64,000 nucleotides of DNA, from positions 13,381-77,380 of the forward strand of contig DAOPYQ010000004.1 of assembly GCA_035352955.1 (NCBI GenBank). Reading direction: 5' to 3'. Under the pieces are notes generated by a model that was given only the letters and a program-made list of their open reading frames with translations, was not told the DNA's origin and made no database searches. The DNA comes from Candidatus Omnitrophota bacterium. GTDB lineage: Bacteria > Omnitrophota > Omnitrophia > Omnitrophales > Aquincolibacteriaceae. Both the position numbers and the translations under genes were made by a program. This document shows, piece by piece, positions 1 through 64,000 of this stretch (position 1 is the first letter of the stretch; every line of letters starts with the position of its first letter).

Positions 1-493
1 TCACAGCACCGGTGGCGCCTCCGAGATTGGAAGGGTCAAGCCACACAAAATCGGAGAGATCCGTCCGCCCGAGATCAGCGGTAAATTCAATTCGCCAGTT
101 CTTCCCGCCCCTTACAACGCAATGGCCCAACACCCCGCCGTGGACCGAGCCTTTCGGCCGGACACCCGCGAACACGAAACGAACAGGTCGGGAACCGAGC
201 AAAAAATAGAGCGGGTCCAGGGATTCGAGGAATCGTATTTCGACCGGCACCGGGCCCTGCTTCGCCTTAAAGTTTCCGGTGATCCCAAAAATATGAAGTT
301 TGAAGTGAGGGTCGAGCGTTACTTTCCTGATGCGGATCGAATGATCGAAAAAGTCTTTTGCGCTCCGGTTAAGGATCTCCGTGGCAGCGGCTCGCGCGAT
401 GATGGAAAAATGCAGAACAATTCCGAGGACCAAAATCGTCAGGATCCCGAGGATCGCAAAGCCAACGTTCGTGCGCTTTTTCATGGCGCACAT
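1..493 (-). CDS. hypothetical membrane-anchored protein; 5' end in window, 3' end truncated by window start; absent from supplied ORF track (no in-window stop)
   Basis: Hand translation of the minus strand, in the phase of + triplets 2-4, 5-7 and so on. This phase is open from nt 643 down to the window edge. Met codons at 493 and 484 give MCAMKKRTNVGFAILGILTILVLGIVLHFSIIARAAATEILNRSAKDFFDHSIRIRKVTLDPHFKLHIFGITGNFKAKQGPVPVEIRFLESLDPLYFLL... This has a basic n-region and one hydrophobic helix, followed by a soluble domain. It explains the + strand shadow ORFs 12..209 and 122..580. Confidence 0.4.
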   Translation of the reverse strand, partial: MCAMKKRTNVGFAILGILTILVLGIVLHFSIIARAAATEILNRSAKDFFDHSIRIRKVTLDPHFKLHIFGITGNFKAKQGPVPVEIRFLESLDPLYFLLGSRPVRFVFAGVRPKGSVHGGVLGHCVVRGGKNWRIEFTADLGRTDLSDFVWLDPSNLGGATGAV

Positions 494-542
494 TCTATCA
501 CGGCAGCTCCGCAAAAGAAAAAAGTGCCCGGCGCCTATGTAT

Positions 543-1196
543 TTATTTTTCCGCGACCCGGGCGTAAACCTTCCGGGTGACCGGAAAGCGGTCTTCATAA
601 TAGGAGGCGTGGCGCTTGCCGGTGAACTTGGCATTGTAAGTGATCACAATATCCGCTTCACGGACGTTCGCGGGAACATCAGAAAACACGTAATAAATGT
701 ATCCCTTGCCGCCGGTCTCCCAAACAAACGGGAAATTCCCTTTTCCTTTGGGAAATTGGATCCCAGGCTCGCGTCCTTTTTCCATGGCCTCATCATAAAC
801 ACGTTCCGGTTCAAAAACCCGTCCGTCCCCGCCCGCGGTACGCTCGATCAGCCGAATGCCGTCCACCTGGACCCTGGCCTTCTGTTTTTTTGTGGCCATC
901 TCAAAATCCAGACTCCCGGTAAACGCAGTGTTCCCCGCAGCGTCACCCGCCTTCCGCGCCCCCGTGATCATCCCAACCCCCATAAACACATCCTCGACGG
1001 CAACATTCAAAAGACCTTTCCCTTTCTCGAACTGATACTGGATATCCTCCACCGCCACAGCACGACCAGAAGAATGCGCCGCCAATATCCCCTGCGCCCG
1101 CAAATAATGATACCCCGCAAAAAACAACAGGACCCCCACCAACACCGGAACGATGATCCGCAGAGACTTCATAGATTCCCCCTTTTCAGCCGTCAT
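543..1196 (-). CDS. hypothetical exported/signal-anchored protein
   Basis: 217-aa ORF. The likely real start is MKSLRIIVPVLVGVLLFFAGYHY (about 1172), an N-terminal hydrophobic helix. The rest is a Gly/Lys-rich soluble domain with no recognisable catalytic motif. The overlapping + ORF 381..1295 is Arg-rich antisense noise. Confidence 0.5.
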   Translation of the reverse strand: MTAEKGESMKSLRIIVPVLVGVLLFFAGYHYLRAQGILAAHSSGRAVAVEDIQYQFEKGKGLLNVAVEDVFMGVGMITGARKAGDAAGNTAFTGSLDFEMATKKQKARVQVDGIRLIERTAGGDGRVFEPERVYDEAMEKGREPGIQFPKGKGNFPFVWETGGKGYIYYVFSDVPANVREADIVITYNAKFTGKRHASYYEDRFPVTRKVYARVAEK

Positions 1197-1364
1197 GATG
1201 CTCGGTCTTTTGAGACTTCCCGCAGAACAAACATAACGGACAGCAGAGTGGTAGGGAACCTAAACTTCGGGATTTTCGGGAGAGAATCGTTTTAAAGAAG
1301 ATAAAAATCTACTGCGGGTAGGAATTAGCCAATAAAAAGATGCCTGGCACGTACTACGAATATA

Positions 1365-2126
1365 TCACCAAGGAAAATAATCAGATTGGATGACGGCTTT
1401 GGCCGCACGGCCCATGCAAACCTCGCCGGGTTTGGCATCGAGACAACCCTTGAAACCTTCTTCCTTATCCTGCTTAAAAGCCTGTCTGACAAGGAAATAA
1501 GGCTCCTTGCTCCCGGGACGATGCAAATTATATCCGGACTTCTTCTCCCAATACTTCAGGACCTCATCACAAAATGCGATCCCGCCGTCTGCGTCCCCAA
1601 TATAATCATAAAGATAAATAATCTTACTGGTAATGATCGGAATATAAACCGAAACATAAGCCTTCGGCGGAAGCATGTCTTTATATTTCTCGCGAAAATA
1701 CTTAATTGCTTTATAAATTGGAACTGGATCTTTTTCAGCCCTTGCTTCTCCTAATGCTTTTAACTCCAATCGATTATCTTCATATTCCTGTTTATTAGGA
1801 TTTAGTCTTAAAAACCATTCAGCCTCTTCGAGAGCTTCATTATATTTTCCCTGTAGACGATGCACTCCCATAATTCCCGCCAACGGAAGACATTTGTCGC
1901 TTTCTTTTAGGATGAATCGAGGAGCAAGTGCTTCTTGAAATTTTATGATAGCTTGGTCGTAAATACTTTTTTTAACTAGCTGGCGTCCCTCAAACTCAAT
2001 ACTACTTTGTTCCAAAGCTCGCACATCAAGTCCCGAAGAGCTTCCCGTTTTTTCTCCGCAAAATCCTTGTCTGAAGGTAACCCCGATAATTAAAACGAGA
2101 CAAACGATTTTATAGATAGCTTTCAT
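1365..2126 (-). CDS. secreted TPR-like hypothetical protein; start codon overlaps stop of giant gene 1
   Basis: The N-terminus MKAIYKIVCLVLIIGVTF is a signal peptide. TPR-like helical text follows (YNEALEEAEWFLRLNPNKQEYEDNRLELKALGEA). The ATG at 2124-2126 overlaps the TGA at 2123-2125 of the giant ORF as an ATGA junction. Confidence 0.5.
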   Translation of the reverse strand: MKAIYKIVCLVLIIGVTFRQGFCGEKTGSSSGLDVRALEQSSIEFEGRQLVKKSIYDQAIIKFQEALAPRFILKESDKCLPLAGIMGVHRLQGKYNEALEEAEWFLRLNPNKQEYEDNRLELKALGEARAEKDPVPIYKAIKYFREKYKDMLPPKAYVSVYIPIITSKIIYLYDYIGDADGGIAFCDEVLKYWEKKSGYNLHRPGSKEPYFLVRQAFKQDKEEGFKGCLDAKPGEVCMGRAAKAVIQSDYFPW

Positions 2127-5100
2127 GGATCTATCACCCAAACTTTCCGCACGGCATCATAAGAAGCCTTATTGCTATTACGAAGAAATGCATAAAGTTC
2201 GGTTGAAGAAGTACTGTGAATGATTAATTGAGTCACAAACTCATTAACGGCCGGCATATTCAAGGTAGTATTATCGCGTGTGAAGTAGTTGGAATGGCCG
2301 CAGCCTTTAATCTCGATATTAAACAACTGCTTGATCGGTTGACCATTGGCATCTCGTTGTCCTTCGACGGTGAATCCCGCCAGTTCTGAGCGGTACCCGC
2401 CAATTCCTGTCCTTACCAAGATATCATTGCTGCCGTAAACATTCACCAACATTCCGACCCCTGTGCTGAGCAATGAAGGAAGCTGTACGGTCGAAGGGAT
2501 ATTCTGCGTGATCGTTGAAACAGCCTCGATGAGCAGATCCATGGCGGGATCCACCAGCCCATGATCAAGCGCCTGCAAGATCGGATCCAGAACATACCCG
2601 ATCCCAAGCAGCCTTAGCAGATCGCCAAGCCCGTCCACTGTCTTGGCAAGCACCAATTCGGCGCTTTTCAGAATCATATCCACCGTATCTTTTGCCAAAC
2701 TGAGCGTCGCCGCTCCGATCCCCACCAGGCTCTTGAACGCGTAATTCGTCTGGGACGCCGTTTCCAAAAGCGGCAAGAATCCTCCCGAAAATCCCATGCC
2801 AACGATCGCTCTCGTCGCATCCGCAGGACGCATTTGAAAGCTCGCCGTCAGCATGGCTTTGATCTGCGAAACCAGAAATAACCGGTTTGCCGGTATTTGC
2901 GACTCCAAAGCCCAGGAAACGGCATCTTTAGTAACATCAACAATACTTCCATCATATTGTTTCAAATAAACAGGCGTTGTCAAAATATCAGACGGAAGGA
3001 TCGTACTATTATTCTTGTTCACAAGATCCACGCTAAGATTCTGGATATAATCCGGCAGAACGCCCACGCTAGTCTGCGGATTATTGATACCATTTGTCAG
3101 AACGAACAAAGGCCTTGCTCTTCCTTCGGAGGATGTGCCCACATTACCGGTTTGAATCTGAACATCAACTTTCTGCAAAATCCCGCTCTGGAACAGAAAC
3201 TGAAAACCCAGCGCCACAAAATTGAACAGTCCGGACCAAAAAGAAACCCCTGAAGGATCATGAGGATCGCTTCCCGGACCTTGAATAACGATCGGACCCC
3301 CACTTTGCTCGGAGCCACCCTCCAGGATCATCACGCCTGACTTTGAAACGGTCATATACTGCAATTGTCCGTTAACGATCTCTCCGGAGAATATCAATCC
3401 CTGGGCAAATTCCGCGATAACTTTGCCGGCCAAAAGGGCCCATTTGCCGGCGGAGTTGACGCCAAAAGTGCCGAGTTGGGTCACGCCGTTTTCTTTTTTC
3501 CCGATAAAGTTCCCGAGCAAATCGAAAAAGATCGAAGTGGAACCGTCCAACTGCTGTTCAAACCCCCGCTGCCCATCCGGAAGCGTCGTCAGGTGTCTCG
3601 AGGTATCACACAAGAGATGCGATATTCCCCCCAGACTTAAAAGTTTTTCCAAAGTGCTACGGCTGAAGATCGCCGAAGCCAAAGACTCGACGGCCCCGAT
3701 CAATCCCTTTTCCAGGATCAGGTCTCTGAAATCCCGCAGCCCCTGGAGAGCCATCTGGACGGTACTTTTCACGAAATTGAAGGGCGCCAGAATCGCGTTC
3801 TTCAGAATATCCAGGATTCCGCCGAACAGATCGTCGGCGTCCAAAACCCCGCCGATCGAGCCCAGAATATTCCCGCTTAACAAAGAACCAAAGAGAGGAT
3901 CGGAAGTTGCCCCGTCAAAGCAGAATCCGACCTGTTGAATGCCGTTGACCAGCGAATTCTTGATCGAATCCCACAAAGATCCGGTATCGAAGGGATTCGT
4001 TACATAGATCGGCGTCCCATCGTCACGATAACCGGAGACCGTCCCCGAAAAACGAGCCGTAACATTTCCAACGACCGCAGAGATCTGCAACCCCAGAAGC
4101 TTTGTCAAAACAGAACTCATACCCATCGACCGGCCGATCAATTCGAGACCGCCAAGGGTCAATTGGGAAGCCACCTGGGGAAGGATCCCGGTGAAAGCCT
4201 TGAGGTCGAGGGTATAGTTATCGAAGAAAGACCGGAGGCCGGTCATTGCGACAAGCGAAAGCGTGCCCGCGACCGGCGGCGCAAGACCCAGATGTGCCGC
4301 CAATTCCGAGACGCCCTGCACCGCAAGTTTCTCAAGCCCCGTCCGGATAAAACCCGTCCCCGTCTGCCCGATCCCGAGAAACCCGCCGCCCACAAACGCA
4401 CCTGCAAGCTGGCACAACACCGGATCAAGCCCGAACCCTTCAAGGCCCTTTGCGATGCCGAAATTCAGACCGGCCGATATCAACTGCCTCGCCGCATTCT
4501 GGGCGAACGTAAATTTATGCCCCACGACAACCCCGTTCTTCACGATCTCCTGCGCCGGATCCAGAAGAAAAATCTTCATCTTCGAGATCCCGGCACCCAA
4601 ACTTCCGAACCCTCCCGCGAAACCTCCTTTCAAAAATTCGAATCCGTCCATAATAAACCGGCCAACCGACTTCACGGACGTCCACAAAGCCTTCCCGACA
4701 TACGCGATCCCCTGCTTGACCGCGCCGAAGATCCCGTTTTGTGAAATACTGGAAAACACCATCTTGAGGCCCTGGACCACGAACTGACCAAGGCTCGCAA
4801 CGATCCCGATGATCCCCGCCACCATCGCCGCATAACCAAGGATCTTGCCAAATGTCGGGCTGAAGAACGACGCGACCACGGACGCGGCCGTCAGCACAAG
4901 GCTTGCGACAAACGCCCAGAAAATAATGTCGTCGATAATGAAAAACGATCCGCGGACTCTCATCGCCTCCTGGTCGGAAAGTTTCCGTTCCGCAAGCGCC
5001 CGGTCTTCCGAGACCATCAGATAACCGGAATTTTCTTTCACAAGCCAGATCTTGAGAAAATTTTCACGGCTGCTCGTGACGTCCTCACCGTTGGCGCCTT

Positions 5101-8100
5101 TTCCGGTCTCTTCGTAAGTGATTTCCGTTTCGGTCACGCGCTTCACCACCACAAAGTGGTCCTCCCCCACATGCGCGATCGCGCGCAGGGAACAAGCCGC
5201 CTGAGGATCCGGACAGGCGCTCCGGTAAAGCCCGAGAAGGTCCTGGTAGGAATATTTCACGGAGGCAACGTCCCGGGCATGGATCGCCGCGGCGCGATCC
5301 AAGGCGAACATTGAGATCACAAGATCGCCTTCAGAAAACTTGTGGATCGTTCCGGTCAGGATATCGATCAGGATCGTTTCCCTTCCGAGCGTTTCCATCG
5401 GAACCTCCGACCCCTGAGACGCGAGCAATTCCTTCAGCGACAGGAACGCGGACTGCCCGAAATGAAGATCGCGGCTTTCGAGCCAGGCAAGGATCCCGGC
5501 GACCTCCTCCGCGTCCAGCGCGACCGCTTCCGAATCGCCAAGATGGAGCGTGCCGAGCATTTCCGTTTTTATTTCCGGGGCCGCCGCAAGATAACTTTCC
5601 AGAAACTCCCGGACTCCCTGAACGATCACAGCTTTCTGGTTCTCCCGGGCCGTCCTCTCCGGAGAACTTTGGAGTTCGTTTTCGAGCTCCGCGATATCCA
5701 ACCGCCCGGCAACCTTCGACCGCTCAACCCATGCGCCGCGCTCCTGCGTAGACGCATCCCGGCCGAGGATCCGCCTGTAAAAATCCGTCAGGACCGGCTC
5801 CATCTCCTGATGCAGGATCTCCAGCAAAAAAGACTCTTTCTGTTCCAGGAGCTCGAGCATCTTCCCGGCCGTTGCCTGTTCGATCTCGAGTTGTTTTGCG
5901 AGCATTGCTCCGGGGATCAGCGCCAGCTGGTCCTGTCCCGTATGGATCAAATCGGCCCGCTGTCCGGCCAGCCGGTTGATCGCGTCTTGAACGCCCGGAA
6001 CCTCGTAAGTCCGTTCTTCGCAACTTTTCCAAAAAAGGATCCTGCGGCAATGCTTGACGGTCTGAAAACGCTGCGACTCGAGGCTTGAAATCTGGCTGTT
6101 GATCCCGGCGACACCGGCATCGACATTTTCCGCGACCTGGGCCCGCGCCACTTCGTCCTGCCAAGCCAACCGGTAGAGCGCATCGAACTTCGCCTGCTCG
6201 ATCTGCTCGGCGAGACGCTGGGCTTCGGACTCAAAATCTTGCCGCGACCTGACAAGCGTGATCCGGCTAAGCGTCATGTCCTCCTCGTTCCGGCAACCGG
6301 CCGCCGGACACGCATACTCATGAACGCTCAAAAGCTCGCCGCTCTCACCGAACGTTTCGCGCACTTTCCCGAATTCGTAGTACGAGCTGATGCCGTCGAG
6401 CCGCCGGGAAAAAACAATGCGGTCCTGCGCGTCATAGACCGTTACTGACTGCATGTCCCTCGCGGCCTTGAGAGGGGCATAGGCTTTCAGAAATTCAGAG
6501 TACGGTTGGCCAATGTCGTGCGCTATCTTGAGGAGCATGCCCATGCCTCCGAAAAGAGGCTCCTGTCCCGGAACAAGACTACGCGTGACCGTACTTTCGG
6601 TCACGGTCGAAAACGCATCCGCGCCGGTTCTCTCGGCTCCCTGCCCCGTCTCCAGACTTTCATTACCGAAAAAGCTCCACTTGCTGTTATGGGCAGCCGC
6701 CTCACGGATCCCACCCGCTCCGAGTCCTTCAAAAAAAGTTAGGATCTCATTTCCGGCGTTCGCAAAGGCGGGGTCCGAAACCACCGCCGCGACCGAATCA
6801 CCGGCCTTGATCCCCGCAAGAAAATGCTTGAGCCCAAGCTTGCCCCCTTCGGACGAAAAACTTCCGGAATAAACATCCCACTGGTTCGTCGCTTCTTCAT
6901 AGACTCCGACCAGAAAACCGTCCCCGCTGTGCACCGCCGTCTCAACGCCGGAGTCCATCAGTTTTTGATCCGCTCCCGCGGTCAATCCGACTTCCTTCGG
7001 GAACGGAACACCGTTAAAAGAGACTTGGCGACGCTCAAGGTCCGTATAACCGGTCACTTCATCCTGAGAATCCCGCGCATAGGTAAAAAGATGCGTAACA
7101 CCATTCGCCGCTTCCGTTTTAACAAGTTCGCCTGCGGGGTTATAGGTGAATGTCGTTTCTCCGGATTTTAAACTGAATCCAAGCCAGGTTCCGTCCTGTC
7201 CCTGAAGCAGGTCGCCCCCGGCGGTCTCCGGCAGCAAGGATTCAAAAACTTCTCCGTTCGACAACCGGCCACGGACCGGAACATAGTTTTCGATCTCGAG
7301 GATTAACCCGTCCGGAAACTGTATCTGTCCGCTCCGCACGCGCTGTTCCTCATCGAAGGTGAGATTGACGCCTTGGGTTCCGGAAGCGAGATGGATCTCC
7401 GACTTTCCGGCGCCGTCCCAAAGGATCCACGAACCGTCCGTTGATTCATACCCTTTCAGGCTCACGGCCCGCAATCCCTCCCCGGCAAAAAGTGCATTCT
7501 TGTAATCCTCCGGGGGAAGCGTCGAACCGGGAGAAAATTCCTGCACATAATCCGAATATTCGTAAAGAAAACCGTCACGCGTCATATGCCTGATCAGATT
7601 TCCGTTCGCGTCATAAAACCACGTCGTTCCCCGCTCATCCGTAACCTGGGTTTCCTTTCCGCGAAACAGGTACTGCGTGCTATTCAGCACCCGGTTGTTA
7701 TACGTAAGTTCCGCGCCTAAAAGTTCCCCGTCTTGATAGCTATAACGCGTCTCGATACGGTCCGGATTCACCGCAGTCAAAAGTTTCCCGTCCTTGAACC
7801 GGCGCTCCTCTCCGCTTCGCGCGTCCTTGAAAACCGTGATCTCTTTTCCGTCCGGATCAAATTCGAAGGACAGATCGTACTGCCGGCCGTCCGCCTGCGT
7901 GATCCTCCGGAGAGCGCCGTAGGTATAGTTCATCGTCCCGCCGCCGGAGGCTTCTCCCGGACCGAGGATCGTCCCCTGGGCCGTATTTTGTTCCGCGGAA
8001 TATTCATTCACGGTCCCGTCCGGCAAAATCACGCGGCGGACGGTCTGACCCATAAGCTGGATCTGGCTCCCGTCGAAACGGGTAAAATCGGTCAACTGAA

Positions 8101-11100
8101 GGGAGTCCCGGGACGCTCCCGAATAATGCAAAAGAGAAGGCGTGTCCAGCCATGCCACGAGCTGTTCGTAAACGATCGGATCCGCGGAAGCGACTTCAGC
8201 CCCTACCGACGCAAGCTGATCCGCCTCGATCTTGAGATTTTGCAATTCTCCGCTCGTGATCCCGAGACGGTCTTCCCACAGCGGGCGAACGATCTTGTTT
8301 ATCGCCATAAAGGAAAGATCCTTCAAATAAACCGCCCCCGTTTTCCCGATCCCATCGCCTTGGCGGATCGCCTCCAGCGTGATTTCCGTCTCAAAACCGG
8401 AGATGTCCTGAAGAGGAAAAACAAAAGTCTGGTAGTCTCGCGTCAGCGGACCCGCCGAAAAAGAGGCGACCGGATTCCCGCTGCCATTTTTTATCATCAC
8501 CAGGAACTGCTGGTTCCAATCCATCGAAGGATCTTGCTTCAGGGTCACGCCTAAAAAATCATAGCGCGACAGATCGGCCGGAACGTTCCCGTTCTTGACC
8601 GACAATCCGAGTTCCGCGCCGTATTCGCTTTTGTAACAGAATTGATAACGGGCCAGGGCCTGAACCCCGAAATCCCCTTTTTCCCCCTGCGTGACTTCGC
8701 CATCAGCGAGATCTCCCACGCTAAAACCGCTTACCGTATCCGCAACCGGCACCGCACTGAGAGGAGGTTCTTTGAGAAGATATTTTTTTTCGAGAGAGCG
8801 CTCCGGCCGCAAGAGAAATTCCGAAAGCGACATCGACCGGAACAATGTCTGCGACTGACCCGTCACAGGGTCGACAACAATTTCGTCAAAATAGACTTTG
8901 ACGGCAAGCAGATCCGTCTCGTCCCAGGATAACTGATACATCAGGTAGGCCTTACTGTTCCCCGGAACCTCGATCGCGGTGATCCTGGAATTTTCATAAA
9001 AGACCTTGACCCCGTCCCCGACATCGATCCCCTGCGCCGCGCTCTGATCGATCCTGAAGGAAGTGCCATCGTCAAGAACCGCGTCCGCCCGGAGCAGCGT
9101 CCCGTCATCGGCAAATTGCGGCGCGAGCAACGTCCCCCCGTCCGTCTGGATCGAAGATATCCCGCCGTTGGCGAAATGAACGATCGCCCCTTCTTCGACC
9201 ATGGTCTGCAATTTGCCATCCGCCCCGAAAACTTTTTTGCTGTCGTTCTCCTGAACGACAAAAGAGCGGATCTGGCCCCGCAGCGTCTTGTCGTAATAGA
9301 AACGCCCGACCTCCAGTTTGCCGCGGGCGAGCTCGATCACAAAGGTCGCGAGTCCGTCCTCAAAAAGCACGGTCCGCCCATTCTTGAAGACCCACTTCAC
9401 GAGCTGCCCGTTCAGAAAATACTGGATCCCTCCGTCCGCCAGCTTCAAAACCCCGTTGATCAGTTTCCCCGATGCGTCGATCGTAAAATTCTCGAGCACT
9501 TCCTCCCGCGTGCCCCCCTGGCCGCCCGCGACCTGGTTGGAGATCATGCCCCGGATCAAAGCCTGCATGTCGCTTCCGGTTTTTCCGAGTAAAAGCTCCC
9601 AGTCGATCGTATTCGAGCGCCGGACCTTCAAGGCCGAAAGCGGCCCGAGGAAAACATCCCCCGCGACGGGCTGTCCGTCCTCCGGCTGCATCGAAATGGC
9701 CAGTTGGGACAGGGTGTCCCCCGATTTCGGAACGGGGATCGAAACGTATTGCCACTCATGCGTCAGCGGCTCCGTCACAAAGATCTGCCCGAGTCCCTTG
9801 AATTCGAACTTCAACCGGACTTTTTCCGGGGTTTCAAAACCCAGCTTGACCGGAACAGAAAGGAAATCATATTCCGAAAAATCTTTGCCGCTATAATTCG
9901 CCCAGACCCCGACGGGCCATTCGGAAGAAATAAAATTAAAACTTAACCGGCGCACCTCCCCCGCCAAGGGATCCATCGTCGACATGCTCCGCGAAAACCC
10001 CTTGCCGGGAGTGTAAAAAACGCCCTGGGAATCCGCGCCGTCCAAAACATCCGCCTCCATCCCGGCGAGAAGCGCGGTCGCGGTCCCCGCGTGTTTCGGA
10101 GAAAGAAAATATTCCTGGAGGTTCATCCTCCTGAGATTTTCTCCCTCGCCGAATTCAATCTCGATATGGTGGAACTCCCCTCCCACCGTCAGATAGTTAT
10201 AGATATGTCCTTCGCCGAACTCCGGGTCGGAAAGGACGGGGACGAATGCCGGTTGTTTGACAAGTCCCGCGGCAAGTCCGTCCGGGCTCGCGCTGGCGCC
10301 GTTGTAGAGCCGCGCCGCGCTTCCGCCAAAATCAGGCGGCTCGGGATTCGCCGCGATCAGGGGATTCAGCTTGAAACTCATTCCCCCATACAAGGAATCG
10401 AAGGACTGATGCGCATCTGTGATCCGGAGATAACGATCAAAATAATCCTGACTCGTCCGGAGCAGCGATAGAATGAAAGCGGCCTGATCCACCCCGTAGT
10501 ATTGATCCGAATACACGGGCGCGATACCGTCCCCGGACTGGATGGCGTCGACAAAGCCCGCGGAGGTACGCATCCCGGGAAATGCCGCTTCAAGATTTTT
10601 GAGAAACTGCAGTGAATAATGCGGAGCGAGCGGGAACGCCGCAGCCGTCCCGTAAATGGAACCGATATCCGTTTTCAGCACATCGTCGGTCTCCGCGCCC
10701 GCGGGCAGACCGATCTTTCCATCGTACCCCTCGCCGGGAACATCGCCGGCCGAAAGAAGCCCCGGAGTCCCGTGAGCCGCCGCGAATTCCGCTTGCGCGT
10801 ACAGAAAATTCCGGAGAGCCGCGTTAAACTCCGGATACTGGGTTTCGTCGACATGGATGAGGGGCCAGAACATCTGAAAAGCGCCACCGTCATACGGAAC
10901 CGCCAGGTCCACCGCATCCCCCCGGGAAGTTTCAAAAGGACGGATCGCCAGATCAAGGTTTTGCAGAGCTTCGGCATACTGCGGGTATTTCGTAACAAGC
11001 CATACCATACCGGTGCGGAATTCATTAAAGACGCGGTCGATATAGTAGTCGCCGACCGGCTGCCAAACACCCGTCTGCGGATCGCGCGCATAAGCTCCTC

Positions 11101-14100
11101 GAAAACGTTTTTGCACGGGATCATAAAATCGGGCATATCCCGCTTCCTGAACCGCCAAAATCGCGTTGGCCGATGCAAGGATCTGGCTCCGGGAAGCCGA
11201 AAATTCCGGAGCCACCGGAACATCCTCTAGAGCCCCAATGACGCTCGCGAGACTCACGGAAAGATTTAACGTATCCCCGAACCCTACCTGATTCGAAAAA
11301 CTCTCGTACCGGAAAGCTATCCGCTTCTGCCCGGTCGGCTTCCCGTAAGCATCCAGAATATTTTCCTCATACGGAATGATCTTGAAAAACGCGACCATCC
11401 CATTCCAACCGGCCTGCTGCTGAACCTTCTGGTAGGTTTCGAGAAGCTCCTGGAGCTTCGCAAAAGCATCCGAACGGGACATTTTTGAGGTTGTGTAATC
11501 ACCGGCCGCGATCGCCGCCAGAATTTCGGCCCAAAAACCGATCAGCGTCGCCTGGCTGTAATCAGACTGTTGCGACACAGACCCGATGAAATTATCCAGC
11601 GGCAGTCCGGTCCCTTCGTGGATCCCTTTTCCGTTCATGAAATAGTCAAGCTGGAACTCGACCAGTTCGTTCCGGTACGATGCCTCCGCCGCCGTCAGCG
11701 GTTCCGCGGGAACCGCGGGTTCGGGAGGAGGAACCGTTAAAGTCTCCCCTGAAAATTCGAGGATCTGCCCCGAAGCCGTGACTTGCTTGACGATCTTGTC
11801 GTTCTCGATCAGGTACTGCGTTCCGTCATCAAAAAACAACTCCCCCGAAAAAATGCTTCCGTTCGCGTCCACGGTCAGGGAGCGGAGCTGAGCCCCGGTC
11901 AATTGTATAAGAGGAACAAAAAATCGCCCCTCGAGAAGCTCGGGCGTTTCGACAAAATCCGCGGGAACGCCCTTGTTCTGCGTATATCTCACAGGCTTCC
12001 CATACTCAAAATCCACCCGCCCTCCGCCCGGGATCTCGACCGAGACAAGCGCGGTGGTACGTTCCGTGACGCCCTGCTCGTTCTTTCCTTCGCTCACGTA
12101 ATAAGTCCTGCCATCCTCCATGGAGGTCAAACTCTCATTGTTGCCGGGATAAACGGTCACATTCCCTTCGGCGTCTTCCCTCCGCACGATCTTCCGGGTC
12201 TCGCAAATCTCTTTCGATCCGTCCGCATAAGTCCGCGTAAAATTCATCAGCGTGCTGCCATACCAGTAAAGATCCTCCAGCACGCTTCCATCATTCAAGC
12301 GGACTTGCTGAAGCGTTGAATCTGATACCCGGAAAAACGTTCCGTCACTCATCCGGATCCCGCTAAGTTGTCCCGCGGCGTCATAGACCTGCTCAAAATC
12401 GGCTGCCTCCGACGCAAAAGAAAAGAGGTCCTGTCCGCCGGGGATCTGGCTTTGAATATTCAAAAAATCTCCCGCTTGATTGAGAAACGACACGAGGGAT
12501 CCGTTCTCGAGCGCAAGGATCTCCCCACGGATCGAAATCACTTTTTTCATATCGCCCGCGGGACCGTATTCGATCGTTCGGGAAAGCTCTTGTTCCAGAG
12601 TCTTTTGGACGGAAGGGTAGTTCGCAAGGTCGGCCAGAACCGTCTCAAGAGGGACCGCCGCGCTTATTCCGGCGCACTCGACGGAAACCAGCTCCGAACG
12701 GTAGCCCTGCAACGTACTTCCCTGGTTCAAAATAGAGACTTCATAGTGAAAGACATTTCCGGCCGTATCGGTATAAGTTTCCAGAAAACCGTCCTGATAG
12801 AAGATGGCCGGCCCGTCGGTTTTCCTGATCCACACCGGCCTTCCCTTTTCATCATAGAGGCTCGTGACACCTTCTTCGAAACTAAGCATGGAGAGAACCT
12901 CTCCCGCATCGTCAAGCTGGTACGCGAACCGAATTTTCTTACCGTCCGCCGTCAGGACGTACGCGGCGGTACCGTCCCCGTTATAAACGGTTTTTTCACC
13001 GGCCTGTGACAAACGGTACACCGCTTTTCCATTCTGATAAAGAAGCCGGTCCCCGTTGGCAAAAAGCAGTACGCCGCCCAACAGATTCTGTTCTTCATCG
13101 AACAGCGGAGAAAAGAGCGTGAATTCATCTTTTTTTTCGATCGCGAAAAGCGTGCTGCCCTGATACTTAAGGACTAATCCGTTGGCGGCGGTCAGGGAGA
13201 CAAGATTCTGAGGAAGCCCGGACACCGACGGCATCGCGGGAAGCGGCGCTTCCGATTGGTTCAACATCACGGAATATTCGGAAAAAGTCTGCAAGGTTCC
13301 GGCCGTAGCGCAGACCATGAGCCGGTTCTCGCCCGGCTGAAGCCGCCAAAACTCCTGATGCTCGACCCCTTCCACGGAATAACGGAAAAGATAGTAAGGA
13401 TCCGCCGTACTGCCGTCGGAGAGGAATTGGACTGTGGGACGGATCGGTGCCGTGACAAAACGGATAACATCCGAAAAACCGGAAATATTCCCGGCCTCGT
13501 CCCGGACCTGGCAAAGAACTTCTTTACTTCCCTCGCCTTCAGGAAGCAGGACAACTTTCATGGCATTGTACGTTTCCCAGTCCGTCCAATGCTCCCCGCC
13601 GTCCAATGAAAATCGAAGATCCTTTAGTGGCACCGCATCGGCTACCGCAACATCAAGCACAACCGCGCGCGACCCGGTTTCTTCGTCCCCGTCATTGATC
13701 CGGAGCAACCCCGCGGGCGGCGTCTGATCCAGGGTCACGGTCACATTTTTCACTGCCGTGTTACCAAAAATATCCGCGGCTTCGAGCGTAAAAACGTTTC
13801 GCCCTTCGGTCAGCTGCCGGCTTTCTTTTTTTTCAATGCCCTCCACGGAATAGACAAGTTCAAAATCCGGCCGGTTGACAAAAAGCGGCCCGGAAAGGAC
13901 CTCGATCCCGGGCGGCGTGGTATCAAGCACCGCACGACCGTCGTTATAAAACTCCTCAGTCGACCCTTCCTCATAAAAGATCCGGAAACCGTCAAGCGTC
14001 GCGTCTCCCATGATAGGCTTTACAAAGTTGGCGACCCCGACCGAGTCCGCGCGCGCAAGAGCCACGTCTAACGTCTTCGAGATATAAAAACCTCGCGCGA

Positions 14101-15703
14101 ATGCCGGAGAAGTTTCGGGAACCGAATAATTCCCCCGGGCGGGATCAAGAAATTTCGGATCCTCAAGCCTGTTCCCGTTCGTCCAACCTTCCCCTGTCAC
14201 AGATCCGATCGCCGAGGGCAGCTGCAGGGCCGAACCATCGTCTTGGTCGCCGTTATGGAACAAGCTATTTTCTTCAACGCGAGTGGTCCCAGCCAGAGCT
14301 TCCAGGATGGGTTGCTCCGTCTGATGGGCGACAATATTGCTTTGAACCACAGAGATGCCTGTTCCCCCAAGGACGATTCCCTTCCGGCCTTGAAAGCTCT
14401 CTGCCAACACAACGCGGTAGGACCTTGAGGTCACGCTGAGGGGATGAGGGGCCGTCGTGGATCCGTCGTCCAGCCAGAAAGTATTCCCCGCCGGGTTGGC
14501 CGGAAAAAGTTGATCTTCAAAAACTCCGGGAGACACCTGAACACGCGACATCCTCCAATGCTCCCCATCGTCATCGGAATACTCAATATGGTAGGAGTAG
14601 GCCCCCTGCGGATCCTGAATCTCGATCTGGAACCCACGGTTGCGGACATAGCGGAATCCTTTGACCCGGAGATCTTCTTCGACCTCGTAACCGGTAATCG
14701 TGTTATAGCGGATCACCGTACGGCTGCCGGACGTTTCGATCGCAACATTGTTCCCGAAAAAGATATTCTGTTCGATCAGAATATCTTCCGCACTCGATGA
14801 GACTTGTACCCCGGCACCCAGGTTCATCTTGATCCGGCTATCACGTATTTTAACGCCGCTCCCCTCCACCCTTACGGCAGCGCTGATCTGATCCACCGCG
14901 TCTCTTCCTCCTGTCACGGTCAGGCCTTCAATGAGATTGCTCCCAAGGGCCCGAATCACAGGGCTGCCCTTCAGGTAATCACCATGGACAACCGTGCGTT
15001 CCGGATCTTCCCCCTTTAGAACGATACCCTGCCTCAGCGTCAAATGCTCGTGATAAACCCCTTCGTGCAGAACCACGGTATCTCCGGTTTGGGACTGATC
15101 GAGAGTGCTCTGCACGGAAGCTCCGGCATAGACGTGACGGATCGCTTTTCCGTCGGCTTGAAGTTCTTTGATAAGCCGACCGTCGCCATCATAGATTTTG
15201 TCCGGATCGGCTGACGCCATTACACTCGCCGGAGAAAGCGGAGAATTGGAGGCAAGAAAATCAGTGGCGGTTAATGCGGAGGGCGTTTCCCCCGATTCCT
15301 TTGTCACGACCGGACAGTCAGTGACGGGAAGTGCCGGCTGCCCCGAAGCGGCGATGGGATCCTTCACCACTGTCCCCTCAGCAACCGCCATCTGGGATGT
15401 AACAAATGTCAAAAGTGTAATGGCCGCGACAACGCGCAAAACTGTTTTTCGGAATCCATGGTAAGGACAGGGTATTTTTTCTTTAACGGAGAGTTTTTCA
15501 TTCTCGGAAGCGGCGCTAAACCATTTAAAATGATCGCTTATCTCAAGGCGTCTTGTGATCTCATCCCTCGGAAGGTTGAGAACCCGCGCGATCGTGAAGA
15601 TCGCGTCCCGCTTCAGCCCTTGTTTTTTGTTCTCCGCCGCGCTGCCCTTCATGCGAGGGGTCCCGTTTTTCCAATGAGCCGTGTCATGCGTCCTCCATGT
15701 CAA
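2123..15703 (-). CDS. giant (4526 aa) membrane-anchored surface protein with beta-helix, YD/Rhs-type repeats, glycoside-hydrolase-like helical domain, C-proximal TM cluster and 880-aa Gly/Leu-rich tail
   Basis: A 13.6 kb uninterrupted ORF cannot arise by chance. The track start is a TTG at 15703. The next in-frame ATG is at about 15652 (MKGSAAENKK). A hydrophobic anchor VLRVVAAITLLTFVTSQMAVA lies about 90 aa in. The product call is based on motif families only. Confidence 0.85.
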   Translation of the reverse strand: MTWRTHDTAHWKNGTPRMKGSAAENKKQGLKRDAIFTIARVLNLPRDEITRRLEISDHFKWFSAASENEKLSVKEKIPCPYHGFRKTVLRVVAAITLLTFVTSQMAVAEGTVVKDPIAASGQPALPVTDCPVVTKESGETPSALTATDFLASNSPLSPASVMASADPDKIYDGDGRLIKELQADGKAIRHVYAGASVQSTLDQSQTGDTVVLHEGVYHEHLTLRQGIVLKGEDPERTVVHGDYLKGSPVIRALGSNLIEGLTVTGGRDAVDQISAAVRVEGSGVKIRDSRIKMNLGAGVQVSSSAEDILIEQNIFFGNNVAIETSGSRTVIRYNTITGYEVEEDLRVKGFRYVRNRGFQIEIQDPQGAYSYHIEYSDDDGEHWRMSRVQVSPGVFEDQLFPANPAGNTFWLDDGSTTAPHPLSVTSRSYRVVLAESFQGRKGIVLGGTGISVVQSNIVAHQTEQPILEALAGTTRVEENSLFHNGDQDDGSALQLPSAIGSVTGEGWTNGNRLEDPKFLDPARGNYSVPETSPAFARGFYISKTLDVALARADSVGVANFVKPIMGDATLDGFRIFYEEGSTEEFYNDGRAVLDTTPPGIEVLSGPLFVNRPDFELVYSVEGIEKKESRQLTEGRNVFTLEAADIFGNTAVKNVTVTLDQTPPAGLLRINDGDEETGSRAVVLDVAVADAVPLKDLRFSLDGGEHWTDWETYNAMKVVLLPEGEGSKEVLCQVRDEAGNISGFSDVIRFVTAPIRPTVQFLSDGSTADPYYLFRYSVEGVEHQEFWRLQPGENRLMVCATAGTLQTFSEYSVMLNQSEAPLPAMPSVSGLPQNLVSLTAANGLVLKYQGSTLFAIEKKDEFTLFSPLFDEEQNLLGGVLLFANGDRLLYQNGKAVYRLSQAGEKTVYNGDGTAAYVLTADGKKIRFAYQLDDAGEVLSMLSFEEGVTSLYDEKGRPVWIRKTDGPAIFYQDGFLETYTDTAGNVFHYEVSILNQGSTLQGYRSELVSVECAGISAAVPLETVLADLANYPSVQKTLEQELSRTIEYGPAGDMKKVISIRGEILALENGSLVSFLNQAGDFLNIQSQIPGGQDLFSFASEAADFEQVYDAAGQLSGIRMSDGTFFRVSDSTLQQVRLNDGSVLEDLYWYGSTLMNFTRTYADGSKEICETRKIVRREDAEGNVTVYPGNNESLTSMEDGRTYYVSEGKNEQGVTERTTALVSVEIPGGGRVDFEYGKPVRYTQNKGVPADFVETPELLEGRFFVPLIQLTGAQLRSLTVDANGSIFSGELFFDDGTQYLIENDKIVKQVTASGQILEFSGETLTVPPPEPAVPAEPLTAAEASYRNELVEFQLDYFMNGKGIHEGTGLPLDNFIGSVSQQSDYSQATLIGFWAEILAAIAAGDYTTSKMSRSDAFAKLQELLETYQKVQQQAGWNGMVAFFKIIPYEENILDAYGKPTGQKRIAFRYESFSNQVGFGDTLNLSVSLASVIGALEDVPVAPEFSASRSQILASANAILAVQEAGYARFYDPVQKRFRGAYARDPQTGVWQPVGDYYIDRVFNEFRTGMVWLVTKYPQYAEALQNLDLAIRPFETSRGDAVDLAVPYDGGAFQMFWPLIHVDETQYPEFNAALRNFLYAQAEFAAAHGTPGLLSAGDVPGEGYDGKIGLPAGAETDDVLKTDIGSIYGTAAAFPLAPHYSLQFLKNLEAAFPGMRTSAGFVDAIQSGDGIAPVYSDQYYGVDQAAFILSLLRTSQDYFDRYLRITDAHQSFDSLYGGMSFKLNPLIAANPEPPDFGGSAARLYNGASASPDGLAAGLVKQPAFVPVLSDPEFGEGHIYNYLTVGGEFHHIEIEFGEGENLRRMNLQEYFLSPKHAGTATALLAGMEADVLDGADSQGVFYTPGKGFSRSMSTMDPLAGEVRRLSFNFISSEWPVGVWANYSGKDFSEYDFLSVPVKLGFETPEKVRLKFEFKGLGQIFVTEPLTHEWQYVSIPVPKSGDTLSQLAISMQPEDGQPVAGDVFLGPLSALKVRRSNTIDWELLLGKTGSDMQALIRGMISNQVAGGQGGTREEVLENFTIDASGKLINGVLKLADGGIQYFLNGQLVKWVFKNGRTVLFEDGLATFVIELARGKLEVGRFYYDKTLRGQIRSFVVQENDSKKVFGADGKLQTMVEEGAIVHFANGGISSIQTDGGTLLAPQFADDGTLLRADAVLDDGTSFRIDQSAAQGIDVGDGVKVFYENSRITAIEVPGNSKAYLMYQLSWDETDLLAVKVYFDEIVVDPVTGQSQTLFRSMSLSEFLLRPERSLEKKYLLKEPPLSAVPVADTVSGFSVGDLADGEVTQGEKGDFGVQALARYQFCYKSEYGAELGLSVKNGNVPADLSRYDFLGVTLKQDPSMDWNQQFLVMIKNGSGNPVASFSAGPLTRDYQTFVFPLQDISGFETEITLEAIRQGDGIGKTGAVYLKDLSFMAINKIVRPLWEDRLGITSGELQNLKIEADQLASVGAEVASADPIVYEQLVAWLDTPSLLHYSGASRDSLQLTDFTRFDGSQIQLMGQTVRRVILPDGTVNEYSAEQNTAQGTILGPGEASGGGTMNYTYGALRRITQADGRQYDLSFEFDPDGKEITVFKDARSGEERRFKDGKLLTAVNPDRIETRYSYQDGELLGAELTYNNRVLNSTQYLFRGKETQVTDERGTTWFYDANGNLIRHMTRDGFLYEYSDYVQEFSPGSTLPPEDYKNALFAGEGLRAVSLKGYESTDGSWILWDGAGKSEIHLASGTQGVNLTFDEEQRVRSGQIQFPDGLILEIENYVPVRGRLSNGEVFESLLPETAGGDLLQGQDGTWLGFSLKSGETTFTYNPAGELVKTEAANGVTHLFTYARDSQDEVTGYTDLERRQVSFNGVPFPKEVGLTAGADQKLMDSGVETAVHSGDGFLVGVYEEATNQWDVYSGSFSSEGGKLGLKHFLAGIKAGDSVAAVVSDPAFANAGNEILTFFEGLGAGGIREAAAHNSKWSFFGNESLETGQGAERTGADAFSTVTESTVTRSLVPGQEPLFGGMGMLLKIAHDIGQPYSEFLKAYAPLKAARDMQSVTVYDAQDRIVFSRRLDGISSYYEFGKVRETFGESGELLSVHEYACPAAGCRNEEDMTLSRITLVRSRQDFESEAQRLAEQIEQAKFDALYRLAWQDEVARAQVAENVDAGVAGINSQISSLESQRFQTVKHCRRILFWKSCEERTYEVPGVQDAINRLAGQRADLIHTGQDQLALIPGAMLAKQLEIEQATAGKMLELLEQKESFLLEILHQEMEPVLTDFYRRILGRDASTQERGAWVERSKVAGRLDIAELENELQSSPERTARENQKAVIVQGVREFLESYLAAAPEIKTEMLGTLHLGDSEAVALDAEEVAGILAWLESRDLHFGQSAFLSLKELLASQGSEVPMETLGRETILIDILTGTIHKFSEGDLVISMFALDRAAAIHARDVASVKYSYQDLLGLYRSACPDPQAACSLRAIAHVGEDHFVVVKRVTETEITYEETGKGANGEDVTSSRENFLKIWLVKENSGYLMVSEDRALAERKLSDQEAMRVRGSFFIIDDIIFWAFVASLVLTAASVVASFFSPTFGKILGYAAMVAGIIGIVASLGQFVVQGLKMVFSSISQNGIFGAVKQGIAYVGKALWTSVKSVGRFIMDGFEFLKGGFAGGFGSLGAGISKMKIFLLDPAQEIVKNGVVVGHKFTFAQNAARQLISAGLNFGIAKGLEGFGLDPVLCQLAGAFVGGGFLGIGQTGTGFIRTGLEKLAVQGVSELAAHLGLAPPVAGTLSLVAMTGLRSFFDNYTLDLKAFTGILPQVASQLTLGGLELIGRSMGMSSVLTKLLGLQISAVVGNVTARFSGTVSGYRDDGTPIYVTNPFDTGSLWDSIKNSLVNGIQQVGFCFDGATSDPLFGSLLSGNILGSIGGVLDADDLFGGILDILKNAILAPFNFVKSTVQMALQGLRDFRDLILEKGLIGAVESLASAIFSRSTLEKLLSLGGISHLLCDTSRHLTTLPDGQRGFEQQLDGSTSIFFDLLGNFIGKKENGVTQLGTFGVNSAGKWALLAGKVIAEFAQGLIFSGEIVNGQLQYMTVSKSGVMILEGGSEQSGGPIVIQGPGSDPHDPSGVSFWSGLFNFVALGFQFLFQSGILQKVDVQIQTGNVGTSSEGRARPLFVLTNGINNPQTSVGVLPDYIQNLSVDLVNKNNSTILPSDILTTPVYLKQYDGSIVDVTKDAVSWALESQIPANRLFLVSQIKAMLTASFQMRPADATRAIVGMGFSGGFLPLLETASQTNYAFKSLVGIGAATLSLAKDTVDMILKSAELVLAKTVDGLGDLLRLLGIGYVLDPILQALDHGLVDPAMDLLIEAVSTITQNIPSTVQLPSLLSTGVGMLVNVYGSNDILVRTGIGGYRSELAGFTVEGQRDANGQPIKQLFNIEIKGCGHSNYFTRDNTTLNMPAVNEFVTQLIIHSTSSTELYAFLRNSNKASYDAVRKVWVIDP
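4780..4960 (-). other. cluster of 2-3 transmembrane helices about 3585 aa into giant 1
   Basis: FFIIDDIIFWAFVASLVLTAASVVASFFSPTFGKILGYAAMVAGIIGIVASLGQFVVQGL. Confidence 0.55.
7450..7950 (-). other. Rhs/YD-repeat block inside giant 1
   Basis: YDLSFEFDPDGKEITVFKDARSGEERRFKDGKLLTAVNPDRIETRYSYQDGELLGAELTYNNRVLNSTQYLFRGKETQVTDERGTTWFYDANGNLIRHMTRDGFLYEYS. These are classic YD-repeat strings (YDANGNL, TRDG..YEY). Further YD-like blocks lie at about 12700-13100 and 8850-9010. Confidence 0.55.
10500..11600 (-). other. alpha-helical (alpha/alpha)6-barrel glycoside-hydrolase-like domain inside giant 1 (tentative)
   Basis: GWNGMVAFFKIIPYEEN...DYYIDRVFNEFRTGMVWLVTKYPQYAEALQNLDLAIRPFE...DGGAFQMFWPLIHVDETQYPEFNAALRNFLYAQAEFAAAHG. 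This resembles glucoamylase-like or DUF3131-like glycoside-hydrolase folds. The family is not secure. Confidence 0.3.
14650..15100 (-). other. right-handed parallel beta-helix (pectate-lyase-like) repeats inside giant 1
   Basis: DTVVLHEGVYHEHLTLRQGIVLKGEDPERTVVHGDYLKGSPVIRALGSNLIEGLTVTGGRDAVDQISAAVRVEGSGVKIRDSRIKMNLGAGVQVSSSAEDILIEQNIFFGNNVAIETSGSRTVIRYNTITG. This shows the periodic hydrophobic/Gly/Asn pattern of PbH1 repeats. Confidence 0.5.
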
Positions 15704-15895
15704 ACCGTCCGGACTTTTTTCTAAAATGTATCCGTCAGAAACATAATGCGCGGGCGGAAAAAAGAAAACGGGAAACCGCCGGATTTTTTCATGGAGGAGT
15801 TTTATATGAGATTAAAATCTACCAATGGTAGGATTTCGGACGATCCAGGCAGAAGCCGGGTCATGAAACGCGAGGCGAAGCGAAATCAGAGGACG

Positions 15896-16090
15896 CTAGA
15901 AAGGAAGCCGAAAAACGGGAACCTTCTTTTCTTCAAGGAGATCGAGGATTTCGTTGATGTAGGTCTGGATGTGTGGCGGAGGCGTGTCGTCAAAAAGAAG
16001 GAAGAGGTTCAAAAGGAACCTGCGGACCTCGGTAGCAAGCTTCTTGTCCTTGATCCGCGATAGCCGGACTTCCAGTTCATCCGCTGACAT
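15896..16090 (-). CDS. small hypothetical protein (64 aa) immediately upstream of giant gene 1
   Basis: MSADELEVRLSRIKDKKLATEVRRFLLNLFLLFDDTPPPHIQTYINEILDLLEEKKVPVFRLPF. The composition is more protein-like than the overlapping Lys/Arg-rich + ORF 15746..16063. There is no homology signal. Confidence 0.2.
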   Translation of the reverse strand: MSADELEVRLSRIKDKKLATEVRRFLLNLFLLFDDTPPPHIQTYINEILDLLEEKKVPVFRLPF

Positions 16091-16324
16091 TCGTCGCCAC
16101 TCCTGATGTTTGATTGAATCCTTGCCTACACAGCGAATATTACATTAAATATTTAATAATTTCAAGATACTTTTAATACTTTTTTATCTAATATATATTT
16201 TATTTATAGCATATTATAGCGATAAATAGCAAAAAGATTTCTAAATTACGCACTAAACGGCTAGAAACTTGATTTTAAGGTGAAGAAATGCGCGTATTGG
16301 TTCGATAATTCCTAGGAAGCGCTT

Positions 16325-16347
16325 AACATGTCTTTCTGAAACATGTT
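16325..16347 (+). promoter_or_regulatory. perfect 7-9-7 palindrome AACATGT-N9-ACATGTT, candidate repressor operator for the fadL-family gene
   Basis: Read directly as aacatgtctttctgaaacatgtt. It lies 38-60 nt upstream of the ATG at 16385. A good -10-like GATAAT at 16304-16309 sits just upstream, so the dyad would overlap the +1 region. The surrounding 16100-16320 stretch is strongly AT-rich. Confidence 0.35.
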
Positions 16348-16384
16348 GCGGCAATCCGCAACTCAACCCGGGAGCAGATTGACC

Positions 16385-17779
16385 ATGAGCAAAAAACTCA
16401 TCAGCCTTGTGACGGCCCTCGCCGTCATTTTCATGACCCCTGCCACAGCCTTTGCGGTCGGAGGCGGTAGTCTTGAGAACGCCTCGTTTAGCGGCGAACA
16501 GCTTGGTTTAAGCGGAGCCGTTACAGCCACTGCTGATGAGCCTGCCGCGATATCTTACAATCCGGCCGGGATCGTCAATCTTCCGGGGATCCAGGTCCAG
16601 GGAGATGCAAATTTTCTTAGCTCGTTTACCTTTAAAACAAGCGATACCACCGGTTCGACACGCAGCACCGGCACGCTCCATTTCGTTCCGACCGGCTACC
16701 TTACGATCAACCCCGGAGAGATCTTTTGCGATCGCGTAGCCTTCGGCATCGGCACGGATTCTCCGTTCGGCCTGGCCAACCAATACGATTCCATGAATCC
16801 CGCCGTCCATTACACTGGTTGGGCGAATTATCTCAAAATGTATACGATCAAGCCGGTCATGGCGGTCAAAGTCACGGACTGGCTTGATATCGGCGGCGGC
16901 CCGATGTGGTACCGCATCTACGATTTCGGAGCTGTTCAGGCTTATCCGAACAACCTAATATTCCCTTACACCTGGCCGGACGGCCAAGTCCGCATCAATC
17001 TGTCTGGGCAACACTGGGGCTGGCAGATGGGTGCTCTTGTCAAGCCAACAAAGAAACATCGCTTCGGTTTTTACTTCCGCAGCCCGGTCGTCGTCAACGT
17101 CAGCGGCCTCGGAAAGGTCGAGAACTCCTCATTCTACCCCGGCGGCAGCTATGAGACAGGCGTGCACAGCAAAGTGCCTCTCCCGATGAACCTGACCTGG
17201 GCTTATGCGTATCAGCCCACGGACAAAACCCATTATGAGGTCGACTTCACTTACAATCACTGGTCCACGACAAAGCGGCTCTGCTTTCCGGCCGATCCCA
17301 CCCCTAGCGCTGCAGACAACGGGATCATGTCAGCGATCGGCACCGCGGACAAGGACTGGGGCAATTCCTATGGCATCCAGATCGGCGCAAGCCATAAATT
17401 CACGAAAAAACTTACCGGCCGTTGCGGCAGTTTCTTCTACTGGACCCCGATCCCGAAGACCTCCTTTAGCCCGGCCGTGCCGGACGCAAACAGGCTGTCT
17501 CTCTCGCTAGGCGCCGGTTACGCGATCTCAAAATACCTTACGGCAGATATCGCGTATTACAATTCGTTCTACTTCCGAAGGCGGATCAACAACTCTTATC
17601 CCGAAAATGCCGTTTGGGGTTCCAGTTCTTCCGTGGATGGGACCTATTTTTCTTATTTGCAAGCTTTTACGGTAAGCCTTACAGCGCACTGGGATGATAT
17701 TTTCCCGAGAGCAGACAAGGACAAGGGGACCCAAAAGGATGTCCCGGCTCCGTCGATCGAGATGACCCCGATCAAATAG
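16385..17779 (+). CDS. fadL: outer-membrane long-chain fatty acid / hydrophobic compound transporter, FadL/TodX (OMPP1) family
   Basis: Signal peptide MSKKLISLVTALAVIFMTPATAFA with a GGGAG ribosome-binding site 10 nt upstream. The conserved N-terminal hatch motif ISYNPAG is present. The composition is a Gly/Tyr/Thr-rich beta-barrel ending in an aromatic-rich C-terminus. The track start at 16343 lies inside the operator palindrome and is probably not used. Confidence 0.85.
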   Translation: MSKKLISLVTALAVIFMTPATAFAVGGGSLENASFSGEQLGLSGAVTATADEPAAISYNPAGIVNLPGIQVQGDANFLSSFTFKTSDTTGSTRSTGTLHFVPTGYLTINPGEIFCDRVAFGIGTDSPFGLANQYDSMNPAVHYTGWANYLKMYTIKPVMAVKVTDWLDIGGGPMWYRIYDFGAVQAYPNNLIFPYTWPDGQVRINLSGQHWGWQMGALVKPTKKHRFGFYFRSPVVVNVSGLGKVENSSFYPGGSYETGVHSKVPLPMNLTWAYAYQPTDKTHYEVDFTYNHWSTTKRLCFPADPTPSAADNGIMSAIGTADKDWGNSYGIQIGASHKFTKKLTGRCGSFFYWTPIPKTSFSPAVPDANRLSLSLGAGYAISKYLTADIAYYNSFYFRRRINNSYPENAVWGSSSSVDGTYFSYLQAFTVSLTAHWDDIFPRADKDKGTQKDVPAPSIEMTPIK

Positions 17780-17802
17780 AAAAAGACTTATAAAATAAAA
17801 AA

Positions 17803-17838
17803 ACGGTGATGGGTTTTCCCCATCACCGTTTTTTTATT
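17803..17838. terminator. bidirectional Rho-independent terminator between convergent fadL and gpsA
   Basis: An 11-bp perfect stem acggtgatggg / cccatcaccgt with a 5-nt loop. It is followed by tttttttatt on the + strand and preceded by aaaataaaaaaa, which gives a T-run on the other strand. Confidence 0.65.
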
Positions 17839-17871
17839 CCCCCGGCCCACCTTCGGCGGATCCGGAAATTT

Positions 17872-18924
17872 TTATTTCTTACGATCGGGCTTATCCGCAA
17901 AATCAGTAAAATCAAAAGCCTTCCATTCCTCATACGGCGGACGCGACAGAAGCGTTGAAACCACTTCGGAAGGAGCCTTATCCTCAAAAAGCATCTTGTA
18001 AACCTCGGTCATGATCGGGAGCTGAAGCGCTTCTCGCGAGCAAAGCTGATGAACACTTAACGCCGTGTCCACGCCTTCCGCAACCATCGCCATCCCGCCC
18101 AGGATCTCCTTGATCGTCCGGCCCTTCCCAAGCTCCCGGCCGACGAAAAGGTTGCGGCCGTGCTTGGAAAAACAGGTCGTGATCAGGTCCCCGATCCCGG
18201 AAAGCCCGAAAAAGGTGTTAGGATTCGCGCCGTACTTAACGCCGAGCCGCACGATCTCATAAAGTCCGCGCGTGATCAGCCCGGACTTGGTATTGTCCCC
18301 AAAATTAAGGCCGTCGCACACGCCCGCCGCGATCGCGATCACGTTCTTGAGGGCTCCGCCGAATTCCACGCCAATAATGTCTTTTTGCACATAGATCCGG
18401 AACTGCGGGTCACGGAAATGCTCCTGAACATACTTCGCGGACGCCGGGTCTTCCGACGCCGCCACCACAAGAGTCGGGATTTTCCGGGCCACTTCCTCGG
18501 CATGAGACGGCCCCGAGAGTACCACGATCGGATGATCCTTGCCGAAGACGGCGCGAATGATCTCCGACGGCCGGAGACAGGTCTTCTTCTCGATCCCTTT
18601 GGCGGTACTGATAAGGATCTTGTTCTTATGCGGAAGTTCTTTGAGTTTGAAAAGGATGTTCCGGAGATACTGGGCCGGGATCGAGAGCACGATCACATCG
18701 CCGAACTCAACGGCCTCTCTCAAGTCCGACGTGATCCTCAAGACATCCGGCAACTTCACGCCCGGAAGAAATTTAACGTTCTCCCGCTCCGTTTCAAGAA
18801 CCCGAACGTAATCCGGAAAATTGGACCACATCATGACGTCGTTACCGCGACGAACGTTCACGAGAGCAAGTGCCGTTCCCCAACCGCCGTCCCCCAGCAC
18901 TGTTACTTTGATGTTTTTCGACAT
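17872..18924 (-). CDS. gpsA: NAD(P)H-dependent glycerol-3-phosphate dehydrogenase
   Basis: N-terminal Rossmann motif KVTVLGDGGWGTALA. GpsA-typical blocks GVEFGGALKNVIAIAAGVCDGL and GLSGIGDLITTCFS. Length 350 aa. Confidence 0.95.
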   Translation of the reverse strand: MSKNIKVTVLGDGGWGTALALVNVRRGNDVMMWSNFPDYVRVLETERENVKFLPGVKLPDVLRITSDLREAVEFGDVIVLSIPAQYLRNILFKLKELPHKNKILISTAKGIEKKTCLRPSEIIRAVFGKDHPIVVLSGPSHAEEVARKIPTLVVAASEDPASAKYVQEHFRDPQFRIYVQKDIIGVEFGGALKNVIAIAAGVCDGLNFGDNTKSGLITRGLYEIVRLGVKYGANPNTFFGLSGIGDLITTCFSKHGRNLFVGRELGKGRTIKEILGGMAMVAEGVDTALSVHQLCSREALQLPIMTEVYKMLFEDKAPSEVVSTLLSRPPYEEWKAFDFTDFADKPDRKK

Positions 18925-18991
18925 GGACCCCTCAATTTAGGCGTTACTTTATCATTCCCAGACACCGTGCGCAAAGCCCAATGGATTCGCT

Positions 18992-19471
18992 TTAAGATTT
19001 AACGTTGCGCGTTAAGCGCTGGGCGTTGAGCGTGCATACTGTCACCGTTTCCCGGATTTCCTGCGGCACCCGGCACGGCTTCATGGTTTTATTGACGAAT
19101 ACATGGACCGTGTGTCCGGTCACGAGAAGCTTCGATGTTTTCGCGTTCGTCACTTGATACTCGAACCGGAGCGTGCTGTTCCCGATCTTCGAAACACTTG
19201 TCCGGACCACGACATCGTCATCATAAGTGGAAGGCGCCTTGTAATCAGCGTGGGCCTCGGCAACCGGCAGGTAGATCCCTTTTTTCTCGCATTCCGTATA
19301 CGGGAACCCGAGCGCACGAAAATATTCGGTCCGCGCGGCCTCGAACCAGCGGAAATAATTCGCGTAGTACGTGATCCCCATCTGGTCGGTATCGGCGTAC
19401 AGCACGCGATACCGGTAGTCGTAGTAATTCACCGTTTCTCTCCCACGATCGTGCATGAAATCAAAATTCAA
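18992..19471 (-). CDS. ybgC: acyl-CoA thioesterase, YbgC/4HBT hotdog-fold family
   Basis: YRVLYADTDQMGITYYANYFRWFEAARTEYFRALG matches the YbgC/4HBT signature, with the catalytic Asp in YADTD. The last 20 aa or so overlap a GCGCGTTRAGCG-type repeat, so the C-terminus may be extended. Confidence 0.8.
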   Translation of the reverse strand: MNFDFMHDRGRETVNYYDYRYRVLYADTDQMGITYYANYFRWFEAARTEYFRALGFPYTECEKKGIYLPVAEAHADYKAPSTYDDDVVVRTSVSKIGNSTLRFEYQVTNAKTSKLLVTGHTVHVFVNKTMKPCRVPQEIRETVTVCTLNAQRLTRNVKS

Positions 19472-19565
19472 AAGTTGAATCTCAAAGCCTCAATTCAAAG
19501 TTCAAAACGTTTTGGATTTTAAATTGTGGTTTTGTTCTTTACGTTTTGATATTTACGCTAAATAG
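19470..19565. repeat. hairpin-rich intergenic repeat element, copy 1 (3' of dnaJ)
   Basis: It shares the cores aattcaaaagt and aattgtggYtttgYtcttt with the element at 57925-58022. It contains the dyad aaaacgtttt and a tcaaag-rich stretch. Confidence 0.4.
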
Positions 19566-19567
19566 TT

Positions 19568-20668
19568 TTAGAAGAAACCTTTCTTCGCGTGAACCTTGTC
19601 GCCGCGCAAAGCTCCGAGCTTTTCAAGCAGTTCCCGCTCTTCCTTGCCCAGTTTGGTGGGCACATCAATATCAACCTTTACATATTCGTCTCCGCGGTGT
19701 TCCGTCATGCCGTAAAGCGGCACGCCCTCTTCCTTGATCCTGAGGACCTTTCCCGAGGGCGTTCCCGCAGGGATCTTCAACGTCGTTTCCCCCGTCAAGG
19801 TCGGGACTTTCACTTCACCGCCGAGCGCCGCCACCGTATAAGGAATAAGGACTTGGCAGTAGATATCCTGCCCTTGGCGCTCGAATGTTTTGTCTTTTTT
19901 CACCAGCACATGGATATAAAGATCACCGCGTGACGCGCCGCCTTGCCCGGCCTCGCCCTCGCCGGTCATCCGCAACCGAGAACCATGCTCGATCCCCGCC
20001 GGGATCTTGACCTGCAGCTTGCGAACCTTCCGGGCCCGGCCCTCGCCGTGACAGACCCCGCAGGGCTTCTCGATCGATTCCCCTTCCCCGTGACATCTCG
20101 GACAGGTGCGCCTTAGCGTGAAAAATCCCTGCGAAACCCGGACCTCGCCCCGGCCGCCACAATCCTGGCAGACCTTCCGCTTCGAACCCTTCTCCGCCCC
20201 GCTGCCCTGGCATTCCGCGCAGGTCTCGCGCCTCGGGATCTCAAGGTCAAGTTCCTTGCCCGTCAAAACTTCGGCAAGCAGGATCTCCGCCGTATATTCC
20301 AGATCGGACCCACGCTGACCGCGCCCGCCACGACGGCGTCCGCCGCCCTCGGTCCCGCCGAAAAAGCCTTCGAAAAGATCCCCAAAAATATCACTGAACC
20401 CGCCGAAGGCATCCTGAAATCCTTCGAACCCGGAGAATCCCCCGCCGCCAAGACTGTGCCCGAACTGGTCGTAACGCGATCTTTTTTCGGGATCGCTTAA
20501 AATCGCGTATGCCTCGGCCGCCTCCTTGAAACTCTCCTCGGCAACCTTGTTGCCGGGATTGCGGTCAGGATGGAACTTCAGCGCCAGCCGGCGGTAACTT
20601 TTCTTGATCTCTTCACCCGCGGCGTTGCGGCTCACTTCTAACACTTCATAGTAATCGCGTTTAGTCAT
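19568..20668 (-). CDS. dnaJ: molecular chaperone DnaJ (Hsp40)
   Basis: J-domain YYEVLEV...HPDRNPG. A Gly/Phe-rich linker. Four CxxCxGxG zinc-finger repeats ([32 protein letters not shown]). Confidence 0.95.
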
Positions 20669-20753
20669 AAATTCCCGGATTTCGGATGAAGGATAACGGA
20701 TGACGAAAAACAGGCTTTTGCAACATCCGTCATCCTATTTCCGTCTTCCTGTC

Positions 20754-21395
20754 TTAAGTGATTTCGTCCAGTTTCTGGTCGCCTGTCGCTTGAGGCGGGA
20801 CCCGGACGCGCACCTTGGCGGCCCGAAGTAACCGGTCGTGCAGCATGTACCCGGGTTCAAGTTCGTCCACGATCTGGTCTTCGGCGCCTTCTTCAGTCAC
20901 ATGTCCCACCACTTCGTGGAAATGCGGGTCGAATTTCTGGCCGGCTGTCCCGATTCGCTTGAGACCGTGAACTTTGAGGATATCGAACAACTGTTTTTGG
21001 ACCATCTGCACGCCCGAAATAAGCGTTTTCAGGTTCTGCTGAAGGGCATCTTCCCCCGTCACGGTCGCCGACGCTACCGTTGCGTGATTGATCGCACGCT
21101 CAAAATTATCAAGCACCGGAAGAATCTCCCGGAGGATCCGCTCCTGGCTGAATTTGATGAATTCCTCTTTGTCGCGGGCGTTCCGTTTCTTGGCGTTCTC
21201 AAAATCCGCGGCCGCGTGAAGGAACTTTTCGCGTAAGCCTTCAAGCTCCGCGACCTTCTGCGTCAGGGCTTCGTATTCCTGCTTCGAAACTTCGATCTTA
21301 TCGCCTGCCGGCGCTTCGGAAGGCGCGGAAATCGGCTTGTCGCCCTCCGGTTTTTCATGATGATGATTTTTTTTCGACATGATCAACCTTCCCAT
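20754..21395 (-). CDS. grpE: nucleotide exchange factor GrpE
   Basis: Coiled-coil N-terminal half followed by a GrpE-typical C-terminal beta-sheet domain (EVVGHVTEEGAEDQIVDELEPGYMLHDRLLRAAKVRV). It overlaps hrcA by 13 nt. Confidence 0.9.
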   Translation of the reverse strand: MGRLIMSKKNHHHEKPEGDKPISAPSEAPAGDKIEVSKQEYEALTQKVAELEGLREKFLHAAADFENAKKRNARDKEEFIKFSQERILREILPVLDNFERAINHATVASATVTGEDALQQNLKTLISGVQMVQKQLFDILKVHGLKRIGTAGQKFDPHFHEVVGHVTEEGAEDQIVDELEPGYMLHDRLLRAAKVRVRVPPQATGDQKLDEIT

Positions 21396-22189
21396 TCTAT
21401 TTGTTCGAGAATATCCCCGACCAGGACCGCCATTTGCGAAACCATCGGGATAATCCGGCGATAGGCCATTCTCTTCGGACCCAGGATCGCGATGGCACCG
21501 CTCCCGTGCCGGCCGTCCTGGTAGCGGGCCGTCACGATCGCGCAGTCTTCGAGGGCCTCCTGCCCGTGCTCATGCCCGATCGCGATCGATACGGGACTTT
21601 CCCCGATACGCCGGAGCAAACAATTCGAGAGCGCCTCTTTTTCTTCCAGCGCCCCAAAAAGCGTTTTCACCTTGCGAAGATCCTGGAATTCCGGTTTTTC
21701 CAACATATGGGTCACTCCCTGGAACGACAACTTCGAACGGCTCGCCCGGAGCGGCATCAGCATCAACCCGATCTCTTGCGACATCGAGGAAAGGAGCAGC
21801 GACACGCGATCGAGAAAAAGTTCGACCCCCTCTTCCGGCGTCCCGACCGAAAGTTCCTCGGAGATCTTTTCGCAAGAGCCCCGGGGCATAGGTTCCTCGA
21901 ACGCCGTGTGATCCAGATAATACCGGTAACCGTGGTCCGTCGGAATACGCCCGGCCGACGTGTGCGGGTGCATCAGGTAGCCGACCTCTTCGAGGTAACC
22001 CATTTCATTCCGGACCGTGGCCGGCGAAAAAGAATACGAATACCGCTCGACGATGGCACGCGAGCCGACAGGCTGGCTGGTCTCGATATGCGTCTCAACG
22101 ACACTCTTCAGGATCGATGTTTGTCTCTGGGATAATTGTTCCACCCCGCTAGAGATTGTCCGGACAGGAATTTTTAAGTTTTTATCCAT
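21383..22189 (-). CDS. hrcA: heat-inducible transcription repressor HrcA
   Basis: LSQRQTSILKSVVETHIETSQPVGSRAIVERY...SPATVRNEMGYLEEVGYLMHPHTSAGRIPTDHGYRYYLD is the HrcA winged-helix signature. The C-terminus has GAIAILGPKRMAYRRIIPMV. Confidence 0.85.
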   Translation of the reverse strand: MDKNLKIPVRTISSGVEQLSQRQTSILKSVVETHIETSQPVGSRAIVERYSYSFSPATVRNEMGYLEEVGYLMHPHTSAGRIPTDHGYRYYLDHTAFEEPMPRGSCEKISEELSVGTPEEGVELFLDRVSLLLSSMSQEIGLMLMPLRASRSKLSFQGVTHMLEKPEFQDLRKVKTLFGALEEKEALSNCLLRRIGESPVSIAIGHEHGQEALEDCAIVTARYQDGRHGSGAIAILGPKRMAYRRIIPMVSQMAVLVGDILEQIEWEG

Positions 22190-22367
22190 GCAAAAAAGGT
22201 CCCATACGTGAAGAAAATTTCCCCATCTTCAACAGAAGCGTTTTAAAAACGTTTCTTATCTCTAACGGGGTCCATAGGGTGCGTATGATAACAAAAATTC
22301 TCAATTCTGAGAAGGTATCGTTATAGCGCCTTAAGCTGGCCCAGCGACATACCGCGTTGTGCGAATA

Positions 22368-25300
22368 TTATGCCGCCGAAGAAATAACCACGTAGGCGTC
22401 AAAGAGTATTTCAAGAGCGCGGGAAGCATTAAACCCAAGGCGATCCGCAATGAATTGGCGGAGGCTCCCCGTCCTGGAGATGGCCTCATCGAGATAGGAC
22501 GACCAGGATAACTCAACCCCCGCGATAAAATCGCCCTCTTGAAGGCCCTGGAATACCGCTTTGACTTTTTGCCGCAGCCTTTGGGACAACGACTGAAGAT
22601 TGGCCGCCGCATCCCCCGTGAAATAAATGACCTGCGCGTTCCCGGGGATCTGCATGGCATTCGATTCCGTGAACACATGCCCGCCGAAACTCTCCAGCTC
22701 CCGGAGCTTTGCTTCCGTCTTCTTTGAAACCTTCCCGGTGACCACGAGATTCAGCTCTTTTCCGTAAATCCCTTTGAGCGCAAGCAATTCATTCCACCTC
22801 CGGTCGCCTTTGACCGTCCCCAGAACTTCAAGCGACCTTGCATCGATCGCGAAGAACACATTCTGCGACGGCACGCCGTCCATGAACCGGCCTTCGGCCG
22901 CGTTAGCCGGTCCACGCGCAACGCGCAACGTAGAACCTTTTTCTTTCGTTGAGCTTTGCGCGTTGAGCGTTGCGCTGTTTTCCCTCCGCATCTCGGCGCG
23001 AGGGGGCACAACCCCTCCCTCGCGGACGCCGTCCGGTTGATCGGATACCATACCGGTCTTCTCCATTTTTTGGATGTGCGTGGCAAACAATGCCGCGAGT
23101 TCCTGTCTTCCAGTCACTTGACTCACTCGTCCGGCCACGATATCCGCGGCAAATGCCATAATAAAACGTTTGAGATCGTCTTTTTCCTTAAAGAGCGGTG
23201 CATACACATCAAAAAGCGGTTGGGAAGCCGCCGGAAGAAAAACGGAAAAGCTGCCGAGGTGAGAGCCATAATCGCGGCAGTAGATCTCGAAATCAAATTC
23301 GAGGTTTTCCACGTAATGTCCCACCAGTGCCCGTTCAATCTCAAGGGCGGCAAAGAACACCTCGGGGTCATCAAGCTGCCGCACCATTTCAGGGAACCGG
23401 CTGAACAGCAAATGATCGAACATAGGGATGTCGCTGTGCCATTTCAAAAGAGCTCTTACTCTTTCCGGTCTTTTCACAGCGGGACCCTGATTGAGAAACG
23501 GCAAAATGGCGTCGATCGCACCCGAAACGGTCCGGATCATTTCTTCGATTCGCTGATTGCTACTCTCTTCCGGCATAGCCGCGGTGTTTGCCTCAAGATT
23601 CACATCTGCGGGAACGGCAACCTGGTGGAGTGAGTAAGTTATCCCAAGGTCCCCCGCGTCAAAGCCAAGGACCTCATACCGGAAAGCCCGGTCGAACGTA
23701 ATGGCATCTAACGCCCGAAACACTTCGCTCTTTAAATCGGGATATTTTTGACCCGTTTCAATCAGCGCCGGCAAAGCTTCAAATGCATCCGGTCCAAGTT
23801 TTTCCAAATCCGCCACCGCAACCTTCCTCTCAGAAGAATCCCCCTCCCGTAATCGCCGGACAAAAGGGTCGATCGTCGAATATTTATCCACCCCTTGGTC
23901 TTTTCCAGATCTTTCTAATCTCTCCTGCTTTTGGGGAAGACGCTTAAGCCCTTCGCCGTTAACAATCTTAAGCAGCTCGGAAGCCTTCGCCTGAACATCC
24001 TCGGAAGAACTATGGGCCTGACAATCCAGCAAGACAGACATCACTGTTTTCTTTTCCGTATCAATCGCAACCAAAGATTTCAATGCGTTTTCCTGAGCCC
24101 AGCTATCTGCTTTCCTTTTGACCAACCGCATCAGGGACGGAACAGCCCTTTGTGCGCCCGGTCCGATTTCACCCAGAACTTTTGCCGCCATCCTCAGTTC
24201 GACGATACGGTTAAACTGTCGACCGTAGTCCATAACGTCCATATTATCCTCTACCGTTTTGATCAAAAGGTCTACAACCTCGCCTCGTCTCGCATCGTTT
24301 CGGACGAGCCTTACAAGATTATCCCAAGCGGTGTTATCGCGATAAGCTGAATTCAACAGCAAAGAAAGCACTTTAGGCATCTCCACACCGCGAGCGCCCA
24401 ACACTTTGGCCGCGCCAAGTCTGCCTGAAAGATCCGCGTTCTTATCCTCCATCGCCCGAATCAGTGCAGACGTCAGCCGGGGATCCGCAAGATAAGCATC
24501 ATCCAAAACAGCGATAAATTCAAAATTTCCCCGTTGAATTTCCGTCTGGATCATCGGAAGCGCCATTTCTCCCATTCGCCGCAAAGCCTTCGCAAGTTTT
24601 TCACGGTTTTGAAGATCGCCCCTCCGAGCCATTGATTGATAAGCGCGGATCCAACCTTTGATCAATCGGTTCTTGTCGATGGCATCACGTTTCTCCGCAC
24701 GAAATTCATTCTGAGCGTTCGCGACAAGCACCCCCGCCGAAAGAACGACCCCCCTCACGGAATCTGGCATGCTGAACCAATCGGGGACCCGGATCCTGGC
24801 TGTAGTCCTGTCAAAGAGAAAACCCTTCCGGTCACTGCCCGGAACATCTACCGGAACGACACCCTCTCCCATCCTGGCGTACACATCCTTCACGCCCTGG
24901 TTCTTTTCCGAAGGCATGTAATACCCGACCGCTTTGCCAAGCTTTCCAACCACATAGGCCATAAAAAGGTTTTCAACCTTTCCTCCCATCCCTCCGACCC
25001 ACGCGCGACAGCTCTGGCAAAAACTTTCAATGACAGGCACCGGCCCGTTGCAATCGACCACCATCACGGCCACGATCCCCTGATCGCCTTCCCGGTCCTT
25101 CTGCTGCAGTGAAAAGACTCGGTAAGTCCCGTGCTCTCCGGACAACCGGTCCACGAGATCTTCGCGCGTAAAAGTTCTTCCGGTCATATTAAAACGGTTC
25201 GCGCGCTCGAAAAGCTCGACGACCCGATCGATCCTCGACGAAGCCGGGGTCTCTTCAAAGATCTCAACGGCCATGCCAAGTCCGCGCAGATAATCGTTAA

Positions 25301-28300
25301 AGCTTTGCCGCACGCTCTTGGCTACCTCCCAGCCTTGTTCGCGCCTCTTTTGATCTTCATAAAGACGGGTCCGGTTCCGGGCTTCCGGCGTAAGGGATCC
25401 ACTCTGAGGAGGAATAAAATCATCCAAGATCCGGGGCCACTCCGAAGGCGACGCAGGCAGTTCCGGAACTAAAACCTCGGGAAAGGCCTGCCGGACCCGG
25501 GCCCGTTCGAACGGAGAATCATCCAGGAAAACAAATGAATCGAGACCCAGGTGAAGTTTTTCGGCGATTTCCTTTAAATGTTCGGCTTTGTTCCGGTCAT
25601 CCGCCCAAATGCCGGCAAGATCCTGACGGCGCAGGGCCATTTCAGGCCTCTGGGCAAAAACCGCTTCGACGTCTTTCGGGGTATTCCGGCTTGAGATCAC
25701 CAGCAGGATTCCCCGTTCTTTCAATGCTAGAACTTTTTTCTGGACCGCCAGGAACTCTTCCGTCAGTCGTACCCCTTCCGGACCCACTTCTGACACAGCC
25801 TCACCCCAAAGCGTAAAGTCCGCATCGAGAACGACGACCTTGACGAGTTTCGGCATCGGCGCGCCAAAAGCTTTAAAAACATCTTCGGAAGCGATGGAAC
25901 GCAATTCGGCGCGGGCAGGGTCAGAATCGGGAACCTGCGGCGATGCAACCGTTTTATTCGTTTTTGCCGCTCCGCGAGCATGATCCCCAACCCCTCTCTC
26001 GCGGCTGTTCGCCTGCACTTGAGCGGCAAGCATGTCTCTCGTTTGTAATTCGGTTTTATCTTTCAAAGAATTTGCAAGCTGGTCTGTATATTCCGTCCCA
26101 ATCTCAGCAAGAACCCTGACAAGGTTCGCTTTGTACTTATCCGTACCAACATCATAAAGCGAGAGAAGATCGTCAATCCTCCTGAGAATATTCCCTTCAT
26201 AAAGCCACAAAACAACACCCTCCACCGCTGCGTCGTCATATTCGGAAGAAACAGTTTCAAGAAGCTTTCGAAGATTTTGGACTGGCTCAACGCTATAGTC
26301 TCCCGCGGAATATCGCTTTTCGGTCGGAGCCTTATCCAATTGATTCCGCTGATCATCGTGGGAGTTAAAAAAGATCGTAGGGGCGGTGTAACCAAAAGAA
26401 AGCACCGGCCTTCCGGTTGCATCAAAATATTGCACGGTCCAGCAAGCCGCCGAACTCGCTTCATCGATATCCTCGCTGCTGCGTATTTCGATCTTTTTTC
26501 CGGCAACGTCGCGGCGACTATCTTCCAATGAAAAAGGTTTCTCGATCAAACGATACTGTTCTTCGGTAATGGCCCCGCCAGTTCTAAGCTTAGTCAACAT
26601 TGCATACACTACCAGCCGGCTCGCTCCCATAATATAAATATCGCGAATGTGGTCATAAATCAGACGCACAGCTTTCCCGATACTTGGATGCTCATAACTC
26701 GCTGAAGTCAAAAATTGTGCCAAAACTACCGCCTCATTCGCACCTATGCCATACTTTCCAAGAACAAACGGATCCCTAATAATATCCTCCGCCATTTTTA
26801 ACGCAGTATTTAAGCGCTCCGCAGGATTCCTCTGATGGGAAATTTGTTCCTCCCGCATTTCGGCGCGGAGGGTCTCAGCCTCTCTCTCGCGGACGCCGTC
26901 CGGTTCGCTCTTGCGGCGGCCGAGCAATTCATGAATAAAATGTTTCTCGAGGTTTGCGGTAAAAACAGCTTTTTTGTCCGGGCTATTTTGGACCGTTTTG
27001 AACTTCTCTTCCGCTTGCTGATTCAGCTCCACGAGCCGCGGCACCGTAAATTCCGGCTTGATGCTGCCATCCGTTTGCAGATAAGCCTTGAGAAACTCCT
27101 GCTTGAATTCCGGAATATGGATCCCGTAACTGGCGTCCAGCGCGACACCGTTCTCTTCGAGGACATCCTCCCCGGTGACGAACAAAGACTGATGGTCGCC
27201 GTCCACAACGACGACGTCCCCTTCGCGCAACTTTTGACCGTTCTCCAAAACGATGGTTTGTTCATCCAACCGCGTGCCGGCCACATTAATGAGGGACGGT
27301 ATGCCGGAAAGCCGCGACAGGACCGCTTCATGCGAAGAAGCGTTCCCGTAACCTAATGTCAGCAGGCCGGAGCGGGAATATTCAAAAAGAAGCGCCAGTA
27401 GTTCATCCTGGTCTTTCTCACGCGCCACAAAAATGACCGGTTTCCCCTCCCGGATCAACTCACGTGCCCTGTCCACACTCCAGGCGAGATGGCCCTGCAT
27501 CGCACCCGGCGTCGCCGCCGGCGCAGTCGCCACGGGCTTCGCCGCTACGACGTCCCTGACCCTATAGAGTTTTCTTGACCCCAACCGCTCCTGAAGTTTT
27601 TCAAGCTGCGGGATCGCCCTGGCCTCCGTGATCTTGTTCGCCGCCAATTGTTCCCGGATGTACGCGATCTCGGCCTGCGTCGCAAAATTGATCCGGCGCG
27701 TCTGAACAAAATAAAGCTTCCCATGATTGACCACAAATTCGACCTCTTGGGGACCCACCACGTCTTCGAGTTTTTTTGCGGCGTCCACTAGTTGCGTATA
27801 GATCTCCGGGGCAACCTGCGCGAGGGCGTTGAGGTCCTCCCCCAGTTTCCCGTTCGTCATGAGTTCGCTGCCATCGGCATTCTCACTGTATCTTCCGAAA
27901 AGTCCGGCACCATTCGTGTTCGGATCCCGGGTCGAGAAAGCCCCCGCCATACACAACGCGACAGGCTCCTTGCGCGCGCGCTTTCCGTCATATTGACCGA
28001 AGGGATCAGCCTTCCCGCTTTCAAACTTCTGAACGATCAACGGAAGATCGTAGGCGTCCGGAATGCCTTCTCTTTTCCGGTACACTTTGGCTTTCGGAGA
28101 CTCCCAAGCCTTGGCCGCCGTCTGGATCTCGCTGACAGGATTGTTGAACGTTCGGATACTTTCAAGAATCCCCGGCATGGAACGTTTGGGATTGCTTCTA
28201 ACGATCAAGTCTTCATAACCCCCGGAATGGATCTTAATGCCAATACGGTTTAATTGCCTTTTAATAAAAGCGTCATAGACCGGCCTTTCTTCGTATTGAA

Positions 28301-31300
28301 TCCCCGCCAAAACAGACGCCAGCTCCGCACTGAGGGCGATCCCCGGAGGATAGGGCAATCCCAGCTTTTCAAAGATCAGGAATCCGGCTTCCTTGTTCCC
28401 CATCCCGCGTTGATAAATCCCCTTGCCCAGCTGACGGACCCCCGCATCGACCTTCGCCTCGACATCGGAATACTCTCCCAGCAGGATTCTTCTCAGGAGG
28501 ATGCTGTCAGCCGAATAGTAAAGCTCCATCAGGTCGCCGAATTCTTCCGGAACAACGAGAGAGTCCACTGCGACGCCCATCATATAGTGACGGGTTGAAT
28601 CCCAATCCTCTATATTCCGGTAATATTTTAAATAAGCATTCCGGATTCCGAACTTTTCTTTCAGAAAAACAAGGAACGGGCCTTCCATCACTTTTTTCGT
28701 CCCCTGGGGAAGCCCCTCCAGAAACCTTGCGTCATCCTCCGGAGTATCCAATCGCGTGCTATCGGATTGGGTTATGATGACCACCATGCCCGCTTCTTCC
28801 GCGGGTTCCAGTACCCGCAAATGCGATTTCCCGATTTGGTAAAGTTCGAAAAGAGCCTTCAGGTCCAGCTTCGGATTGATCTTGATCGCGGCTCGATAGA
28901 TCGCAGTAAATCTCTCATCCGGAGATTCTTGAATCCCGAGATCTTTGAGCCGTTCTTCCAGGGACTGTTCGGGGACCGGTGGGAAAACGATCCTGCGGAC
29001 CGTCTCATCGCCCGCCGCGAAATAAAATGCGGCGAAATCCGCGTATTCGGAAGTAACCTGCGTCATTTCCTGTTCCGTCACGTGACCCAGATGTCTGTTC
29101 ACCTCATAATCGATCTCGCACTCTCGCTCAATAACGCGATACGCCTGAGGAACATGAAAATCGCGACGCAGAGCCTCACAAGAAGGATCGTGCAAAAACG
29201 TGAACCTGACCTTTTTGTCTTTCCTGGTATCGAGCACCTTGCTAGCGGAATAATCCAACAGACCATAAAATTCTTCCCATTCATCGATCTTATAGACCTG
29301 TTCGCCGGAAGAACGGACCGTCGAAAGCCCGTCCTCCGCCCTCGAAGGCTGTACCATCCCCTTCTTCACCTTCGTATACGTTTCATACAACAATTTTAGA
29401 TCCAGCCCGGGGTTGACCCCTTGGGCGACCCGGAAAATGGCCATCAAAGAACCGTCCACCTCGGCTCCCGGGATCCCTTTTTCACTAAGGCTACGTTTCA
29501 AAGCCTCGGCATCCATCGGTTGCATCCCGGCAACACTCTTGCCCGTTCCTCTAAGGAGGTTCTCCATCGCCTCCTCGCCCAGAACAAGCATCATTTCGAT
29601 AAAAAGGTCGTGTTTCCCGGACGGAACCAGGAAGTCATCGCCTACCGATTTCCATCCGCCCTCAAACCTTTGCAAAGCGCGACGTTCTTTCTCGACATAC
29701 CCGCACCCGAAAATGCCATAGAATTTTTCAAGCAGCTTCAGGAAGGGATGATCCTCGACCCGTTCAACCCGGGGCTCGAAAGAATCCGCATACCGGACAT
29801 ATTCTTCATATTGGGTCGAAGGCCCGAGACGGAAGCGGCCTTTTTCATCCTTCACCGGATTTTTCTTTCGCGCCTCGAGAAATTGGTCCCGAGCCTTCTC
29901 GAACGCCACGAGATCAAGACCGGGATTAATGCCTTTCATGAATCCATAAAGCTCCTTGAAGTCACCCTGCAGATCGATCCCGAAAATCCTGGATTGAACG
30001 TCCTCGGAAGCCGACCAGGCGCCCAGGATCAGACAGAGGAACACCGGGATCGTCTTTTCAGCGGGGAAAACCAGCGTCAAACGCATTTTATCTTCCGAAT
30101 AGTGGGATTCACTGCGTTCATAATATCCCGCCTCCACCACGGCACTCTCGAGATCCGCAGGGATCTTTTTTCGGTGAAGAGCCACAAGGATTTTGGGACC
30201 CTCCAACATGTGCCAGCTATCGACATTATGGGAACGCTCGGTACTGATGGCCTCGGTGGCAAGCGCAATACGCAGATTTCCAGACTTCACTATCTTTTCG
30301 GCCACGGGTTCGAGGATCCTCTTGACCCGCATCAGACGTTCCCAATCCCCGCTAACAAAGACCCTGAGGATTCCGAACGAAATTTCCTGAACGTAGGGAT
30401 CCTCGGAAATGAGCCCGGAAACGAGATCGTTCAGCATTTTGTCGCTCACGATACTTCGGTCCTTCCCGACGATGACCTCGACAAAGAAACCGATCACTTC
30501 ATGACTCGTAAAATGCTCCGACGACGCCCATCCGGTATAGGGCGGCACAAAATGCGCCATCGTCACAAATGTTTCAACGATCGCTTCCAGACTTTCCCTT
30601 GTTTCAGGAAGTTGCTTGAACGCCCGGGCCGCCTGGACCCGCTTTTCTTGCTCCCGGTCACCCAGAAGCCTCACGATCCCGGCGATCTGTTCCATCTTTC
30701 GCTCCTGCGAAGTTTTCCCGGTCCGGAAATAACGCATAACCTCCGCTTCATACTGCGCGGGAACGATAAGATAAGTTTGAGTCTCGATCCTGTCACTATG
30801 GACCCCCTCCTGCACATAGCCCCAGCTTCCTTCCGTCACCATCGAAGCTTCCGGGATCTCCAAACGATCCTTGACCGTCGTGAGAACGGGATGCTGATCG
30901 ACCCGTTCCGGAAAACGCAGCATCTTCGCGGGCGCCTCTTCCACGGAAACGAGAAGATTACTTTGCTCGACCCAAAAACGTCCCGGCGCGACTCTTACGA
31001 TAGACTTCCCCTCGGCCGGTCCATTCGCCCGAAGTATTTTTTCAGCGACCTGCTCCACGAGATCGTCCTCGGTTCCGTTGTAAGGATGCACAAAAACATA
31101 CCGGCCAAGATCACCGCTCCACCTTGCAGCCTTAGAGAGTTCGCTAATGAAATCCCGGACGTCTTTTTCGGCGGCTTTGTCCACAACGAGGAAATAATCA
31201 TATTCGAAAGATGCAAAATGACGGGTAGGAGCCATGTCTCCCGGAAGCTCGAGATACTCCAGCGAAACGGGCACCAACGCCCGATTGATTTTTTCCGCGA

Positions 31301-34300
31301 TGACGGCGGCATAAGGCGCTAGGCCCTTTTGCTCAGCCTCGGGCAATTCCCAGCCATCGCTTAACGTGGCCGTGCCGATATGAATACGGGTCTTTCCGTC
31401 CTTCGCTTCGGCCTCGAGCAACTCCGCTCTTTTTTCAACAGAGATCCCGCGAAGATTCACGGACGCATTGACCTTTCGCGGTGAGCCCTTGATCGGTTCT
31501 TCCCGGGGCGGCCATCCCAGCGTAGGTCCGACATGGCGGAAATAGTTTTGAGAACCGGTTTGGTCTCTCTCCGAATTTAGGAAATCATCCGGGTAAGATA
31601 CCCAAAGTTCCTGCCCGTTCTTTAATTTGACCAGATACTTGTATTCATAAGTGCCTTCTTTGAGACGGCTCGTGATCATCCACTCCGTTTCCCCCTTCCT
31701 TGTACCACTCCGCATCTTAAACTCCGGGGCAGCCTTCCAGTCGTTAAACGACCCCGCCAAATAAACCGCCTCGATATCGCTTTCGTCAATTCCTCTAGGC
31801 CGAAATTGGAATGTGACATCAGCGCTATACGGTAAACGCCGCTCCGCGCGGCGGCCATCTCTCGCTGCCGGCGGGAAAGTGTTTGAATTAACCAAATTCG
31901 ACTGCCTCTCAGCCCGTTCGAGCGGAACAGGCGTAAGGACCGGGGCGCCGGGGTCCAGGGCGTACTTCTGACCAAAGAACCGGAATTGCAATTTGCCCTG
32001 GATAAAATCAAATGGGTCGAACGATTCCCCTTCCGGAACGGGTTCCGCATTCCAATCCGTCGCGCCCGTTTTTTTCTCAAGCTTATGCGGAAACTCAACC
32101 GGACCGGGCACTATTTCTTTTTCACTTTTTCTCCAAAGTGCGTTCCATCGGGACGCCGGCTTTTCAATAACGACCTCCCGCGCATAGAGCAGCGATCGTT
32201 TATGGTCCCGGTCATACCTCACCATAAAAAGGCGTATCCGGTCCGTGGAAATCCTGTAAAAATGGAGGCCGCTCACCATCCCCCGAAAAGGTTTTTCTTC
32301 AAAAACCGGTGTGACCTTCCCGTCCTTGACCGCAACGCACAAAGTCCGGGGATCCGAATCGCTCCTCCAGGTGCGCACCTTCATCTTTTTGGCGACCACA
32401 AGCACCGAGAACGGCAGGTCCGCAGCTTCCACGACTTCTCCCCAAAGAAGATCCCTGTCCTTGAACCGCTCCATATTTTTGGAGGCCTCCTCATCGGAAA
32501 CACCAAGCCTTCGGAACGCTTCGGCAATATCGGAGCGTCCTTCCAGATACATGCCCGGGATCTCTTCCCCGTTCCGGAGTTCTGCGCGGACGTTTTCGCT
32601 CTGTTCGATAAGCGGTTTCAGGATCAGGGCCAGAGTCTGCGGCGTCACGTGCCCTTTTGGAAAAGGAAGGGTATTGCCTATACCCGCCAATTCTTCTTTG
32701 TCGAGCCACACGCCCGAGATAAAAATGATCGGCGTCCTGATCCCCAATTCTTTCCGGAATCTCAGCGCAACATGATTCCCATTCCAACGCTCTCTCACCG
32801 TGCGGAAATCCTCTCCTCGCAAGCGAGCGGCATTTTCTTCATCAAGACGAAATTTCAAATCATCCAATGGCATGCTCACATCCGAAAGGATCAGGTCGAC
32901 CTCGCCGGCGTGCTCTTTCAGATAATCGAACATTTCTTTTCCGTCTTTGACGGAAACGGTCTTGATCTCCGAACGCCCCAGGGACCGGATCCCCGCTTCG
33001 TGATCAGACCGGAAATTCGCCTCATCGTCCGCGATCAGGATCGTCCGGACCGGCCTTTCAAAATGAAGTTCTGAGATCCCGGAAATAAAAGACTTCACGG
33101 CTTCCGCCTCTTCCGGAGAAAGTTCCTTCGCGACCTCGACCACTTCAGAGGTAACCCGCAAATCTTCCTTCCGGAGACCTTCACAAATACCGCGAAACCG
33201 GCTGGCCATATCGAGCTTCCAAACCTTCATCGAAATGTCCGCGAAACCTTCCTTCGCGATATTCTCCCGATACTCTCGAAGCAGACCGTCCAGCTGCGTC
33301 AGCATAAAAGCCCGCGCCTTTTGAAGATGGGCTGTCGCCGCCGCCCCATGCGAAGCACCACGGACCGCCGCCAAGGCGTCTCCGTAGATCTTGAGGATCT
33401 TTTCCCTGTGGATGCGTGCGATCACTTCCATTTTATCCTGCTCGCCCCGGACGAACGCGTCCCGCCACCTCTGCCACCAGGCGCCGCCCGATTTGACAAA
33501 ACCGCTTCGAAGCTCGGCACGGTCCGGGCGATCAAAATTCCGAAGCTTCCGGGTCAGCGCGTCGAATTGTTCCCCGAAAAGGAATCGTACATAACGGGCA
33601 TGAAAATGATGCTGGAGCGATTTGACCGCGGTATAGATCACGGACGCCCGCGAGGCAAAAAGATGCGCCAGACGGTTCTGCGCATAAAGCTCGTTGAAAA
33701 GGATCCCGCCGGTCACCCGGATCCCGTTATCGATAAGACGCTGGTTGGGTTCCCTGCCCGCCGCCCGCTGCGCACTGTAACCGTAAACAACGTTTTTAAT
33801 CCCGGCGCTCATGATCAATTTCTCGCACCATTCGCAGGGAGCCATCGTCACGAAGAGCGTCATCGAACCCATCGGATCTCCCAACCGGTCATTCACCCAG
33901 GTAAACAGCGGAAGATCGGCTTCCGGGAAATAGCGACTGATCTTCAGAGAGAACCTCAGATAATCGATCGTCGTCTTGATCTTTTCCGCGTCCTCGAACC
34001 GAACACCGGCGGTCTGCCGGGCCTGAAAAATTTTATCAAGCGCATCTACGATGGCCATACGCTCGGCGTGCTGCTGTCCCAGTCCGTTCACCGCGAGGGA
34101 GACCCCTTTCCCGTTTTGATCCACCACCATCCCTCCAACCTTGACCATTGAGGAAAACGGAAAAGCACGGAACGGGTAAGCCGCAACATAATTCATGACC
34201 TGCCGCATAGAACTCTCAAGCTTCGCGCGGTCCTGCAGGCCCTCCGAAACAACCCCCTCGCTTCGGAGCTCTGCGCGAACGACCAGCAAAGTTTTTAAAT

Positions 34301-37300
34301 AATCTTCCAGGGAGCTGAGGACCTCTTGATAGTCTTTCCTGGCAAGAACTTCCGGACGCTTGGACAGAGCTTCGCGGAACTCGCGCGTTTTGACGCCCAG
34401 TTCGCGCGCTTCTTCGTCGCTCCCGCGCCGGATCACAAAATCCGCGTTTGCCTTCGTGGGCTCGACAAAATCTTTTTCTCCTGCGGCCACATTGTCCCAG
34501 AGCGCGAGGGTGCGGAACGGATCCTTGAACTGCCGCTCCGTCACGTCCCGCCACAGTCTCCGCATGAACCGGATCTGCCACGGCGTATCGAGATAAACTT
34601 TCAAAACAGGCACGTCGGACGCAACCGCCGCGGTAAGTTTCGGGTGCAAGGTATGAAGTCCTTCGACGCCGATCACATCTTTGCTCCCAAGCACCGGCTC
34701 TCGCGCAGGCTCCGGCTTTCCGAACGTGCTGGCCGGGATCACGGCTGTTCCGTCTTCGTGGAATTTCTGCACCGTTCGCGCCACCGCCGCAAGATCGTAA
34801 GCATCAATGTGGTCAAAATCAGGCTTGCCGTTACGGAGCGGACATTCCGCCTCCGGTTTAAAATAGCGGTCTTCCGGCACCCATTCGATCTTCCGGCCCT
34901 GTGCCGCCATCAAAGCGTCAAACTCATTGAGCATCCATGATTTCCCCGTCGCGGAAGGCCCCGCCACGAGCAGCACTCCCCTCGGCGGCAATTGCCGCAG
35001 CCTCTCCGAAAACGCTCCCTTCACCTCATCCCACGTTCCAGAGCGGAGTTCGGCGCGACCACGCTCGGAAGACAAGGACGCCGCGAGTGAATTCAGAACC
35101 CGGGTCACACGTTCGATCCTTTGATCCGCCTCAGGGCCTGCTTGAAATTCCCTCAGCCCGTCCGCCCAAAGCTCCGTTTTCAGGAGAAGTCTTTCGAGTT
35201 TATCCTTTTCGACGGGGAGATCCTGCGCAATCCTTTCTTCAATGGACGTCAGCCTCGAAAGAAGTTTACTGGAATAAGCCAGAATGAAAGCCTGCCGGTC
35301 TTCGGAGTTGGGAGCGGACCGGATCTTCGAGATCAGCCGTTTGATGAACCGCTCGTTATATTCCGGCCGACGGTCCGTAAGGAACGAGGTCTTTTTAGCG
35401 TCCACGATCCGGGGAGGAAGAACCTGTCTTTCGCCGATCAACTCGGGGACAAGAGTTCCCGCGGTCACTTCCGCGACGATCTCATTTTCAACAAGTTCGT
35501 CAAGCGCATCCTGGCTGGTCATGACTTTGGCAAAAGACGCCAAGGGCATCAAGGCGGCGGAAAGCTCCGGGTGGAACGCTTCATGTTCCCGTCCAAGAAC
35601 GCTGGCCAGGATATGTTGAAAATAATTACGCCGGCTCTCGCGGGTCCAGTCGGCCGTCAGGCGATCAAAATAAGGCCTGTTATGACTGGCGATCTCCGCA
35701 AGCATGGCTACCGTGATCGCCCGGAGATCAACTCCGCCGCCCTGCAACGCGAGCTGGTAGCCCTCGCGCGCCGCCAGAAAATACTTTTCGTTCAGGTCCA
35801 GGCCTTTCCAGACAACGGTTTTTATTTCTTCCAGCAGTTCCAGGTCGAGCTTTTTGGAAGACGGCGTCACGGAGGCGCTTCCCGCCAGGTAGAGTTCTTT
35901 GATATCTCTGAAATAGATCTCGTACTTTTCCCCATTCTGTCTTTTCTTTTCCGCCGTGACCCCCAGGGCTAGGCTGATCAAAATCTGTTCGCGAGAATGT
36001 TTTTCCCAATCTTCGCCAAATTGCTCCACCTTTTTTTCCAGCGCATTAAAAATGAACCGGGTCATACCAACACCGACTAAAAATTCCGCCCCTATGCTCT
36101 CATGCCCCATCGAGACGCCAAAAAGATGAAGCCCGAGATAGGTCATGACCACGATCCCGAGCGGCACCAGGCCGGTGTAAAGAATATGCCCGATCACCGT
36201 CGGACCGAACATCCGGTAAGTCCGAAGCACGGCATATTGAAAGCGATTCATCTTTACGCCCGGCAGCTCCACTTTCCCATCCGAAAAATGTTCCGTGACC
36301 GCCGAAACCGCATCTTCCATAAAATCGCGACCTTTTTCAAGATCCTCGCCTTCCGGCGATCCCGGCAGCGGCGCAAAACCGATAGTTTTGTGCGCGAACC
36401 GGTTCCTCGGCATACGCCCTTTTTCCAGAACCGGCCGCGGTGAAAGAAAATGGCGCCGGACCACGCCGAAAAGGAATTCGGGAGAATCAAAAAAATGAGT
36501 CTCTCGCAAAGCTCTCATCAGATCCCCGGAGCCCTCAACCCGCTGGATCAATTCCTCTCCCGGATTTCTGTATTTTTTCCACCGCCCGGAGTTATAAAAA
36601 TCCGTTATCGCCGGAAGCAGGTTCCGCAGGATCCCGGCTTCGACCTTTTTTCGCGCAGCCGGTAAGACCTGCGCCATGGAACGCGAAAAATGCTGCGCCT
36701 TGAAGTTGATCCGATCCGCTTGAGCCAGCACCGCCGGATCGACTTCCGTTTTCACATACCGCTCGTAGGTCCCAATCAAACGGCTGATACCCGTCATATC
36801 CAGGTCGCGACCTTCGGCGTCCAGATAACTTCCCATCATGTCGAGCGTGGCGAGCGCGATCAGGAATTCGCAGGCCCGCTCGATCTCTTTCTGCTCCGTA
36901 ATCCCGGCCCTGCGAAGGTCCCGGACAAAAGCCACCAGTCCGTCGAGTTTCTCAAGCGAGTAACCCAGCGCATGATGTTTAATAGAAAGCAGTAATACGG
37001 AATCCCCGGAGATATCAAGGTCCCCGTACCTTACGGGGTTCTTCGAGAGAACCTCGTAAGAATCATTTTCATGCTCGTGGAAGCTGTAACTTTGTTCAAT
37101 ATCGCCGACGGCCATCTTCTTCGCCTGATATTTTGTGACCTTCCCGATATCGTGCCCAAAACAGGCGGCCTCAATCCTTGCGCGATTTTCGTTTGCCAGA
37201 CGCCGAATAAAGATTATCGCCTGCCAGGGAACGCGTGGATCCCGAAAATGAGGGCCTTCGATCTTCCGGAGAGCTTTCAACATCGCTCCGATATGGTCCT

Positions 37301-40300
37301 GAAGATAACGGCCCTCCTGATGCCACCGCTGATTAAAATTATGGGCCTTTGGAAAATTGGCATAAAGGGTCGGGAGCCCTTTGAGCTTCGATGCCATCGC
37401 CTGAACATCATCCCCCGGCTCAGAGCGGAGTTCGGCACGAACGGCCTGCGGCCCGACCTCGTCAAAAAGAGACGCCACATCGATCAACACTTCGTTGCCG
37501 TTCCGGACAAAAGGGATCCCGTAAATTTCCACCCTCTTATTTTCCGGGAGCTCGCGAAACTGGGCCTGGACGGCCGTGAGGTCCGAATCCTCAGGGATCC
37601 GGTCCATATCTGCCGCCACTTTGATCGCGATCCTTTCCATCGCGTCCTCGATCTCGAGAGGAGGATACTCCCGGCTAAGCAAATTGCCTGTAAACACCGT
37701 TTCTCCGCCGGGCACAAGCAAGGAGACATGCGCCAGAAGCCTCATCCATTTAGCGAACCGCTTGTAGGAAGCATCGTACTTCACAAGCCGTGTCGGGACG
37801 CTGACCAACCGATACCTCATATCGATCGCGTCGCGCCATTGCTTACGGAGCATTTCCTCCTCTTGGCCGAAGATCTTACGGATCATGGCGTTCAGCGACA
37901 GGATCTCGCCGGGGGTCAGGTCTTTCTCCGAATTTCCGGAGGTTTTGGCCAATTTTTCGAACCGGTACTGGTCATAAACTTCAAGAGACTGTTGACGCGT
38001 CTTTGGATCAAACCAACCCACCACCGTCGCGAGCCGGGCCGGGTAATACACCATGCTGTCCGACAGGACCGCCGAGGCGTCCACGATATTGTGTAGCACC
38101 AGCTTCAGAAAACCTTTCTCGTCCAATCCTTCCATGAATTTCTGATAACGAAGTTCCCCCAAAGATAACAACCCGACGCTCATGTGACGCCGGATCAGCC
38201 GACTGACGGCTTCTGCTCTCGCAGACGGCAACGAAAGCTCACCCCGGATAAACTGTTCGGCAAAAATGCCGCCCCGCTCCTCATGTCCTGCGTCCGTGGC
38301 CCCGGACGTGTACCCGGTGTCATGCAATTTGATCTCGAGCCACATTTCCGTTCTTTCGGCCGGCGTGAAAGTCTCAAAATAGGCTTTCAGCCTCCTGAGA
38401 TTCTGGCGATACCCCTCTTTATCTGCGTCGGAGGTCCCGCTCGCCAACCGGCGCACAAAGTACTCCGTATTTCCAGTGGCAAGCGCACGGAAGAAACGCT
38501 CCGCGCGGATCATGTGCCGCGCGCGGTCAGGATTAGGCTTGAGACCCAACGCCGGATTTCCCTCCCGGATCAACCGGAGAGCCTCGCTCGACACCAGATC
38601 GAATTTTTCAACTTCGAGATCCGGAACATAAGTCTTCACGGTCCTCATCACCGCTTCGTTAACGTTCCCCGGCGCCGCGAGTCCCGTCAAAGCTTCCTGG
38701 ATCTCATTAACTGTAATCTGAATATAGGCAACGCTTTTTTCCTTCCCCGCTTTCCGCGCAACCTCTTGCTCATCCCTGGCATCCCCAAGAGCCTTATTCA
38801 AAACCGCCACGGCTTCCTCACGAGCTCTCTCCCCAAGCCGGATCTCGGCCCGGGCTTCCTTGGCCCGGGCACGAGTGAGTGTCCCCGGCGTACCCGGTAC
38901 CGTTCCCGCGGAACCCTCCGACTTCGGAAGATCAAAGTTGCGGCGAAGATTCAACTGATTGGCCAAATCGTAGGCATTCGGGAAACTTCCCGAGAGAAGA
39001 ACGCTTGGCTGTAGCTTTTGCATTTCCTTCTCGGTTTTAGGGCGCAACAACGCAACAGTGTAAATCCTTCGTTGTCTTCCCGCTGCGACCTTTTGGGCAG
39101 CTTTGATCTCACCAAGCCCATCCCCAATAACCATCATCGTCGGATTCTGGTTTTCTTCGGAGAGACGCTCCAGCGCCGTTGCTTTGCTAAATTCCCCGCT
39201 ATAGGGCCACTCACGCGCATTGATCAAGTTCACAAAATACTTACTCAAACCAAGTTCATCTAAAATCTTCCGGGTCAAATAATGGTTGCCGCTGAGCAAA
39301 TACTGCTTGATGCCGCGCCGATGATATTCATCTAGATTTTCCAATGCCCCGGGGATAAGGTACTGCTCCATGTTCGTCTTCCATTCGGCAAGACGCTTCT
39401 GGACGTAAGCATCCTGGACTAAAAAGTATTCCGTTGCATACTTTTTCCCGATAGTTGCGGCTTCATCTAGACTGCTGCTCACCCGCTGGGCTGCAAGCGT
39501 AAACCGTTGTTCGTCGGAAATACCCAAGGACTCTTGAAAAAATCGTCTCGCTTCTGCTAAAAGTTCGCCGGTAATCATCTCCGAGGCATTCTTAACCCAG
39601 ATCTTCGCGATGATCTGAGCCTCCATAGCTTCCCAGACTTCTTCCACGCCAAAAATGGTGTTGTCAAAATCCCACACAATAACTTCCGCCTGCTCTAAAA
39701 TCTCTTCCTGTATCCGGACATCCCCATTCCGCATCTCGGCCCGGGGAGTCACAACCCCTCCCTCGCGGACGCCGTCCGGTGCGACCGTTTTGCTTTCGGC
39801 GGGAACGGTCGTAGCCCAGTGGGTGGTGAGGAGCGGAAGATGGAAGATCCGGCGGAACAGCAGTTCAAAAAAGACCTGGTAGTTGATCCGTATCTGCCGG
39901 TTCCAGAAAAAATCTTTGTACTTCCGGTAAGTCTCCCCCACGCGGATCTTCCCGCTGACAGGGTCCCTTACGGCCCTGCTTTTCCAAAATCCAAAGATCG
40001 CGCCCGGTCCATAATGCGCCGGCCGGTATTTCTGTTTCTCTTTTCCCCGAAGACTCGTGAGCCAGCGATCACCGAGTTCGTAACGGTAATTCTGAATATA
40101 GCCGGACCGGAAATTCGTCGCGGCGCTCCACCGGAACACGGCGTCCCCGGACGGATTCTCGATCACCCTCCATCCGCACATCGCCCTGGGAACGGATTCA
40201 TCCTCATAGTAGATGCGCCCGAGATAGACATCTTCATTAATAGGATAGGAAGGAAGCGGCGGAAACGCGAACAGGAACGAGAACATGCTCGGTCCCATCG

Positions 40301-43300
40301 GCGCGCGGTTCCGTTCCGGCCACCATTTCTCGTCCCACTCGCTTTGCGACGGACCCAGCTGCCCCCGCGAAGTGGTCATCACGGGCGACACGCGCTTCAT
40401 CGCGTTATTCCCCTTGGCGGAATCGATCAAAAACAGGACGTTCGAAAGAATGTTCTTGTCTGAGATCCCGATGTCGTCATCCATCAATCCAAGGATCGTC
40501 GCTTTTGCATTATCACGGGCATATTCCACGATCGCGTTCACCGCGTTGGTCTTCCCCGAAAAGATCTCCCGGTATTTTTTGACCCACTCTATCCGGCGCG
40601 GATCGTGACGCTTTTCCCAAAACCCGTTTAAAGCATCCTGGATCCTCGTCGCGACTGAGACAACCCGGGGATCAAAAACCTGCCTCCCAAAGATCTCCAC
40701 ATACTCTCTACCATGCAACCGCCCCGCAAGCGGCATATGGATCACGGTCACGGGAATCTCCGAAGTGGAGCGTTCCTTTTGGAATTGCAACACCGCGGCG
40801 AGATAAGCCCCTTGTTCCAGGCCATTCACATTGATCACCAGCTCGGCGTTCCAGTTCTTTTCTTGCTTAGCGGACTCGCGACGGAGAATTTTCAAGGAGT
40901 TCAGGACCGTCTCGAAAAAAGCGACCCGTTTTTTAGCGTACGCTTTTGTTTCTTCTTCCGTACCACCGCTATACGCCGACGGGATCCCGATGACGATCGA
41001 TTGTTGATCGCTACGGATCACCTCTCCGGCCTTCGCCTGATCGATCTTTCGATCGCGGAGAAAATCCGCCACATCGGTATAGACCTTCCCGAAATATTCC
41101 TTGTAGTCCTTTGTCGCAAAGACCGTTTTTCCGTCCTTCGCGCTATAGATCTTCAAAATAACGGGCCGCCCGTCCTCAAAAACAGCAAACCCACCCCTCG
41201 ACCGAAGCTCCGCGCGACGAAGGTCCTGACTTAGCGAACGCCCTCCGCTAAAATAGGGCGCAAAATCCTTTTGGATCCTCCGGATCGTCTGCATGACGCT
41301 CGCCTGTACCGAAGGCGACCGTTGTCCTTCGCCAAAAACACCCCCGCGATCACGAAAATAAAGAGTGTCCAGAAAATCCACAAGGAAGAACCAAGGAAGG
41401 ATATCAAGCTCCTCATCGCTGAGCCGACTTGTCCCGGCTTCCTTTTGATACGCCTTCAGAGCTCGTAGAAGTTCTTCGGCTGTCCCATGAACGTATGCCT
41501 TCGCCCCCCCACGGCCGGAACGGAAAAGGAGGCCCGTAAAATCTTCAATTCGATAACCGAACCGTGACGCTTCCCAGTCGATAATCTCCCGAATCTTTCC
41601 GGCATCATCAAAAAAAAGGTTGGCAAAATTAATATCGGAGTTGATCGGCTGACGAGAGATCTTCCGGAGAGCCTCCCGGACTTTCGGAAAAGCCTCGTCA
41701 AGGAGAGACAAAATCAACGCACTATCTTCCGGGGGATAGTTCTTTCGAATATTCTCACGAAAAATCCGGCGGCTGTTCTCCATGTCATCAAACGCATGGT
41801 CACGGACCCAGCGATTCAGCTTAGGCCATTCTGTTTCACGAACACCTGCGGTAGCAGAATGAATCCTGGCCAACCAACGAGCAACTTCTCCCATCATTTC
41901 CGGCGTTGCCTCTTCCCGTTTGATGCTCCGATACCCGGCAATCCACCGTTCGACCATGAAATACCTCACCGCATCCACCGAACCGCCCTTGATCCGAAAG
42001 ATCAGATGCTCTGCATCCTTCTCACCCGACCGGTAGATCACGGGGATCGGAACACCTCTTTGAAGGTTACGGTGAATCACCTCGGCAACGAAAAGCATCT
42101 GCGTTTCTTTACCGACCGGATCGAGGTCCGTAATCGGCTTGATGCAAAATTTCCCCTTCGAAGTCTCAAGGACTGGAAGGGTTTTCTCATTGTGAGTGAA
42201 AAAGCTAATCGCCCGAAGTTCGCCCAATTGATACTCATCAAAAAGACGCCGGATCTCATCGGGGGTCCATCCCTCAAATGCTTTGGCAATATCAGCCTGA
42301 AGCTGATCAGAACCCAGGCTTTTCAGCAGCATCTCCCCGTGGGACGGTCCCCGGATCCCCTGTCCAACATCCCGTGTTCGTGACATTGCAAACACCGGGT
42401 CTTTGTACGGTTCCTGACGGCGCAATTCGGCGCGTGATTCTTTCCGTTCCGACCGCGCGCGAAGTTCATCGAGAGCGGCGCCAACGTCTTTCCCGAGGGC
42501 TTCCATGTACCCCTGGATCTCACGGCCAAGTTTCGTACGCGCTCCGGGGTCTCCCTTGAAATCAAAAAAGCCGTCCAGCATGTCGAGGAGCCGGTTCGCT
42601 CGCTCGGAAAATCCCCGGTCCGGAAAGAAAGATTGAAGGATGTAGGCGGAACGCGTGAGATAACGCGCGATATAATCATCCTCAAAAAAGTCCATGTGAT
42701 CGCCGTCGATCGCCACACCGAAACTGCGCTCCAACATCCGCCGGTTGTACAAAAAGTCCGCGTACTTGAGAACGTCATTCGTCTCAAGCGCCGTCGGCTC
42801 GGCCGCGCTCGGCTCTCCCATCAGCGTGACAGAATCCATGATCGCGGGATGGAATTCCGAATTCCCGGCCATGATAAAAAGATCCATCTGAAAAGGCTTG
42901 TGATACGCCGGCAGCGCGTCGGGGAAAAGCTCGGGAAGAAGACGGGCCTTGAGATTCCCCTGGAACAATTTGCTCGAAGGATGCCGGAATTCAAGAATCA
43001 GATCGAAATCCGAGGGGACGCGAGCACGGCCGACCCAGCTCCCGAAGGCCTCAAGACGCACCATCCGGAAACCGCGTTCCTGCATCTCATGGACAAAGGC
43101 CTCCATATAACGCGACAGGGAAACATACCGGGTTTCGTTCCCGGGAGCCACTTGGGAGGCTTTGGCGTACAGGGAATCCTCCGTCGCCTTCTGGGCCTTT
43201 TTGAAAACATCCCCAAAATCTTCATTCACCCAGAGGTGGGGCCGGACCTCCACCGGGATCTCCGGAATATGGCGCACCACTTCCCTCACCTTGTGCCGAC

Positions 43301-46300
43301 GCTCCGGAGACCAATACCGGAAGGCGTAATTCTGCGCGAGGGATCGTTCGACAAGCTTGGGATCGATCTGGAATTTGAACGGCGTACTGGAGAACCGGAA
43401 GAAACGTGAGAACTCCCCGAGATGCGTGTCCAGATAGTCCCGGACCCCCGGGGTCACAAACGTAAAATCGTAATGGGTCCGCATTTCTAAAGACCGGAGA
43501 CCCGCATGAAAACGCGTATCGTTCAGGTGAACCTCATAGGGAAGCTTTTTCAGGCTTTCCGCTGGGATTTCGTCCCCCGCCCCGCTGCGGATAAAAAGAG
43601 TCGCCGCACCTTTTTGAAATTTCCCGGTAAAATTCCGGAGAGCTTCGTCAAATTCCTTGCGCCATTTGAGGAACGTCTTTGCGCCTGCGACCACGATCAG
43701 GGATGTTGAGGTCTTTTTTTCCGGAGCGGTCGCGCGGTTCAGCTCTGCCACCTCGACGGCAGCATCAACGCTGGTCCTACCGGGCATTTCCTCCGCCGTA
43801 AGCACGGTCTGCATGAGCGGTGAGAAGATGTCCGTCAGTCTCCGGGACATCGCCTCGCGGTGTTTAAACGGAAGCTGAGTCGGATTCCCGCTCGGACCTT
43901 TCCCATGATCGCCCATCGGAACAAGCACGGCCACGTAGGTTTTAGGATGCCCGCGGTCCTTCTCCGAAGCAAAAACCAGCGCATCCAGCAGCGCGTCGAT
44001 ATGATCCAGGTGCGGAAGCTCGAAAGTCCCCGGCAGTGCCACGATCACCTGATCGCCCGGCCTGCTCCCGGAATTTGCGGCAGGATCTTTCGCCGAAGTC
44101 CTCAGGGGAGCGGACGGCAACAACACATCTCCGGCTTCGATCCGCGACCGGAGCGTCCGCAGATTATGATTGAATTTCTTACGGATCGCCTCGAACTTTG
44201 CCATATCTTCGGACTCCGCAACGGCTCTCATCGCTTCCAACTCCTTGTTGAACCGCTCGAGGATCCCGTTCATCGCGACAAGGGATGCAGCATCGGCCTT
44301 GCGACCGGTCGGGGTCAGCCGCCCGTTCTCCCACAGAAAATTCCCGCCGTCTTCGCGCGTGATCCGGATCTTCAGGCCCCCGTCACGATCGTCTACGTCA
44401 AAGGCCCGGACCCGGTCATAAACGGCCGTGGTGTGGGTCTCGCGGTCATAGGTCGAAACCACCACCGAGTCATCCATGTTAAGAAAGACATAAACATCAT
44501 AGCGCCCCGCCAAGTTATAGTAGGTCACGGTCTTGAATGAAAACGCTTCGACTTTTTCGCCATGGCCGAACGCCCGGACCGTCCTCACCACTTCTTCCGA
44601 AAACGCGGGATTGAGCGCGTAAAAAAGGGCGTCATTAAAATAAACTTCCGGACGGTTCCTCGCATCGCCCACGTAATCCTCCCAATCCACCCAGTCGATC
44701 GACCCGACCCTCGGATCCGTCACTCGCAGATTTTTCTCCGCTTCCGGCGTGAGAAAGATCGCACCGAGGGAAGCGAACTGCCGGGAATGGATCGAGGGAT
44801 CCTCCTTGTAACGGCTATGCGTCCGGAGCCAGCCGGCGGTCCGGATCTGCATGAACTGGAACCCGCCATCTTCAAGTCCGTATTGTTCCTTTAACGCACG
44901 GCGAAGGACTTTTTCAAAACTCCCGCGGTCTTTCGGCTGATAAAGAGCCTGGACACTCAGATCGAACCGCCCCTTGCCGAGGTGAACCGACTGAGACCGT
45001 TGTCTGCGCAGGACTTGCAGCCGACCCTCCGGGCTCTTTCTGAAAATGAATCCTTGCAGGGATTCATGCCAAAGCCCCTCACGATGAACAATAGCCCTTT
45101 CCTCCACGGCAACCGAAGTTCGCGTGGCCGGATCCACCACCGGCAGTTGTTCCCTCTGGTATCCCCTCTCGCCTTCGACGGGAACGACCCTGGCCTTTTC
45201 GAGCTCGGCGATCGCAAGGCTGACGCTCTGCTCCAACGCCCCGATCTGACTCCGCACCGATTCAAACAACCGCTTCCCGGTAGGAATGCTTTTTTCCCGG
45301 CCGGTCATATCATAGTAACGGTTAAGGTCGTTCAATAACCGGTTCGCACGGGCTGCAAAATCCTTATCGGGAAAAGTCGTGTGCAACAAAAAAGCGCCAC
45401 GCGTTAGATAACGCACCAGGAATTCATCGTCAAAGAATCCGCCGACCCCGCCCTGCCCGATCTCGTCGGAATACTTTTCCCGCCTTGTGCGGGTTTCAAA
45501 AAGATGCTTGGCGTGCACGAGGACCCGCTCAACATCCGCTTTCTTGGGATCGAGATGGCTGACCGGTCCGAACAGCGTGACGGAATCTTCGATCGCCGGA
45601 TCGTACTTTTCCGAAGGGGTGGAAACCAGTAGCTCCATGCGATTGACGCGAAGATTTTTGGCAACACCCTCAGGGTAAGCCTCCGGAACCAGATCCGCGT
45701 GAAGCGTGCTCGAAAAGAATTTGACGTTCGGATGTTCGAACTCAAGCCTGAAATCGATATCACCGGGATCCCGGGGGCCGGACGTCCAACTCCCGGTCGC
45801 TTCGATACGAACGAGCCGGAAACCGCGGGCGACCATTTGATCCACATACGCCTCAAGATAGTCCGACAAAGGAACGGTTTTCCCGGGTCCAGAAGCGGCA
45901 GCGAGAGCCCCTTCAGCGACCTTCTGGACTTTGAGCCCATAATCCCCGAACTGTCCGCCGTCATAGAGATAATCACGGACCCGGACCGGGATCTGCGGGA
46001 TCTGCCGGATGAGCCTGCGCATCTTTTCCTTCTGCGACGGCGGGAGATAACGGAAAGCATACTTGTTCTCGAGAACTTCGTTGATCTGCGCGTCCGTGAT
46101 CCGGAGTTTAAACGCTTCCGCCCCCTTCGCGTTCTCTACTTTTTCTTCGCTGCGAAGCTCCGCGCGGATTGCGCCTTTCAGGATAAATTGAGCGATCGTC
46201 TTCCCGCTTTTCGAGGCTTCCTGTTTGATCCAATGGTCCGCCGCGAGCTCATCCCCGCGAAACCGACCGACGATCTTTGGGTAGGCGGGGCTGCGGACCG

Positions 46301-49300
46301 CTCGGGCATATTCCGTCGCGGTCATGCTCGCGGCCCATCCGCGGCGGCCGGGGCCCGCCAATGGGATGCTTCGGGTATGCCGCTCCCGGAATCCTTGGAA
46401 CGAAAGAAGTCCGGGATTTTGTTTGATGAACACCGAATCCCCGGTGAAAGCATCCACTCCGGTCACGGATTCGCTGAACTCGCGGCAGACCATGAACGCG
46501 AAGTAGGCGGTCTTGTTGATCCCCTGGAGCGTTTCATAGGAACGCGCGCCCTGGACAAGGATCGCGTCGCTATTCAGAACAAGATCCGCCACTTCTTCCG
46601 AAAATTCCCGGCCATTCACCGCGCCCCAAAGCGGCCCCGACCGGGAGATCTGGTATCGCCCTTCCTCGGCCATGATCCGCGACAAGGGAGCGAGCGACGG
46701 CATCGTCAGGAACTTATTAATAAAATCCATGTCGTGAGCATCGTTTCCGACGCGGATCCAGCCGGCCACGGCGTGACGCGGGACCGAGATCACCTTCAGC
46801 AGCGGATTTTCCTGGAGCATCTTCAGGATGAACAAAAGATCCAGCTGGGCTTCGCCGTAATCGTCATGAAAAACCACAAGCGTCTTGGGGGTCTTGGACT
46901 TGATGAACTGGGCTTCGAAATCCGGCCAAAAATCGATCGCCAGCGGACGGGCCGCCTTTTCGCCGAGGACTCTGAGTATCCGCTCGGACCGCGCACGGTC
47001 GGATTCCCCCGGAACATAATACGGGATGATATTGGTCGTATTGGTAATGGATGCTGCCGAAGAACTGGACTTAAGATCAAGCCCCAAAGCTCCCGCGGCG
47101 ATCGAATACCGGAAAAGCTGCTCGATCGAAAGGTTTTCCATCCGCGGCAGGATCGTTTCGATCACCTTTCCGATCTTTTCGTTAAAATCCTTGTCCGAAT
47201 AAGGAGAATTGTAGGTGTGGTGGGAAGTCAGCTTGGACATGGCCCGGGTAAAGACGTCCTGGTAGATCTGGGCCGGGATCATGTCCATGAACCGTTTGCC
47301 GGAGCCATCTCTAAGGAAGAGCAAAAGGAACACGGCATCCCCAAGGGGGATCCCCCATTCCCTTTCTTTGTCGCCCACAAATTCGAGGATCTTGTTGTAA
47401 CGAAGGCGCTCTGCGGGATCCGACTCCTTGTCGGCAGCTTTTCTCCAGCGAACGAGTTCCGCGGCGATCTGAATGCCGACCCATTTCCGGAGGTTCTGGT
47501 TATCGGAAGCCGCAAGGAAAGGCGGCCTGTGCAAACGCTCCCCCACCATAAAGGTCCCCGGCACAAAATCGGGATCGAAAAGTTGACCGATCTTTTGCGG
47601 TGACGCCGGCGGGATCAAAGGGTTCATAATACTCTCGATCATCGCTCCCGCGGACGCCTCATCGAGGCCAAGCGCCGCCGCAATATTTTTTTCAAGAAGC
47701 GTCCATCCCTCCGCGCTAAAACCTTCCCCGGACTCCGCGACTTTTTCAAGAAGATCCGCCAGTTCCGCGGCCCGGATCCCGGCGGGGACTTCCGTTGCAC
47801 CGGACGGGGCGGCAACACCTGTTTTCCTTGACGCTTCCTCCTCCGGAAGCATGCGCGTCAAAAGATCGTGCAGGAAATGCTGCTCCAGGTTCGCGATGTA
47901 GGCCGCTTTTGCGTCCTTGCCTTTTTTAAGATCGCGGCACCGCGCCATGGCTTTATCGTGCAAAGCCTTTACTTCTTCCCCGGTCAGACCCGCCCGCACT
48001 TGTCCTTCGGCGGTAAGATAAGGCTTCAGGAATTTTTTCCGGAACGAAGGAATATGGATGCCATAGCTCGCTTTCAGCTCCACACCGCTTTCCTCAAGGG
48101 CATCGGCCGGACCGGAAAGGAGGCGGTCATGATCCCCGTCCACGATCACCGGATCGCCTTCATGAAGAACGACCCCGCCCTCAAGTTCCAGGGACACGCG
48201 GCTCCCCTCCTCAACGACTTTGGCCCTCCTCAAATTGATCAGAGAAGCGATCCCGACAGACCGGGTCAATACGGCCTCGTGCGAGGAGCCGTTCCCGTAT
48301 TCAGTGACCAATGCGAAACTCGGATAACCGAGAAGCCCGATAAGGAGATCCGTGTTTTTGGTACTGCTCTTGATGTTCTTTTTAAGGGCAAACCATACGA
48401 AAGGTTTTTTCTTCGCTACAAGCTCCGGGATCCTGGCAGGATCGAATACCAGCGGCCCCCGGAAAGCGCCGGAATTGGAAGTCAGCGCCCTGGCAAGCGG
48501 CCGGACTTGAGCGCCCGCCCGAACCTTGTAGATCTTCCGCTGACCGAGCCGGGCCTGAAGCGCCTCGATCCTCGGAATCGCAAGAGTCTCGGTGATCCGC
48601 CCCTCAGCCATGTCTTCTTCAAGGTGAGCGATCTCGCCATAGATCGAAAACTTCATATTTCTCATTTGAAGAAACCACAATTTCCCGTCCACCACAGTGA
48701 ACTCAAGCTCCTGCGGAGGAAGCAGCCGGCCTTTTTTACTGCCTTTCCGTGGACGAAGCCATCCGTCGATCTTTGCCTTGGCGTCGAGGATCTGCCGGTA
48801 AATCTTGGGTGCTGCCGTCGCGAGCTCGCGGATATCCCGGCCTTCCCCCCCCTCGGTCATCAGATGCTCGCCCATGACGTTCGCTTCAAATCGGCCGACG
48901 ATACCGTCCCTGCCGTCTTTGGGGTCGCGCGTGGTAAAAGCACCCGCGAAATTCCGCAACGTTTTTCCCTTACGGGCCGACGCGTAATCGAAACCACGCT
49001 CCAGGCGCTGGATAATCAGGGGAAGATCGTACCGGTGAGGGATCCCCGCCCATTGGCGGTAGTCCCTTGCCGCATCGGTGTCCCACGCCTTGGCCGCCGC
49101 GAGAATCGCATCGATCAACCGTTCCCGCCAGTTGACGGGAAGACTAGTCAAAACGCCCGGCATGGAAACCTTCGGATTGCTGCGAACCATCAAGCTGTCG
49201 TTCGGACCGATCCCGGCCTTGGCAAGCTGTTCCTCGATCAGCGCAATGTAGGGAGATTTGCTAAGATCCCTTTCTTCTTTTGCCGAAGAAACAATCGCAC

Positions 49301-52300
49301 AAACCAATTCCGCGGAAAGCACGATCCCGGGAGGGAAATCGAGTCCCAACTCCTTCAGATGCTCAAAACCAATTTCTTTGTTCCCAGGCTTGGAATCCGG
49401 CCGGATCTCTCCCAGAATGGAAACGTTCCTCTCCACTTCATCCTTGAAGGTCAGCTCCCCGGGGAATAAAGCCCGCAGCGTACGGGCGTGACCCGCTTCA
49501 AGATAGAGCGCGACAAAATCTTCCGCGTCCTTGGGAACCTCGAGCGCTTCTTCATAAACCCCGTACGGAAAATGTCTTTCCCCGTCATTGTAAACCATCT
49601 TACGCACCTTCATGCGCGCGGTCCGAAGACCGAAACGCTCACGGAGAACGTTCAGGAGCGGATGTTTTTCAAGAGTCTCTTCCTCCCGCTCTCCGACCAC
49701 ACGAATCCCATACAAGCTGATGAACTCCTCTTCCTCCTCAAGGGTTTCAAGCCATTCCCGGACATGCTTGACCCGGAGCTCACCTTCAGAATCCCGCTTC
49801 ATCAATTCCCGGTTCTGCGCGAAAAGTTTCCGCAAGGCCACCCGGTCACAATGGGGGTTAATACTGGTCGCGAACCGGAGGATCCGTTGAAATGTTTTTT
49901 CCGACGGATCCGAAGGCTGCGCCGCTCCTCCGTCGATCAATTGCCGAAACGCCGACATCCGATCGGGGGTCAATACGTCCGGAGCCAGAGCCCCGATCAT
50001 TCCTTCAAAAAATTCCCGCAGGATGTCCCGGGCTTCCGGGCTCATGCCCGCCAGAAGACCTCCCTGAAAAAGAAAATTCAAAACATCCTGATAAAATGTC
50101 CCCTCATGTCTCACCGCAAGTTCTGCAAGAAAACATCCCGCCGCAGTGTCCCCGGCGATAGCGGCTTTCAAAAGTTGTTCGGTGTGGGAGGCATCGGTGG
50201 ACGAGACCCCGTCCGGAGGAAGATCCGCCTTCGAGACCCGGGCGCCCGTCTTCAGGCTCGAAACGATCACCCCGACAAGCTGATCCGCAAAATATTTTTC
50301 GCTGCCGGCCCCGAACGCACGATGCACCATGAGCGTGTTGGGATATTGAAACGAAGGGCTCAATTCGTAATGCCAGTGGAATTTCCCGCGAGCCACCCGC
50401 ACGACCGTTCCTTCCTTCTCACGCTTCGCCGGCTCTCCCGAGTACCAGAGGATCGGCCCCCGGAATTTGAACCGTTCCCGCAACTGCCGGATAAGCACGT
50501 CCCCGTTCATGAGCGGCATATCCGTATCCGTAATAACCAGGTCAAAGAGCCGGTCCGGGTTTCCGGAATTTTTCTCAAAGTATTCCATGGCCTCGTTTCC
50601 GTTCACGGCCATCACGACCGTCCGCTCCTCCGCGGTAAGCGTCGTCTTCAGGAGTTCACGGATATTCTCCCGGTCTTCCACGATGAGGACCCTCCGGAGT
50701 CCGGCCTTCGGGTCCACAAGCCTTAGCTCATTGGGCCGGAATTCGCCGTCGTCCGTTCGCAATTCCGCACGACGAATGTTCCCCGAAAAGGAGCTGTCCC
50801 CTTTCGTTTCCGGCTTCATTCCCCGAAAAGGATCATTCAACTGCGACAAGAGTCCGCCCGGAGCCTGTACGATCTCAAAAAGAGAGTAAGACTCTCCCTT
50901 AAAATCCGCCTCATCTGCTGTTTGATATTCGAAACCGTCGATGCCGTTCGCGGCTCCGCGGGCATACCGGGTCTTGATCAGCCAGTAACGACCCGTGCTG
51001 GTTTCCAGAAGAAAGGAGTCGGCATTTACCCGTTCCCTGACCGGAGCCACCCTGACGTGAAGAACTTTTCCGAGGCGGGGCATGCGCGGCTCGAACCATT
51101 CGGAAAGATACCGGCCACGCAATTCCAGAAGATTCACGCGTCCGAAATCATTATTCAAAAACAGGAACTGCCCCGCGGCATACCACAAATTGTATTTCAG
51201 GAACAAACCGGCCCACAGACTCCCGGGATCAAAAGCCATGACAACAAGAGCCCCGGCAGCCACGAACAGATTCCCCAAGGTTCCCGCCGAGCTGATCCCC
51301 AAGAACCAACGCTGCGGGATCCCCGTCGCGGAGGACTCGGTAAATTTCACCTGCCAGCCCAACCAATCGATCTTGAGATTCTTCAGCGGTATTTCCGGCC
51401 ATGAAATCGCGTTCAGATATCGGGCCGTAAGGTAGTGGAAAATTTCATGCACGTAGATGCTTATTAGAATTGCAGCCACCCATGGCATCGAAACGAACGC
51501 ACCGATCAGCAGCAGATCGAAATAATTGACCAGGTATTTTCCGATATCGGAACGGCCCTTGAAACCCTTGGCCGTTAAAATAACCCGCCGCGATAAAAGA
51601 GACCCCGTCATGATCCCGAAACCTTCGCGGACGGCTAGAAAGAAACTCAGTTTCGAAAGGGTCTGAAGGATCCCTCCCGGGACATCTCCCGCAAAAACCA
51701 TCGCGGCGCCAAGCCCCAGGAATACAGCCACCGGAACGCCGCCCATTTCAGAAAATTTCTTTCCAACATTTTTAGCCTTTTCGCGCAAGGCAGCCCCGAA
51801 CGCCGGCTTTCGGGGCGCCGGTTCCATCTCTCCCTTCATCCCGACCCTGTGAAAACCGTATTCGATGCCCTCGTAAAGGATCCATGCAATCAACCCCGCA
51901 GCAATGCCCGAACTTCCCAAAAACAATCCGGCGCCCACAACATACCAGAGCCCTGAAAATTTCCGGTAATAGCCAAAACCTTCAGCGCTCGTCCACCGGA
52001 AAACGAACCGCTTCCACTGTTCTTTCAGCCAGTTTCCTTTCTCCGGCACATCCTTGGCGACGGAAGTCACATCCTTTGTTTCGCGTAACTCTGCACGAGA
52101 TTTTTTCACAACAACGGAGGGCGCTCCCTTTCCGAGCAAACGATCCAACGTCCCGAGATCGGTCCCGGGATGAACGCGCAAAGCTTCATAGACCGCACGA
52201 ACCTCAGCGCGCCCGTTAAGGGAAGGGTGGAAAACCGGCAAGACCCTCGCCGCGGTGGCAAGGACCGACACAAAAGGTTTTTCAAAAGAGAGGAAGCCTT

Positions 52301-53870
52301 CCGTCATGAGCTTGTTGTAATAACCTTCGTGGCGGAGGCTGGGCTTCGTGATCTTCGGACTGACGACCCCATACGAGATCCCCTTGGATTCGAGAATGCG
52401 TTTGATGTTCTCCTTGTGGAAACCGCCGTAGATCAAAATTGCCGGCAGCAATTTTGAGTCCGACGTTCGACGCGCAACGGCCGACGTATCGTTGCGCGTT
52501 GTGCGTTGCGCGTTGCCCGAGAGAAAATATTCATCCAGCCTTTTCGAAATCGCTCCATCGCGCTCCGCCGCGATCTCATAGAATTTCACCGCTTCCCGGA
52601 TATTCCGTTCCCATTGCCGGGAAAGAACAATCGGCTTTTTCACGTTCGCATGAATAAATTCGCCCAACGACCGGGTATTGAATGTCCTGAGCGCCTGCCG
52701 GACCACCTCGTACTCCTCTTGCGAGACCTGAAGATCGCTGAGGCGTCCGAGAAGACAAAGAGTCTTGTAATGCCCGAAAAGTTCTTTATCACCCGCCCCG
52801 GCAAGATACGCCTCCGCAAGAGACTCATCCAACTTCGAAAGTTCGGCAAAAACCTCCCGTGCATCGATATGCTTCGCTTTTTCGATGACGACAGGATCGT
52901 TTGTTTTAACAGCCTCGAGAATGAAGCTCACCAGGGGCACCGTCGCCCCGGACAACCCCCGGAGTTTGACTTGGGACCCCTGAGATCGATGGCCAGGTGT
53001 TGATCCGGGCGAAAGCAACATTGTTCTGCTTAGATAAGTGAACAGATCCAGTTTCTTCGCATCGAACTGCTCCCTTAGCCTGAGCCATTCGCGGAATTCC
53101 TTCGGAAAGCGCGCATCCGTGAGCAAGCGGACCTCTTTTTCAAGGGCCCTCAGGTCTTTTGCGATCGCCTCTTTCTTCTCCGCGGAGAACCGGTACTGGT
53201 CGACGTTCTCTTTGTGGAGTTTCAGACTGTCCGCACCGATAAGCGTCCAATCAGGATATCGGATGCCGGATGTCGGATGTCGAAAAGCCGGGCTGTCGTC
53301 ATCCGTCATCCTATATCCGTCATCCGTTTTTCTGTTAATGTGCGCATATTCGGCGCCGCCGATGCGGAGATGATCGAGAAAAAAATAGGAGACCTTGCGC
53401 TTCAACTCGGGATCTTTGATGAAACCGAAAAATTCCCCGGTGGGAACCGGACCTTCATAACCTTCCTCAAAAACCGTTCGAACTCCATAGTTCTCAGTCA
53501 GATGTTTGATGATCTTCGCGATGCTCTCCTGGGCTTCAAGAGAGTCGTGCGCGTCCTGAACGTAAATTACGGCAGGGAGATCAGAATTCGGGGTTCGGAG
53601 TGTTGTCTTTGCGCTGTGTGTTTCGCGCTGAGCTCGGTAAACTTCGCTTATCGTGCCAAGTTCGGGAGGGAGCCAGCGGCTTTCATCGATCAGGGGTTGG
53701 CCGGAAAGCGCGGTTGGCTTTTCCCCTCCCGGAACTATGGATTTTATCGGAGTATTAGCAAGCGCTTGCGACGGAAATGAGCAGATCTCGGAAAAAAGAA
53801 AGAGCACCGCAACGAGCATTGCGATGCTCCGGATCGCCGTCCCTTTTTTCGATAAAAATAGCCTGTTCAA
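22368..53870 (-). CDS. giant (10,500 aa) signal-peptide-bearing multi-enzyme protein / candidate polyprotein: M50-like HExxH membrane module followed by about 20 enzyme and signalling domains punctuated by RAE[LM]R motifs
   Basis: A 31.5 kb uninterrupted ORF. TTG start at 53870. MNRLFLSKKGTAIRSIAMLVAVLFLFSEICSFPSQALA is a canonical signal peptide. Individual domains are listed as separate features. Confidence 0.85.
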   Translation of the reverse strand: MNRLFLSKKGTAIRSIAMLVAVLFLFSEICSFPSQALANTPIKSIVPGGEKPTALSGQPLIDESRWLPPELGTISEVYRAQRETHSAKTTLRTPNSDLPAVIYVQDAHDSLEAQESIAKIIKHLTENYGVRTVFEEGYEGPVPTGEFFGFIKDPELKRKVSYFFLDHLRIGGAEYAHINRKTDDGYRMTDDDSPAFRHPTSGIRYPDWTLIGADSLKLHKENVDQYRFSAEKKEAIAKDLRALEKEVRLLTDARFPKEFREWLRLREQFDAKKLDLFTYLSRTMLLSPGSTPGHRSQGSQVKLRGLSGATVPLVSFILEAVKTNDPVVIEKAKHIDAREVFAELSKLDESLAEAYLAGAGDKELFGHYKTLCLLGRLSDLQVSQEEYEVVRQALRTFNTRSLGEFIHANVKKPIVLSRQWERNIREAVKFYEIAAERDGAISKRLDEYFLSGNAQRTTRNDTSAVARRTSDSKLLPAILIYGGFHKENIKRILESKGISYGVVSPKITKPSLRHEGYYNKLMTEGFLSFEKPFVSVLATAARVLPVFHPSLNGRAEVRAVYEALRVHPGTDLGTLDRLLGKGAPSVVVKKSRAELRETKDVTSVAKDVPEKGNWLKEQWKRFVFRWTSAEGFGYYRKFSGLWYVVGAGLFLGSSGIAAGLIAWILYEGIEYGFHRVGMKGEMEPAPRKPAFGAALREKAKNVGKKFSEMGGVPVAVFLGLGAAMVFAGDVPGGILQTLSKLSFFLAVREGFGIMTGSLLSRRVILTAKGFKGRSDIGKYLVNYFDLLLIGAFVSMPWVAAILISIYVHEIFHYLTARYLNAISWPEIPLKNLKIDWLGWQVKFTESSATGIPQRWFLGISSAGTLGNLFVAAGALVVMAFDPGSLWAGLFLKYNLWYAAGQFLFLNNDFGRVNLLELRGRYLSEWFEPRMPRLGKVLHVRVAPVRERVNADSFLLETSTGRYWLIKTRYARGAANGIDGFEYQTADEADFKGESYSLFEIVQAPGGLLSQLNDPFRGMKPETKGDSSFSGNIRRAELRTDDGEFRPNELRLVDPKAGLRRVLIVEDRENIRELLKTTLTAEERTVVMAVNGNEAMEYFEKNSGNPDRLFDLVITDTDMPLMNGDVLIRQLRERFKFRGPILWYSGEPAKREKEGTVVRVARGKFHWHYELSPSFQYPNTLMVHRAFGAGSEKYFADQLVGVIVSSLKTGARVSKADLPPDGVSSTDASHTEQLLKAAIAGDTAAGCFLAELAVRHEGTFYQDVLNFLFQGGLLAGMSPEARDILREFFEGMIGALAPDVLTPDRMSAFRQLIDGGAAQPSDPSEKTFQRILRFATSINPHCDRVALRKLFAQNRELMKRDSEGELRVKHVREWLETLEEEEEFISLYGIRVVGEREEETLEKHPLLNVLRERFGLRTARMKVRKMVYNDGERHFPYGVYEEALEVPKDAEDFVALYLEAGHARTLRALFPGELTFKDEVERNVSILGEIRPDSKPGNKEIGFEHLKELGLDFPPGIVLSAELVCAIVSSAKEERDLSKSPYIALIEEQLAKAGIGPNDSLMVRSNPKVSMPGVLTSLPVNWRERLIDAILAAAKAWDTDAARDYRQWAGIPHRYDLPLIIQRLERGFDYASARKGKTLRNFAGAFTTRDPKDGRDGIVGRFEANVMGEHLMTEGGEGRDIRELATAAPKIYRQILDAKAKIDGWLRPRKGSKKGRLLPPQELEFTVVDGKLWFLQMRNMKFSIYGEIAHLEEDMAEGRITETLAIPRIEALQARLGQRKIYKVRAGAQVRPLARALTSNSGAFRGPLVFDPARIPELVAKKKPFVWFALKKNIKSSTKNTDLLIGLLGYPSFALVTEYGNGSSHEAVLTRSVGIASLINLRRAKVVEEGSRVSLELEGGVVLHEGDPVIVDGDHDRLLSGPADALEESGVELKASYGIHIPSFRKKFLKPYLTAEGQVRAGLTGEEVKALHDKAMARCRDLKKGKDAKAAYIANLEQHFLHDLLTRMLPEEEASRKTGVAAPSGATEVPAGIRAAELADLLEKVAESGEGFSAEGWTLLEKNIAAALGLDEASAGAMIESIMNPLIPPASPQKIGQLFDPDFVPGTFMVGERLHRPPFLAASDNQNLRKWVGIQIAAELVRWRKAADKESDPAERLRYNKILEFVGDKEREWGIPLGDAVFLLLFLRDGSGKRFMDMIPAQIYQDVFTRAMSKLTSHHTYNSPYSDKDFNEKIGKVIETILPRMENLSIEQLFRYSIAAGALGLDLKSSSSAASITNTTNIIPYYVPGESDRARSERILRVLGEKAARPLAIDFWPDFEAQFIKSKTPKTLVVFHDDYGEAQLDLLFILKMLQENPLLKVISVPRHAVAGWIRVGNDAHDMDFINKFLTMPSLAPLSRIMAEEGRYQISRSGPLWGAVNGREFSEEVADLVLNSDAILVQGARSYETLQGINKTAYFAFMVCREFSESVTGVDAFTGDSVFIKQNPGLLSFQGFRERHTRSIPLAGPGRRGWAASMTATEYARAVRSPAYPKIVGRFRGDELAADHWIKQEASKSGKTIAQFILKGAIRAELRSEEKVENAKGAEAFKLRITDAQINEVLENKYAFRYLPPSQKEKMRRLIRQIPQIPVRVRDYLYDGGQFGDYGLKVQKVAEGALAAASGPGKTVPLSDYLEAYVDQMVARGFRLVRIEATGSWTSGPRDPGDIDFRLEFEHPNVKFFSSTLHADLVPEAYPEGVAKNLRVNRMELLVSTPSEKYDPAIEDSVTLFGPVSHLDPKKADVERVLVHAKHLFETRTRREKYSDEIGQGGVGGFFDDEFLVRYLTRGAFLLHTTFPDKDFAARANRLLNDLNRYYDMTGREKSIPTGKRLFESVRSQIGALEQSVSLAIAELEKARVVPVEGERGYQREQLPVVDPATRTSVAVEERAIVHREGLWHESLQGFIFRKSPEGRLQVLRRQRSQSVHLGKGRFDLSVQALYQPKDRGSFEKVLRRALKEQYGLEDGGFQFMQIRTAGWLRTHSRYKEDPSIHSRQFASLGAIFLTPEAEKNLRVTDPRVGSIDWVDWEDYVGDARNRPEVYFNDALFYALNPAFSEEVVRTVRAFGHGEKVEAFSFKTVTYYNLAGRYDVYVFLNMDDSVVVSTYDRETHTTAVYDRVRAFDVDDRDGGLKIRITREDGGNFLWENGRLTPTGRKADAASLVAMNGILERFNKELEAMRAVAESEDMAKFEAIRKKFNHNLRTLRSRIEAGDVLLPSAPLRTSAKDPAANSGSRPGDQVIVALPGTFELPHLDHIDALLDALVFASEKDRGHPKTYVAVLVPMGDHGKGPSGNPTQLPFKHREAMSRRLTDIFSPLMQTVLTAEEMPGRTSVDAAVEVAELNRATAPEKKTSTSLIVVAGAKTFLKWRKEFDEALRNFTGKFQKGAATLFIRSGAGDEIPAESLKKLPYEVHLNDTRFHAGLRSLEMRTHYDFTFVTPGVRDYLDTHLGEFSRFFRFSSTPFKFQIDPKLVERSLAQNYAFRYWSPERRHKVREVVRHIPEIPVEVRPHLWVNEDFGDVFKKAQKATEDSLYAKASQVAPGNETRYVSLSRYMEAFVHEMQERGFRMVRLEAFGSWVGRARVPSDFDLILEFRHPSSKLFQGNLKARLLPELFPDALPAYHKPFQMDLFIMAGNSEFHPAIMDSVTLMGEPSAAEPTALETNDVLKYADFLYNRRMLERSFGVAIDGDHMDFFEDDYIARYLTRSAYILQSFFPDRGFSERANRLLDMLDGFFDFKGDPGARTKLGREIQGYMEALGKDVGAALDELRARSERKESRAELRRQEPYKDPVFAMSRTRDVGQGIRGPSHGEMLLKSLGSDQLQADIAKAFEGWTPDEIRRLFDEYQLGELRAISFFTHNEKTLPVLETSKGKFCIKPITDLDPVGKETQMLFVAEVIHRNLQRGVPIPVIYRSGEKDAEHLIFRIKGGSVDAVRYFMVERWIAGYRSIKREEATPEMMGEVARWLARIHSATAGVRETEWPKLNRWVRDHAFDDMENSRRIFRENIRKNYPPEDSALILSLLDEAFPKVREALRKISRQPINSDINFANLFFDDAGKIREIIDWEASRFGYRIEDFTGLLFRSGRGGAKAYVHGTAEELLRALKAYQKEAGTSRLSDEELDILPWFFLVDFLDTLYFRDRGGVFGEGQRSPSVQASVMQTIRRIQKDFAPYFSGGRSLSQDLRRAELRSRGGFAVFEDGRPVILKIYSAKDGKTVFATKDYKEYFGKVYTDVADFLRDRKIDQAKAGEVIRSDQQSIVIGIPSAYSGGTEEETKAYAKKRVAFFETVLNSLKILRRESAKQEKNWNAELVINVNGLEQGAYLAAVLQFQKERSTSEIPVTVIHMPLAGRLHGREYVEIFGRQVFDPRVVSVATRIQDALNGFWEKRHDPRRIEWVKKYREIFSGKTNAVNAIVEYARDNAKATILGLMDDDIGISDKNILSNVLFLIDSAKGNNAMKRVSPVMTTSRGQLGPSQSEWDEKWWPERNRAPMGPSMFSFLFAFPPLPSYPINEDVYLGRIYYEDESVPRAMCGWRVIENPSGDAVFRWSAATNFRSGYIQNYRYELGDRWLTSLRGKEKQKYRPAHYGPGAIFGFWKSRAVRDPVSGKIRVGETYRKYKDFFWNRQIRINYQVFFELLFRRIFHLPLLTTHWATTVPAESKTVAPDGVREGGVVTPRAEMRNGDVRIQEEILEQAEVIVWDFDNTIFGVEEVWEAMEAQIIAKIWVKNASEMITGELLAEARRFFQESLGISDEQRFTLAAQRVSSSLDEAATIGKKYATEYFLVQDAYVQKRLAEWKTNMEQYLIPGALENLDEYHRRGIKQYLLSGNHYLTRKILDELGLSKYFVNLINAREWPYSGEFSKATALERLSEENQNPTMMVIGDGLGEIKAAQKVAAGRQRRIYTVALLRPKTEKEMQKLQPSVLLSGSFPNAYDLANQLNLRRNFDLPKSEGSAGTVPGTPGTLTRARAKEARAEIRLGERAREEAVAVLNKALGDARDEQEVARKAGKEKSVAYIQITVNEIQEALTGLAAPGNVNEAVMRTVKTYVPDLEVEKFDLVSSEALRLIREGNPALGLKPNPDRARHMIRAERFFRALATGNTEYFVRRLASGTSDADKEGYRQNLRRLKAYFETFTPAERTEMWLEIKLHDTGYTSGATDAGHEERGGIFAEQFIRGELSLPSARAEAVSRLIRRHMSVGLLSLGELRYQKFMEGLDEKGFLKLVLHNIVDASAVLSDSMVYYPARLATVVGWFDPKTRQQSLEVYDQYRFEKLAKTSGNSEKDLTPGEILSLNAMIRKIFGQEEEMLRKQWRDAIDMRYRLVSVPTRLVKYDASYKRFAKWMRLLAHVSLLVPGGETVFTGNLLSREYPPLEIEDAMERIAIKVAADMDRIPEDSDLTAVQAQFRELPENKRVEIYGIPFVRNGNEVLIDVASLFDEVGPQAVRAELRSEPGDDVQAMASKLKGLPTLYANFPKAHNFNQRWHQEGRYLQDHIGAMLKALRKIEGPHFRDPRVPWQAIIFIRRLANENRARIEAACFGHDIGKVTKYQAKKMAVGDIEQSYSFHEHENDSYEVLSKNPVRYGDLDISGDSVLLLSIKHHALGYSLEKLDGLVAFVRDLRRAGITEQKEIERACEFLIALATLDMMGSYLDAEGRDLDMTGISRLIGTYERYVKTEVDPAVLAQADRINFKAQHFSRSMAQVLPAARKKVEAGILRNLLPAITDFYNSGRWKKYRNPGEELIQRVEGSGDLMRALRETHFFDSPEFLFGVVRRHFLSPRPVLEKGRMPRNRFAHKTIGFAPLPGSPEGEDLEKGRDFMEDAVSAVTEHFSDGKVELPGVKMNRFQYAVLRTYRMFGPTVIGHILYTGLVPLGIVVMTYLGLHLFGVSMGHESIGAEFLVGVGMTRFIFNALEKKVEQFGEDWEKHSREQILISLALGVTAEKKRQNGEKYEIYFRDIKELYLAGSASVTPSSKKLDLELLEEIKTVVWKGLDLNEKYFLAAREGYQLALQGGGVDLRAITVAMLAEIASHNRPYFDRLTADWTRESRRNYFQHILASVLGREHEAFHPELSAALMPLASFAKVMTSQDALDELVENEIVAEVTAGTLVPELIGERQVLPPRIVDAKKTSFLTDRRPEYNERFIKRLISKIRSAPNSEDRQAFILAYSSKLLSRLTSIEERIAQDLPVEKDKLERLLLKTELWADGLREFQAGPEADQRIERVTRVLNSLAASLSSERGRAELRSGTWDEVKGAFSERLRQLPPRGVLLVAGPSATGKSWMLNEFDALMAAQGRKIEWVPEDRYFKPEAECPLRNGKPDFDHIDAYDLAAVARTVQKFHEDGTAVIPASTFGKPEPAREPVLGSKDVIGVEGLHTLHPKLTAAVASDVPVLKVYLDTPWQIRFMRRLWRDVTERQFKDPFRTLALWDNVAAGEKDFVEPTKANADFVIRRGSDEEARELGVKTREFREALSKRPEVLARKDYQEVLSSLEDYLKTLLVVRAELRSEGVVSEGLQDRAKLESSMRQVMNYVAAYPFRAFPFSSMVKVGGMVVDQNGKGVSLAVNGLGQQHAERMAIVDALDKIFQARQTAGVRFEDAEKIKTTIDYLRFSLKISRYFPEADLPLFTWVNDRLGDPMGSMTLFVTMAPCEWCEKLIMSAGIKNVVYGYSAQRAAGREPNQRLIDNGIRVTGGILFNELYAQNRLAHLFASRASVIYTAVKSLQHHFHARYVRFLFGEQFDALTRKLRNFDRPDRAELRSGFVKSGGAWWQRWRDAFVRGEQDKMEVIARIHREKILKIYGDALAAVRGASHGAAATAHLQKARAFMLTQLDGLLREYRENIAKEGFADISMKVWKLDMASRFRGICEGLRKEDLRVTSEVVEVAKELSPEEAEAVKSFISGISELHFERPVRTILIADDEANFRSDHEAGIRSLGRSEIKTVSVKDGKEMFDYLKEHAGEVDLILSDVSMPLDDLKFRLDEENAARLRGEDFRTVRERWNGNHVALRFRKELGIRTPIIFISGVWLDKEELAGIGNTLPFPKGHVTPQTLALILKPLIEQSENVRAELRNGEEIPGMYLEGRSDIAEAFRRLGVSDEEASKNMERFKDRDLLWGEVVEAADLPFSVLVVAKKMKVRTWRSDSDPRTLCVAVKDGKVTPVFEEKPFRGMVSGLHFYRISTDRIRLFMVRYDRDHKRSLLYAREVVIEKPASRWNALWRKSEKEIVPGPVEFPHKLEKKTGATDWNAEPVPEGESFDPFDFIQGKLQFRFFGQKYALDPGAPVLTPVPLERAERQSNLVNSNTFPPAARDGRRAERRLPYSADVTFQFRPRGIDESDIEAVYLAGSFNDWKAAPEFKMRSGTRKGETEWMITSRLKEGTYEYKYLVKLKNGQELWVSYPDDFLNSERDQTGSQNYFRHVGPTLGWPPREEPIKGSPRKVNASVNLRGISVEKRAELLEAEAKDGKTRIHIGTATLSDGWELPEAEQKGLAPYAAVIAEKINRALVPVSLEYLELPGDMAPTRHFASFEYDYFLVVDKAAEKDVRDFISELSKAARWSGDLGRYVFVHPYNGTEDDLVEQVAEKILRANGPAEGKSIVRVAPGRFWVEQSNLLVSVEEAPAKMLRFPERVDQHPVLTTVKDRLEIPEASMVTEGSWGYVQEGVHSDRIETQTYLIVPAQYEAEVMRYFRTGKTSQERKMEQIAGIVRLLGDREQEKRVQAARAFKQLPETRESLEAIVETFVTMAHFVPPYTGWASSEHFTSHEVIGFFVEVIVGKDRSIVSDKMLNDLVSGLISEDPYVQEISFGILRVFVSGDWERLMRVKRILEPVAEKIVKSGNLRIALATEAISTERSHNVDSWHMLEGPKILVALHRKKIPADLESAVVEAGYYERSESHYSEDKMRLTLVFPAEKTIPVFLCLILGAWSASEDVQSRIFGIDLQGDFKELYGFMKGINPGLDLVAFEKARDQFLEARKKNPVKDEKGRFRLGPSTQYEEYVRYADSFEPRVERVEDHPFLKLLEKFYGIFGCGYVEKERRALQRFEGGWKSVGDDFLVPSGKHDLFIEMMLVLGEEAMENLLRGTGKSVAGMQPMDAEALKRSLSEKGIPGAEVDGSLMAIFRVAQGVNPGLDLKLLYETYTKVKKGMVQPSRAEDGLSTVRSSGEQVYKIDEWEEFYGLLDYSASKVLDTRKDKKVRFTFLHDPSCEALRRDFHVPQAYRVIERECEIDYEVNRHLGHVTEQEMTQVTSEYADFAAFYFAAGDETVRRIVFPPVPEQSLEERLKDLGIQESPDERFTAIYRAAIKINPKLDLKALFELYQIGKSHLRVLEPAEEAGMVVIITQSDSTRLDTPEDDARFLEGLPQGTKKVMEGPFLVFLKEKFGIRNAYLKYYRNIEDWDSTRHYMMGVAVDSLVVPEEFGDLMELYYSADSILLRRILLGEYSDVEAKVDAGVRQLGKGIYQRGMGNKEAGFLIFEKLGLPYPPGIALSAELASVLAGIQYEERPVYDAFIKRQLNRIGIKIHSGGYEDLIVRSNPKRSMPGILESIRTFNNPVSEIQTAAKAWESPKAKVYRKREGIPDAYDLPLIVQKFESGKADPFGQYDGKRARKEPVALCMAGAFSTRDPNTNGAGLFGRYSENADGSELMTNGKLGEDLNALAQVAPEIYTQLVDAAKKLEDVVGPQEVEFVVNHGKLYFVQTRRINFATQAEIAYIREQLAANKITEARAIPQLEKLQERLGSRKLYRVRDVVAAKPVATAPAATPGAMQGHLAWSVDRARELIREGKPVIFVAREKDQDELLALLFEYSRSGLLTLGYGNASSHEAVLSRLSGIPSLINVAGTRLDEQTIVLENGQKLREGDVVVVDGDHQSLFVTGEDVLEENGVALDASYGIHIPEFKQEFLKAYLQTDGSIKPEFTVPRLVELNQQAEEKFKTVQNSPDKKAVFTANLEKHFIHELLGRRKSEPDGVREREAETLRAEMREEQISHQRNPAERLNTALKMAEDIIRDPFVLGKYGIGANEAVVLAQFLTSASYEHPSIGKAVRLIYDHIRDIYIMGASRLVVYAMLTKLRTGGAITEEQYRLIEKPFSLEDSRRDVAGKKIEIRSSEDIDEASSAACWTVQYFDATGRPVLSFGYTAPTIFFNSHDDQRNQLDKAPTEKRYSAGDYSVEPVQNLRKLLETVSSEYDDAAVEGVVLWLYEGNILRRIDDLLSLYDVGTDKYKANLVRVLAEIGTEYTDQLANSLKDKTELQTRDMLAAQVQANSRERGVGDHARGAAKTNKTVASPQVPDSDPARAELRSIASEDVFKAFGAPMPKLVKVVVLDADFTLWGEAVSEVGPEGVRLTEEFLAVQKKVLALKERGILLVISSRNTPKDVEAVFAQRPEMALRRQDLAGIWADDRNKAEHLKEIAEKLHLGLDSFVFLDDSPFERARVRQAFPEVLVPELPASPSEWPRILDDFIPPQSGSLTPEARNRTRLYEDQKRREQGWEVAKSVRQSFNDYLRGLGMAVEIFEETPASSRIDRVVELFERANRFNMTGRTFTREDLVDRLSGEHGTYRVFSLQQKDREGDQGIVAVMVVDCNGPVPVIESFCQSCRAWVGGMGGKVENLFMAYVVGKLGKAVGYYMPSEKNQGVKDVYARMGEGVVPVDVPGSDRKGFLFDRTTARIRVPDWFSMPDSVRGVVLSAGVLVANAQNEFRAEKRDAIDKNRLIKGWIRAYQSMARRGDLQNREKLAKALRRMGEMALPMIQTEIQRGNFEFIAVLDDAYLADPRLTSALIRAMEDKNADLSGRLGAAKVLGARGVEMPKVLSLLLNSAYRDNTAWDNLVRLVRNDARRGEVVDLLIKTVEDNMDVMDYGRQFNRIVELRMAAKVLGEIGPGAQRAVPSLMRLVKRKADSWAQENALKSLVAIDTEKKTVMSVLLDCQAHSSSEDVQAKASELLKIVNGEGLKRLPQKQERLERSGKDQGVDKYSTIDPFVRRLREGDSSERKVAVADLEKLGPDAFEALPALIETGQKYPDLKSEVFRALDAITFDRAFRYEVLGFDAGDLGITYSLHQVAVPADVNLEANTAAMPEESSNQRIEEMIRTVSGAIDAILPFLNQGPAVKRPERVRALLKWHSDIPMFDHLLFSRFPEMVRQLDDPEVFFAALEIERALVGHYVENLEFDFEIYCRDYGSHLGSFSVFLPAASQPLFDVYAPLFKEKDDLKRFIMAFAADIVAGRVSQVTGRQELAALFATHIQKMEKTGMVSDQPDGVREGGVVPPRAEMRRENSATLNAQSSTKEKGSTLRVARGPANAAEGRFMDGVPSQNVFFAIDARSLEVLGTVKGDRRWNELLALKGIYGKELNLVVTGKVSKKTEAKLRELESFGGHVFTESNAMQIPGNAQVIYFTGDAAANLQSLSQRLRQKVKAVFQGLQEGDFIAGVELSWSSYLDEAISRTGSLRQFIADRLGFNASRALEILFDAYVVISSAA
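22981..23040. repeat. about-60-nt intragenic DNA repeat, copy A (encodes PDGVREGGVVPPRAEMRR)
   Basis: tccctccgcatctcggcgcgagggggcacaacccctccctcgcggacgccgtccggttg. It shares a 19-nt exact core ctcgcggacgccgtccggt with copies at 26856 and 39720. Confidence 0.6.
23900..24700 (-). other. HEAT / PBS-lyase-like helical repeats
   Basis: Repeated LxxLLxDxDxxVRxxAxxALGxIG-type units: AAKVLGARGVEMPKVLSLLLNSAYRDN, AAKVLGEIGPGAQRAVPSLMRLVKRKADSWAQENALKSLVAI, VAVADLEKLGPDAFEALPALIETGQ. Confidence 0.45.
25500..25895 (-). other. HAD-superfamily IIIC / FkbH-like phosphatase domain (HAD 2)
   Basis: KVVVLDADFTLWGEAVSEVGPEG...LLVISSRNTPKDVEAVF...DLAGIWADDRNKAEHLKEIAEKLHLGLDSFVFLDDSPFERARV, compared with the FkbH-like consensus LDLDNTLWGG...SKN.E.DV...WxPK..NL..IA..LNLGLDSFVFxDDNP.ER. 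Confidence 0.55.
26856..26912. repeat. intragenic DNA repeat, copy B (encodes PDGVREREAETLRAEMRE)
   Basis: ttcctcccgcatttcggcgcggagggtctcagcctctctctcgcggacgccgtccggttc. Confidence 0.55.
27100..28700 (-). other. pyruvate-phosphate-dikinase-like phosphotransferase module 2 (paralogue of module 1)
   Basis: LGLPYPPGIALSAELASVLAG (28321-28380). VRSNPKRSMPGILES. CMAGAFSTRDPNTNGAGLFGRYSENADGSELMTNG. EFVVNHGKLYFVQTRRINF. GYGNASSHEAVLSRLSGIPSLINV (27301-27360). Confidence 0.6.
28855..29990 (-). repeat. three protein-level copies of an unknown domain of about 180 aa carrying [FY]xxx[IV]NP[GK]LDL
   Basis: YGFMKGINPGLDLVAFEKARDQF (about 29960), IFRVAQGVNPGLDLKLLYETYTK (about 29420) and IYRAAIKINPKLDLKALFELYQI (about 28890). 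Confidence 0.4.
31600..31780 (-). other. CBM48 / AMPK-beta glycogen-binding-domain-like carbohydrate-binding module
   Basis: VYLAGSFNDWKAAPEFKMRSGTRKGETEWMITSRLKEGTYEYKYLVKLKNGQELWVSYPDD, compared with the CBM48 consensus VxLxGSFNNW...GxHxYKFxVDG.W. Confidence 0.55.
32700..33050 (-). other. response-regulator receiver (REC) domain 2
   Basis: RTILIADDEANFRS...VDLILSDVSMPLDD...TPIIFISGVWLDKEE. Confidence 0.5.
33780..34140 (-). other. cytidine/deoxycytidylate-deaminase-like zinc-binding domain
   Basis: HAERMAI (34025-34078) and PCEWCEKLI (33825-33865), that is HAE...PCxxC. The spacing is about 75 aa, longer than canonical, so this is a moderate call. Confidence 0.45.
34400..35000 (-). other. 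uridine-kinase / phosphoribulokinase-like P-loop kinase
   Basis: Walker A LLVAGPSATGKSW (34921-34980) directly after the RAELRS linker. ...DRYFKP...KPDFDHIDAYDL resembles the PRK/Udk family. Confidence 0.5.
36050..36260 (-). other. internal transmembrane helices in the middle of giant 2 (about aa 5860)
   Basis: FGPTVIGHILYTGLVPLGIVVMTYLGLHLFGVSMGHESIGAEFLVGVGMTRFIF. Confidence 0.45.
36800..37300 (-). other. HD-domain phosphohydrolase 2
   Basis: EAACFGHDIGKVTKYQAKK (37080-37175) and later LSIKHHALGYS. Confidence 0.5.
38000..38500 (-). other. HD-domain phosphohydrolase 1
   Basis: EIKLHDTGYTSGATDAGHEERG (38281-38343) shows the H...HD...H/D arrangement. Confidence 0.45.
39050..39690 (-). other. 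HAD-superfamily hydrolase domain 1
   Basis: Motif I VIVWDFDNTIF (DxD) lies immediately after the RAEMRN linker. SGNHYLTRKILDELGL follows, and motif IV is MMVIGDGLGE. Confidence 0.55.
39720..39780. repeat. intragenic DNA repeat, copy C (encodes PDGVREGGVVTPRAEMRN)
   Basis: atccccattccgcatctcggcccggggagtcacaacccctccctcgcggacgccgtccggtg. About 90% identical to copy A over about 55 nt. Confidence 0.6.
41250..42380 (-). other. aminoglycoside-phosphotransferase / choline-kinase-like (protein-kinase fold) domain
   Basis: KFCIKPITDL...FRIKGGSVDAVRYFMVERWIAGY...PINSDINFANLFFDDAGKIREIIDWEASRFGYRIEDF shows a Brenner-type D....N catalytic loop and an IDWE (DFG-equivalent) motif. Confidence 0.5.
43981..44061 (-). 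other. cytidylyltransferase-like (HxGH) nucleotidyltransferase motif
   Basis: QVIVALPGTFELPHLDHIDALLDA, compared with the GTFDxxHxGH signature of the CoaD/NadD/TagD superfamily. Confidence 0.35.
45250..46050 (-). other. Pol-beta-superfamily nucleotidyltransferase module 1 with helical C-domain (KNTase-like)
   Basis: RIEATGSWTSGPRDPGDIDFRLEF (45737-45815) is a GS...D.D minimal NTase motif. A paralogous copy lies at 42988-43078 (RLEAFGSWVGRARVPSDFDLILEF). Both are followed by similar helical domains (DSVTLFGP... / DSVTLMGE... and YLTRGAFLLHTTFPDKDFAARANRLLNDL / YLTRSAYILQSFFPDRGFSERANRLLDML). Confidence 0.55.
48050..49750 (-). other. pyruvate-phosphate-dikinase / PEP-synthase-like phosphotransferase module 1 (ATP-grasp N-domain plus phosphohistidine swivel domain)
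   Basis: VRSNPKVSMPGVLTS matches PPDK VRSGAxxSMPGMMDT. RNFAGAFTTRDPKDGRDGIVGRFEANVMGEHL matches RGxAFxFTRNPxTGE...GEYLxNAQGEDVV. EFTVVDGKLWFLQMRNMK matches DIEFTIExGKLWMLQTR. GNGSSHEAVLTRSVGIASL (48241-48300) matches the PEP-utilising mobile domain GGxTSHAAIxAREL with a presumed phospho-His. Confidence 0.65.
50345..50690 (-). other. response-regulator receiver (REC) domain 1 in giant 2
   Basis: RVLIVEDRENIRELLKTTL...VMAVNGNEAMEYF...LFDLVITDTDMPLMNGDVLIRQLRE. The acidic pair, the phospho-acceptor Asp (ITDTDMP) and the later K are all present. Confidence 0.6.
51150..52000 (-). other. polytopic membrane region with intramembrane HExxH (zinc-metalloprotease-like, S2P/M50-like, tentative) in giant 2
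   Basis: Hydrophobic helices GLWYVVGAGLFLGSSGIAAGLIAWILY, VPVAVFLGLGAAMVFAG, LLLIGAFVSMPWVAAILISIYVHEIFHYL and LGNLFVAAGALVVMAF. The HEIFH codons are at 51435-51449. Confidence 0.4.
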
Positions 53871-54211
53871 GCCAACCCCCGTTAAGCTTAAGACTTTTAA
53901 AATCCCTTGAGATATAGAAAAGATAACACCTATTGAGTTTACGTCAAATTATCCGGGTTTAATCATGAGACAGAAAATTACAATGCTATAAATTGACATA
54001 TCGCCTATTGACAAGGACTATTAAATTTTTCCGGTCCGACCGGCAGGGCCAAATCGACAGAGGAATGCGAGAAACTACGGCAGCTTCGGGAGGATAAAAA
54101 ATCAGGGAAAGACGACTCCAAAAGGATGCTTTTCGGGAATCAACAACAGAGGCCACGGATTTTCTTGCGGAAGATCCCGAAAATCACCGCGGGTTAAAAC
54201 GAGACCGATTT

Positions 54212-55591
54212 CTAGTAAGTTAAAACACTTTGCAGCTTTTTTCTATTGCGCCTAAAAAGATCGAGACCCTCTTTCGTGGCGACCCAGACGCGGTCATGCC
54301 CGTCTTGGGACACTTCGAATTTGAGGCTCTTGTAATCCTGAAAACTATAACTCCGGAGCACGTCCACAAACTCGCGGGCCGCGAGCTCCCAGAGATAAAG
54401 CATGTCCTCGTGGATCCCCCCATTGGAGACACCGGCCTGCTTCGCGTTGCGTAATGGCGCGATCACATTGAATGAAAACGAAGGTTCGGAACTTTTTTCG
54501 TAACGGAACAGAGGCTTGACGTTCGTAAAAGTGTTGTAGATCCTTTCGTCCTGGGCCACGGTCTCCTGGAGACGGCGCGTAAGCTGGCGGGAAAGGAATT
54601 CCCCCATCGTGATGTCCGGAACCTTGAACTCCGTCTCCCAGCTCGGCAAGCTCTGGTAAACCATGTCTTTCGTAAAAGAAAGCCCGGCCTCGGTCCCTTT
54701 TCCGTCCAGATAGATCAGAGGGATGATCCGCCGGATCTTTTCGCCTTCCCCCTTGGTGGAAATATGGAAAAGATATTCCATTGTCTTCGGCGGAAATGCC
54801 GGCATTTTCTTATCCCGGGAAGAAACCTCGACCTTCGCGTAGACGACAATGTCATCGTCCTGGATCGGAATACTCCTCAGGTCCAGAACCTTCCATTCCG
54901 CGCTCCCCTTCGGCAGAACCTTTCCCGCCGCGTCAGCAAAAAGGAACTCCCGGGCCCATTTCTCCTTCGCCGTCTTCGGGAAGTAAAGCTTTCCGACCGT
55001 CGCCGCATCCGCCTCATTCAGGTCCCGGAAAAAGTGCCGTACCGGCTTGTGCCAAAGCGCCGCGCGGTTGAGCCGGAATTCATGGAGAATACGCTTGCGG
55101 TATTCGCTGCGCGGGATGTCCCAAAATCGCACCCGCTTGACGTCGTCGATCTGGCCGGTAAACACAAGTTCCATACCGCTTTTCTCGACGTCCGTGGCCT
55201 GGAGATAATAAAAATCGATCTTTTTGTCCGTGGAAAGCATGACCCGCGACATCGAAAAAAGAACGTCTTCAACCTTGTCGATCGCGGCTTCCGTCGGCTG
55301 AAAAAGACTTTCCATGTCCGTCACCTTGCCGCTCATGATCGCTTCCTTGAAATCCAGCGCAAAAAGTTCGTTGAGCGGCAGGTAGACCCCGAGCGTGGTC
55401 CCGACAAATTCGACGTCGATGTGGGGGATCTTATATTCCTTGAGGGCGATCTCCTGAAGGGCTTCCCGGCAACGCTCCTCGGGATAGGTAACCGGCGAGC
55501 AGCCCGAGAAAGCCGCAAGAAGAAGAACGAAGAAAAAAGGGGTCAGACACCCTTTCCCTAAAAAGGCACCTGACCCCTTTTTGAATTCCAT
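54212..55591 (-). CDS. hypothetical lipoprotein (459 aa), between ftsH-like gene and giant gene 2
   Basis: Signal peptide with lipobox: FFFVLLLAAFSGC-SPVTY. There are no catalytic motifs. The start is 11 nt after the ftsH stop. Confidence 0.55.
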   Translation of the reverse strand: MEFKKGSGAFLGKGCLTPFFFVLLLAAFSGCSPVTYPEERCREALQEIALKEYKIPHIDVEFVGTTLGVYLPLNELFALDFKEAIMSGKVTDMESLFQPTEAAIDKVEDVLFSMSRVMLSTDKKIDFYYLQATDVEKSGMELVFTGQIDDVKRVRFWDIPRSEYRKRILHEFRLNRAALWHKPVRHFFRDLNEADAATVGKLYFPKTAKEKWAREFLFADAAGKVLPKGSAEWKVLDLRSIPIQDDDIVVYAKVEVSSRDKKMPAFPPKTMEYLFHISTKGEGEKIRRIIPLIYLDGKGTEAGLSFTKDMVYQSLPSWETEFKVPDITMGEFLSRQLTRRLQETVAQDERIYNTFTNVKPLFRYEKSSEPSFSFNVIAPLRNAKQAGVSNGGIHEDMLYLWELAAREFVDVLRSYSFQDYKSLKFEVSQDGHDRVWVATKEGLDLFRRNRKKLQSVLTY

Positions 55592-55601
55592 GTCTCAGAT
55601 C

Positions 55602-57269
55602 CTAAACCACCGGCGGCGCACCGGTGAAACGGCGCGGGTTCACTTTGCCATATTCCGCAAAAATCGCCTCGATCTCGTCGTAATCGAGTTCCTGCTTCGT
55701 AATCAACTCTTGCGCGAACCGGTCAAAAAGCTGGCTTTCCTTCCGAAGAAGCGCTTCCACCTCAGCCATACAATCCTTGATAATCTTGTCAACATCCTGA
55801 TTGAGCTTCAGCTTGGTCTCTTCCGAGAGGACAAAGGGATTTTTGTCACCGATCGTCAGGTAGTCCCCCACCAATCCGGAGGCCCCCATGCCGATCCGCC
55901 AGACCATGAAATGGGCGATCGACATCGCCTGCCGGAAGTCCGAGGTCACCCCGGTCGTGGTCGTATTGAATTTGACTTTCTCGGCAACATAGCCGGCCAA
56001 ACAAACCTTGATCTCGGCAAGCAGCGTCTCGCGGTCCTGGCTATGCCACTCTTCCATCGGCGTCGGATGGACCACGCCGAGCGAGGATTTCCTCGGAATG
56101 ATCGAAGCTTTGAACACGTCGTCGCGCGGATGCATCAAATAGGTCGAGATCAAATGGCCGGTTTCGTGATACGCGGTCATTTCAAGTTCGCGCCGGTTGA
56201 TCGTCAATTTCTGCTTCATGCCGAGCTCGATCCTCTCGATCGCTTCAGATAACTCGTGTAGGCCGACCACATCTTTCTTGTTCCGGGTGGCGATCAGCGC
56301 AGCTTCCTTGACGATGTTTTCGATGTCGGCCGGAGATTTGTCGATGGCTTTTCTGGCCAGGCGTTTGCAATCTACGGACGCTTCGTACTTTACTTTGCCG
56401 AGGTAATATTTGAAAAGTTGTTCCCGGCCTTCGAGGCTTGGCTTGCGAATATAGACTTTTCTATCAAAACGGCCGGGACGGAGCAGCGCAGGATCCAGAA
56501 TATCCTCCGCGGCGTTCGTCGCGCCGATCACAATGATGTTCTCGGACTTTTCTCCGAGGCCGTCCATGGCGACCAGCAACTGGTTCTGCGTGGTATTCCC
56601 TTCACCGCTGCCGAACTGGCTGAACGTCCGGCGGGACCCCATGGCGTCCAATTCGTCGATAAAAACAATGCAGCCGCCGAACCCATAGGCCAGGCTGGCC
56701 GCTTTTTTGAAAAGCTTTCGGACACGGCTCGCCCCGACGCCGACAAAGATCTCATTGAATTCGCTGGCGGCCATCGTGAGGAACGGCAATCCGGCTTCGG
56801 TCGCGATCGCCTTGGCGAGGTACGTTTTGCCGCACCCCGGAGGCCCCATCATCAGGATGCCCCGGAGGATCTTGCCGCCGATCTTTTTGAGACGCGCGTG
56901 ATCCTTGATCAACTGGACGACTTCCCAGCATTCATCCTTGGCTTCGTCGATCCCGATCACGTCGGAAAATTTCACATTGACCGTATTACTTTTGACCTTG
57001 TTCTTATCCAGCTTGGAAAGCGCACCGCCCTGGATCCCGACGATCACATAGGCGAACACCACGGCATTAACCGTCATCATAAGAAAGTTGATGGGAAGCT
57101 GGGCCAAGGTGATATTGCGATAATAGCTTTCGAGAGACGCCATGCCCCACCAGGAAAGGGCAAAGAGGATAATCGAGCCAAGAAGGATCGTGATTTTGAC
57201 CCAGTGGTCCATCCAAAACAGATTCCAGCGACGCCATTTATTCATAAAAACCCATCCCCTTTGATTCAA
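55602..57269 (-). CDS. ftsH: ATP-dependent zinc metalloprotease FtsH-family, atypical (very short periplasmic loop)
   Basis: Walker A GPPGCGKT. Walker B IVFIDELDA. SRH GATNAAEDILDPALLRPGRFDR. Zinc site HETGH. The two N-terminal TM helices (KITILLGSIILFAL and INFLMMTVNAVVFAYVIVGI) are only about 15 aa apart. An alternative start is MNKWRRW at 57245. Confidence 0.85.
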   Translation of the reverse strand: MNQRGWVFMNKWRRWNLFWMDHWVKITILLGSIILFALSWWGMASLESYYRNITLAQLPINFLMMTVNAVVFAYVIVGIQGGALSKLDKNKVKSNTVNVKFSDVIGIDEAKDECWEVVQLIKDHARLKKIGGKILRGILMMGPPGCGKTYLAKAIATEAGLPFLTMAASEFNEIFVGVGASRVRKLFKKAASLAYGFGGCIVFIDELDAMGSRRTFSQFGSGEGNTTQNQLLVAMDGLGEKSENIIVIGATNAAEDILDPALLRPGRFDRKVYIRKPSLEGREQLFKYYLGKVKYEASVDCKRLARKAIDKSPADIENIVKEAALIATRNKKDVVGLHELSEAIERIELGMKQKLTINRRELEMTAYHETGHLISTYLMHPRDDVFKASIIPRKSSLGVVHPTPMEEWHSQDRETLLAEIKVCLAGYVAEKVKFNTTTTGVTSDFRQAMSIAHFMVWRIGMGASGLVGDYLTIGDKNPFVLSEETKLKLNQDVDKIIKDCMAEVEALLRKESQLFDRFAQELITKQELDYDEIEAIFAEYGKVNPRRFTGAPPVV

Positions 57270-57425
57270 CCAGGTTAGTGATCTAAAAACGTTGGATTAT
57301 ACCTTTTTTACCTGAGAAACACACGTCTTACAGTTACGACAATTTGGAAGGAGTCTTAACCCCAGAGGCTCAAATCAAAAACAGAAAAACGCACTCCCAC
57401 CGCTTGCGGGACAAGTGTCGGCGGT

Positions 57426-57875
57426 TTACCACCAATAATCGTCGGGTTTCTTTTCCTCTCCGTCCCGGGCGCCCGCCGCCGGTTGGGCGGCCGGCTCCTC
57501 TGTCAACGGCGGTACTTCTTCCGGAGTCACCGCCTCCCCGGAAGCCTGTTGCTCCGCGGGCTGCGCCGCCGTCTCGCCAGGGGATTTTTCTTCCCACCAG
57601 TCCGACGTTGCCGGGGTCTTCTCGGTTTTATCGCCAGCGCCGGGTTCCTTCTTCTTTTCGTAAGGAGGTTCGATGAAGAACTTTTCCTTAGGGTTGTATT
57701 TAACGTTGTAAAGAAGCGGCCCCTTTTTCCCGTCCTTTTCCTCTTCCATTTTCTGCTTATAAAGGATCCCGTTGGTCTGGGTATCCCGGATAGGATCCTC
57801 CGCCTTCCGGATCGAACCGAGGTTCACGGACGCCAGAACCAGCACCATCATGAAGAAAACGATGTTTTTATTCAT
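57426..57875 (-). CDS. small secreted Pro/Glu/Lys-rich low-complexity protein
   Basis: Signal peptide MNKNIVFFMMVLVLASVNLG. The rest is charged low complexity ending in DDYWW. Confidence 0.4.
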   Translation of the reverse strand: MNKNIVFFMMVLVLASVNLGSIRKAEDPIRDTQTNGILYKQKMEEEKDGKKGPLLYNVKYNPKEKFFIEPPYEKKKEPGAGDKTEKTPATSDWWEEKSPGETAAQPAEQQASGEAVTPEEVPPLTEEPAAQPAAGARDGEEKKPDDYWW

Positions 57876-57924
57876 ACATAAAGAATAACCGATAAAAACG
57901 ATAACCGCAACTTCACCAATTCAA

Positions 57925-58022
57925 AAGTAAAAAATCAAAGATCAAAACCACAACTCAAAATCCAAAGCTTTTGATCTTTGAATTGTGGCTTTGCTCTTTG
58001 ATCTTTGAACTTTAAGTTTATG
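57925..58022. repeat. hairpin-rich intergenic repeat element, copy 2 (3' of uvrA)
   Basis: aattcaaaagtaaaaaatcaaagatcaaaaccacaactcaaaatccaaagcttttgatctttgaattgtggctttgctctttgatctttga. It has an imperfect long dyad and shares cores with the 19470-19565 copy. Confidence 0.4.
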
Positions 58023-58023
58023 T

Positions 58024-60792
58024 TCAATTTCCCAAATACTGTTTAAGAAACCGCCCGGTATAGGAACCGCTACAGTCAAGGAGCCCGGAAACGTCTCCCT
58101 GATACACAACCTCGCCGCCGCGATCGCCGCCCTCCGGGCCAAGGTCGATGACATGGTCCGCAAGGCTGATCACGCCCATGTGATGCTCGATCACGAGAAG
58201 CGAGTGCCCGCGCTGGATCAGTTCGTCGAACGCGCTAATGAGGTGCCGGATATCGTCTTCATGGAGCCCGGTCGTTGGTTCATCCAAAAGATAAAGTGAC
58301 GGACCCGCGCCGCCGCAAGAGAGTTCGTAAGCAAGCTTCAGCCGCTGGGCCTCCCCCCCGGAAAGTGTCAGCGTGGGCTGGCCCAGCCGCAGATACCCGA
58401 GGCCGATCTTTTGAAGAACGGAAAATTTCTGAACGAACCCCTTGCTTCCGGCAAAAAAATCCAGCGCTTCGTCAACCGTCATATTGAGGACCTCATCCAC
58501 ATTCTTGCCCTGATATTCGATTTCGAGGACTTCGGGCTTGAACCGTTTTCCGCGGCAGGCTTCGCAAGGAATGAAAATGTCCGCCAGGAAATGCATCTCG
58601 ATCTTGATCGCGCCGTCCCCCTCGCAGGCCGGGCACCGCCCCTTGCTGGAATTAAACGAAAAATGGCCGACCTCGAACCCCTCGCGCTTCGCCTGAGGCG
58701 TCGCCGCGAAAAGCTTCCGGACATCGTCAAAAGCCTTCATGAACGTCACAGGATTCGACCGGGGCGAACGCCCCAGGGGCGACTGGTCGATCAGGATCAT
58801 ATGCTCGAGATGCCGGAAACCTTTTGCCTCACGTACCGCTCCGAGATCTTCCTGGGAAACAGGCTGGCCTTTTGATTTCAGAAAATGGTTGTAGAGAATG
58901 TCGTAAAGAAAGGTACTCTTCCCGGAACCCGAAACCCCGGTAAGTACGGAAAATTTCCCGAGCGGGATCTCGACATCGATCCCTTTCAAGTTGTGCGCCT
59001 TTGCGCCGCGGATCAGGATCTTTTCCGCCGCGGACGTACGGGAATGCACCCTCCGGCTGATCCGGTTCTCGCCGCTCAGATACCGGCCGGTGCAAGACTT
59101 GCCGCATGCCTCGAGCTGCGCAACACTTCCCTGGAAAACGATCTCGCCGCCGCGGGCGCCACCGCCCGGGCCAAGGTCGATCACGGTATCCGCCGCCCGA
59201 ATCATCGTCCGGTCATGCTCCACCACCACAACCGTATTGCCGAGATCCCGGAGCTTCCTCAAAAGATCGATCAGCATCTGATTGTCACGTTCGTGAAGCC
59301 CGATGCTCGGTTCGTCGAGCACATAAAGCGTGTCCACTAGGGCGGACCCAAGCGAACTCGCCAGATGGATCCGCTCGACCTCGCCGCCCGAAAGCGTACG
59401 CGACATCCGGTCAAGCGTGAGGTACCCGAGCCCGACGTCTTTGAGGAACCGGACACGGGCAAGAAGTTCCTGATGCACCGGCCCCGTTTTTTCCTTTTCC
59501 TCGGGCGTCCAGTCGAGCCCTTCCAGGAATCCGAGAAGCGCATCGATGGCCATGCCCTGGACTTCGGCGATGTTCTTCCCGCCGATCCGGTATTGGAGAG
59601 CGTCGGTCTTGAGCCGCGTCGTCCGGCAAACGCCGCAAGGAACGTAGCCCCGGTAGCGGTTCAGAAAGATCCGGACGTGCATTTTGTACGTCCTTTTTTT
59701 TAGAAAATCGAAAAAGCCCTGGACGCTCACATACTCGTCGCCTTCATAGCCCCGGAGGATCCATTCTTTGTGCTCTTTTTTAAGTTTTGCCCACGCCGTT
59801 TTTGTGGGGATCCGCTTCCGGGCGCAAAAATCCAACAGCTGTCCCTGTTCCCACCGCGTGCCGCCTTTGGTCCAGGGCTCGATCGCGCCGTCCCGGATCG
59901 TTTTGGACGTATCGGGAACCACGAGGTCCCAATCCACGGTGATCACGCGACCGAACCCCTGGCACTCGGGACACGCTCCGAGCGGGCTATTAAACGAAAA
60001 GAGGTTCGGCGTGGGCTCCGGAAACAACCTCCCGCACGAATGGCACCGCAACGCTTCTGAAAATTTCATGACCCGCTCCCCGGCCCACACCTGCGCTTCG
60101 TTTCGCCCGAGGCGAAATGCCTGCTCCAGGGAATCCGTCAGGCGTTCCCGGTTCTTCGGGGTGATCTGCAACAGGTCGATGCTGACGAGGAGCTCCTTCA
60201 GGTCGCCCTTCCGAGCGCGCAGGACTTCGCCGCTCCCCCAGTGATTATCATAAAAAAATTCACTGAACCCCTGCCGCTCGAGTTCTTCGATGTTCTCGCG
60301 CAGATACTTCCGGCTTTTGCCGCCGAACGGCAAGGCAAAAACGATCCGGACCTCGGTCCCGGAAGAACCGGAAAGAAGGCGCGCTGCGATACCGGAAGGA
60401 TCGTGTTTCTCGACCTCCACACCGCAATCCGGACACCGGAGACGCCCCGCGCGCGCGAAAGCCACGCGAAGGTAGTCGTTGATCTCGGTCTGGGTTCCGA
60501 CGGTTGAGCGTGCGTTGGTGATGACGTTCCTGGACTGGATCGCAAGGGCCGGCGGGATCCCGGAAGCGGACTCAACCTCGGGCTTCGGCATCCTCTCGAG
60601 AAATTGTCGGGCATAGGCCGAAACGGATTCGATATAACGGCGCTGGCCTTCAGCATAGAGGGTATCAAACGCGAGCGAGGATTTCCCGGAACCGGAAACC
60701 CCTGTCACCACATAAAGCTTGCGATGCGGAAGAGTGAAGGAAAGGTCTTTTAAATTGTGGGTCTTGACTCCCCGGAGAAGAATGGCATCCAA
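58024..60792 (-). CDS. uvrA: excinuclease ABC subunit A
   Basis: MDAILLRGVKTHNLKDLSFTLP...GVSGSGKSSLAFDTLYAEGQRRY. Two ABC ATPase modules (second Walker A GVSGSGKSTF). Zinc-finger cysteines. Length 922 aa. Confidence 0.95.
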   Translation of the reverse strand: MDAILLRGVKTHNLKDLSFTLPHRKLYVVTGVSGSGKSSLAFDTLYAEGQRRYIESVSAYARQFLERMPKPEVESASGIPPALAIQSRNVITNARSTVGTQTEINDYLRVAFARAGRLRCPDCGVEVEKHDPSGIAARLLSGSSGTEVRIVFALPFGGKSRKYLRENIEELERQGFSEFFYDNHWGSGEVLRARKGDLKELLVSIDLLQITPKNRERLTDSLEQAFRLGRNEAQVWAGERVMKFSEALRCHSCGRLFPEPTPNLFSFNSPLGACPECQGFGRVITVDWDLVVPDTSKTIRDGAIEPWTKGGTRWEQGQLLDFCARKRIPTKTAWAKLKKEHKEWILRGYEGDEYVSVQGFFDFLKKRTYKMHVRIFLNRYRGYVPCGVCRTTRLKTDALQYRIGGKNIAEVQGMAIDALLGFLEGLDWTPEEKEKTGPVHQELLARVRFLKDVGLGYLTLDRMSRTLSGGEVERIHLASSLGSALVDTLYVLDEPSIGLHERDNQMLIDLLRKLRDLGNTVVVVEHDRTMIRAADTVIDLGPGGGARGGEIVFQGSVAQLEACGKSCTGRYLSGENRISRRVHSRTSAAEKILIRGAKAHNLKGIDVEIPLGKFSVLTGVSGSGKSTFLYDILYNHFLKSKGQPVSQEDLGAVREAKGFRHLEHMILIDQSPLGRSPRSNPVTFMKAFDDVRKLFAATPQAKREGFEVGHFSFNSSKGRCPACEGDGAIKIEMHFLADIFIPCEACRGKRFKPEVLEIEYQGKNVDEVLNMTVDEALDFFAGSKGFVQKFSVLQKIGLGYLRLGQPTLTLSGGEAQRLKLAYELSCGGAGPSLYLLDEPTTGLHEDDIRHLISAFDELIQRGHSLLVIEHHMGVISLADHVIDLGPEGGDRGGEVVYQGDVSGLLDCSGSYTGRFLKQYLGN

Positions 60793-60798
60793 GGCGGA

Positions 60799-61197
60799 TC
60801 AGCTTTTGACTTCGCGGCCCAAAGAGTCCCCGATGACCCGGAGGAATTGGTCCCCTCCGAACACCTTCTGGTATTTCGGAAGAATAGAAACCGACGTTGT
60901 TCCGGCATCCACGCGCTTGATCGTAAAACTGATCAAACGCTGGTCAGAATCATCCAGGCGGCTGTACTGCGTATTGCGAACGCTGAGGATGCCCTTTTCC
61001 TTGTCGGTTTCTTCGAGCACCCAACCGGGTTGGGAGTCCAGCGCCTCAAGCGTGCGAAGGTAGGTCAGATCATACGCCAGCGGATAGATCAGGACCCGGT
61101 CGTTCGGCGGCAGGACTTCGCCGACGGTGTTGCAACCGGTGAACTGAAGACACAAAAGAGCGGCAAAAAAAGCGGCGACAATATTTTTCATGATCAT
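60799..61197 (-). CDS. hypothetical lipoprotein (132 aa)
   Basis: MKNIVAAFFAALLCLQFTGC-NTVGE is a signal peptide with a lipobox. Confidence 0.5.
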   Translation of the reverse strand: MIMKNIVAAFFAALLCLQFTGCNTVGEVLPPNDRVLIYPLAYDLTYLRTLEALDSQPGWVLEETDKEKGILSVRNTQYSRLDDSDQRLISFTIKRVDAGTTSVSILPKYQKVFGGDQFLRVIGDSLGREVKS

Positions 61198-61222
61198 TTC
61201 TCCGTTGCGGTAGCTGCTCCTG

Positions 61223-64000
61223 TTAGAACTTCCCGGTCATGCGAACGAAAGGCCCGCTGCTGCGGAAGTTGTTCGCGTCCCGAAGGTCATCGCTGAAATC
61301 GGTGAAATTATACCCCACCCCGAGACGCACGTATTCATAAATCTCGCGGTCGACTTCGATCAAAGAGCCTTGTTTAAGGGTTTCAAACGCTGCGGACTGC
61401 CAGAGGATCCGGTATTCGAGTGCAAGGTCCCACTTGCGGGTCACGTGAAAATTGATGCGATTCGCCGTCAGGAACGAATTGGCGGAAACCGTCGCCGTAT
61501 CGCCGAGGTTTCCTTCCACCACCGACCGCTTGAAGGCCAGTTTTTCGACGAGCCCGAAATACCGGTTCACGTCGTACGCGATATCCGTCGCAACGATCTG
61601 CGCGGACTGGTCGAAGGTGTAGCCGTTGTAATAGCTGTTGTCGAACTGCGCGTCATTGCCAAGGTCCTGCAGATAGGTGTAACGCGCGAGCACGTTGAGT
61701 TTGTCTAAAGCCACCGGACGGATCGCGAACCCCGAGCTGATCTCCATAAACCTCGCCGCGTCATTCTGAGGATCATTCTGCCGCGTGTCTCCCCAGTTGA
61801 AGTACGTCAGGAAGCTCACGTCCTCGTTGATCTGGTATTTCAAAGAGTTGCGGGTCGTCACCTGGCTCATATCGGGAGCGGAGGGATCGACGCGAACCTC
61901 CCAGTATGTCCTGGCGCGGAATTTGTTGCCGTCCGCGTAGGCAAGATTGCCGCCGACCGTATTAAAAGTCGCCGCGCGGGCGAGATTGTCCTGTGCCGCC
62001 CGGTTATACAATCCGAGGTAAGAACTGTTGATATGCCGCCGTTCGAGTTTCGCGCCGTAATCCCAATGGTCTCCGGTCCGCCCCTCGTACCCGAGGATGT
62101 CGGCGAAACCGTTCTGGCCCTGATAGGAAGAGTATTCCCGCTCGGAAAAAAGACGCGATTTCTCGGTCAGCGAAAAAGAGTTCCCGATCGCCGTCGCAAG
62201 GGTCTTATCACCGATCCCGCGATCGAACGAGCGAAGGTTCGCGTAGCTCCGGGCGCCGTTCCCGTGCTGGCGTTCAAACCCGAAATAGGTCGAATCCCCG
62301 ATCGGGCCGAACATCTGCTCGATATAGGCAAAAAGGTCCTTGATGACCTCGTAGCGAACGCCGCCCCCGAATTGATAGTCATTCTTGCCGTCGATCGCGG
62401 CCTGCGCCTTGACGTAGGGCAGCAACCGGTCATTGATATGATAACCGGCCTTCCCGGTCACGGCGTTATTGAACGGGATCTGGTTCTCAAGGTCCGGCAC
62501 GAGATACGCCGAATCGCCAACCTGGTCAAAATTCCGGTTCTGATATTCCAACTCCCCGAGATACTGCCCGTCATCGTAAGTGACCTGGGCCGTCTGGGTC
62601 TGCAAGTCTTTCGTCGAAGCGTCCGTATTCGTCACTTCAAGCGGTTCCAGTTGCGAAACGATCCCGGCGGCATCAAAACGGTAACGGGCGGACAAATTGT
62701 CGGTAAATTTGTAAAGGCTCCCGACGCCATATTTTTTCTGCCCTTCCTGGCTCATCATATGCCCGTCCGAAAAACTCGGGTCCACTTCCTGAACATAGCC
62801 GCTCAACTCAAGGTTCTTCACCGGCTTGGATTCCGCCTTGATCACGTAGGCGCTGTTCCGGCCCTTCGTATGACGTCCGGAAAGCTGCGAAAGATCCCCG
62901 TAGGTGACCCCGCCGTCGTAGGAAAGCGAGCTCCCCATTTGCGAACCGATGGACTCCGAATATTCCGCGGTCACTTTGGAGTTCCGGCCGATCTTAAAGA
63001 GCGCGTCGACGCCGTTCAGGCTGTAGTCCCCGCCGGTCCTCTTTTCCTCGATCGCGGTCCCGCCGATCCGGACGTGGTCGCCCATGTAGGTGTAGCCGCG
63101 GATCCCGCGATTCGGAATGTCTTTCGTATCAGCGCCGGAGTCATATTCATAATCGACGATCAGGTAAACGGGATTACCGTCCATAATATCGGTCGTCGAC
63201 ATGGTGTCCGACGCGGACATGGAAGAAAGCGGCCGGTTCAGCATGATCCGCCCGTCCTCATAATGGATCTCGTAATCCGTTCCGGCCTGAAGATCATAAC
63301 TGGAAAGGACCATGTCCTGGATCTTGTCGCGGATCTCGACCCGGATCTTTTCGCTGCCCTCGATGATATTGCGGTTGCGTGTGTAAAAAAGCGTGCCGCC
63401 CGTGGCATAGAGTTCATTATGGTCGGCTTGCGTTCCTGACTTGGCCGTAAAAAGTTTGAAGCCTCGCTTGGGGTCTCCGTAAACCGTGCTGCTCACTGTA
63501 TCGAAATTGACCTTGAGACCGGACAGCGTCCGGTTGTAGGTCGCCAGTTCGGTGTCCGTAAATTCCGTTTTGAAGCTTCCCCACTTGGCGTAAGAACGGT
63601 CCATTTCCACGAGCATGTAAAGCCGCTGGGCCGTGTCTTTCGCTTCGTAATCGCGGGTCGAGTTGTCGCCGTAGATCGGGTAATAATTGTCCGGGTCGAG
63701 GTTCGTGAAAAGAGCGGACTGCGTGTCGGAAGTGTCGTAATGCGCTTTGACGAGGAATTTGCCTTTCAGCTTCCCTTTCAGGAAAAAGGACATGCGCCCC
63801 TGCTCCTGGAAGCCGTCGCGGTACGCATCCGAATCCGCCGCCTCCATCGCCCCGCTCGCAAAATTTTCGCCGAGCTGTTCCTCGCCGAGGGCGACCATGA
63901 AGAACGTGCTGTCCTTCACGGTGATCTTTTTGTTGAAGTTCGTGTTCTCCCCCGTCGGCGTGGTCGCCGCGATGTTCACATTATATTCCCCGGGCTGGAC
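61223..64000 (-). CDS. large outer-membrane beta-barrel protein, 5' end outside window
   Basis: The frame stays open to the window edge, and the track start at 63979 is a GTG. The composition is Tyr/Gly/Asp/Asn/Thr-rich with an alternating amphipathic pattern. The C-terminal ...GPFVRMTGKF ends in an aromatic residue, which is typical of BAM-dependent OMPs. Confidence 0.5.
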   Translation of the reverse strand, partial: VQPGEYNVNIAATTPTGENTNFNKKITVKDSTFFMVALGEEQLGENFASGAMEAADSDAYRDGFQEQGRMSFFLKGKLKGKFLVKAHYDTSDTQSALFTNLDPDNYYPIYGDNSTRDYEAKDTAQRLYMLVEMDRSYAKWGSFKTEFTDTELATYNRTLSGLKVNFDTVSSTVYGDPKRGFKLFTAKSGTQADHNELYATGGTLFYTRNRNIIEGSEKIRVEIRDKIQDMVLSSYDLQAGTDYEIHYEDGRIMLNRPLSSMSASDTMSTTDIMDGNPVYLIVDYEYDSGADTKDIPNRGIRGYTYMGDHVRIGGTAIEEKRTGGDYSLNGVDALFKIGRNSKVTAEYSESIGSQMGSSLSYDGGVTYGDLSQLSGRHTKGRNSAYVIKAESKPVKNLELSGYVQEVDPSFSDGHMMSQEGQKKYGVGSLYKFTDNLSARYRFDAAGIVSQLEPLEVTNTDASTKDLQTQTAQVTYDDGQYLGELEYQNRNFDQVGDSAYLVPDLENQIPFNNAVTGKAGYHINDRLLPYVKAQAAIDGKNDYQFGGGVRYEVIKDLFAYIEQMFGPIGDSTYFGFERQHGNGARSYANLRSFDRGIGDKTLATAIGNSFSLTEKSRLFSEREYSSYQGQNGFADILGYEGRTGDHWDYGAKLERRHINSSYLGLYNRAAQDNLARAATFNTVGGNLAYADGNKFRARTYWEVRVDPSAPDMSQVTTRNSLKYQINEDVSFLTYFNWGDTRQNDPQNDAARFMEISSGFAIRPVALDKLNVLARYTYLQDLGNDAQFDNSYYNGYTFDQSAQIVATDIAYDVNRYFGLVEKLAFKRSVVEGNLGDTATVSANSFLTANRINFHVTRKWDLALEYRILWQSAAFETLKQGSLIEVDREIYEYVRLGVGYNFTDFSDDLRDANNFRSSGPFVRMTGKF

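Follow-up and report, generated by a model that had tools for sequence, protein, structure and literature searches.

The giant ORF in the window (the whole 64-kb stretch of DNA that was analysed) encodes what is, on balance, a Sec-exported giant protein of the polymorphic toxin (RHS) type whose processing and membrane module is new. A putative protease within the chain, a hairpin for the membrane and a lipase-like enzyme that can be swapped together with its own partner gene suggest a new form of bacterial polymorphic toxin. The gene, most likely of Omnitrophota origin, is genuine and is one of a large family of exported giant proteins with YD repeats that has not been described before. The ORF and its parts as far as the C-terminal module are:

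2123..15703 (-), whole giant ORF, 4,526 aa, the coordinates including the stop codon
15440..15703 (-), N-terminal extension, aa 1-88, not conserved and possibly not translated
15377..15439 (-), hydrophobic export signal, aa 89-109, (L/M)RVVAAITLLTFVTSQMAVA/EG, from hydropathy
14693..15112 (-), right-handed parallel beta-helix, aa 198-337 (Pfam Beta_helix, E 6.7e-9)
13214..13906 (-), bacterial Ig-like domains, aa ~600-830 (Big_13 in 11 of 14 orthologs, best E 3.7e-10)
11669..13216 (-), YD-repeat-like beta block 1, aa 830-1345 (weak RHS_repeat/TIGR01643 matches)
10124..11668 (-), (alpha/alpha)6 glycoside hydrolase domain, aa ~1346-1860 (family profile against PDB 8XUJ)
11273-11275 (-), Asp1477, candidate catalytic residue, invariant in 14 orthologs
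11021-11023 (-), Glu1561, candidate catalytic residue, invariant in 14 orthologs
8027..10123 (-), beta-rich modules, aa 1861-2559 (self-matches of region HMMs)
6944..8026 (-), YD/RHS repeat block 2, aa 2560-2920 (RHS_repeat in 14 of 14 orthologs, best E 2.3e-13)
6665..6886 (-), ILEI/FAM3-like domain, aa 2940-3013 (PF15711 in 14 of 14 orthologs, best E 2.4e-8)
5507..6436 (-), conserved helical region, aa 3090-3399 (57-60 % identity across orthologs)

The single giant ORF described in an earlier note on this DNA stands as one uninterrupted frame, for which public gene callers set the start at the ATG at residue 18, giving 4,509 aa. The chance that it is an artefact, either of a chimeric assembly or of genes fused via sequencing errors, is negligible. 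In one related genome the ortholog is split into ORFs of 2,256 aa and 1,378 aa, but an identical downstream protein together with a giant gene called at 4,509 aa is present on at least ten contigs from JGI, ENA and NCBI assemblies, and 13 long homologs (3,868-4,768 aa, with complete 5' ends in six) are colinear with it over the whole protein.

Colinear homologs of 4.3-4.8 kaa were found in 20 species-level genomes, and all named ones are Omnitrophota; the family has so far been seen only in this phylum and in unnamed MAGs. The closest homolog, L017, shares 56 % identity overall and L006 shares 53 %. An exhaustive HMMER profile search recovered the C-terminal module in 353 clusters at 50 % identity and, among the matches listed, it lies at or near the C-terminus of giant proteins. 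A word-indexed database returned only 5 matches with a Gly-rich query, compared to these 353 clusters, and none with a profile of 18 mixed C-termini. Region HMMs revealed a recurrent core architecture among the relatives, namely YD blocks followed by the C39-like domain, the TM/Gly-rich part and the hydrolase.

At the N-terminus, a 90-aa cytoplasmic tail with an HTH and a signal anchor had been proposed, and neither is supported. The extension at aa 1-88 matches no family in Pfam or NCBIfam, and none of the six homologs with an intact 5' end has it; these begin directly at a Sec-type signal peptide; an in-frame TTG lies at nt 15439-15437. The hydrophobic segment ends QMAVA/EG and so resembles a cleavable signal peptide more than an anchor, and the signal peptides of the homologs are equally short and end A/G-x-A. 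Hence, the N-terminal trafficking signal expected of a polymorphic toxin is present, in the AVA/EG segment at aa 89-109 and in the six complete homologs. An exported, multi-domain, Rhs-like protein for interaction with a host or another cell, as had been envisaged, is supported.

Profile searches recovered the ectodomain modules predicted in the earlier note, a pectate-lyase-like beta-helix, Ig-like segments, YD/Rhs repeat blocks and a glucoamylase-like helical domain. The beta-helix also matches NosD (E 1.9e-6) and TIGR04247 (E 4e-11), and the conserved region reaches approximately aa 600. Big_13 is weak in the window protein itself (E 0.006), and distant relatives include up to 21 tandem copies of the Ig-like module. 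YD block 1 matches the Rhs protein 7Q97 weakly and recurs in 68 of 151 relatives. TIGR01643 exceeds its cut-off in the window protein, and block 2, which includes the canonical YDANGNL at aa 2697, has PDB profile matches to Rhs 7Q97 (E 0.0026), Tre23 and Tse5. Between the glycosidase and block 2, region HMM self-matches revealed that part of the sequence is duplicated and that aa ~2060-2260 form a YD-like block. Searches of Pfam and the PDB gave no match for aa 1861-2559 (the PDB profile search covered aa 1900-2260), and Pfam scans of 14 orthologs returned nothing consistent for aa 1900-2570. These may be carbohydrate-binding modules. The ILEI/FAM3-like domain has weak PDB matches to FAM3A/C. 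The helical region that follows, without a significant PDB or Pfam match, contains QIEQAKFDALYRLAWQDEV, previously described as a coiled coil, and a YRRxLGRDxS motif that we had presumed to be DUF4214, a name dropped because the Pfam scan did not return DUF4214.

The lack of the DPxGL autoproteolysis motif had been remarked upon, with a profile search for the Rhs autoproteolysis core suggested as a check, and the observation holds. A regular expression found no PxxxxDPxGL in the giant protein, the sole DPxG(L/W/I/V)-type match being DPSGV at aa 4149, without the upstream Pro, and no Rhs-associated core model in NCBIfam or Pfam matched.

For the glycosidase domain, PF10091 matches 12 of 14 orthologs, the window protein itself falling below the Pfam gathering score (23 bits compared to 27), and the family profile matches 8XUJ with an E value of 7.7e-14 (0.023 for the N-terminal helices). 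8XUJ is EeSGL1, an endo-beta-1,2-glucanase with Glu221 as general acid and Asp149 as candidate general base (PMC12102758). D150 and E222 of the 8XUJ chain, numbered one higher than the published residues and likewise 72 apart, align to Asp1477 and Glu1561, and the most conserved run of 100 aa in the giant protein (75 % identity) lies inside this domain. The significant profile similarity and the alignment of both catalytic residues to invariant positions point to the beta-1,2-glucanase clan (GH-S), closest to GH192/GH144, and to a probable beta-1,2-glucanase, though the domain, predicted from sequence, differs from these enzymes in sitting mid-chain in a 4.5-kaa protein. Natural substrates of beta-1,2-glucanases include periplasmic and cyclic glucans of Gram-negative bacteria.

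The C-terminal part had been described as an 880-aa Gly/Leu-rich domain. It is not a single domain and only aa ~3647-3890 are Gly-rich (16 %). The C-terminal stretch is a composite of a putative C39-type peptidase, a double-glycine-like site, a hairpin, the Gly-rich segment, a variable segment and, over the last 345 aa, an alpha/beta-hydrolase. Its features and the gene downstream are:

4994..5506 (-), candidate C39-type (papain-fold) peptidase domain, aa 3400-3570 (PF03412, from orthologs)
5450-5452 (-), Ser3418, proposed nucleophile (Ser in 80 of 84 relatives, Cys in 4 of 84)
5156-5158 (-), His3516 (84 of 84 relatives)
5108-5110 (-), Glu3532 (Glu in 51 and Asp in 33 of 84 relatives)
4946..4984 (-), double-glycine-leader-like motif, aa 3574-3586, K-L-S-D-Q-E-A-M-R-V-R-G-S, followed by FF
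4766..4945 (-), hydrophobic helical hairpin, aa 3587-3646, two TM-length helices with the loop SPTFGK
4034..4765 (-), Gly-rich semi-hydrophobic segment, aa 3647-3890, conserved
3161..4033 (-), variable intermediate segment, aa 3891-4181, where ortholog identity collapses
2126..3160 (-), C-terminal alpha/beta-hydrolase domain, aa 4182-4526 (AlphaFold2 and Foldseek)
within it, after the first strand of the predicted structure, oxyanion-loop motif Asn4204-Gly4205
2786-2788 (-), Ser4306, at the strand-helix elbow
2423-2425 (-), Asp4427, which like His4470 is in a loop after one of the next two core strands
2294-2296 (-), His4470, completing a catalytic triad in the canonical Ser-Asp-His order
1365..2126 (-), coupled downstream gene, 253 aa, with a signal peptide, two TPR motifs and a unique C-terminal part

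The putative peptidase and the double-glycine-type site, which lie exactly where Rhs proteins carry their self-cleavage motif, had been missed. PF03412 matches 10 of 14 orthologs at E up to 0.05 (best 2e-5), the aligned part being the His-containing half only, and scores 15 bits in the window protein compared to a cut-off of 22; a PDB profile search with the helical/C39 region found nothing significant. The canonical Cys nucleophile of the C39 family is absent in most relatives, and position 3418 is proposed as the nucleophile because Ser and Cys interchange there. The His and the acidic residue are 16 residues apart, as are the triad members His101 and Asp117 of LahT (PMC6363468).

The leader-like motif, ~50 aa downstream of the peptidase in the same chain and directly before the hairpin, generalises to LSxxEAxxVRG-S followed by FF. 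Among 52 relatives, position -12 is L/I/M in 50, -11 is S/T in 41, -8 is E/Q in 40, -4 is I/V in 51, -2 is G and -1 is A/S/G in all 52, and +1 is F in 49. When compared to the published double-glycine leader consensus (GG, GA or GS, with Leu-12, Glu-8, Leu-7 and Val-4; PMC6363468), five of six positions fit (-12, -8, -4, -2 and -1), while -7 is Ala/Thr and not Leu. Cleavage is proposed between Ser3586 and Phe3587. A Ser nucleophile is unusual in a C39 fold, which argues against processing, and a C39-like domain may serve for binding without catalysis, as that of HlyB does. The arrangement resembles that of the C39 peptidases of PCAT/AMS transporters (ComA, LahT and PCAT1) in the PF03412 similarity, the nucleophile-His-acid order and the His+16 spacing, and the site resembles double-glycine leaders in the hydrophobic -12 and -4, Glu -8, Gly -2 and Ala/Ser -1. 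However, here 95 % of relatives have Ser as the nucleophile, the domain is exported and inside its own substrate (in cis) rather than at the cytoplasmic face of an ABC exporter, and the site, with Ala/Thr at -7, is followed by a TM helix, whereas in PCAT substrates it is followed by a bacteriocin.

The TM cluster that had been placed at 4780-4960 consists of two strong TM helices at nt 4766-4945, with Kyte-Doolittle maxima of 2.36 and 2.13 in the window protein (family-averaged maximum 2.48) and an invariant SPxxGxxxGYAA. The flanks contain 4 K/R and 3 D/E before TM1 and 6 K/R and 2 D/E after TM2, a charge distribution at odds with a simple stop-transfer topology. The Gly-rich segment shares 50-74 % identity with close orthologs and its family hydropathy peaks (1.05-1.33) are under TM level. 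No Pfam or PDB match, including by PDB profile search, was found for the TM/Gly-rich region. At about aa 3850-3900 there is a sharp break, with identity dropping from 50-70 % to 12-30 % (L006, L008, L014 and L017), and AlphaFold2 gave no confident model of aa 3900-4526 from a 6-sequence alignment (mean pLDDT 33).

The terminal domain alone was modelled with a pLDDT of 86 and a pTM of 0.84, and the 50 Foldseek matches listed are alpha/beta-hydrolase-fold proteins, bacterial family-I lipases foremost. The triad Ser and His are invariant in 53 relatives and the Asp is 79 % conserved; at the nucleophile elbow the sequence reads G-F/Y-S-G-G, and in type B S-H-S-G-N. No Pfam family was found in any of 22 members, even at E up to 1, and a profile search returned no PDB sequence match. 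In the predicted structure, the tip is a sequence-orphan alpha/beta-hydrolase with a Ser-Asp-His triad that lies outside described sequence families, and its likeliest activity is that of a lipase or esterase on esters of the membrane or envelope. A catalytic C-terminal domain of toxin type had not been recognised previously, whether this hydrolase or the Ntox10 found instead in one ortholog.

Over the last 620 aa, the best BLAST segment between L017 and the window protein is just 26 % identical, and L006 has a marginal 73-residue match (E 0.001). The 18 loci compared carry at least five types of tip, one of them the Pfam family Ntox10 (E 4.6e-24), which replaces the hydrolase in L012. The C-terminal domain varies among otherwise conserved orthologs, as in polymorphic toxins. 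A homologous hydrolase is at the tip in most relatives (at least 101 of 151) and, hence, much of the 'polymorphism' is rapid divergence of one fold, not exchange of unrelated cassettes. The 41 tails without the hydrolase fall into 32 clusters, and one relative has a weak Pre-toxin-TG match. 'Serglycin' matches in a scan of joined tails were an artefact of the GS linkers between them.

The downstream gene was correctly described in the earlier note as secreted, TPR-like and overlapping the giant gene by ATGA at 2123-2126 (stop/start). Its two TPR motifs match consensus-TPR structures with an E value of 2.4e-9. Across the 18 loci, the type of the downstream gene co-varies with that of the hydrolase or tip, the ATGA or a near overlap is conserved, and partner types A and B have only the TPR pair in common. 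The conserved part has a GC content of 56.0 % (GC3 65 %), the variable segment 51.5 %, the hydrolase 48.4 % and the TPR gene 41.4 % (GC3 37 %), a stepwise fall after which the following gene is back at 54 %. The C-terminal tip and the partner gene are a swappable, lower-GC cassette, a feature overlooked in the first reading, and the system that had been suggested to be shared with a second giant protein is not supported, as giant 2 carries none of the modules found here. When the window was scanned with the hydrolase HMM and two partner HMMs, the former matched the giant ORF only and the latter the known downstream gene only, so the 64 kb include no orphan toxin/immunity cassettes; these are common but not obligatory downstream in polymorphic toxin systems. 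The partner protein matches no known immunity (Imm) family. Judging from its sequence, it is most likely a periplasmic immunity protein, the alternative being a dedicated foldase; the lipases at the top of the Foldseek matches need a downstream-encoded foldase, and a chaperone role would fit as well as immunity.

In the reading that we prefer, the N-terminal signal peptide would export the chain, and an ectodomain of ~3,300 aa, comprising the beta-helix, the Ig-like domains, the YD/RHS blocks, the GH192-like domain of the beta-1,2-glucanase type and the ILEI-like domain, would have adhesion and glycan-attacking functions. The conserved C-terminal module would take the place of the canonical Rhs core, and its C39-type peptidase, with Ser (rarely Cys), His and Glu/Asp, would cut its own chain after Gly3585-Ser3586. 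This would free a fragment of ~940 aa that starts with the hydrophobic hairpin and the Gly-rich, putatively membrane-interacting segment and may anchor or insert in a membrane. The effector at its end would be the alpha/beta-hydrolase, presumably attacking membrane or envelope esters, and would be exchanged as a cassette with the coupled secreted TPR protein. The route of the effector to another cell is a difficulty, because two strongly hydrophobic helices should hold a Sec-exported chain in the inner membrane of the producer. More tentatively, the family, with at least 353 clusters, could be a previously unrecognised class of self-processing polymorphic toxins in which a Ser-type C39 peptidase cuts a built-in double-glycine site in place of the Rhs aspartyl autoprotease, the released fragment inserts in the target membrane through the glycine-rich hairpin module, the toxins it carries are a new family of lipase type and co-evolving periplasmic TPR proteins confer immunity; taken as a whole, this is possible and rather doubtful.

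The same parts could belong to a non-toxin ectoenzyme or adhesin, a hairpin-anchored 'coat' or attachment protein of an episymbiotic cell that would use its GH192-like domain on host-surface glycans and its C-terminal lipase on lipids to gain nutrients, with the TPR protein as a lipase-specific chaperone of the foldase type, as Lif/LipB are for family-I lipases. The best Foldseek matches are family-I lipases and include two lipase-foldase complexes (9G8U and 2ES4), the partner gene is translationally coupled and its product secreted and helical, no part of the giant protein is more conserved than the GH domain, and the two strong TM helices would keep the chain in the membrane of the producer. 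The literature on Omnitrophota giant proteins also leans towards adhesion and the degradation of surface polymers. However, a coat of this kind leaves unexplained the swapping of tip and partner, their much faster divergence and differing GC content, the Ntox10 in place of the hydrolase in one ortholog, and the conserved peptidase and cleavage-type motif directly before the hairpin, and the partner has no sequence match to lipase foldases in the PDB. We therefore consider it somewhat unlikely. That the tail is mainly a pore-forming or membrane-translocation device, with the hairpin and a glycine-zipper-like segment as the pore and the terminal domain an accessory, appears improbable. After the hairpin, with its 6-residue loop, comes a Gly-rich, semi-hydrophobic segment of ~245 aa that is better conserved than the catalytic tip, and the charged flanks on both sides would fit one-sided membrane insertion. 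Yet this segment matches no pore-forming family or structure, the sole structure prediction for this region gave no confident model, and the terminal domain is not a degenerate accessory because its catalytic triad has been kept in 53 relatives. The earlier suggestion of a pore-forming or translocating C-domain, or of a second anchor, does not hold for the whole tail and may apply to aa 3587-3890 only.

A canonical Rhs/Tc-type cocoon, in which a closed YD shell holds a small toxin freed by the Rhs aspartyl autoprotease, is largely excluded. Though YD/RHS repeats are significant in all 14 orthologs and weak profile matches to the cocoon structures 7Q97, 7PQ5 (Tre23) and 8CP6 (Tse5) were found, the giant protein has neither the Rhs core nor the DPxGL aspartyl autoprotease, its repeats form separate blocks broken by a 500-aa glycosidase and other modules, and ~1,600 aa, including the peptidase, the TM helices and the 345-aa enzyme, lie beyond the last YD block. 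A cargo of ~1,600 aa, far larger than in the Rhs and TcB-TcC cocoons, seems too large for a cocoon of known size. What is shared with the cocoons is the YD repeats, a C-terminal toxic tip, a proposed self-cleavage and the lower-GC cassette of tip and partner (a putative immunity gene), such tip and immunity cassettes of lower GC content being classical in Rhs systems. The neighbouring genes that were scanned include no PAAR, VgrG or TcA partner.

The preferred reading places the protein nearest to the Sec/T2SS RHS-repeat polymorphic toxins, to which Ntox10 was assigned by its defining paper (PMC3482391). The releasing peptidases listed for this class are caspase, HINT, MCF1-SHE, subtilisin and ZU5, a figure adding PrsW, and alpha/beta-hydrolase toxins of lipase type are a listed class of polymorphic toxins (PMC3482391). 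The signal peptide, the central RHS/YD and Ig-type repeats, the position of a processing peptidase, the variable C-terminal toxin, the cognate gene directly downstream and the Ntox10 of one ortholog are all in keeping with this. The differences are that the giant protein is much larger, with embedded glycosidase and lectin-like modules, that the peptidase is a Ser-type relative of C39 with a double-glycine-type site in cis, that a conserved TM hairpin and Gly-rich segment precede the toxin, and that the hydrolase is outside the Pfam toxin families and the partner outside the known Imm families. The T6SS Tle/Tli pairs and the family-I lipases with Lif, the latter lipases being the closest solved folds among the Foldseek matches listed, also combine a Ser-Asp-His alpha/beta-hydrolase with a secreted helical-repeat protein encoded directly downstream. 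However, no sequence relation to any Pfam hydrolase family, to Tli or to Lif was found, and the hydrolase here is the end of a giant Sec-exported protein, whereas Tle and family-I lipases are T6SS or T2SS cargo.

Giant genes are a hallmark of the Omnitrophota and of other ultra-small host-dependent bacteria. The giant proteins described from the phylum are of the Archaeovorin and Dockerin types (West-Roberts 2023; Nielsen and Lui 2026), and, like the family described here, they are proposed to act at the surface of a host or prey cell and contain C39 peptidase domains, TM helices and RHS-like beta structures. In contrast, SecA-like and dockerin domains are absent here, and at 4.5 kaa the protein falls under the size cut-offs of the giant surveys (10-30 kaa or more). 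The passages of that literature that were searched mention no cassette logic, no Ser-type C39 with its site and no hydrolase tip. In published surveys, giant genes of Omnitrophota are described as poorly conserved, for the most part without annotation and of unknown function. The present family stands apart, as it is conserved and widespread and decomposes into testable parts. If our reading is correct, it would tie Omnitrophota giant proteins to polymorphic-toxin logic and would extend the known releasing peptidases by a C39 of Ser type that cuts a double-glycine site in cis, and the known toxins by a lipase-like family. It would also provide small expressible fragments with which to study organisms that cannot be grown in pure culture. 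The more tentative reading, if true, would be the first mechanistic, testable account of what one class of giant proteins does in ultra-small predatory or episymbiotic bacteria.

Giant 1 occupies a single ORF, which public gene calls start at an ATG at residue 18, giving a protein of 4,509 aa. The features of the window referred to here are as follows.

543-1196, minus strand: next gene downstream of the TPR gene
1365-2126: partner gene directly downstream of giant 1; its product has a signal peptide and a pair of TPR motifs (E 2.4e-9 against consensus-TPR structures) and ends in a unique part
2123..15703, minus strand: giant 1, 4,526 codons counted from the first TTG
16343-17779, plus strand: FadL/TodX-family outer-membrane channel for long-chain fatty acids or hydrophobic compounds (Pfam E 1.5e-39), divergent and directly upstream of giant 1
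22368-53870, minus strand: giant 2, 10,500 aa with an N-terminal hydrophobic signal

Giant 1 is real, and at least 10 contigs carry an identical copy of the protein encoded downstream of it, among them one of 164 kb from JGI (sample 3300010352), one in an ENA assembly and one in NCBI GCA_035403665.1. Because the surrounding genes are housekeeping ones (a FadL-type outer-membrane protein, gpsA, dnaJ, hrcA, ftsH and uvrA), the window is chromosomal DNA of a diderm bacterium. The position of the FadL/TodX channel gene next door is suggestive, given the lipase-like end of giant 1. Giant 2 had zero matches to the HMMs of giant 1 regions and, as no giant 1 module was found in it, represents another kind of giant protein; it has further hydrophobic clusters at aa ~644-880, ~5891-5920 and ~7931-7951.

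The conserved C-terminal region of giant 1 was used to seed a pattern scan across GTDB, with each species represented by a single genome; this returned 20 loci, 11 of them titled Candidatus Omnitrophota or Omnitrophica and the other nine only 'uncultured bacterium'. At 13 of the 20, the homologs (3,868-4,768 aa) are colinear with giant 1 and share 40-56% identity along the full length. At one locus (L001/L009; GCA_964610145.1, CAZSVD010000060.1, 109-11061) the ortholog lies in two ORFs of 2,256 aa and 1,378 aa, the latter of which starts a little ahead of the helical region that is conserved, with the TPR partner coming next. Either a frameshift introduced by sequencing or a naturally split, two-gene form of the system lies behind this.

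The 90-aa N-terminal tail with a helix-turn-helix-like stretch proposed in the earlier note has no family match, and six homologs with complete 5' ends open directly with a short Sec-type signal peptide, which the end of the giant 1 hydrophobic segment (QMAVA/EG) resembles. Either the tail is an extension specific to the lineage, or translation leaves it out, as an in-frame TTG at nt 15439 would allow. Profile searches bore out most of the ectodomain domains named from the sequence alone: the beta-helix was recovered at aa 198-337 (Pfam E 6.7e-9), Ig-like domains are weak in giant 1 itself and matched by Big_13 in 11 of 14 orthologs (best 3.7e-10), and YD/RHS repeats were matched in all 14 (best 2.3e-13), with weak profile matches to the Rhs cocoon structures 7Q97, 7PQ5 and 8CP6. 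An ILEI/FAM3-like domain at aa 2940-3013, also found in 14 of 14 orthologs, had not been listed. Neither a PxxxxDPxGL motif nor an Rhs-core model match was found in giant 1, in agreement with the reported lack of the Rhs autoproteolysis motif.

The domain first called glucoamylase-like is matched by PF10091 in 12 of 14 orthologs and can be named more precisely, as its family profile finds PDB 8XUJ (E 7.7e-14), which is EeSGL1, a characterised GH192 endo-beta-1,2-glucanase with Glu221 as general acid and Asp149 as candidate general base (PMC12102758). In the alignment, D150 and E222 of the 8XUJ chain, whose spacing is as published but numbered one higher, correspond to Asp1477 and Glu1561 of giant 1, both invariant in the 14 orthologs. 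The highest conservation in giant 1 (75% mean identity, aa 1601-1700) lies inside this domain. Separately, aa 1861-2559 (window 8027-10123, minus strand) contain an internal duplication, in which a pair of unassigned beta-rich modules is present once past the glycosidase (aa ~1870-2096) and a second time at aa ~2297-2535, with a YD-like block between the two copies; the modules have no match in Pfam or PDB and could be carbohydrate-binding modules.

The last 1,100 residues of giant 1 form a module that is both composite and conserved. Used as a profile in an exhaustive search, aa 3560-4526 gave 353 clusters (E up to 1e-3, clustering at 50% identity), and most full-length matches listed are proteins of 2.5-7 kaa with the module match at or near the C-terminus. 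When the best 151 of the 353 were scanned with HMMs of giant 1-family regions, the common order was YD blocks, in some cases the helical region, a C39-like domain, the TM/Gly segment and a terminal domain, with the beta-helix, Ig and glycosidase modules optional (glycosidase in 9 of 151). The C39-like domain (aa 3400-3570; PF03412 matches 10 of 14 orthologs) has the look of a catalytic triad because it combines a Ser/Cys column at position 3418 in the motif LHFGxSAF (Ser in 80 and Cys in 4 of 84 relatives), a His that is invariant in the 84 (His3516) and an invariably acidic residue 16 positions further on, at 3532 (Glu in 51, Asp in 33). The His-to-acid spacing is that of the C39 protease LahT, whose triad is Cys27, His101 and Asp117 (PMC6363468).

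Directly after this domain and immediately before TM helix 1 lies a double-glycine-type motif, K-L-S-D-Q-E-A-M-R-V-R-G-S / F-F. Among 52 relatives it has Leu/Ile/Met at -12 (50), Ser/Thr at -11 (41), Glu/Gln at -8 (40), Ile/Val at -4 (51), Gly at -2 (52), Ala/Ser/Gly at -1 (52) and Phe at +1 (49); most relatives outside the 52 deviate at -3, usually by Arg to Lys. Known C39 substrates end in GG, GA or GS and carry Leu-12, Glu-8, Leu-7 and Val-4 (PMC6363468), and the sole deviation from this consensus is at -7, which is Ala/Thr here. Judged from the sequence pattern, the C39-like peptidase probably cleaves the giant 1 chain in cis here.

The TM cluster seen earlier resolves into two strong TM helices at aa 3587-3646 (nt 4766-4945), joined by a loop with an invariant SPxxGK. 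Past this hairpin come ~245 residues with 16% Gly and 50-74% identity to close orthologs, which have family-averaged hydropathy maxima of 1.05-1.33, under TM level, and nothing similar in Pfam or PDB. With a signal peptide and then two TM helices, both large parts of the protein would end up outside the cytoplasm, which fits with the partner protein being secreted. The flank charges (4 K/R vs 3 D/E before TM1, 6 K/R vs 2 D/E after TM2) suit one-sided membrane insertion of the hairpin and a stop-transfer anchor equally.

The terminal domain of giant 1 is an alpha/beta-hydrolase by its modelled fold. An AlphaFold2 model of the last 345 aa (22-sequence alignment; pLDDT 86, pTM 0.84) has as best Foldseek matches bacterial family-I lipases (1TAH, 9G8U, 2ES4, 1EX9) and monoacylglycerol lipases, with E about 4e-5, probability 1.0 and low TM-scores of 0.3-0.4. 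The residues most conserved in 53 relatives (Asn4204 96%, Gly4205 100%, Asn4208 98%, Ser4306-Gly4307 100%, Pro4311 100%, Gly4424 98%, Asp4427 79%, His4470 100%) appear in the model to sit at the catalytic positions of the fold, with Asn-Gly past the first strand, Ser at a strand-helix elbow, and Asp and His behind the two core strands that come next. Between the strand following Ser and the Asp strand lies a helical insert that could be a lid. A scan of 22 members found no Pfam family even at E up to 1, and there was no PDB sequence match; hence, the family is undescribed at the sequence level.

The tip, the variable C-terminal end of the protein, behaves together with the downstream gene like a cassette. 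The start of the partner gene overlaps the giant 1 stop codon (ATGA), and a comparison of 18 loci gave the following pairings.

Tip type A (window, L002, L003, L014 and, more distantly, L013): type A partner downstream
Tip type B (ten loci): type B partner in the 7 loci with a readable downstream gene
Unique tips (L012, L016 and L017): a unique gene downstream in each

The two partner types have only the TPR pair in common (hhalign 97%). There is a sharp loss of identity near aa 3850-3900: in the final 620 aa, the best BLAST segment with the nearest overall homolog (L017, 56% identical) is just 26% identical, and L006 (53% overall) has no more than a marginal match of 73 residues (E 0.001). 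Giant 1 and L014 share the hydrolase type and not aa 3900-4150, so that variation in the hydrolase is independent of that in the intermediate segment. Composition falls stepwise, the drop being limited to window 1365-4033, which covers the variable end of giant 1 and the TPR gene.

Conserved part of the giant 1 gene: GC 56.0%, GC3 65%
Variable segment, aa 3891-4181: GC 51.5%, GC3 60.5%
Hydrolase: GC 48.4%, GC3 53%
TPR gene: GC 41.4%, GC3 37%
Next gene downstream, 543-1196: GC 54%, GC3 62%

Beyond the TPR gene, all three contigs carrying the locus keep two genes without a Pfam match (217 aa and about 285 aa; window 543-1196, minus strand, and L022 3931-5494).

The L012 tip is Pfam Ntox10 (E 4.6e-24), a domain that its defining paper assigns to Sec/T2SS-exported RHS-repeat polymorphic toxins (PMC3482391). 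The tails of 41 relatives without the hydrolase by HMM form 32 clusters, one tail having a weak match to Pre-toxin-TG. Since some of the tails missed by HMM still look by eye like divergent Ser-His hydrolases, the count of 101 hydrolases in 151 relatives is a lower bound, and lipase-like tips are probably commoner and more varied. Such motifs were seen in the C-terminal 320 aa of P0124 (AAHSLGT), P0053 (AYSGDGDP ... GVDHLDY), P0101 and P0090.

The main rival explanation keeps all the parts and makes giant 1 a resident surface ectoenzyme that has a lipase along with a foldase for it. Lipase-foldase complexes are indeed among the best Foldseek matches, and the hairpin is expected to stay in the membrane of the producer; the main gap in the preferred toxin model is how a TM-tethered effector would reach another cell. 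However, the cassette behaviour of tip and partner and the Ntox10 variant speak against a resident enzyme. Passages of open-access Omnitrophota giant-protein surveys, which use size cut-offs of 10-30 kaa or more, mention C39 domains, RHS-like beta structures and TM helices and propose adhesion and cell-wall degradation while stressing that function is unknown; the 4-5 kaa family, the cassette logic and the C-terminal module were not found in these passages.

The signal peptide, RHS repeats, processing position, variable catalytic tip and a downstream gene that is co-varying, coupled and compositionally distinct point to giant 1 being an RHS-class polymorphic toxin exported by Sec. Unlike the described members of that class, it has a C39 relative of the Ser type, with a double-glycine-type site in cis, standing where they have the Rhs DPxGL core or one of the releasing peptidases listed for them, a conserved hairpin and Gly-rich module ahead of the toxin, and a hydrolase from an orphan family; this processing module, the hairpin/Gly-rich module and the hydrolase family are new to the class.

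Follow-up and report, generated by a model that had tools for sequence, protein, structure and literature searches.

A strict pentapeptide motif punctuates a 10,500-aa protein encoded in the 64,000-nucleotide stretch of Candidatus Omnitrophota DNA analyzed here (the window). We read the copies of this motif as sites at which a protease would process a bacterial polyprotein, a reading in which cleavage would be the step beyond the observations below and to which we assign a probability of about 0.5. The presence of a strict linker motif in Omnitrophota giant proteins makes the idea that they are cut into separate enzymes testable.

The protein, the product of giant ORF 2, is a member of the class of Omnitrophota multi-enzyme giant proteins, and its homologous loci assign it to an Omnitrophota bacterium. 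The ORF forms one unbroken frame by translation, and its product is 10,483 aa long in public gene calls. REC, HAD, HD, kinase and PPDK-like modules were detected by per-segment Pfam scans. An earlier note on this DNA had listed 15 RAE[LM][RL] sites, all of which were found in frame on translation (Table 1). Three (aa 6532, 6784 and 9002) had been given coordinates 7 to 10 nt off, and RAEIR at aa 5007 and RAEVR at aa 554 had been missed. The RAELL site is probably non-functional, having decayed or arisen by chance, since homologous giants hold strictly to Arg at position 5 (419 Arg versus 6 Leu, with 6.65 Leu expected by chance).

Table 1. Features of giant ORF 2 and its motif sites (window coordinates)
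Feature	Residues (aa)	Coordinates	Strand	Context
Giant ORF 2	1-10,500	22368..53870	-	One unbroken frame, by translation
Sec-type signal peptide or anchor	1-38	53757..53870	-	...FPSQALA|NTP; from sequence and hydropathy
Conserved N-terminal domain	62-559	52194..53687	-	TIKI/TraB/erythromycin-esterase-like fold; candidate reader or protease; from model and signature comparison (PMC6254334)
Membrane module	~640-910	51141..51953	-	HEIFH within hydrophobic segment; weakly M50 (site-2 protease)-like
C-terminal domain	10296-10500	22371..22985	-	Ends ...YVVISSAA
RAEVR	554	52197..52211	-	In confident helix at C-terminal end of N-domain; doubtful site
RAELR	592	52083..52097	-	N-domain/membrane module junction; site here in 68/77 homologues
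RAELR	1034	50757..50771	-	Precedes REC, PPDK-like and ARMT1-like segment
RAELR	2569	46152..46166	-	Precedes segment with nucleotidyltransferase
RAELR	3813	42420..42434	-	Precedes APH-like kinase module
RAELR	4219	41202..41216	-	Follows APH-like module; P0002 counterpart RSEVR
RAEMR	4710	39729..39743	-	HAD domain 21 aa on; in duplicated PDGVRE...RAEMR linker cassette
RAEIR	5007	38838..38852	-	P0002 counterpart RSEAR (aa 1810)
RAELR	5478	37425..37439	-	Precedes HD-domain segment; P0002 counterpart RSEVR (aa 2275)
RAELR	6272	35043..35057	-	Precedes PRK/uridine-kinase module; within pLDDT<50 stretch; start point of stand-alone homologue
RAELR	6532	34263..34277	-	PRK/deaminase junction; RSEVR there in P0002; low-pLDDT linker edge
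RAELR	6784	33507..33521	-	Deaminase/REC junction; low-pLDDT stretch
RAELR	7095	32574..32588	-	Precedes CBM48/CBM20 segment
RAELL	7481	31416..31430	-	Non-Arg at position 5
RAEMR	9002	26853..26867	-	Follows second PPDK-like module; PDGVRE cassette
RAELR	9320	25899..25913	-	22 aa ahead of HAD motif I; FkbH-like/HEAT segment
RAEMR	10291	22986..23000	-	Last site, 210 aa short of C-terminus; PDGVRE cassette

Consistent with the earlier claim that the recurrence is not accidental, RAELR was found 11 times in giant ORF 2 versus 0.05 expected from composition, and RAE[LMIV]R 16 times, the 16 sites comparing with an expectation of 0.29. In 1000 shuffles of the protein, RAE[LMIV]R reached a maximum of 2 copies and no 5-mer exceeded 4. 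The motif was absent from every other ORF of the window, giant ORF 1 included, as the note had held, and a six-frame search of the window outside the giant ORF 2 frame returned a single, out-of-frame match.

The codons vary at every motif position: all six codons for Leu and all six for Arg are used, and Ser is drawn from both of its codon families; selection therefore acts at the peptide level, as previously proposed. This variation also bears on the possibility that the motif is a by-product of DNA events, the translated scar of recombination or insertion that joined gene cassettes. Some linkers have been copied as DNA: the three PDGVRE...RAEMR cassettes of the window have about 50 nearly identical nucleotides in common, the homologous giant P0002 contains a duplicated double-site cassette, and modules shuffle between giants along with their boundaries. 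However, the combination of fully diverse codons, drawn from both Ser and both Arg families, with an invariant peptide requires that the peptide be under purifying selection, however the linkers arose, and this explanation is largely refuted and highly improbable.

The motif is not peculiar to this gene but runs through the Omnitrophota multi-enzyme giants. Among 80 homologous giant ORFs from 49 Omnitrophota MAGs that share the N-terminal domain of giant ORF 2, 418 R-[S/A]-E-Φ-R sites were found in 222,673 aa (1.9 per 1000 aa), roughly 87-fold more than expected. By comparison, 416 neighboring ORFs held 7 sites in 146,938 aa; these fell in four ORFs, and three of the four reach the end of their locus. 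The enrichment is specific to giants of this class. The earlier note's view of RAE[LM]R as selected punctuation was upheld, but the correct consensus reads R-[S/A]-E-Φ-R, with Ala at position 2 as a minority variant (15% of sites overall, 16/16 in the window genome); the pentapeptide of the window is thus the Ala-type form of a short linear motif found across the phylum. Positions 1 and 5 are Arg only and never Lys, position 3 is Glu only and never Asp, position 2 is Ser or Ala, and position 4 is hydrophobic. The flanks are almost information-free, with no extended context.

Position 4 tracks the genome and not the phylogeny of the protein. In JAUYMS01, it is Leu in 30/30 sites, spelled by six different codons, in a set of six paralogues that share only about 50% identity in their N-domains. 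In CAYGIT01, it is Ala in 16/21 sites, while the nearest N-domain relatives elsewhere use Met, Leu or Val. Heterogeneity among genomes was highly significant (chi-square p = 1e-29), and suggests that each genome has a single, shared reader that is sequence-specific. No N-domain alignment column was found to track the position-4 preference, in a comparison of low power. Other lineages carry different motifs at equivalent positions: GFGA is found ten times in L073, where its first occurrence directly follows the N-domain, and SSSP[VILA] recurs in P0021, P0042 and P0111.

These lineage differences weigh against a co-translational role, in which the newly made pentapeptide would delay or stall the ribosome between modules, giving each domain time to fold or to reach a chaperone or translocon ahead of the next. 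The location of the motif just upstream of each module would suit such a role, checkpoints for folding are a plausible need in chains of this length, and Arg-Ala elements occur in known bacterial arrest peptides. However, the exit tunnel is highly conserved whereas position 4 differs sharply by genome, unrelated motifs (GFGA, SSSPV) stand at equivalent places, Arg codon choice is varied, and the motif matches no known arrest sequence; pausing is thus very unlikely. Somewhat less remote, though still unlikely, is a post-translational modification in which a dedicated enzyme would modify Arg or Glu and mark linkers for regulation or turnover. The enzyme-like strictness of the motif, its exposure and flexibility and its genome-level tuning would fit, but no modifying enzyme was found linked to the giant genes, nothing accounts for a mark placed exactly at module starts, and position 2 Ser is freely swapped for Ala and therefore is not a phospho-acceptor.

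The sites lie at module boundaries, as the earlier note had claimed, and in flexible linkers. Pfam domains were complete inside inter-motif segments, and order-promoting residues drop within ±10 aa of sites. In an AlphaFold model covering three sites (aa 6272, 6532 and 6784), each was inside or edged a stretch of pLDDT<50, and the flanked PRK domain exceeded pLDDT 90. A stand-alone PRK homologue, P0009, starts MAQIS-GTWHEIK where the giant reads RAELRS-GTWDEVK. The boundaries are also conserved in homologous giants: module 5007-5478 of giant ORF 2 corresponds to residues 1810-2275 of P0002 with 54% identity, the module being bracketed by motifs in each protein, and the PRK/deaminase boundary motif is kept between the two. 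Against a processing role, some junctions lack the motif; in P0002 the first APH copy is without any, and the PRK N-boundary carries a clean 5-aa deletion. Eighteen percent of site spacings are <60 aa, and tandem sites 7-40 aa apart have no intervening domain, resembling the spacer peptides of processed polyproteins.

We propose that the motif, which stands on the N-terminal side of every enzyme module, is read by a genome-encoded, sequence-specific factor. This reader is most likely an endopeptidase, and the giant precursor would be cut by it into single enzymes or groups of a few enzymes. The residue before the motif is mostly small and the one after it mostly Ser, Thr, Gln or Ala. These four are over-represented at +1, Phe, Tyr, Trp and Leu together were observed 22 times versus about 87 expected, a hydrophobic depletion just somewhat stronger than the general linker bias, and Pro is at 0.4 times expectation. 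This pattern is consistent with a preference at P1' and with residues that act as bacterial N-degrons being avoided, and the cut would probably fall after the second Arg, leaving a small, non-destabilizing residue as the new N-terminus.

By sequence and modeling, giant ORF 2 holds intrinsic protease-like modules, namely a TIKI-fold N-domain and a weakly M50-like membrane module that corresponds to the HExxH module noted earlier. The N-domain models as a TIKI/TraB/erythromycin-esterase fold with catalytic His and acid residues (AlphaFold pLDDT 81.6, pTM 0.84), and one N-domain member matches Pfam PF04187 at 1.9e-5. D106-x-H108, E136 and H485 are invariant in the N-domain, and the 28 residues from His to Glu match the spacing in Bcr135 and RRSP; RRSP and TIKI are sequence-specific endopeptidases (PMC6254334). 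The N-domain is the best protease candidate, and may act in cis, in trans or both, with an unlinked protease equally possible as the reader. P0003 and P0007 carry 21 and 17 sites, yet have no N-domain in the available sequence; cis-processing by the N-domain is therefore not the whole story. A role for the neighboring FtsH-like protease, raised in the earlier note, is not supported by the homologous giants, which occupy unrelated gene neighborhoods. Topology is a difficulty for the processing reading: the predicted Sec-type signal peptide places the N-domain and first site outside the cytoplasm, while the modules are mostly enzymes of cytoplasmic type, and membrane segments, counted crudely from site to site, revealed no same-side bias.

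The main rival, which we hold to be possible but clearly less probable than processing, is that the giant stays intact and the motif is an uncleaved docking or regulatory element. One partner per genome, whether a scaffold, a chaperone or one of the protein's own domains (HEAT-repeat or C-terminal), would bind the linkers and organize or regulate the enzyme string. Strictness, linker position, protein-class specificity and genome-level tuning fit this arrangement equally well, tethering of enzymes to a membrane anchor would give a reason for their fusion, and the C-terminal tail ending in [AS]A, conserved among homologous giants, suggests that an intact chain end matters. Against it, the closely spaced tandem sites have no obvious docking logic, the stand-alone homologue begins exactly where the motif marks, +1 avoids Pro and N-degron residues, protease-fold domains are conserved among homologous giants, and no candidate binding partner was identified.

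Giant ORF 2 resembles the Omnitrophota multi-enzyme giants already described in its phylum, length of >10,000 aa, signal peptide with membrane segments, and string of metabolic and regulatory Pfam domains (10.1101/2023.11.21.568195; 10.64898/2026.06.07.730766; PMC10066038). In those reports, cleavage was proposed from C39 or S8 peptidase domains and the cleavage points were stated to be unknown (West-Roberts et al. 2023; Nielsen & Lui 2026; Seymour et al. 2023); a recurrent linker motif, the shared TIKI-like N-domain and the [AS]A tail are absent from all three. Reviews count giant-protein cleavage, and the lack of motifs for it, among the open problems. Consistent with the earlier note's view that no such bacterial system had been described, no description of R-[S/A]-E-Φ-R was found in the searchable literature.

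Processing of a multi-module protein is known from the MARTX toxins of Vibrio, whose cysteine protease domain (CPD) releases effector modules, RRSP among them. MARTX sites are loose and follow Leu, whereas the giant-protein motif is a strict pentapeptide. MARTX is moreover a type-I-secreted toxin whose TIKI-fold module targets host Ras and not the toxin itself, while the giants carry a Sec signal peptide and their enzyme modules are of housekeeping type; per-segment Pfam scans of giant ORF 2 detected no RTX repeats or CPD, and no kexin or gingipain domain. Kex2-processed repeat proteins, pro-hormone-type precursors with dibasic sites, and the gingipains RgpA/Kgp of Porphyromonas have, like the giants, short Arg-containing sites between precursor units, and the gingipains establish that Arg-specific polyprotein processing exists in bacteria. 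However, one Arg or Lys, KR or RR suffices as a Kex2 or gingipain site, and the units are peptides or adhesin domains, in contrast to the dozens of unrelated enzymes of the giants. Viral polyproteins (for example, picornavirus 3C or flavivirus NS3 sites) are alike in having many units per ORF, a short consensus at each junction, the protease that reads the sites encoded in the same ORF, and some sites of tandem or spacer type. Unlike them, the giants are cellular, consist of metabolic and regulatory enzyme modules and occur as several paralogues per genome, and their processing is a candidate only. Viral cleavage codes vary by lineage, as do the motifs at equivalent positions in the giants.

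Giant ORF 2 (G2) is a single reading frame of 10,500 aa (10,483 aa in public gene calls). With an ORF of at least 10,000 aa, many unrelated Pfam domains, a signal peptide and membrane segments, it is a member of the Omnitrophota "multi-enzyme" giant proteins. All 15 sites listed in the earlier note for the pentapeptide RAE[LM]R and its variants were recovered on translation, with three of the coordinates displaced by 7-10 nt. The composition of G2 predicts 0.05 copies of RAELR; the protein has 11, which makes this by far its most recurrent 5-mer. Among 1000 residue shuffles of G2, 4 was the highest count reached by any 5-mer, and a shuffle contained at most two copies of RAE[LMIV]R as compared with 16 in the real protein. 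Within the window the motif was specific to G2: a six-frame search returned one other match, which was out of frame. Codons varied at every motif position, in agreement with the proposal that selection acts on the peptide and not on a DNA repeat. Giant ORF 1 contained neither the punctuation motif nor any recurrent 5-mer; public gene calls gave it faint RHS-repeat and weak beta-helix Pfam matches, and it belongs to a different giant-protein class in the same genome. The genes flanking G2 are housekeeping genes (hrcA-grpE-dnaJ, gpsA, and genes for a FadL-like porin, an FtsH-like protein and uvrA). The locus is also present in GCA_035403665.1 and in digester metagenomes, and the final 8.3 kb of the G2 gene is identical in all four public copies.

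The placement of the sites at module boundaries was borne out by a Pfam scan of each segment, in which complete domains fell inside the 16 inter-motif segments. These segments held REC, PPDK_N, PEP-utilizers and ARMT1-like domains; a DUF6932/poly(A)-polymerase-like nucleotidyltransferase; APH, HAD, HD, PRK/uridine kinase and dCMP deaminase domains; a second REC; CBM48/CBM20; a second PPDK-like unit (PPDK_N/PEP-utilizers twice in all); and HEAT repeats. Domain starts typically lay 20-40 aa downstream of a motif. The order of the CBM48/CBM20 region and the PPDK-like unit that follows it resembles that of glucan, water dikinases.

Coordinates of features in the window, in G2 and in related loci
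Feature	Nucleotide position	Strand	Residues (aa)	Remark
G2	22368-53870 (window)	minus		10,500 aa
Sec-type signal peptide	53757-53870 (window)	minus		G2 N-terminus; ...SQALA/NTP
N-domain			62-559	conserved N-terminal domain of G2
RAEVR			554	absent from the earlier list; inside a folded helix
Hydrophobic bundle			640-890	contains HEIFH
Paralogous PPDK-like unit			~1500-1950	
RAEIR			5007	absent from the earlier list; conserved boundary
Hydrophobic hairpin			~5900	
CBM48/CBM20 region, then PPDK-like unit	26868-32588 (window)		7095-9001	starch-/glycogen-binding, then nucleotide-binding and phosphohistidine
RAELL			7481	probably not a true motif instance
Motif lost by indel in P0002	35043-35060 (window)			P0002 aa ~4285
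RAEMR linker cassettes	~39729-39785, 26853-26909, 22986-23042 (window)	minus		
C-terminal domain	22371-22985 (window)	minus	10296-10500	~200 aa, weakly conserved, before the tail
Two genes directly upstream of G2	54212-57269 (window)	minus		same strand as G2
Giant ORF 1	2123-15703 (window)	minus		4526 aa
12,124-aa giant	L009 1-9721			GCA_964482725.1
P0169	L090 10001-11296			462-kb contig

A HMMER search of 1.8 billion representatives with G2 aa 6201-7400 retrieved other giant multi-enzyme proteins, whose top recurrent 5-mers were RSEMR, RSEVR, RSELR and RSEAR. Four of these homologues carried 7 (P0002, 4775 aa), 21 (P0003, 7976 aa), 9 (P0004, 4659 aa) and 17 (P0007, 6523 aa) R[AS]E[LMIVA]R sites, where chance predicts 0.1-0.15 each. 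The N-domain is common to G2, P0002 and P0004, and a scan of one genome per species with its alignment yielded 80 loci in 49 metagenome-assembled genomes (MAGs), all of them Candidatus Omnitrophota/Omnitrophica or interleaved with these, often with several paralogues in one genome. Enrichment extended to these giants, with 418 sites in 222,673 aa (1.88 per 1000 aa versus 0.022 expected). At least one site was present in 76/80 giants, and at least three in 50 of the 57 longer than 2000 aa. The 416 neighboring ORFs of less than 1500 aa, which total 146,938 aa, contained 7 sites. Four ORFs account for all 7, and the three of these that reach a locus end are probably pieces of other giants. Directly upstream of P0002 lies a 12,124-aa giant, the last 3240 aa of which hold two sites only (RAEVR and RAELR); sites are sparser there than in P0002.

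The earlier note was correct in describing a recurrent pentapeptide; RAE[LM]R proved to be a local version of a strict family form, R-[S/A]-E-Φ-R, found in giants across the phylum. Position 1 is Arg only, never Lys; position 3 is Glu only, never Asp; position 5 is Arg only; and position 4 is V, L, M, A or I, with some T and S. Position 2 is Ser in 85% and Ala in 15% of sites. A role for the motif as a modification site is less likely, as the Ser is dispensable. The flanks are nearly information-free: residues -1 to -3 lean toward small side chains and +1 toward S, T, Q and A, with Pro at 0.4 times expectation and F/Y/W/L seen 22 times where ~87 would be expected. Median site spacing was 296 aa, and 18% of spacings were below 60 aa. 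All synonymous codons were used across the family; for Ser and for Arg, the two codon families were each represented. Among sites in L010-L089, Arg codons differed by position: CGC/CGT made up 77% at position 1, and CGG 38% and AGA/AGG 27% at position 5.

The expectation that motifs lie in flexible linkers held across 437 sites, around which the fraction of order-promoting residues fell from a background of 0.33 to 0.20-0.23 within ~10 residues on either side. An AlphaFold model of G2 aa 6241-6800 gave pLDDT >90 for the PRK domain and placed the three motifs within, or on the border of, regions of pLDDT <50. The start of a stand-alone PRK homologue, P0009 (MAQIS-GTWHEIK), coincides with RAELRS-GTWDEVK in the giant. 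Boundaries also corresponded between giants: G2 5007-5478 and P0002 1810-2275 share 54% identity, and this module is bracketed by motifs at both ends in both proteins (RAEIR/RAELR in G2, RSEAR/RSEVR in P0002). The C-terminal boundary of PRK is likewise kept (VVRAELRSE in G2, ADRSEVRDS in P0002). Junctions without a motif do occur, as at the PRK N-terminal boundary and the first APH copy of P0002. At the former, five residues are cleanly deleted from P0002 (KRGRGTWD versus ERGRAELRSGTWD), an indel that takes out exactly the motif (ERG-RAELRS-GTWD versus KRG-R-GTWD). The idea that translation starts internally at the motif's Leu/Met codon was rejected, since CTN and TTA codons are common there.

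Three RAEMR sites in G2 lie in a ~50-nt linker cassette of nearly identical DNA, which encodes PDGVRE(G/R)(G/E)..(P/L)RAEMR and includes the palindrome CGGACGGCGTCCG. In P0002, a double-site cassette (RSEMH-LNSVDSSTTRDS..-RSEMR) is duplicated. The near identity of the RAEMR cassettes suggests recent copying of linkers by recombination, and such copying at the DNA level may help modules to shuffle between giants. A DNA-level scar is an unlikely explanation of the motif; it agrees with the occasional copying of linker cassettes as DNA and runs counter to the codon diversity of the sites.

Usage at position 4 was heterogeneous between genomes (chi-square p = 1e-29). It was Leu in 30/30 sites of JAUYMS01, across six paralogous giants and with six Leu codons, Ala in 16/21 sites of CAYGIT01, and mostly Val in SICL01; the window genome had Leu in 11/16 and the minority residue Ala at position 2 in 16/16. 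The six JAUYMS01 N-domains share only ~50% mutual identity and are equally close to N-domains from genomes with other preferences, and M, L or V is the usage in the proteins closest to the CAYGIT01 paralogues (60-64% identity). Because these relationships cut across preference, position 4 tracks the genome and not the history of the protein. Such genome-level tuning is a prediction of a shared trans-acting reader, a factor that recognizes the motif, and not of a structural element of the modules. A translational pause signal is a less likely explanation, given that the motif varies between genomes though the ribosome is conserved. Other sequences were observed at equivalent places: SSSP[VILA] 5-8 times per protein in P0021, P0042 and P0111, and GFGA 10 times in 3467 aa of a giant ORF in L073 (JACQQS010000037.1), where the first two copies directly follow the N-domain. 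Variants in L012 read RSEKR/RAETR.

Collectively, these data establish a strict, peptide-selected short linear motif that lies in exposed linkers where modules begin, is restricted to a single protein class and differs in its tuning from genome to genome. A short consensus recurring at junctions of independent functional units is an arrangement expected of a protease-processed polyprotein, and cutting of the giant chain by a protease at the motif would be the most economical mechanism. We place the probability that the motif is a proteolytic processing site at roughly 0.5. This reading is favored because the motif is strict, because sites occur in tandem with short spacers, because the code has been replaced in a lineage-specific manner, because the +1 pattern is consistent with selectivity at P1' and with a bias against bacterial N-degron residues, and because a protease-fold domain is conserved at the head of the family. 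Its main rival is an uncleaved docking or regulatory motif with one binding partner per genome, which would account equally well for all results but two, the +1 pattern and the occurrence of tandem sites; we regard it as rather unlikely. A literature search for cleavage products or neo-termini at motif sites found none. Extended to the phylum, proteolytic processing leads to a tentative model in which much of the metabolic and regulatory enzyme repertoire of Omnitrophota would be synthesized as giant polyproteins. In this model the strict R-[S/A]-E-Φ-R would be the code at which a sequence-specific protease devoted to this task, possibly the TIKI-fold domain at the head of the giants, cuts the chain; the code would be tuned by genome and swapped for GFGA/SSSPV in some lineages.

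The N-domain was examined as a possible reader. That of the window protein had no Pfam match, and one of four homologues matched PF04187 (ChaN, Tiki superfamily) at 1.9e-5; a profile search of PDB sequences gave no match. An AlphaFold model built from a 45-sequence alignment of database fragments (pLDDT 81.6, pTM 0.84) showed an alpha/beta fold with a parallel beta-sheet core, as in ChaN, Ere, TraB and RRSP. The TIKI/TraB/erythromycin-esterase superfamily also includes esterases and a haem-binding protein. Invariant or nearly invariant residues were Q-D-A-H (D106, H108), E136 and G-G-F-H (H485), which at the sequence level reproduce the 2His/2-acid signature of active superfamily members, with the deviation from E-x-H ... 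E ... H that the first acidic residue is Asp, not Glu. H108 and E136 are 28 residues apart, an equivalence by sequence spacing, not structural superposition, with H85/E113 of Bcr135 and H3902/E3930 of RRSP; TIKI and RRSP are sequence-specific endopeptidases (PMC6254334). A motif followed the N-domain by 40-220 aa in 68/77 homologues. P0169, a stand-alone protein of 431 aa consisting of a signal peptide and a TIKI-like N-domain, shows that the domain exists as an independent gene too. The motif-rich P0003 and P0007 show no N-domain, and no alignment column convincingly covaried with position-4 preference in an analysis of low power; for these reasons, reading in cis by the N-domain alone is disfavored. 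The N-domain is possibly a motif-reading protease, a candidacy suggested by its residues and predicted fold.

Two other candidates were rejected as general readers. The membrane module at aa 640-910, with HEIFH after a hydrophobic segment, scored 13.2 bits against PF02163, the profile of peptidase M50 (site-2 protease) (E = 0.056), and its P0002 counterpart 25.0 bits (E = 1.4e-5), both below the 27.2-bit cut-off. As a universal reader this weakly M50-like module fails, since HExxH was found within 470 aa after the N-domain in only 4 of the giants examined. The genes directly upstream of G2 encode a 555-aa FtsH-like AAA+/M41 protease with a short, atypical N-terminus (451 bits; equivalog cut-off 600) and a 459-aa protein without a family match. 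The suggestion that the FtsH-like protease is a dedicated cutter did not survive as a general explanation: homologous giants have unrelated housekeeping neighbors, and neither gene is conserved beside them.

The N-domain and the first site are put on the extracytoplasmic side by the signal peptide, yet the modules after them are of cytoplasmic enzyme types (REC, ATP-dependent kinases). A radical-SAM module directly follows the N-domain in L025 (~11500-12000), with no membrane segment between. The parity of hydrophobic segments between sites, obtained with a crude predictor, was uninformative on same-side placement. The same topology paradox is noted in a 2026 preprint on Omnitrophota long proteins (bioRxiv 10.64898/2026.06.07.730766), and export toward a host or prey cell by these presumed episymbionts is conceivable.

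The earlier statement that no such system had been described is in line with literature searches, which returned no description of the motif or of an Omnitrophota polyprotein. Papers on the multi-enzyme giants mention no linker motif, and one calls the cleavage points unknown (West-Roberts et al. 2023, bioRxiv 10.1101/2023.11.21.568195; Nielsen & Lui 2026, bioRxiv 10.64898/2026.06.07.730766; Seymour et al. 2023, PMC10066038). A survey of huge proteins names the want of protease motifs as an obstacle, and recent papers ask whether bacterial giant proteins act as one working chain or are cut into pieces. In function, the nearest parallels are the polyproteins of viruses and the MARTX toxins; the RTX glycine-rich repeats and InsP6-activated cysteine protease domain (CPD) that define the latter were not found in G2 by per-segment Pfam search of the whole protein. 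The motif is a case of polyprotein junction sites, or of a short linear motif, in an unexpected setting and scale. A strict, phylum-wide junction motif supplies exact coordinates at which the open question of cleavage can be tested, a principled way to split giants for structure prediction and annotation, and a marker of the class in metagenomes. Cleavage, if true, would mean that a cellular organism expresses housekeeping-type enzymes as polyproteins, in parallel to viruses, and that very small bacteria have a new way of organizing gene expression; the protease and its site would form a novel pair of high specificity, possibly useful as a tool. An uncleaved motif would still imply a partner that organizes very long enzyme chains.

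A further feature was noted at the C-termini. The chain ends in [AS]-A-COOH after a hydrophobic stretch in 16/19 complete giants (L013, L016, L020, L025, L031, L033, L037, L043, L046, L047, L051, L054, L065, L071, L073 and L075) and in the window protein, with sequences such as YVVISSAA, LVFATAA and VVITTSA; P0002-P0005 and P0007 end likewise. The C-terminal domain before the tail had no match in Pfam or NCBIfam. The terminal "AA" resembles that of the ssrA degron, and the [AS]-A tail is kept even in lineages without the RSEΦR motif.

Follow-up and report, generated by a model that had tools for sequence, protein, structure and literature searches.

An Omnitrophota gene for a 10,500-residue protein with a conserved head, pentapeptide-separated cassettes and a C-terminal module

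Omnitrophota have small genomes in which giant genes take up a large share, and they are suspected predators or epibionts. Nielsen & Lui (2026) describe Omnitrophota giants in which many Pfam families of metabolism and signalling lie side by side after a signal peptide or transmembrane (TM) helices, including 'multi-enzyme metabolic clusters' with REC, HAD and HD domains, kinases, methyltransferases and starch synthase (10.64898/2026.06.07.730766). West-Roberts (2023) describes the Omnitrophota 'Archaeovorins', enzyme-rich giant ORFs with divergent domains and a putative peptidase near the signal peptide that is proposed to cut the giant chain up (10.1101/2023.11.21.568195). These giant-protein surveys conclude that function is unresolved (10.64898/2026.06.07.730766; 10.1101/2023.11.21.568195).

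The protein described here resembles the Nielsen & Lui class in being an Omnitrophota single ORF of at least 10,000 aa (10,500 aa), in holding many Pfam families with none dominating (about 14 distinct families, each once or twice; BLASTP of the protein against itself finds no internal repeats), in combining REC, HAD and HD domains, kinases or phosphotransferases and HEAT scaffolding, and in having a signal peptide and/or TM helices (here by hydropathy and family pattern). It differs from that catalogue as described in its conserved head, punctuating pentapeptide and C-terminal module, and many members of its family have only 800-6,700 aa. No segment matches the SecA DEAD-like helicase or preprotein-binding domains of the Archaeovorins in Pfam at E <= 0.5. 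With the Archaeovorins it shares the phylum, an enzyme-rich giant ORF and divergent domains, but it is 10,500 aa long against more than 30,000, and Pfam finds none of their glycosyltransferase, glycoside hydrolase, peptidase, SAM-methylase or NUDIX content in it; such content does occur in other head-bearing relatives. The Archaeovorin C39/S8 peptidase near the signal peptide is absent, and the N-terminal domain is TIKI-like instead. The preliminary description regarded the fusion of such enzymes behind a signal peptide as not well known; it is not new, because giant multi-enzyme proteins with signal peptides have already been catalogued in Omnitrophota (10.64898/2026.06.07.730766; 10.1101/2023.11.21.568195). 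Neither Nielsen & Lui (2026) nor West-Roberts (2023) mentions the layout of head, motif-separated cassettes and C-terminal module, which is apparently new. The preliminary description had also passed over this layout.

A further likeness, of logic only, is to the MARTX toxins, in which conserved N- and C-terminal parts surround variable, shuffled enzyme modules and a built-in protease frees the modules at short inter-module sites. Processing and delivery are known for MARTX and would be putative for the giant protein here; it has an N-terminal Sec signal rather than a C-terminal type I signal, its motif, protease type and cargo differ, and neither RTX repeats nor the C80 cysteine protease domain has a Pfam match in the 10,500-aa protein.

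An intact 31.5-kb gene

The gene lies within a stretch of 64,000 nucleotides (the window), whose positions are used throughout.

22368..53870, (-) strand: whole gene, 10,500 codons plus stop, TTG start (ORF listing)

As the preliminary description held, the 31.5-kb gene is one ORF: ORF listing and translation give a single frame of 10,500 aa with zero internal stops, and the GC content is uniform along it. Public gene callers begin at Met18 and so report 10,483 aa. The flanking genes are hrcA-grpE-dnaJ, gpsA, ftsH and uvrA, and the exact DnaJ neighbour was matched on at least 12 public contigs (JGI, ENA, NCBI). Over the final 8,301 nt of the gene, the five public contigs checked match the window at 100% identity, and the 10,483-aa call is present on three long contigs (164, 73 and 213 kb), although some of these public assemblies may re-use the same reads. 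Because public contigs carry the same locus and the same call, the suspicion of a frameshifted or chimeric assembly fails. There is next to no likelihood that an assembly chimera or decaying pseudogene mimics one ORF: about 75% of the protein is without a Pfam match, as that explanation would allow, but 31.5 kb run without interruption of the frame, that one frame contains the family head, 16 motifs and the family cap, at least three assemblies give the same call, and the supported domains keep their catalytic motifs. The gene is real and intact.

Signal peptide, head and C-terminal module

Proteins of this family share a common layout, consisting of a Sec-type signal peptide, a head of about 550 aa, variable cassettes separated by a motif, and a C-terminal module of about 200 aa. 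The conserved ends lie as follows:

53757..53870, (-) strand: Sec-type signal peptide, aa 1-38; basic start, hydrophobic core and ALA-N, with predicted cleavage
52071..53756, (-) strand: conserved head, aa 39-600; TIKI/TraB/erythromycin-esterase/ChaN-like alpha/beta fold with a helical insert
22371..22985, (-) strand: family-wide C-terminal module, aa 10296-10500; Rossmann-like, HAD/FCP-like fold, ending ...AYVVISSAA-COOH

Sixty homologues align only to aa ~14-600 of the 10,500-aa protein and have unrelated domains downstream. The head is encoded at 172 genome loci, with several paralogues per genome, and all of these are in Omnitrophota MAGs except for uncultured-bacterium records and one labelled Planctomycetales; the lineage guessed in the preliminary description is thereby borne out, and judged by these sequences the family appears limited to Omnitrophota. 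A head profile matches 8,409, 6,885 and 2,879 protein clusters at E <= 1e-3, 1e-10 and 1e-30, respectively, and the head is N-terminal in all 150 profile matches listed. At the other end, the chain terminates in [AS]A in 20 of the 21 complete ORFs from the loci and in 88 of the 106 new representatives.

The signal peptide reads MNRLFLSKKGTAIRS-IAMLVAVLFLFSEICSF-PSQALA and is predicted to be cleaved directly ahead of NTP. Both hydropathy and the three-part pattern of basic start, hydrophobic core and AxA-like cleavage site, seen in 138 of the 150 relatives whose N-terminus is complete, agree with the cleavable signal peptide first proposed.

The predicted structure of the head (pTM 0.78) has the alpha/beta, parallel-sheet core of the TIKI/TraB/PrgY/erythromycin-esterase/ChaN superfamily. 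D106, H108, E136, R437 and H485 do not vary across 60 sequences, and in the model a parallel strand precedes each of D106/H108, E136 and H485, as His, acid and Arg residues stand at parallel-strand ends in the superfamily. RRSP, a MARTX effector that has the TIKI fold in common with the head, uses a 2His/2Glu+Arg set in catalysis with residues E3900/H3902/E3930 (PMC6254334); the spacings of D106/H108/E136 in sequence, 2 and 28, are the same. The catalytic-type set of the head would thus be that of the superfamily, 2His/2Glu plus a basic residue, with Asp for the first Glu. The head differs in this Asp, in a helical insert of about 235 aa, in the thousands of cargo residues fused to it and in having no profile-level sequence match to the superfamily (Pfam TraB_PrgY_gumN, Cofac_haem_bdg and Erythro_esteras: no match at E <= 0.5 in aa 1-950). 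On this model, the head has a TIKI/TraB/erythromycin-esterase-type hydrolase fold and is a putative hydrolase with a complete set of invariant catalytic-type residues. Not all TIKI-fold proteins are proteases: ChaN, for one, binds haem, and PMT lacks activity.

Pentapeptide and cassettes

The cassettes are separated by the pentapeptide R-[AS]-E-(V/L/M/A/I/T)-R, of which a motif scan finds 16 copies in the 10,500-aa protein:

52197..52211, (-) strand: RAEVR, aa 554
52083..52097, (-) strand: RAELR, aa 592, head end
50757..50771, (-) strand: RAELR, aa 1034, immediately ahead of REC domain 1
46152..46166, (-) strand: RAELR, aa 2569
42420..42434, (-) strand: RAELR, aa 3813
41202..41216, (-) strand: RAELR, aa 4219
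39729..39743, (-) strand: RAEMR, aa 4710, within 53-nt linker repeat D1
38838..38852, (-) strand: RAEIR, aa 5007
37425..37439, (-) strand: RAELR, aa 5478, within 41-nt linker repeat D2
35043..35057, (-) strand: RAELR, aa 6272, within 41-nt linker repeat D2
34263..34277, (-) strand: RAELR, aa 6532
33507..33521, (-) strand: RAELR, aa 6784
32574..32588, (-) strand: RAELR, aa 7095
26853..26867, (-) strand: RAEMR, aa 9002, within 53-nt linker repeat D1
25899..25913, (-) strand: RAELR, aa 9320
22986..23000, (-) strand: RAEMR, aa 10291, starts the C-terminal module, within 53-nt linker repeat D1

The 16 copies compare with 0.65 expected and a maximum of five in 300 shuffles. Across 80 family loci there are 460 copies against 13.8 expected, and 106 further family proteins hold 773 copies in 361,542 aa. 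As background, neighbouring genes contain 7 copies in 137,119 aa and the window's other genes 1 in 9,064 aa; family-wide, the enrichment is about 40-fold. Codons at the sites vary synonymously, and selection therefore acts on the peptide. Almost all family members have two closely spaced copies directly after the head.

The domains and cassettes between the copies are:

50421..50699, (-) strand: REC domain 1, aa 1058-1150 (profile match aa 1061-1146, E 9e-12; acceptor Asp present)
48087..49247, (-) strand: PPDK-like ATP-grasp plus phospho-histidine swivel domain, aa 1542-1928 (PDB match E 5e-19; GNGSSHEA)
46506..47066, (-) strand: ARMT1-like damage-control phosphatase, aa 2269-2455 (profile)
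42867..43121, (-) strand: nucleotidyltransferase-like, aa 3584-3668 (weak: DUF6932, E 2e-5 to 5e-3; GS...DFD)
41484..42101, (-) strand: APH-type kinase, aa 3924-4129 (profile)
39090..39683, (-) strand: HAD hydrolase, aa 4730-4927 (profile; DFDNT)
37440..38837, (-) strand: cassette without assigned function, aa 5012-5477 (53% identical to a cassette of relative L022)
36957..37208, (-) strand: HD phosphohydrolase, aa 5555-5638 (profile)
34410..34988, (-) strand: uridine kinase, aa 6295-6487 (profile; P-loop GPSATGKS)
33780..34151, (-) strand: cytidine/dCMP deaminase zinc domain, aa 6574-6697 (profile; HAE...PCEWC)
32868..33041, (-) strand: REC domain 2, aa 6944-7001 (partial profile match E 7e-5, below Pfam cut-off)
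31569..31817, (-) strand: CBM48/CBM20-like glucan-binding module, aa 7352-7434 (profile)
27147..28127, (-) strand: second PPDK-like ATP-grasp plus phospho-histidine module, aa 8582-8908 (PDB match E 8e-25; GNASSHEA)
24864..25844, (-) strand: FkbH/HAD-IIIC, aa 9343-9669 (194.5 bits vs cut-off 146.65; PDB 3slr; DADFT)
23970..24194, (-) strand: HEAT repeats, aa 9893-9967 (profile)

None of the 16 motif sites falls inside a Pfam-matched region, and the HAD, uridine kinase, deaminase and APH domains are closely flanked by the motif on both sides. In the relatives scanned it never splits two-part enzymes (SNF2 + Helicase_C; GT5 + GT1). Where the 10,500-aa protein and L022 have homologous cassettes, these stop at the motif in each of the two: the cassette at aa 5012-5477 and its L022 counterpart are each motif-bounded, and the APH cassette is homologous to two L022 cassettes.

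Domain-by-domain profile searches upheld most of the family calls made from motifs in the preliminary description, namely both PPDK-like His-phosphotransferase modules, the APH-like kinase, the uridine-kinase-like P-loop, the cytidine-deaminase zinc motif, the CBM48-like module, the HEAT repeats and two HAD phosphatases, the second as FkbH/HAD-IIIC; the ARMT1-like phosphatase, absent from that description, and the FkbH assignment were added. Other calls stood in part. The first of two REC domains is clear and the second weaker; of two KNTase-like nucleotidyltransferases, one is the weak DUF6932 match and the other was called from GS...DxD at aa 2693 as a motif only; the cytidylyltransferase-like HxGH call likewise comes down to the motif HLGH at aa 8260; and the second of two HD phosphohydrolases finds no profile support. 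Catalytic motifs of the profile-supported domains are intact in the sequence. In the ~9,600 residues after the membrane cassette (below), uridine kinase adjoins cytidine deaminase as a pyrimidine-salvage pair, and we infer that the cargo here consists of pyrimidine-salvage and phosphotransfer enzymes.

Both dikinase modules resemble PPDK and other PEP-utilising enzymes, including glucan-water dikinases, in joining ATP-grasp to a phospho-His domain in which the catalytic His is retained. Unlike PPDK, they come without the PEP/pyruvate-binding TIM barrel (no PEP-utilizers_C match in the 10,500-aa protein), and they score 103-112 bits against the TIGR01828 equivalog cut-off of 843. The second shares one cassette with the CBM48/CBM20-like module, as in plant glucan dikinases, where the dikinase occurs together with a starch/glycogen-binding module.

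Nucleotidyltransferase, HD, deaminase and kinase domains recur in defence systems, and an anti-phage defence or immunity mega-protein built of such modules had been one of the readings first offered. Weak matches to dCTP-deaminase models point the same way (PADLOC E 1.7e-6 over 35 residues; NCBIfam antiphage_deaminase, 22 bits vs cut-off 400), but PADLOC yields no defence family beyond this generic zinc-deaminase motif and the flanking genes include no defence-island neighbours. To our knowledge, cytoplasmic defence systems have no signal peptide or exported head, and the reading is very unlikely.

Membrane topology and possible processing

Two regions of the protein are candidates for membrane insertion:

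51141..51953, (-) strand: membrane cassette, aa 640-910 (hydropathy; S2P (M50)-like at motif level only)
36129..36185, (-) strand: isolated hydrophobic segment, candidate TM helix, aa 5896-5914 (hydropathy; marginal partner aa 5926-5944)

Hydropathy places TM helices in the membrane cassette at about aa 645-665, 709-727, 787-807 and 859-880, with a marginal fifth at aa 885-905 (6.9 on the Hessa scale) and a strongly basic stretch directly after the last. HEIFH follows the third helix, SSAGTLGN opens the fourth and NNDFG follows the fifth, in the order expected of a site-2 protease; Pfam M50 reaches only E 0.25, and a three-sequence profile of the cassette found no M50 structures in the PDB. 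The same motif pattern, with a conserved F-x-P-G turn, occurs in the cassettes of relatives L022 and L031. Head and membrane cassette can be likened to PrgY and Tiki, in which an extracytoplasmic catalytic domain is followed by TM helices. An S2P-like cassette of four or five helices with an intramembrane HExxH after an exported head, together with the segment at aa 5896, means that much or all of the enzyme array of the 10,500-aa protein may face the cytoplasm; the topology comes from hydropathy scales only, and with a helix count of 4, 5, 6 or 7 its parity is uncertain.

The protein might accordingly be a membrane-anchored scaffold facing the cytoplasm, with only the head exported and the five-helix cassette leading the chain back into the cytoplasm. 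An unprocessed tail of ~9,600 aa would then be a tethered array for nucleotide salvage, phosphotransfer and signalling in the cell itself, and the motif would be no more than a linker or hinge signature. An out-in-out-in-out-in path suits the helices at aa 645-905 and would bring HEIFH, AGTLGN and NNDFG together at one face in the manner of site-2 proteases, and the basic stretch beyond them agrees with it, but the fifth helix is marginal and a helix at aa 5896 would alter the parity. The cargo requires ATP or phosphodonors (kinases, dikinases and REC with intact motifs), and inner-membrane-anchored cytoplasmic enzymes are among the hypotheses that survive in Nielsen & Lui (10.64898/2026.06.07.730766). 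Yet in 82-100 of 139 complete relatives no TM helix comes after the signal peptide, which puts head and cargo on one and the same side for most family members; the TM-free relatives scanned carry SNF2 helicase, a radical-SAM enzyme or starch synthase. A scaffold also leaves the 40-fold motif enrichment and the invariant C-terminal Ala unexplained, and we consider it somewhat unlikely.

The reading we prefer, with a probability of roughly 0.45, is that of a modular polyprotein directed to Sec, with processing or hinging at the pentapeptide. The chain would be targeted to the Sec translocon during synthesis, so placing the head outside the cytoplasm, and the pentapeptides would be recognition sites for cleavage of the chain, or at least for hinging, between separate cassettes. 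The head would be the obvious candidate protease, although a head outside and a tail in the cytoplasm would leave it unable to cut most sites in cis. In its logic the protein would resemble autoprocessing polyproteins, MARTX toxins among them, rather than a single rigid enzyme. The motif could alternatively be a docking, hinge or folding signal.

Were a cytoplasmic protease to cut the motif during synthesis, only the head would be exported, and the other cassettes would be ordinary separate enzymes for the cell's own use, remaining cytoplasmic or entering the membrane independently. This would reconcile the signal peptide with ATP-, SAM- and DNA-dependent cargo, and the paired motif copies after the head and the evolution of cassettes as independent units agree with it. 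It is improbable all the same: no such protease was identified, the conserved C-terminal cap is given no role, co-translational Sec targeting would tend to export everything after the head, and the cargo is highly divergent and shuffled among paralogues, unlike housekeeping enzymes.

A secreted effector cocktail delivered to another cell, as first suggested, fits the family with its many TM-free signal-peptide relatives, but secretion is doubtful for this protein with its four or five TM helices and the segment at aa 5896. Against the preferred polyprotein as well, ATP-dependent cargo outside the cell would have no energy source unless another cell is reached; the analysis turned up neither delivery machinery nor a conserved upstream neighbour. 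Nothing specific favours the surface-tethered scavenging factory that had also been suggested.

The processed or hinged polyprotein has a bolder form, possible though on balance doubtful, in which thousands of 'bookended' Omnitrophota polyproteins would have a TIKI-fold head protease that cuts the motif, shuffled enzymes that are freed and an [AS]A cap that sorts or docks, equipping or manipulating a host cell. If true, bacteria would have in this family a genome-wide counterpart to viral polyproteins or MARTX toxins, with the 10,500-aa protein among the largest examples. Should processing be real, the '10,500-aa protein' would be about 15 separate enzymes from one message, and the annotation and counting of such genes would change. 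The layout leads to concrete experiments on a candidate protease, a five-residue candidate site found hundreds of times and a C-terminal signal, and the motif is a simple rule for dividing giant proteins into units for structure prediction and expression. In favour of processing or hinging, small and polar residues are slightly over-represented around the motif, and low-confidence linkers hold two of the three modelled sites; against it, the copy at aa 554 sits in a confidently predicted helix.

The giant gene and its domain content

The giant gene (22368-53870, reverse strand) comprises 10,500 codons from a TTG start in a frame that the ORF listing shows to be uninterrupted, with uniform base composition throughout, in agreement with the single giant ORF of the preliminary description. 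Twelve public contigs (JGI, ENA, NCBI) match the DnaJ neighbour exactly, the last 8,301 nt of the gene are identical to the window in all five contigs compared, and a gene of 10,483 aa is called on three long contigs (164, 73, and 213 kb). Some of these assemblies may have reads in common. As the public contigs agree, the check for frameshifts or chimeric assembly does not refute the ORF, and an artefact is very unlikely. The public calls begin at Met18 (window 53819), and the TTG sits at 53870. A start at Met18 cuts off the basic N-terminal residues of the signal peptide, a feature kept in relatives; because the upstream TTG retains them, the TTG is the more likely start.

Domains were searched against Pfam, NCBIfam, and PDB sequences. 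Most domain calls of the preliminary description are profile-supported, its HxGH motif, second HD, and second nucleotidyltransferase stay at motif level only, and an ARMT1-like phosphatase absent from its list was added.

Domains of the giant protein (residue coordinates; all encoded on the reverse strand)
aa 1058-1150 (-): REC 1, profile-supported
aa 1542-1928 (-): PPDK-like ATP-grasp and phospho-His module 1, profile-supported
aa 2269-2455 (-): ARMT1-like phosphatase, profile-supported
aa 3584-3668 (-): nucleotidyltransferase-like, weak
aa 3924-4129 (-): APH kinase, profile-supported
aa 4730-4927 (-): HAD hydrolase, profile-supported
aa 5555-5638 (-): HD, profile-supported
aa 6295-6487 (-): uridine kinase, profile-supported
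aa 6574-6697 (-): cytidine deaminase, profile-supported
aa 6944-7001 (-): REC 2, partial match
aa 7352-7434 (-): CBM48/CBM20, profile-supported
aa 8582-8908 (-): PPDK-like module 2, profile-supported
aa 9343-9669 (-): FkbH / HAD-IIIC, above the NCBIfam cut-off
aa 9893-9967 (-): HEAT repeats, profile-supported

Roughly three quarters of the protein has no Pfam match. Catalytic motifs are intact in the HAD (DFDNT), HD (GHD), uridine kinase (GPSATGKS), and deaminase (HAE...PCEWC) domains, the REC domains retain the acceptor Asp, and both dikinase modules retain the SSHEA histidine. Uridine kinase adjoins cytidine deaminase; the phosphatase cargo (HD, HAD, FkbH, ARMT1-like) is accompanied by the APH kinase and two receiver domains; and the two ATP-to-His dikinase modules lack the pyruvate-binding barrel, one of them sharing its cassette with the glucan-binding module. 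This content points to nucleoside and nucleotide handling and phosphotransfer as the probable business of the cargo. With the protein as BLASTP query, no internal repeats were found at E 1e-3, nor any match to the second giant ORF of the window, and a repeat-scaffold reading was ruled out on the empty self-comparison.

Head, punctuating motif, and cap

A homology query with aa 1-1000 matched 60 proteins, all named ones being labelled Omnitrophota or Omnitrophica, which align to aa ~14-600 only and diverge completely beyond. This conserved N-terminal part of ~550 residues (aa 39-600) is here called the head. A scan that took one genome from each species located it at 172 loci, and genomes carry several paralogues each. 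The head-bearing ORF extends past the fetched DNA in 58 of 80 fetched loci, and complete ORFs measure 1,062-3,790 aa. A head profile run against 1.84 billion cluster representatives retrieved 8,409 proteins at E <= 1e-3 and 2,879 at E <= 1e-30; among the matches listed, the head is N-terminal in 150 of 150, in proteins of up to 6,726 aa. A Sec signal-peptide pattern (basic/hydrophobic/AxA) is present in 138 of 150 complete N-termini.

The head has no match among the Pfam models. Its AlphaFold model (pLDDT 79, pTM 0.78) places D106/H108, E136, and H485 each directly after a parallel strand, and D106-x-H108, E136, R437, and H485 do not vary in 60 sequences. The spacing is that of E3900-x-H3902 ... 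28 residues ... E3930 in RRSP, a MARTX effector with a TIKI fold, in which peptide cleavage needs a 2His/2Glu set and a nearby Arg (PMC6254334). The head is a distant, unannotated branch of the TIKI/TraB/erythromycin-esterase superfamily.

The protein is punctuated by the pentapeptide R-[AS]-E-(V/L/M/A/I/T)-R, present in 16 copies (all RAE[LMVI]R) against 0.65 expected from shuffles. The 80 loci hold 460 copies against 13.8 expected, and 106 further family proteins hold 773 in 361,542 aa; the background is seven in 137,119 aa of neighbouring non-family genes and one in 9,064 aa of the rest of the window, including the other giant ORF. Copies lie directly before REC1, HAD, uridine kinase, FkbH, and the C-terminal module, and directly after APH, HAD, uridine kinase, deaminase, REC2, and the second dikinase, and none of the 16 falls within a Pfam-matched region. 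In relatives, the halves of the SNF2 helicase are kept in one cassette (the stretch between motif copies), as are those of the starch synthase. Only one fetched locus, L022 of another genome, has downstream similarity to the giant protein, and the cassettes common to both stop at a motif in each (aa 5007-5478 vs 1815-2280); the APH cassette likewise ends at a motif in both. A search of the literature for the pentapeptide returned only unrelated alginate-lyase papers.

Codons differ synonymously across the 16 sites, so the peptide and not the DNA is conserved, and a DNA repeat was rejected as the general explanation. Small and polar residues are slightly over-represented in the motif flanks. 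DNA repeats of 41-53 nt are common to five of the 16 linkers around the motif, which suggests that linkers may be sites of cassette duplication or exchange by recombination. The 53-nt repeat, which encodes PDGVRE...PRAEMR, has three copies with 83-92% identity (22985-23037, 26852-26904, and 39728-39780), and the 41-nt repeat has two (35018-35058 and 37400-37440). Head-bearing ORFs of relatives also carry tight tandem motif copies, e.g. ERSELRSEVRSELRT, or three copies spaced by 20 aa within a repeated linker (L056 ~aa 3598-3610; L053 ~aa 2090-2134; L051 ~aa 2283-2296), and these look like redundant sites.

The ~200-aa C-terminal module, the cap, opens with a motif copy and ends in ...hydrophobic-x-x-[AS]A (AYVVISSAA in the giant protein), an ending found in 20 of 21 complete locus ORFs, 32 of the first 60 matches, and 88 of 106 new representatives. 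The shortest members (~800-1,000 aa) consist of head, short middle section, and cap. A profile search with this module against a word-indexed database returned two short proteins only. Head, 16 in-frame motifs, and cap in one frame are further evidence that the 10,500-aa ORF is complete.

Topology and possible processing

The signal peptide is predicted by both hydropathy scales used, as are helices at ~aa 645-665, 709-727, 787-807, 859-880, and 5896-5914; marginal hydrophobic segments lie at aa 885-905 and 5926-5944. HEIFHYLTAR ends the third helix, SSAGTLGN starts the fourth, and NNDFG ends the marginal fifth, an order similar to the site-2 protease (S2P, M50) signature. L022 and L031, both relatives from other genomes, have cassettes with this order and a conserved F-x-P-G hairpin turn. 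There (L022 ~aa 1015-1160, L031 ~aa 2775-2935), HExGH ends a TM helix, SGP lies in the next helix, F-x-P-G follows, and SDG comes after the following helix. Their positions differ between family members, and the S2P-like modules seem to behave as mobile cassettes. Pfam M50 matched the membrane cassette at E 0.25, a phmmer search of family proteins with aa 770-930 reached at best E 0.46 (L031), and a 3-sequence profile found no M50 structure among PDB sequences; S2P membership is at most putative, and the resemblance is kept at motif level.

If the five-helix reading holds, the tail of the giant protein would be cytoplasmic. An unprocessed, membrane-tethered scaffold with its enzymes facing the cytoplasm is a rather unlikely reading, and a polyprotein cleaved in the cytoplasm to serve the producer cell is distinctly improbable. 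Across the family, 82-100 of 139 complete members are free of TM helices beyond the signal peptide, and in those TM-free members that were scanned the cargo includes an SNF2 helicase, a radical-SAM enzyme, or a starch synthase. Since most complete members lack a later TM helix, the head is predicted to share its side of the membrane with the cargo in most of the family. TM parity was discarded as a topology rule, even and odd counts being about equal among relatives with TM helices.

Family membership, the layout, the intact active sites, and the head's fold and residue set are regarded as established. The preferred reading of the mechanism is that the chain would be targeted to the Sec translocon, the head would be a protease, the motif would be its recognition site for cassette separation, and the cap would act as a terminal signal or docking element. 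The nearest analogue in logic is the MARTX toxin, but the MARTX-defining domains are all absent. A role in defence, one of the readings in the preliminary description, is not supported and was rejected, as PADLOC yields essentially nothing; the observation in that description stands, and its interpretation holds in part only.

Its claim that cytoplasmic-type enzymes fused behind a signal peptide are new does not hold, because surveys of the phylum describe such proteins. Giant Omnitrophota genes were described by West-Roberts et al. (2023; 10.1101/2023.11.21.568195), whose Archaeovorins abound in glycosyltransferases, methylases, NUDIX, and peptidases; SecA-like domains are usual in them, and a C39 or S8 peptidase is often located close to the signal peptide. 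Nielsen and Lui (2026; 10.64898/2026.06.07.730766) list 916 Omnitrophota proteins of >= 10,000 aa, one class being a 'multi-enzyme metabolic cluster', with recurrent REC, HAD, HD, kinases, starch synthase, and radical-SAM, and a signal peptide or TM helices in 94%; their candidate functions are exported effectors, exported CAZymes, membrane-anchored cytoplasmic enzymes, and mobile passengers, and Seymour et al. (2023) take the same view of giant ORFs generally. The giant protein is a member of this described kind. It belongs to a distinct, very large sub-family, whose layout of head, pentapeptide, and cap is mentioned in none of the three papers and appears to be undescribed in the literature searched. 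This layout makes the question of what Omnitrophota giant proteins do directly testable.

Genomic neighbourhood

Clustering of 411 upstream ORFs from the family loci gave no ORF family in more than eight loci, and a conserved operon partner was rejected; no conserved neighbour indicates a partner gene, and only further family members, arranged in tandem, recur as neighbours. Such a member lies directly upstream in at least seven other genomes (L074, L063, L022, L070, L036, L034, L073). These upstream members have many motif copies and the [AS]A ending, and the family appears to be sometimes, or even often, in tandem arrays.

Downstream of the giant gene are hrcA-grpE-dnaJ, gpsA, and a FadL-type outer-membrane protein gene, and upstream are a gene for a 459-aa protein without assigned family, ftsH, and uvrA, all ordinary chromosomal genes of a diderm bacterium. 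The position between the heat-shock operon hrcA-grpE-dnaJ (17872-22189, reverse strand) and the membrane protease gene ftsH (55602-57269, reverse strand) is probably fortuitous, as the family loci share no conserved neighbour. Two upstream ORFs (61223-63979, reverse strand, 918 aa; 54212-55591, reverse strand, 459 aa) have no significant Pfam match, only weak ones to DUF2490 and DHHA2 / N-formyltransferase C-terminal models.

In the second giant ORF (2123-15703, reverse strand, 4,526 aa), a hydrophobic segment at the N-terminus is accompanied by a right-handed beta-helix, RHS repeats, and a glucoamylase-like stretch, and two TM helices lie late in the chain. This ORF lacks the head and has no copy of R-[AS]-E-x-R in its 4,526 aa, and so appears to belong to a separate adhesin- or toxin-like class in the same genome.
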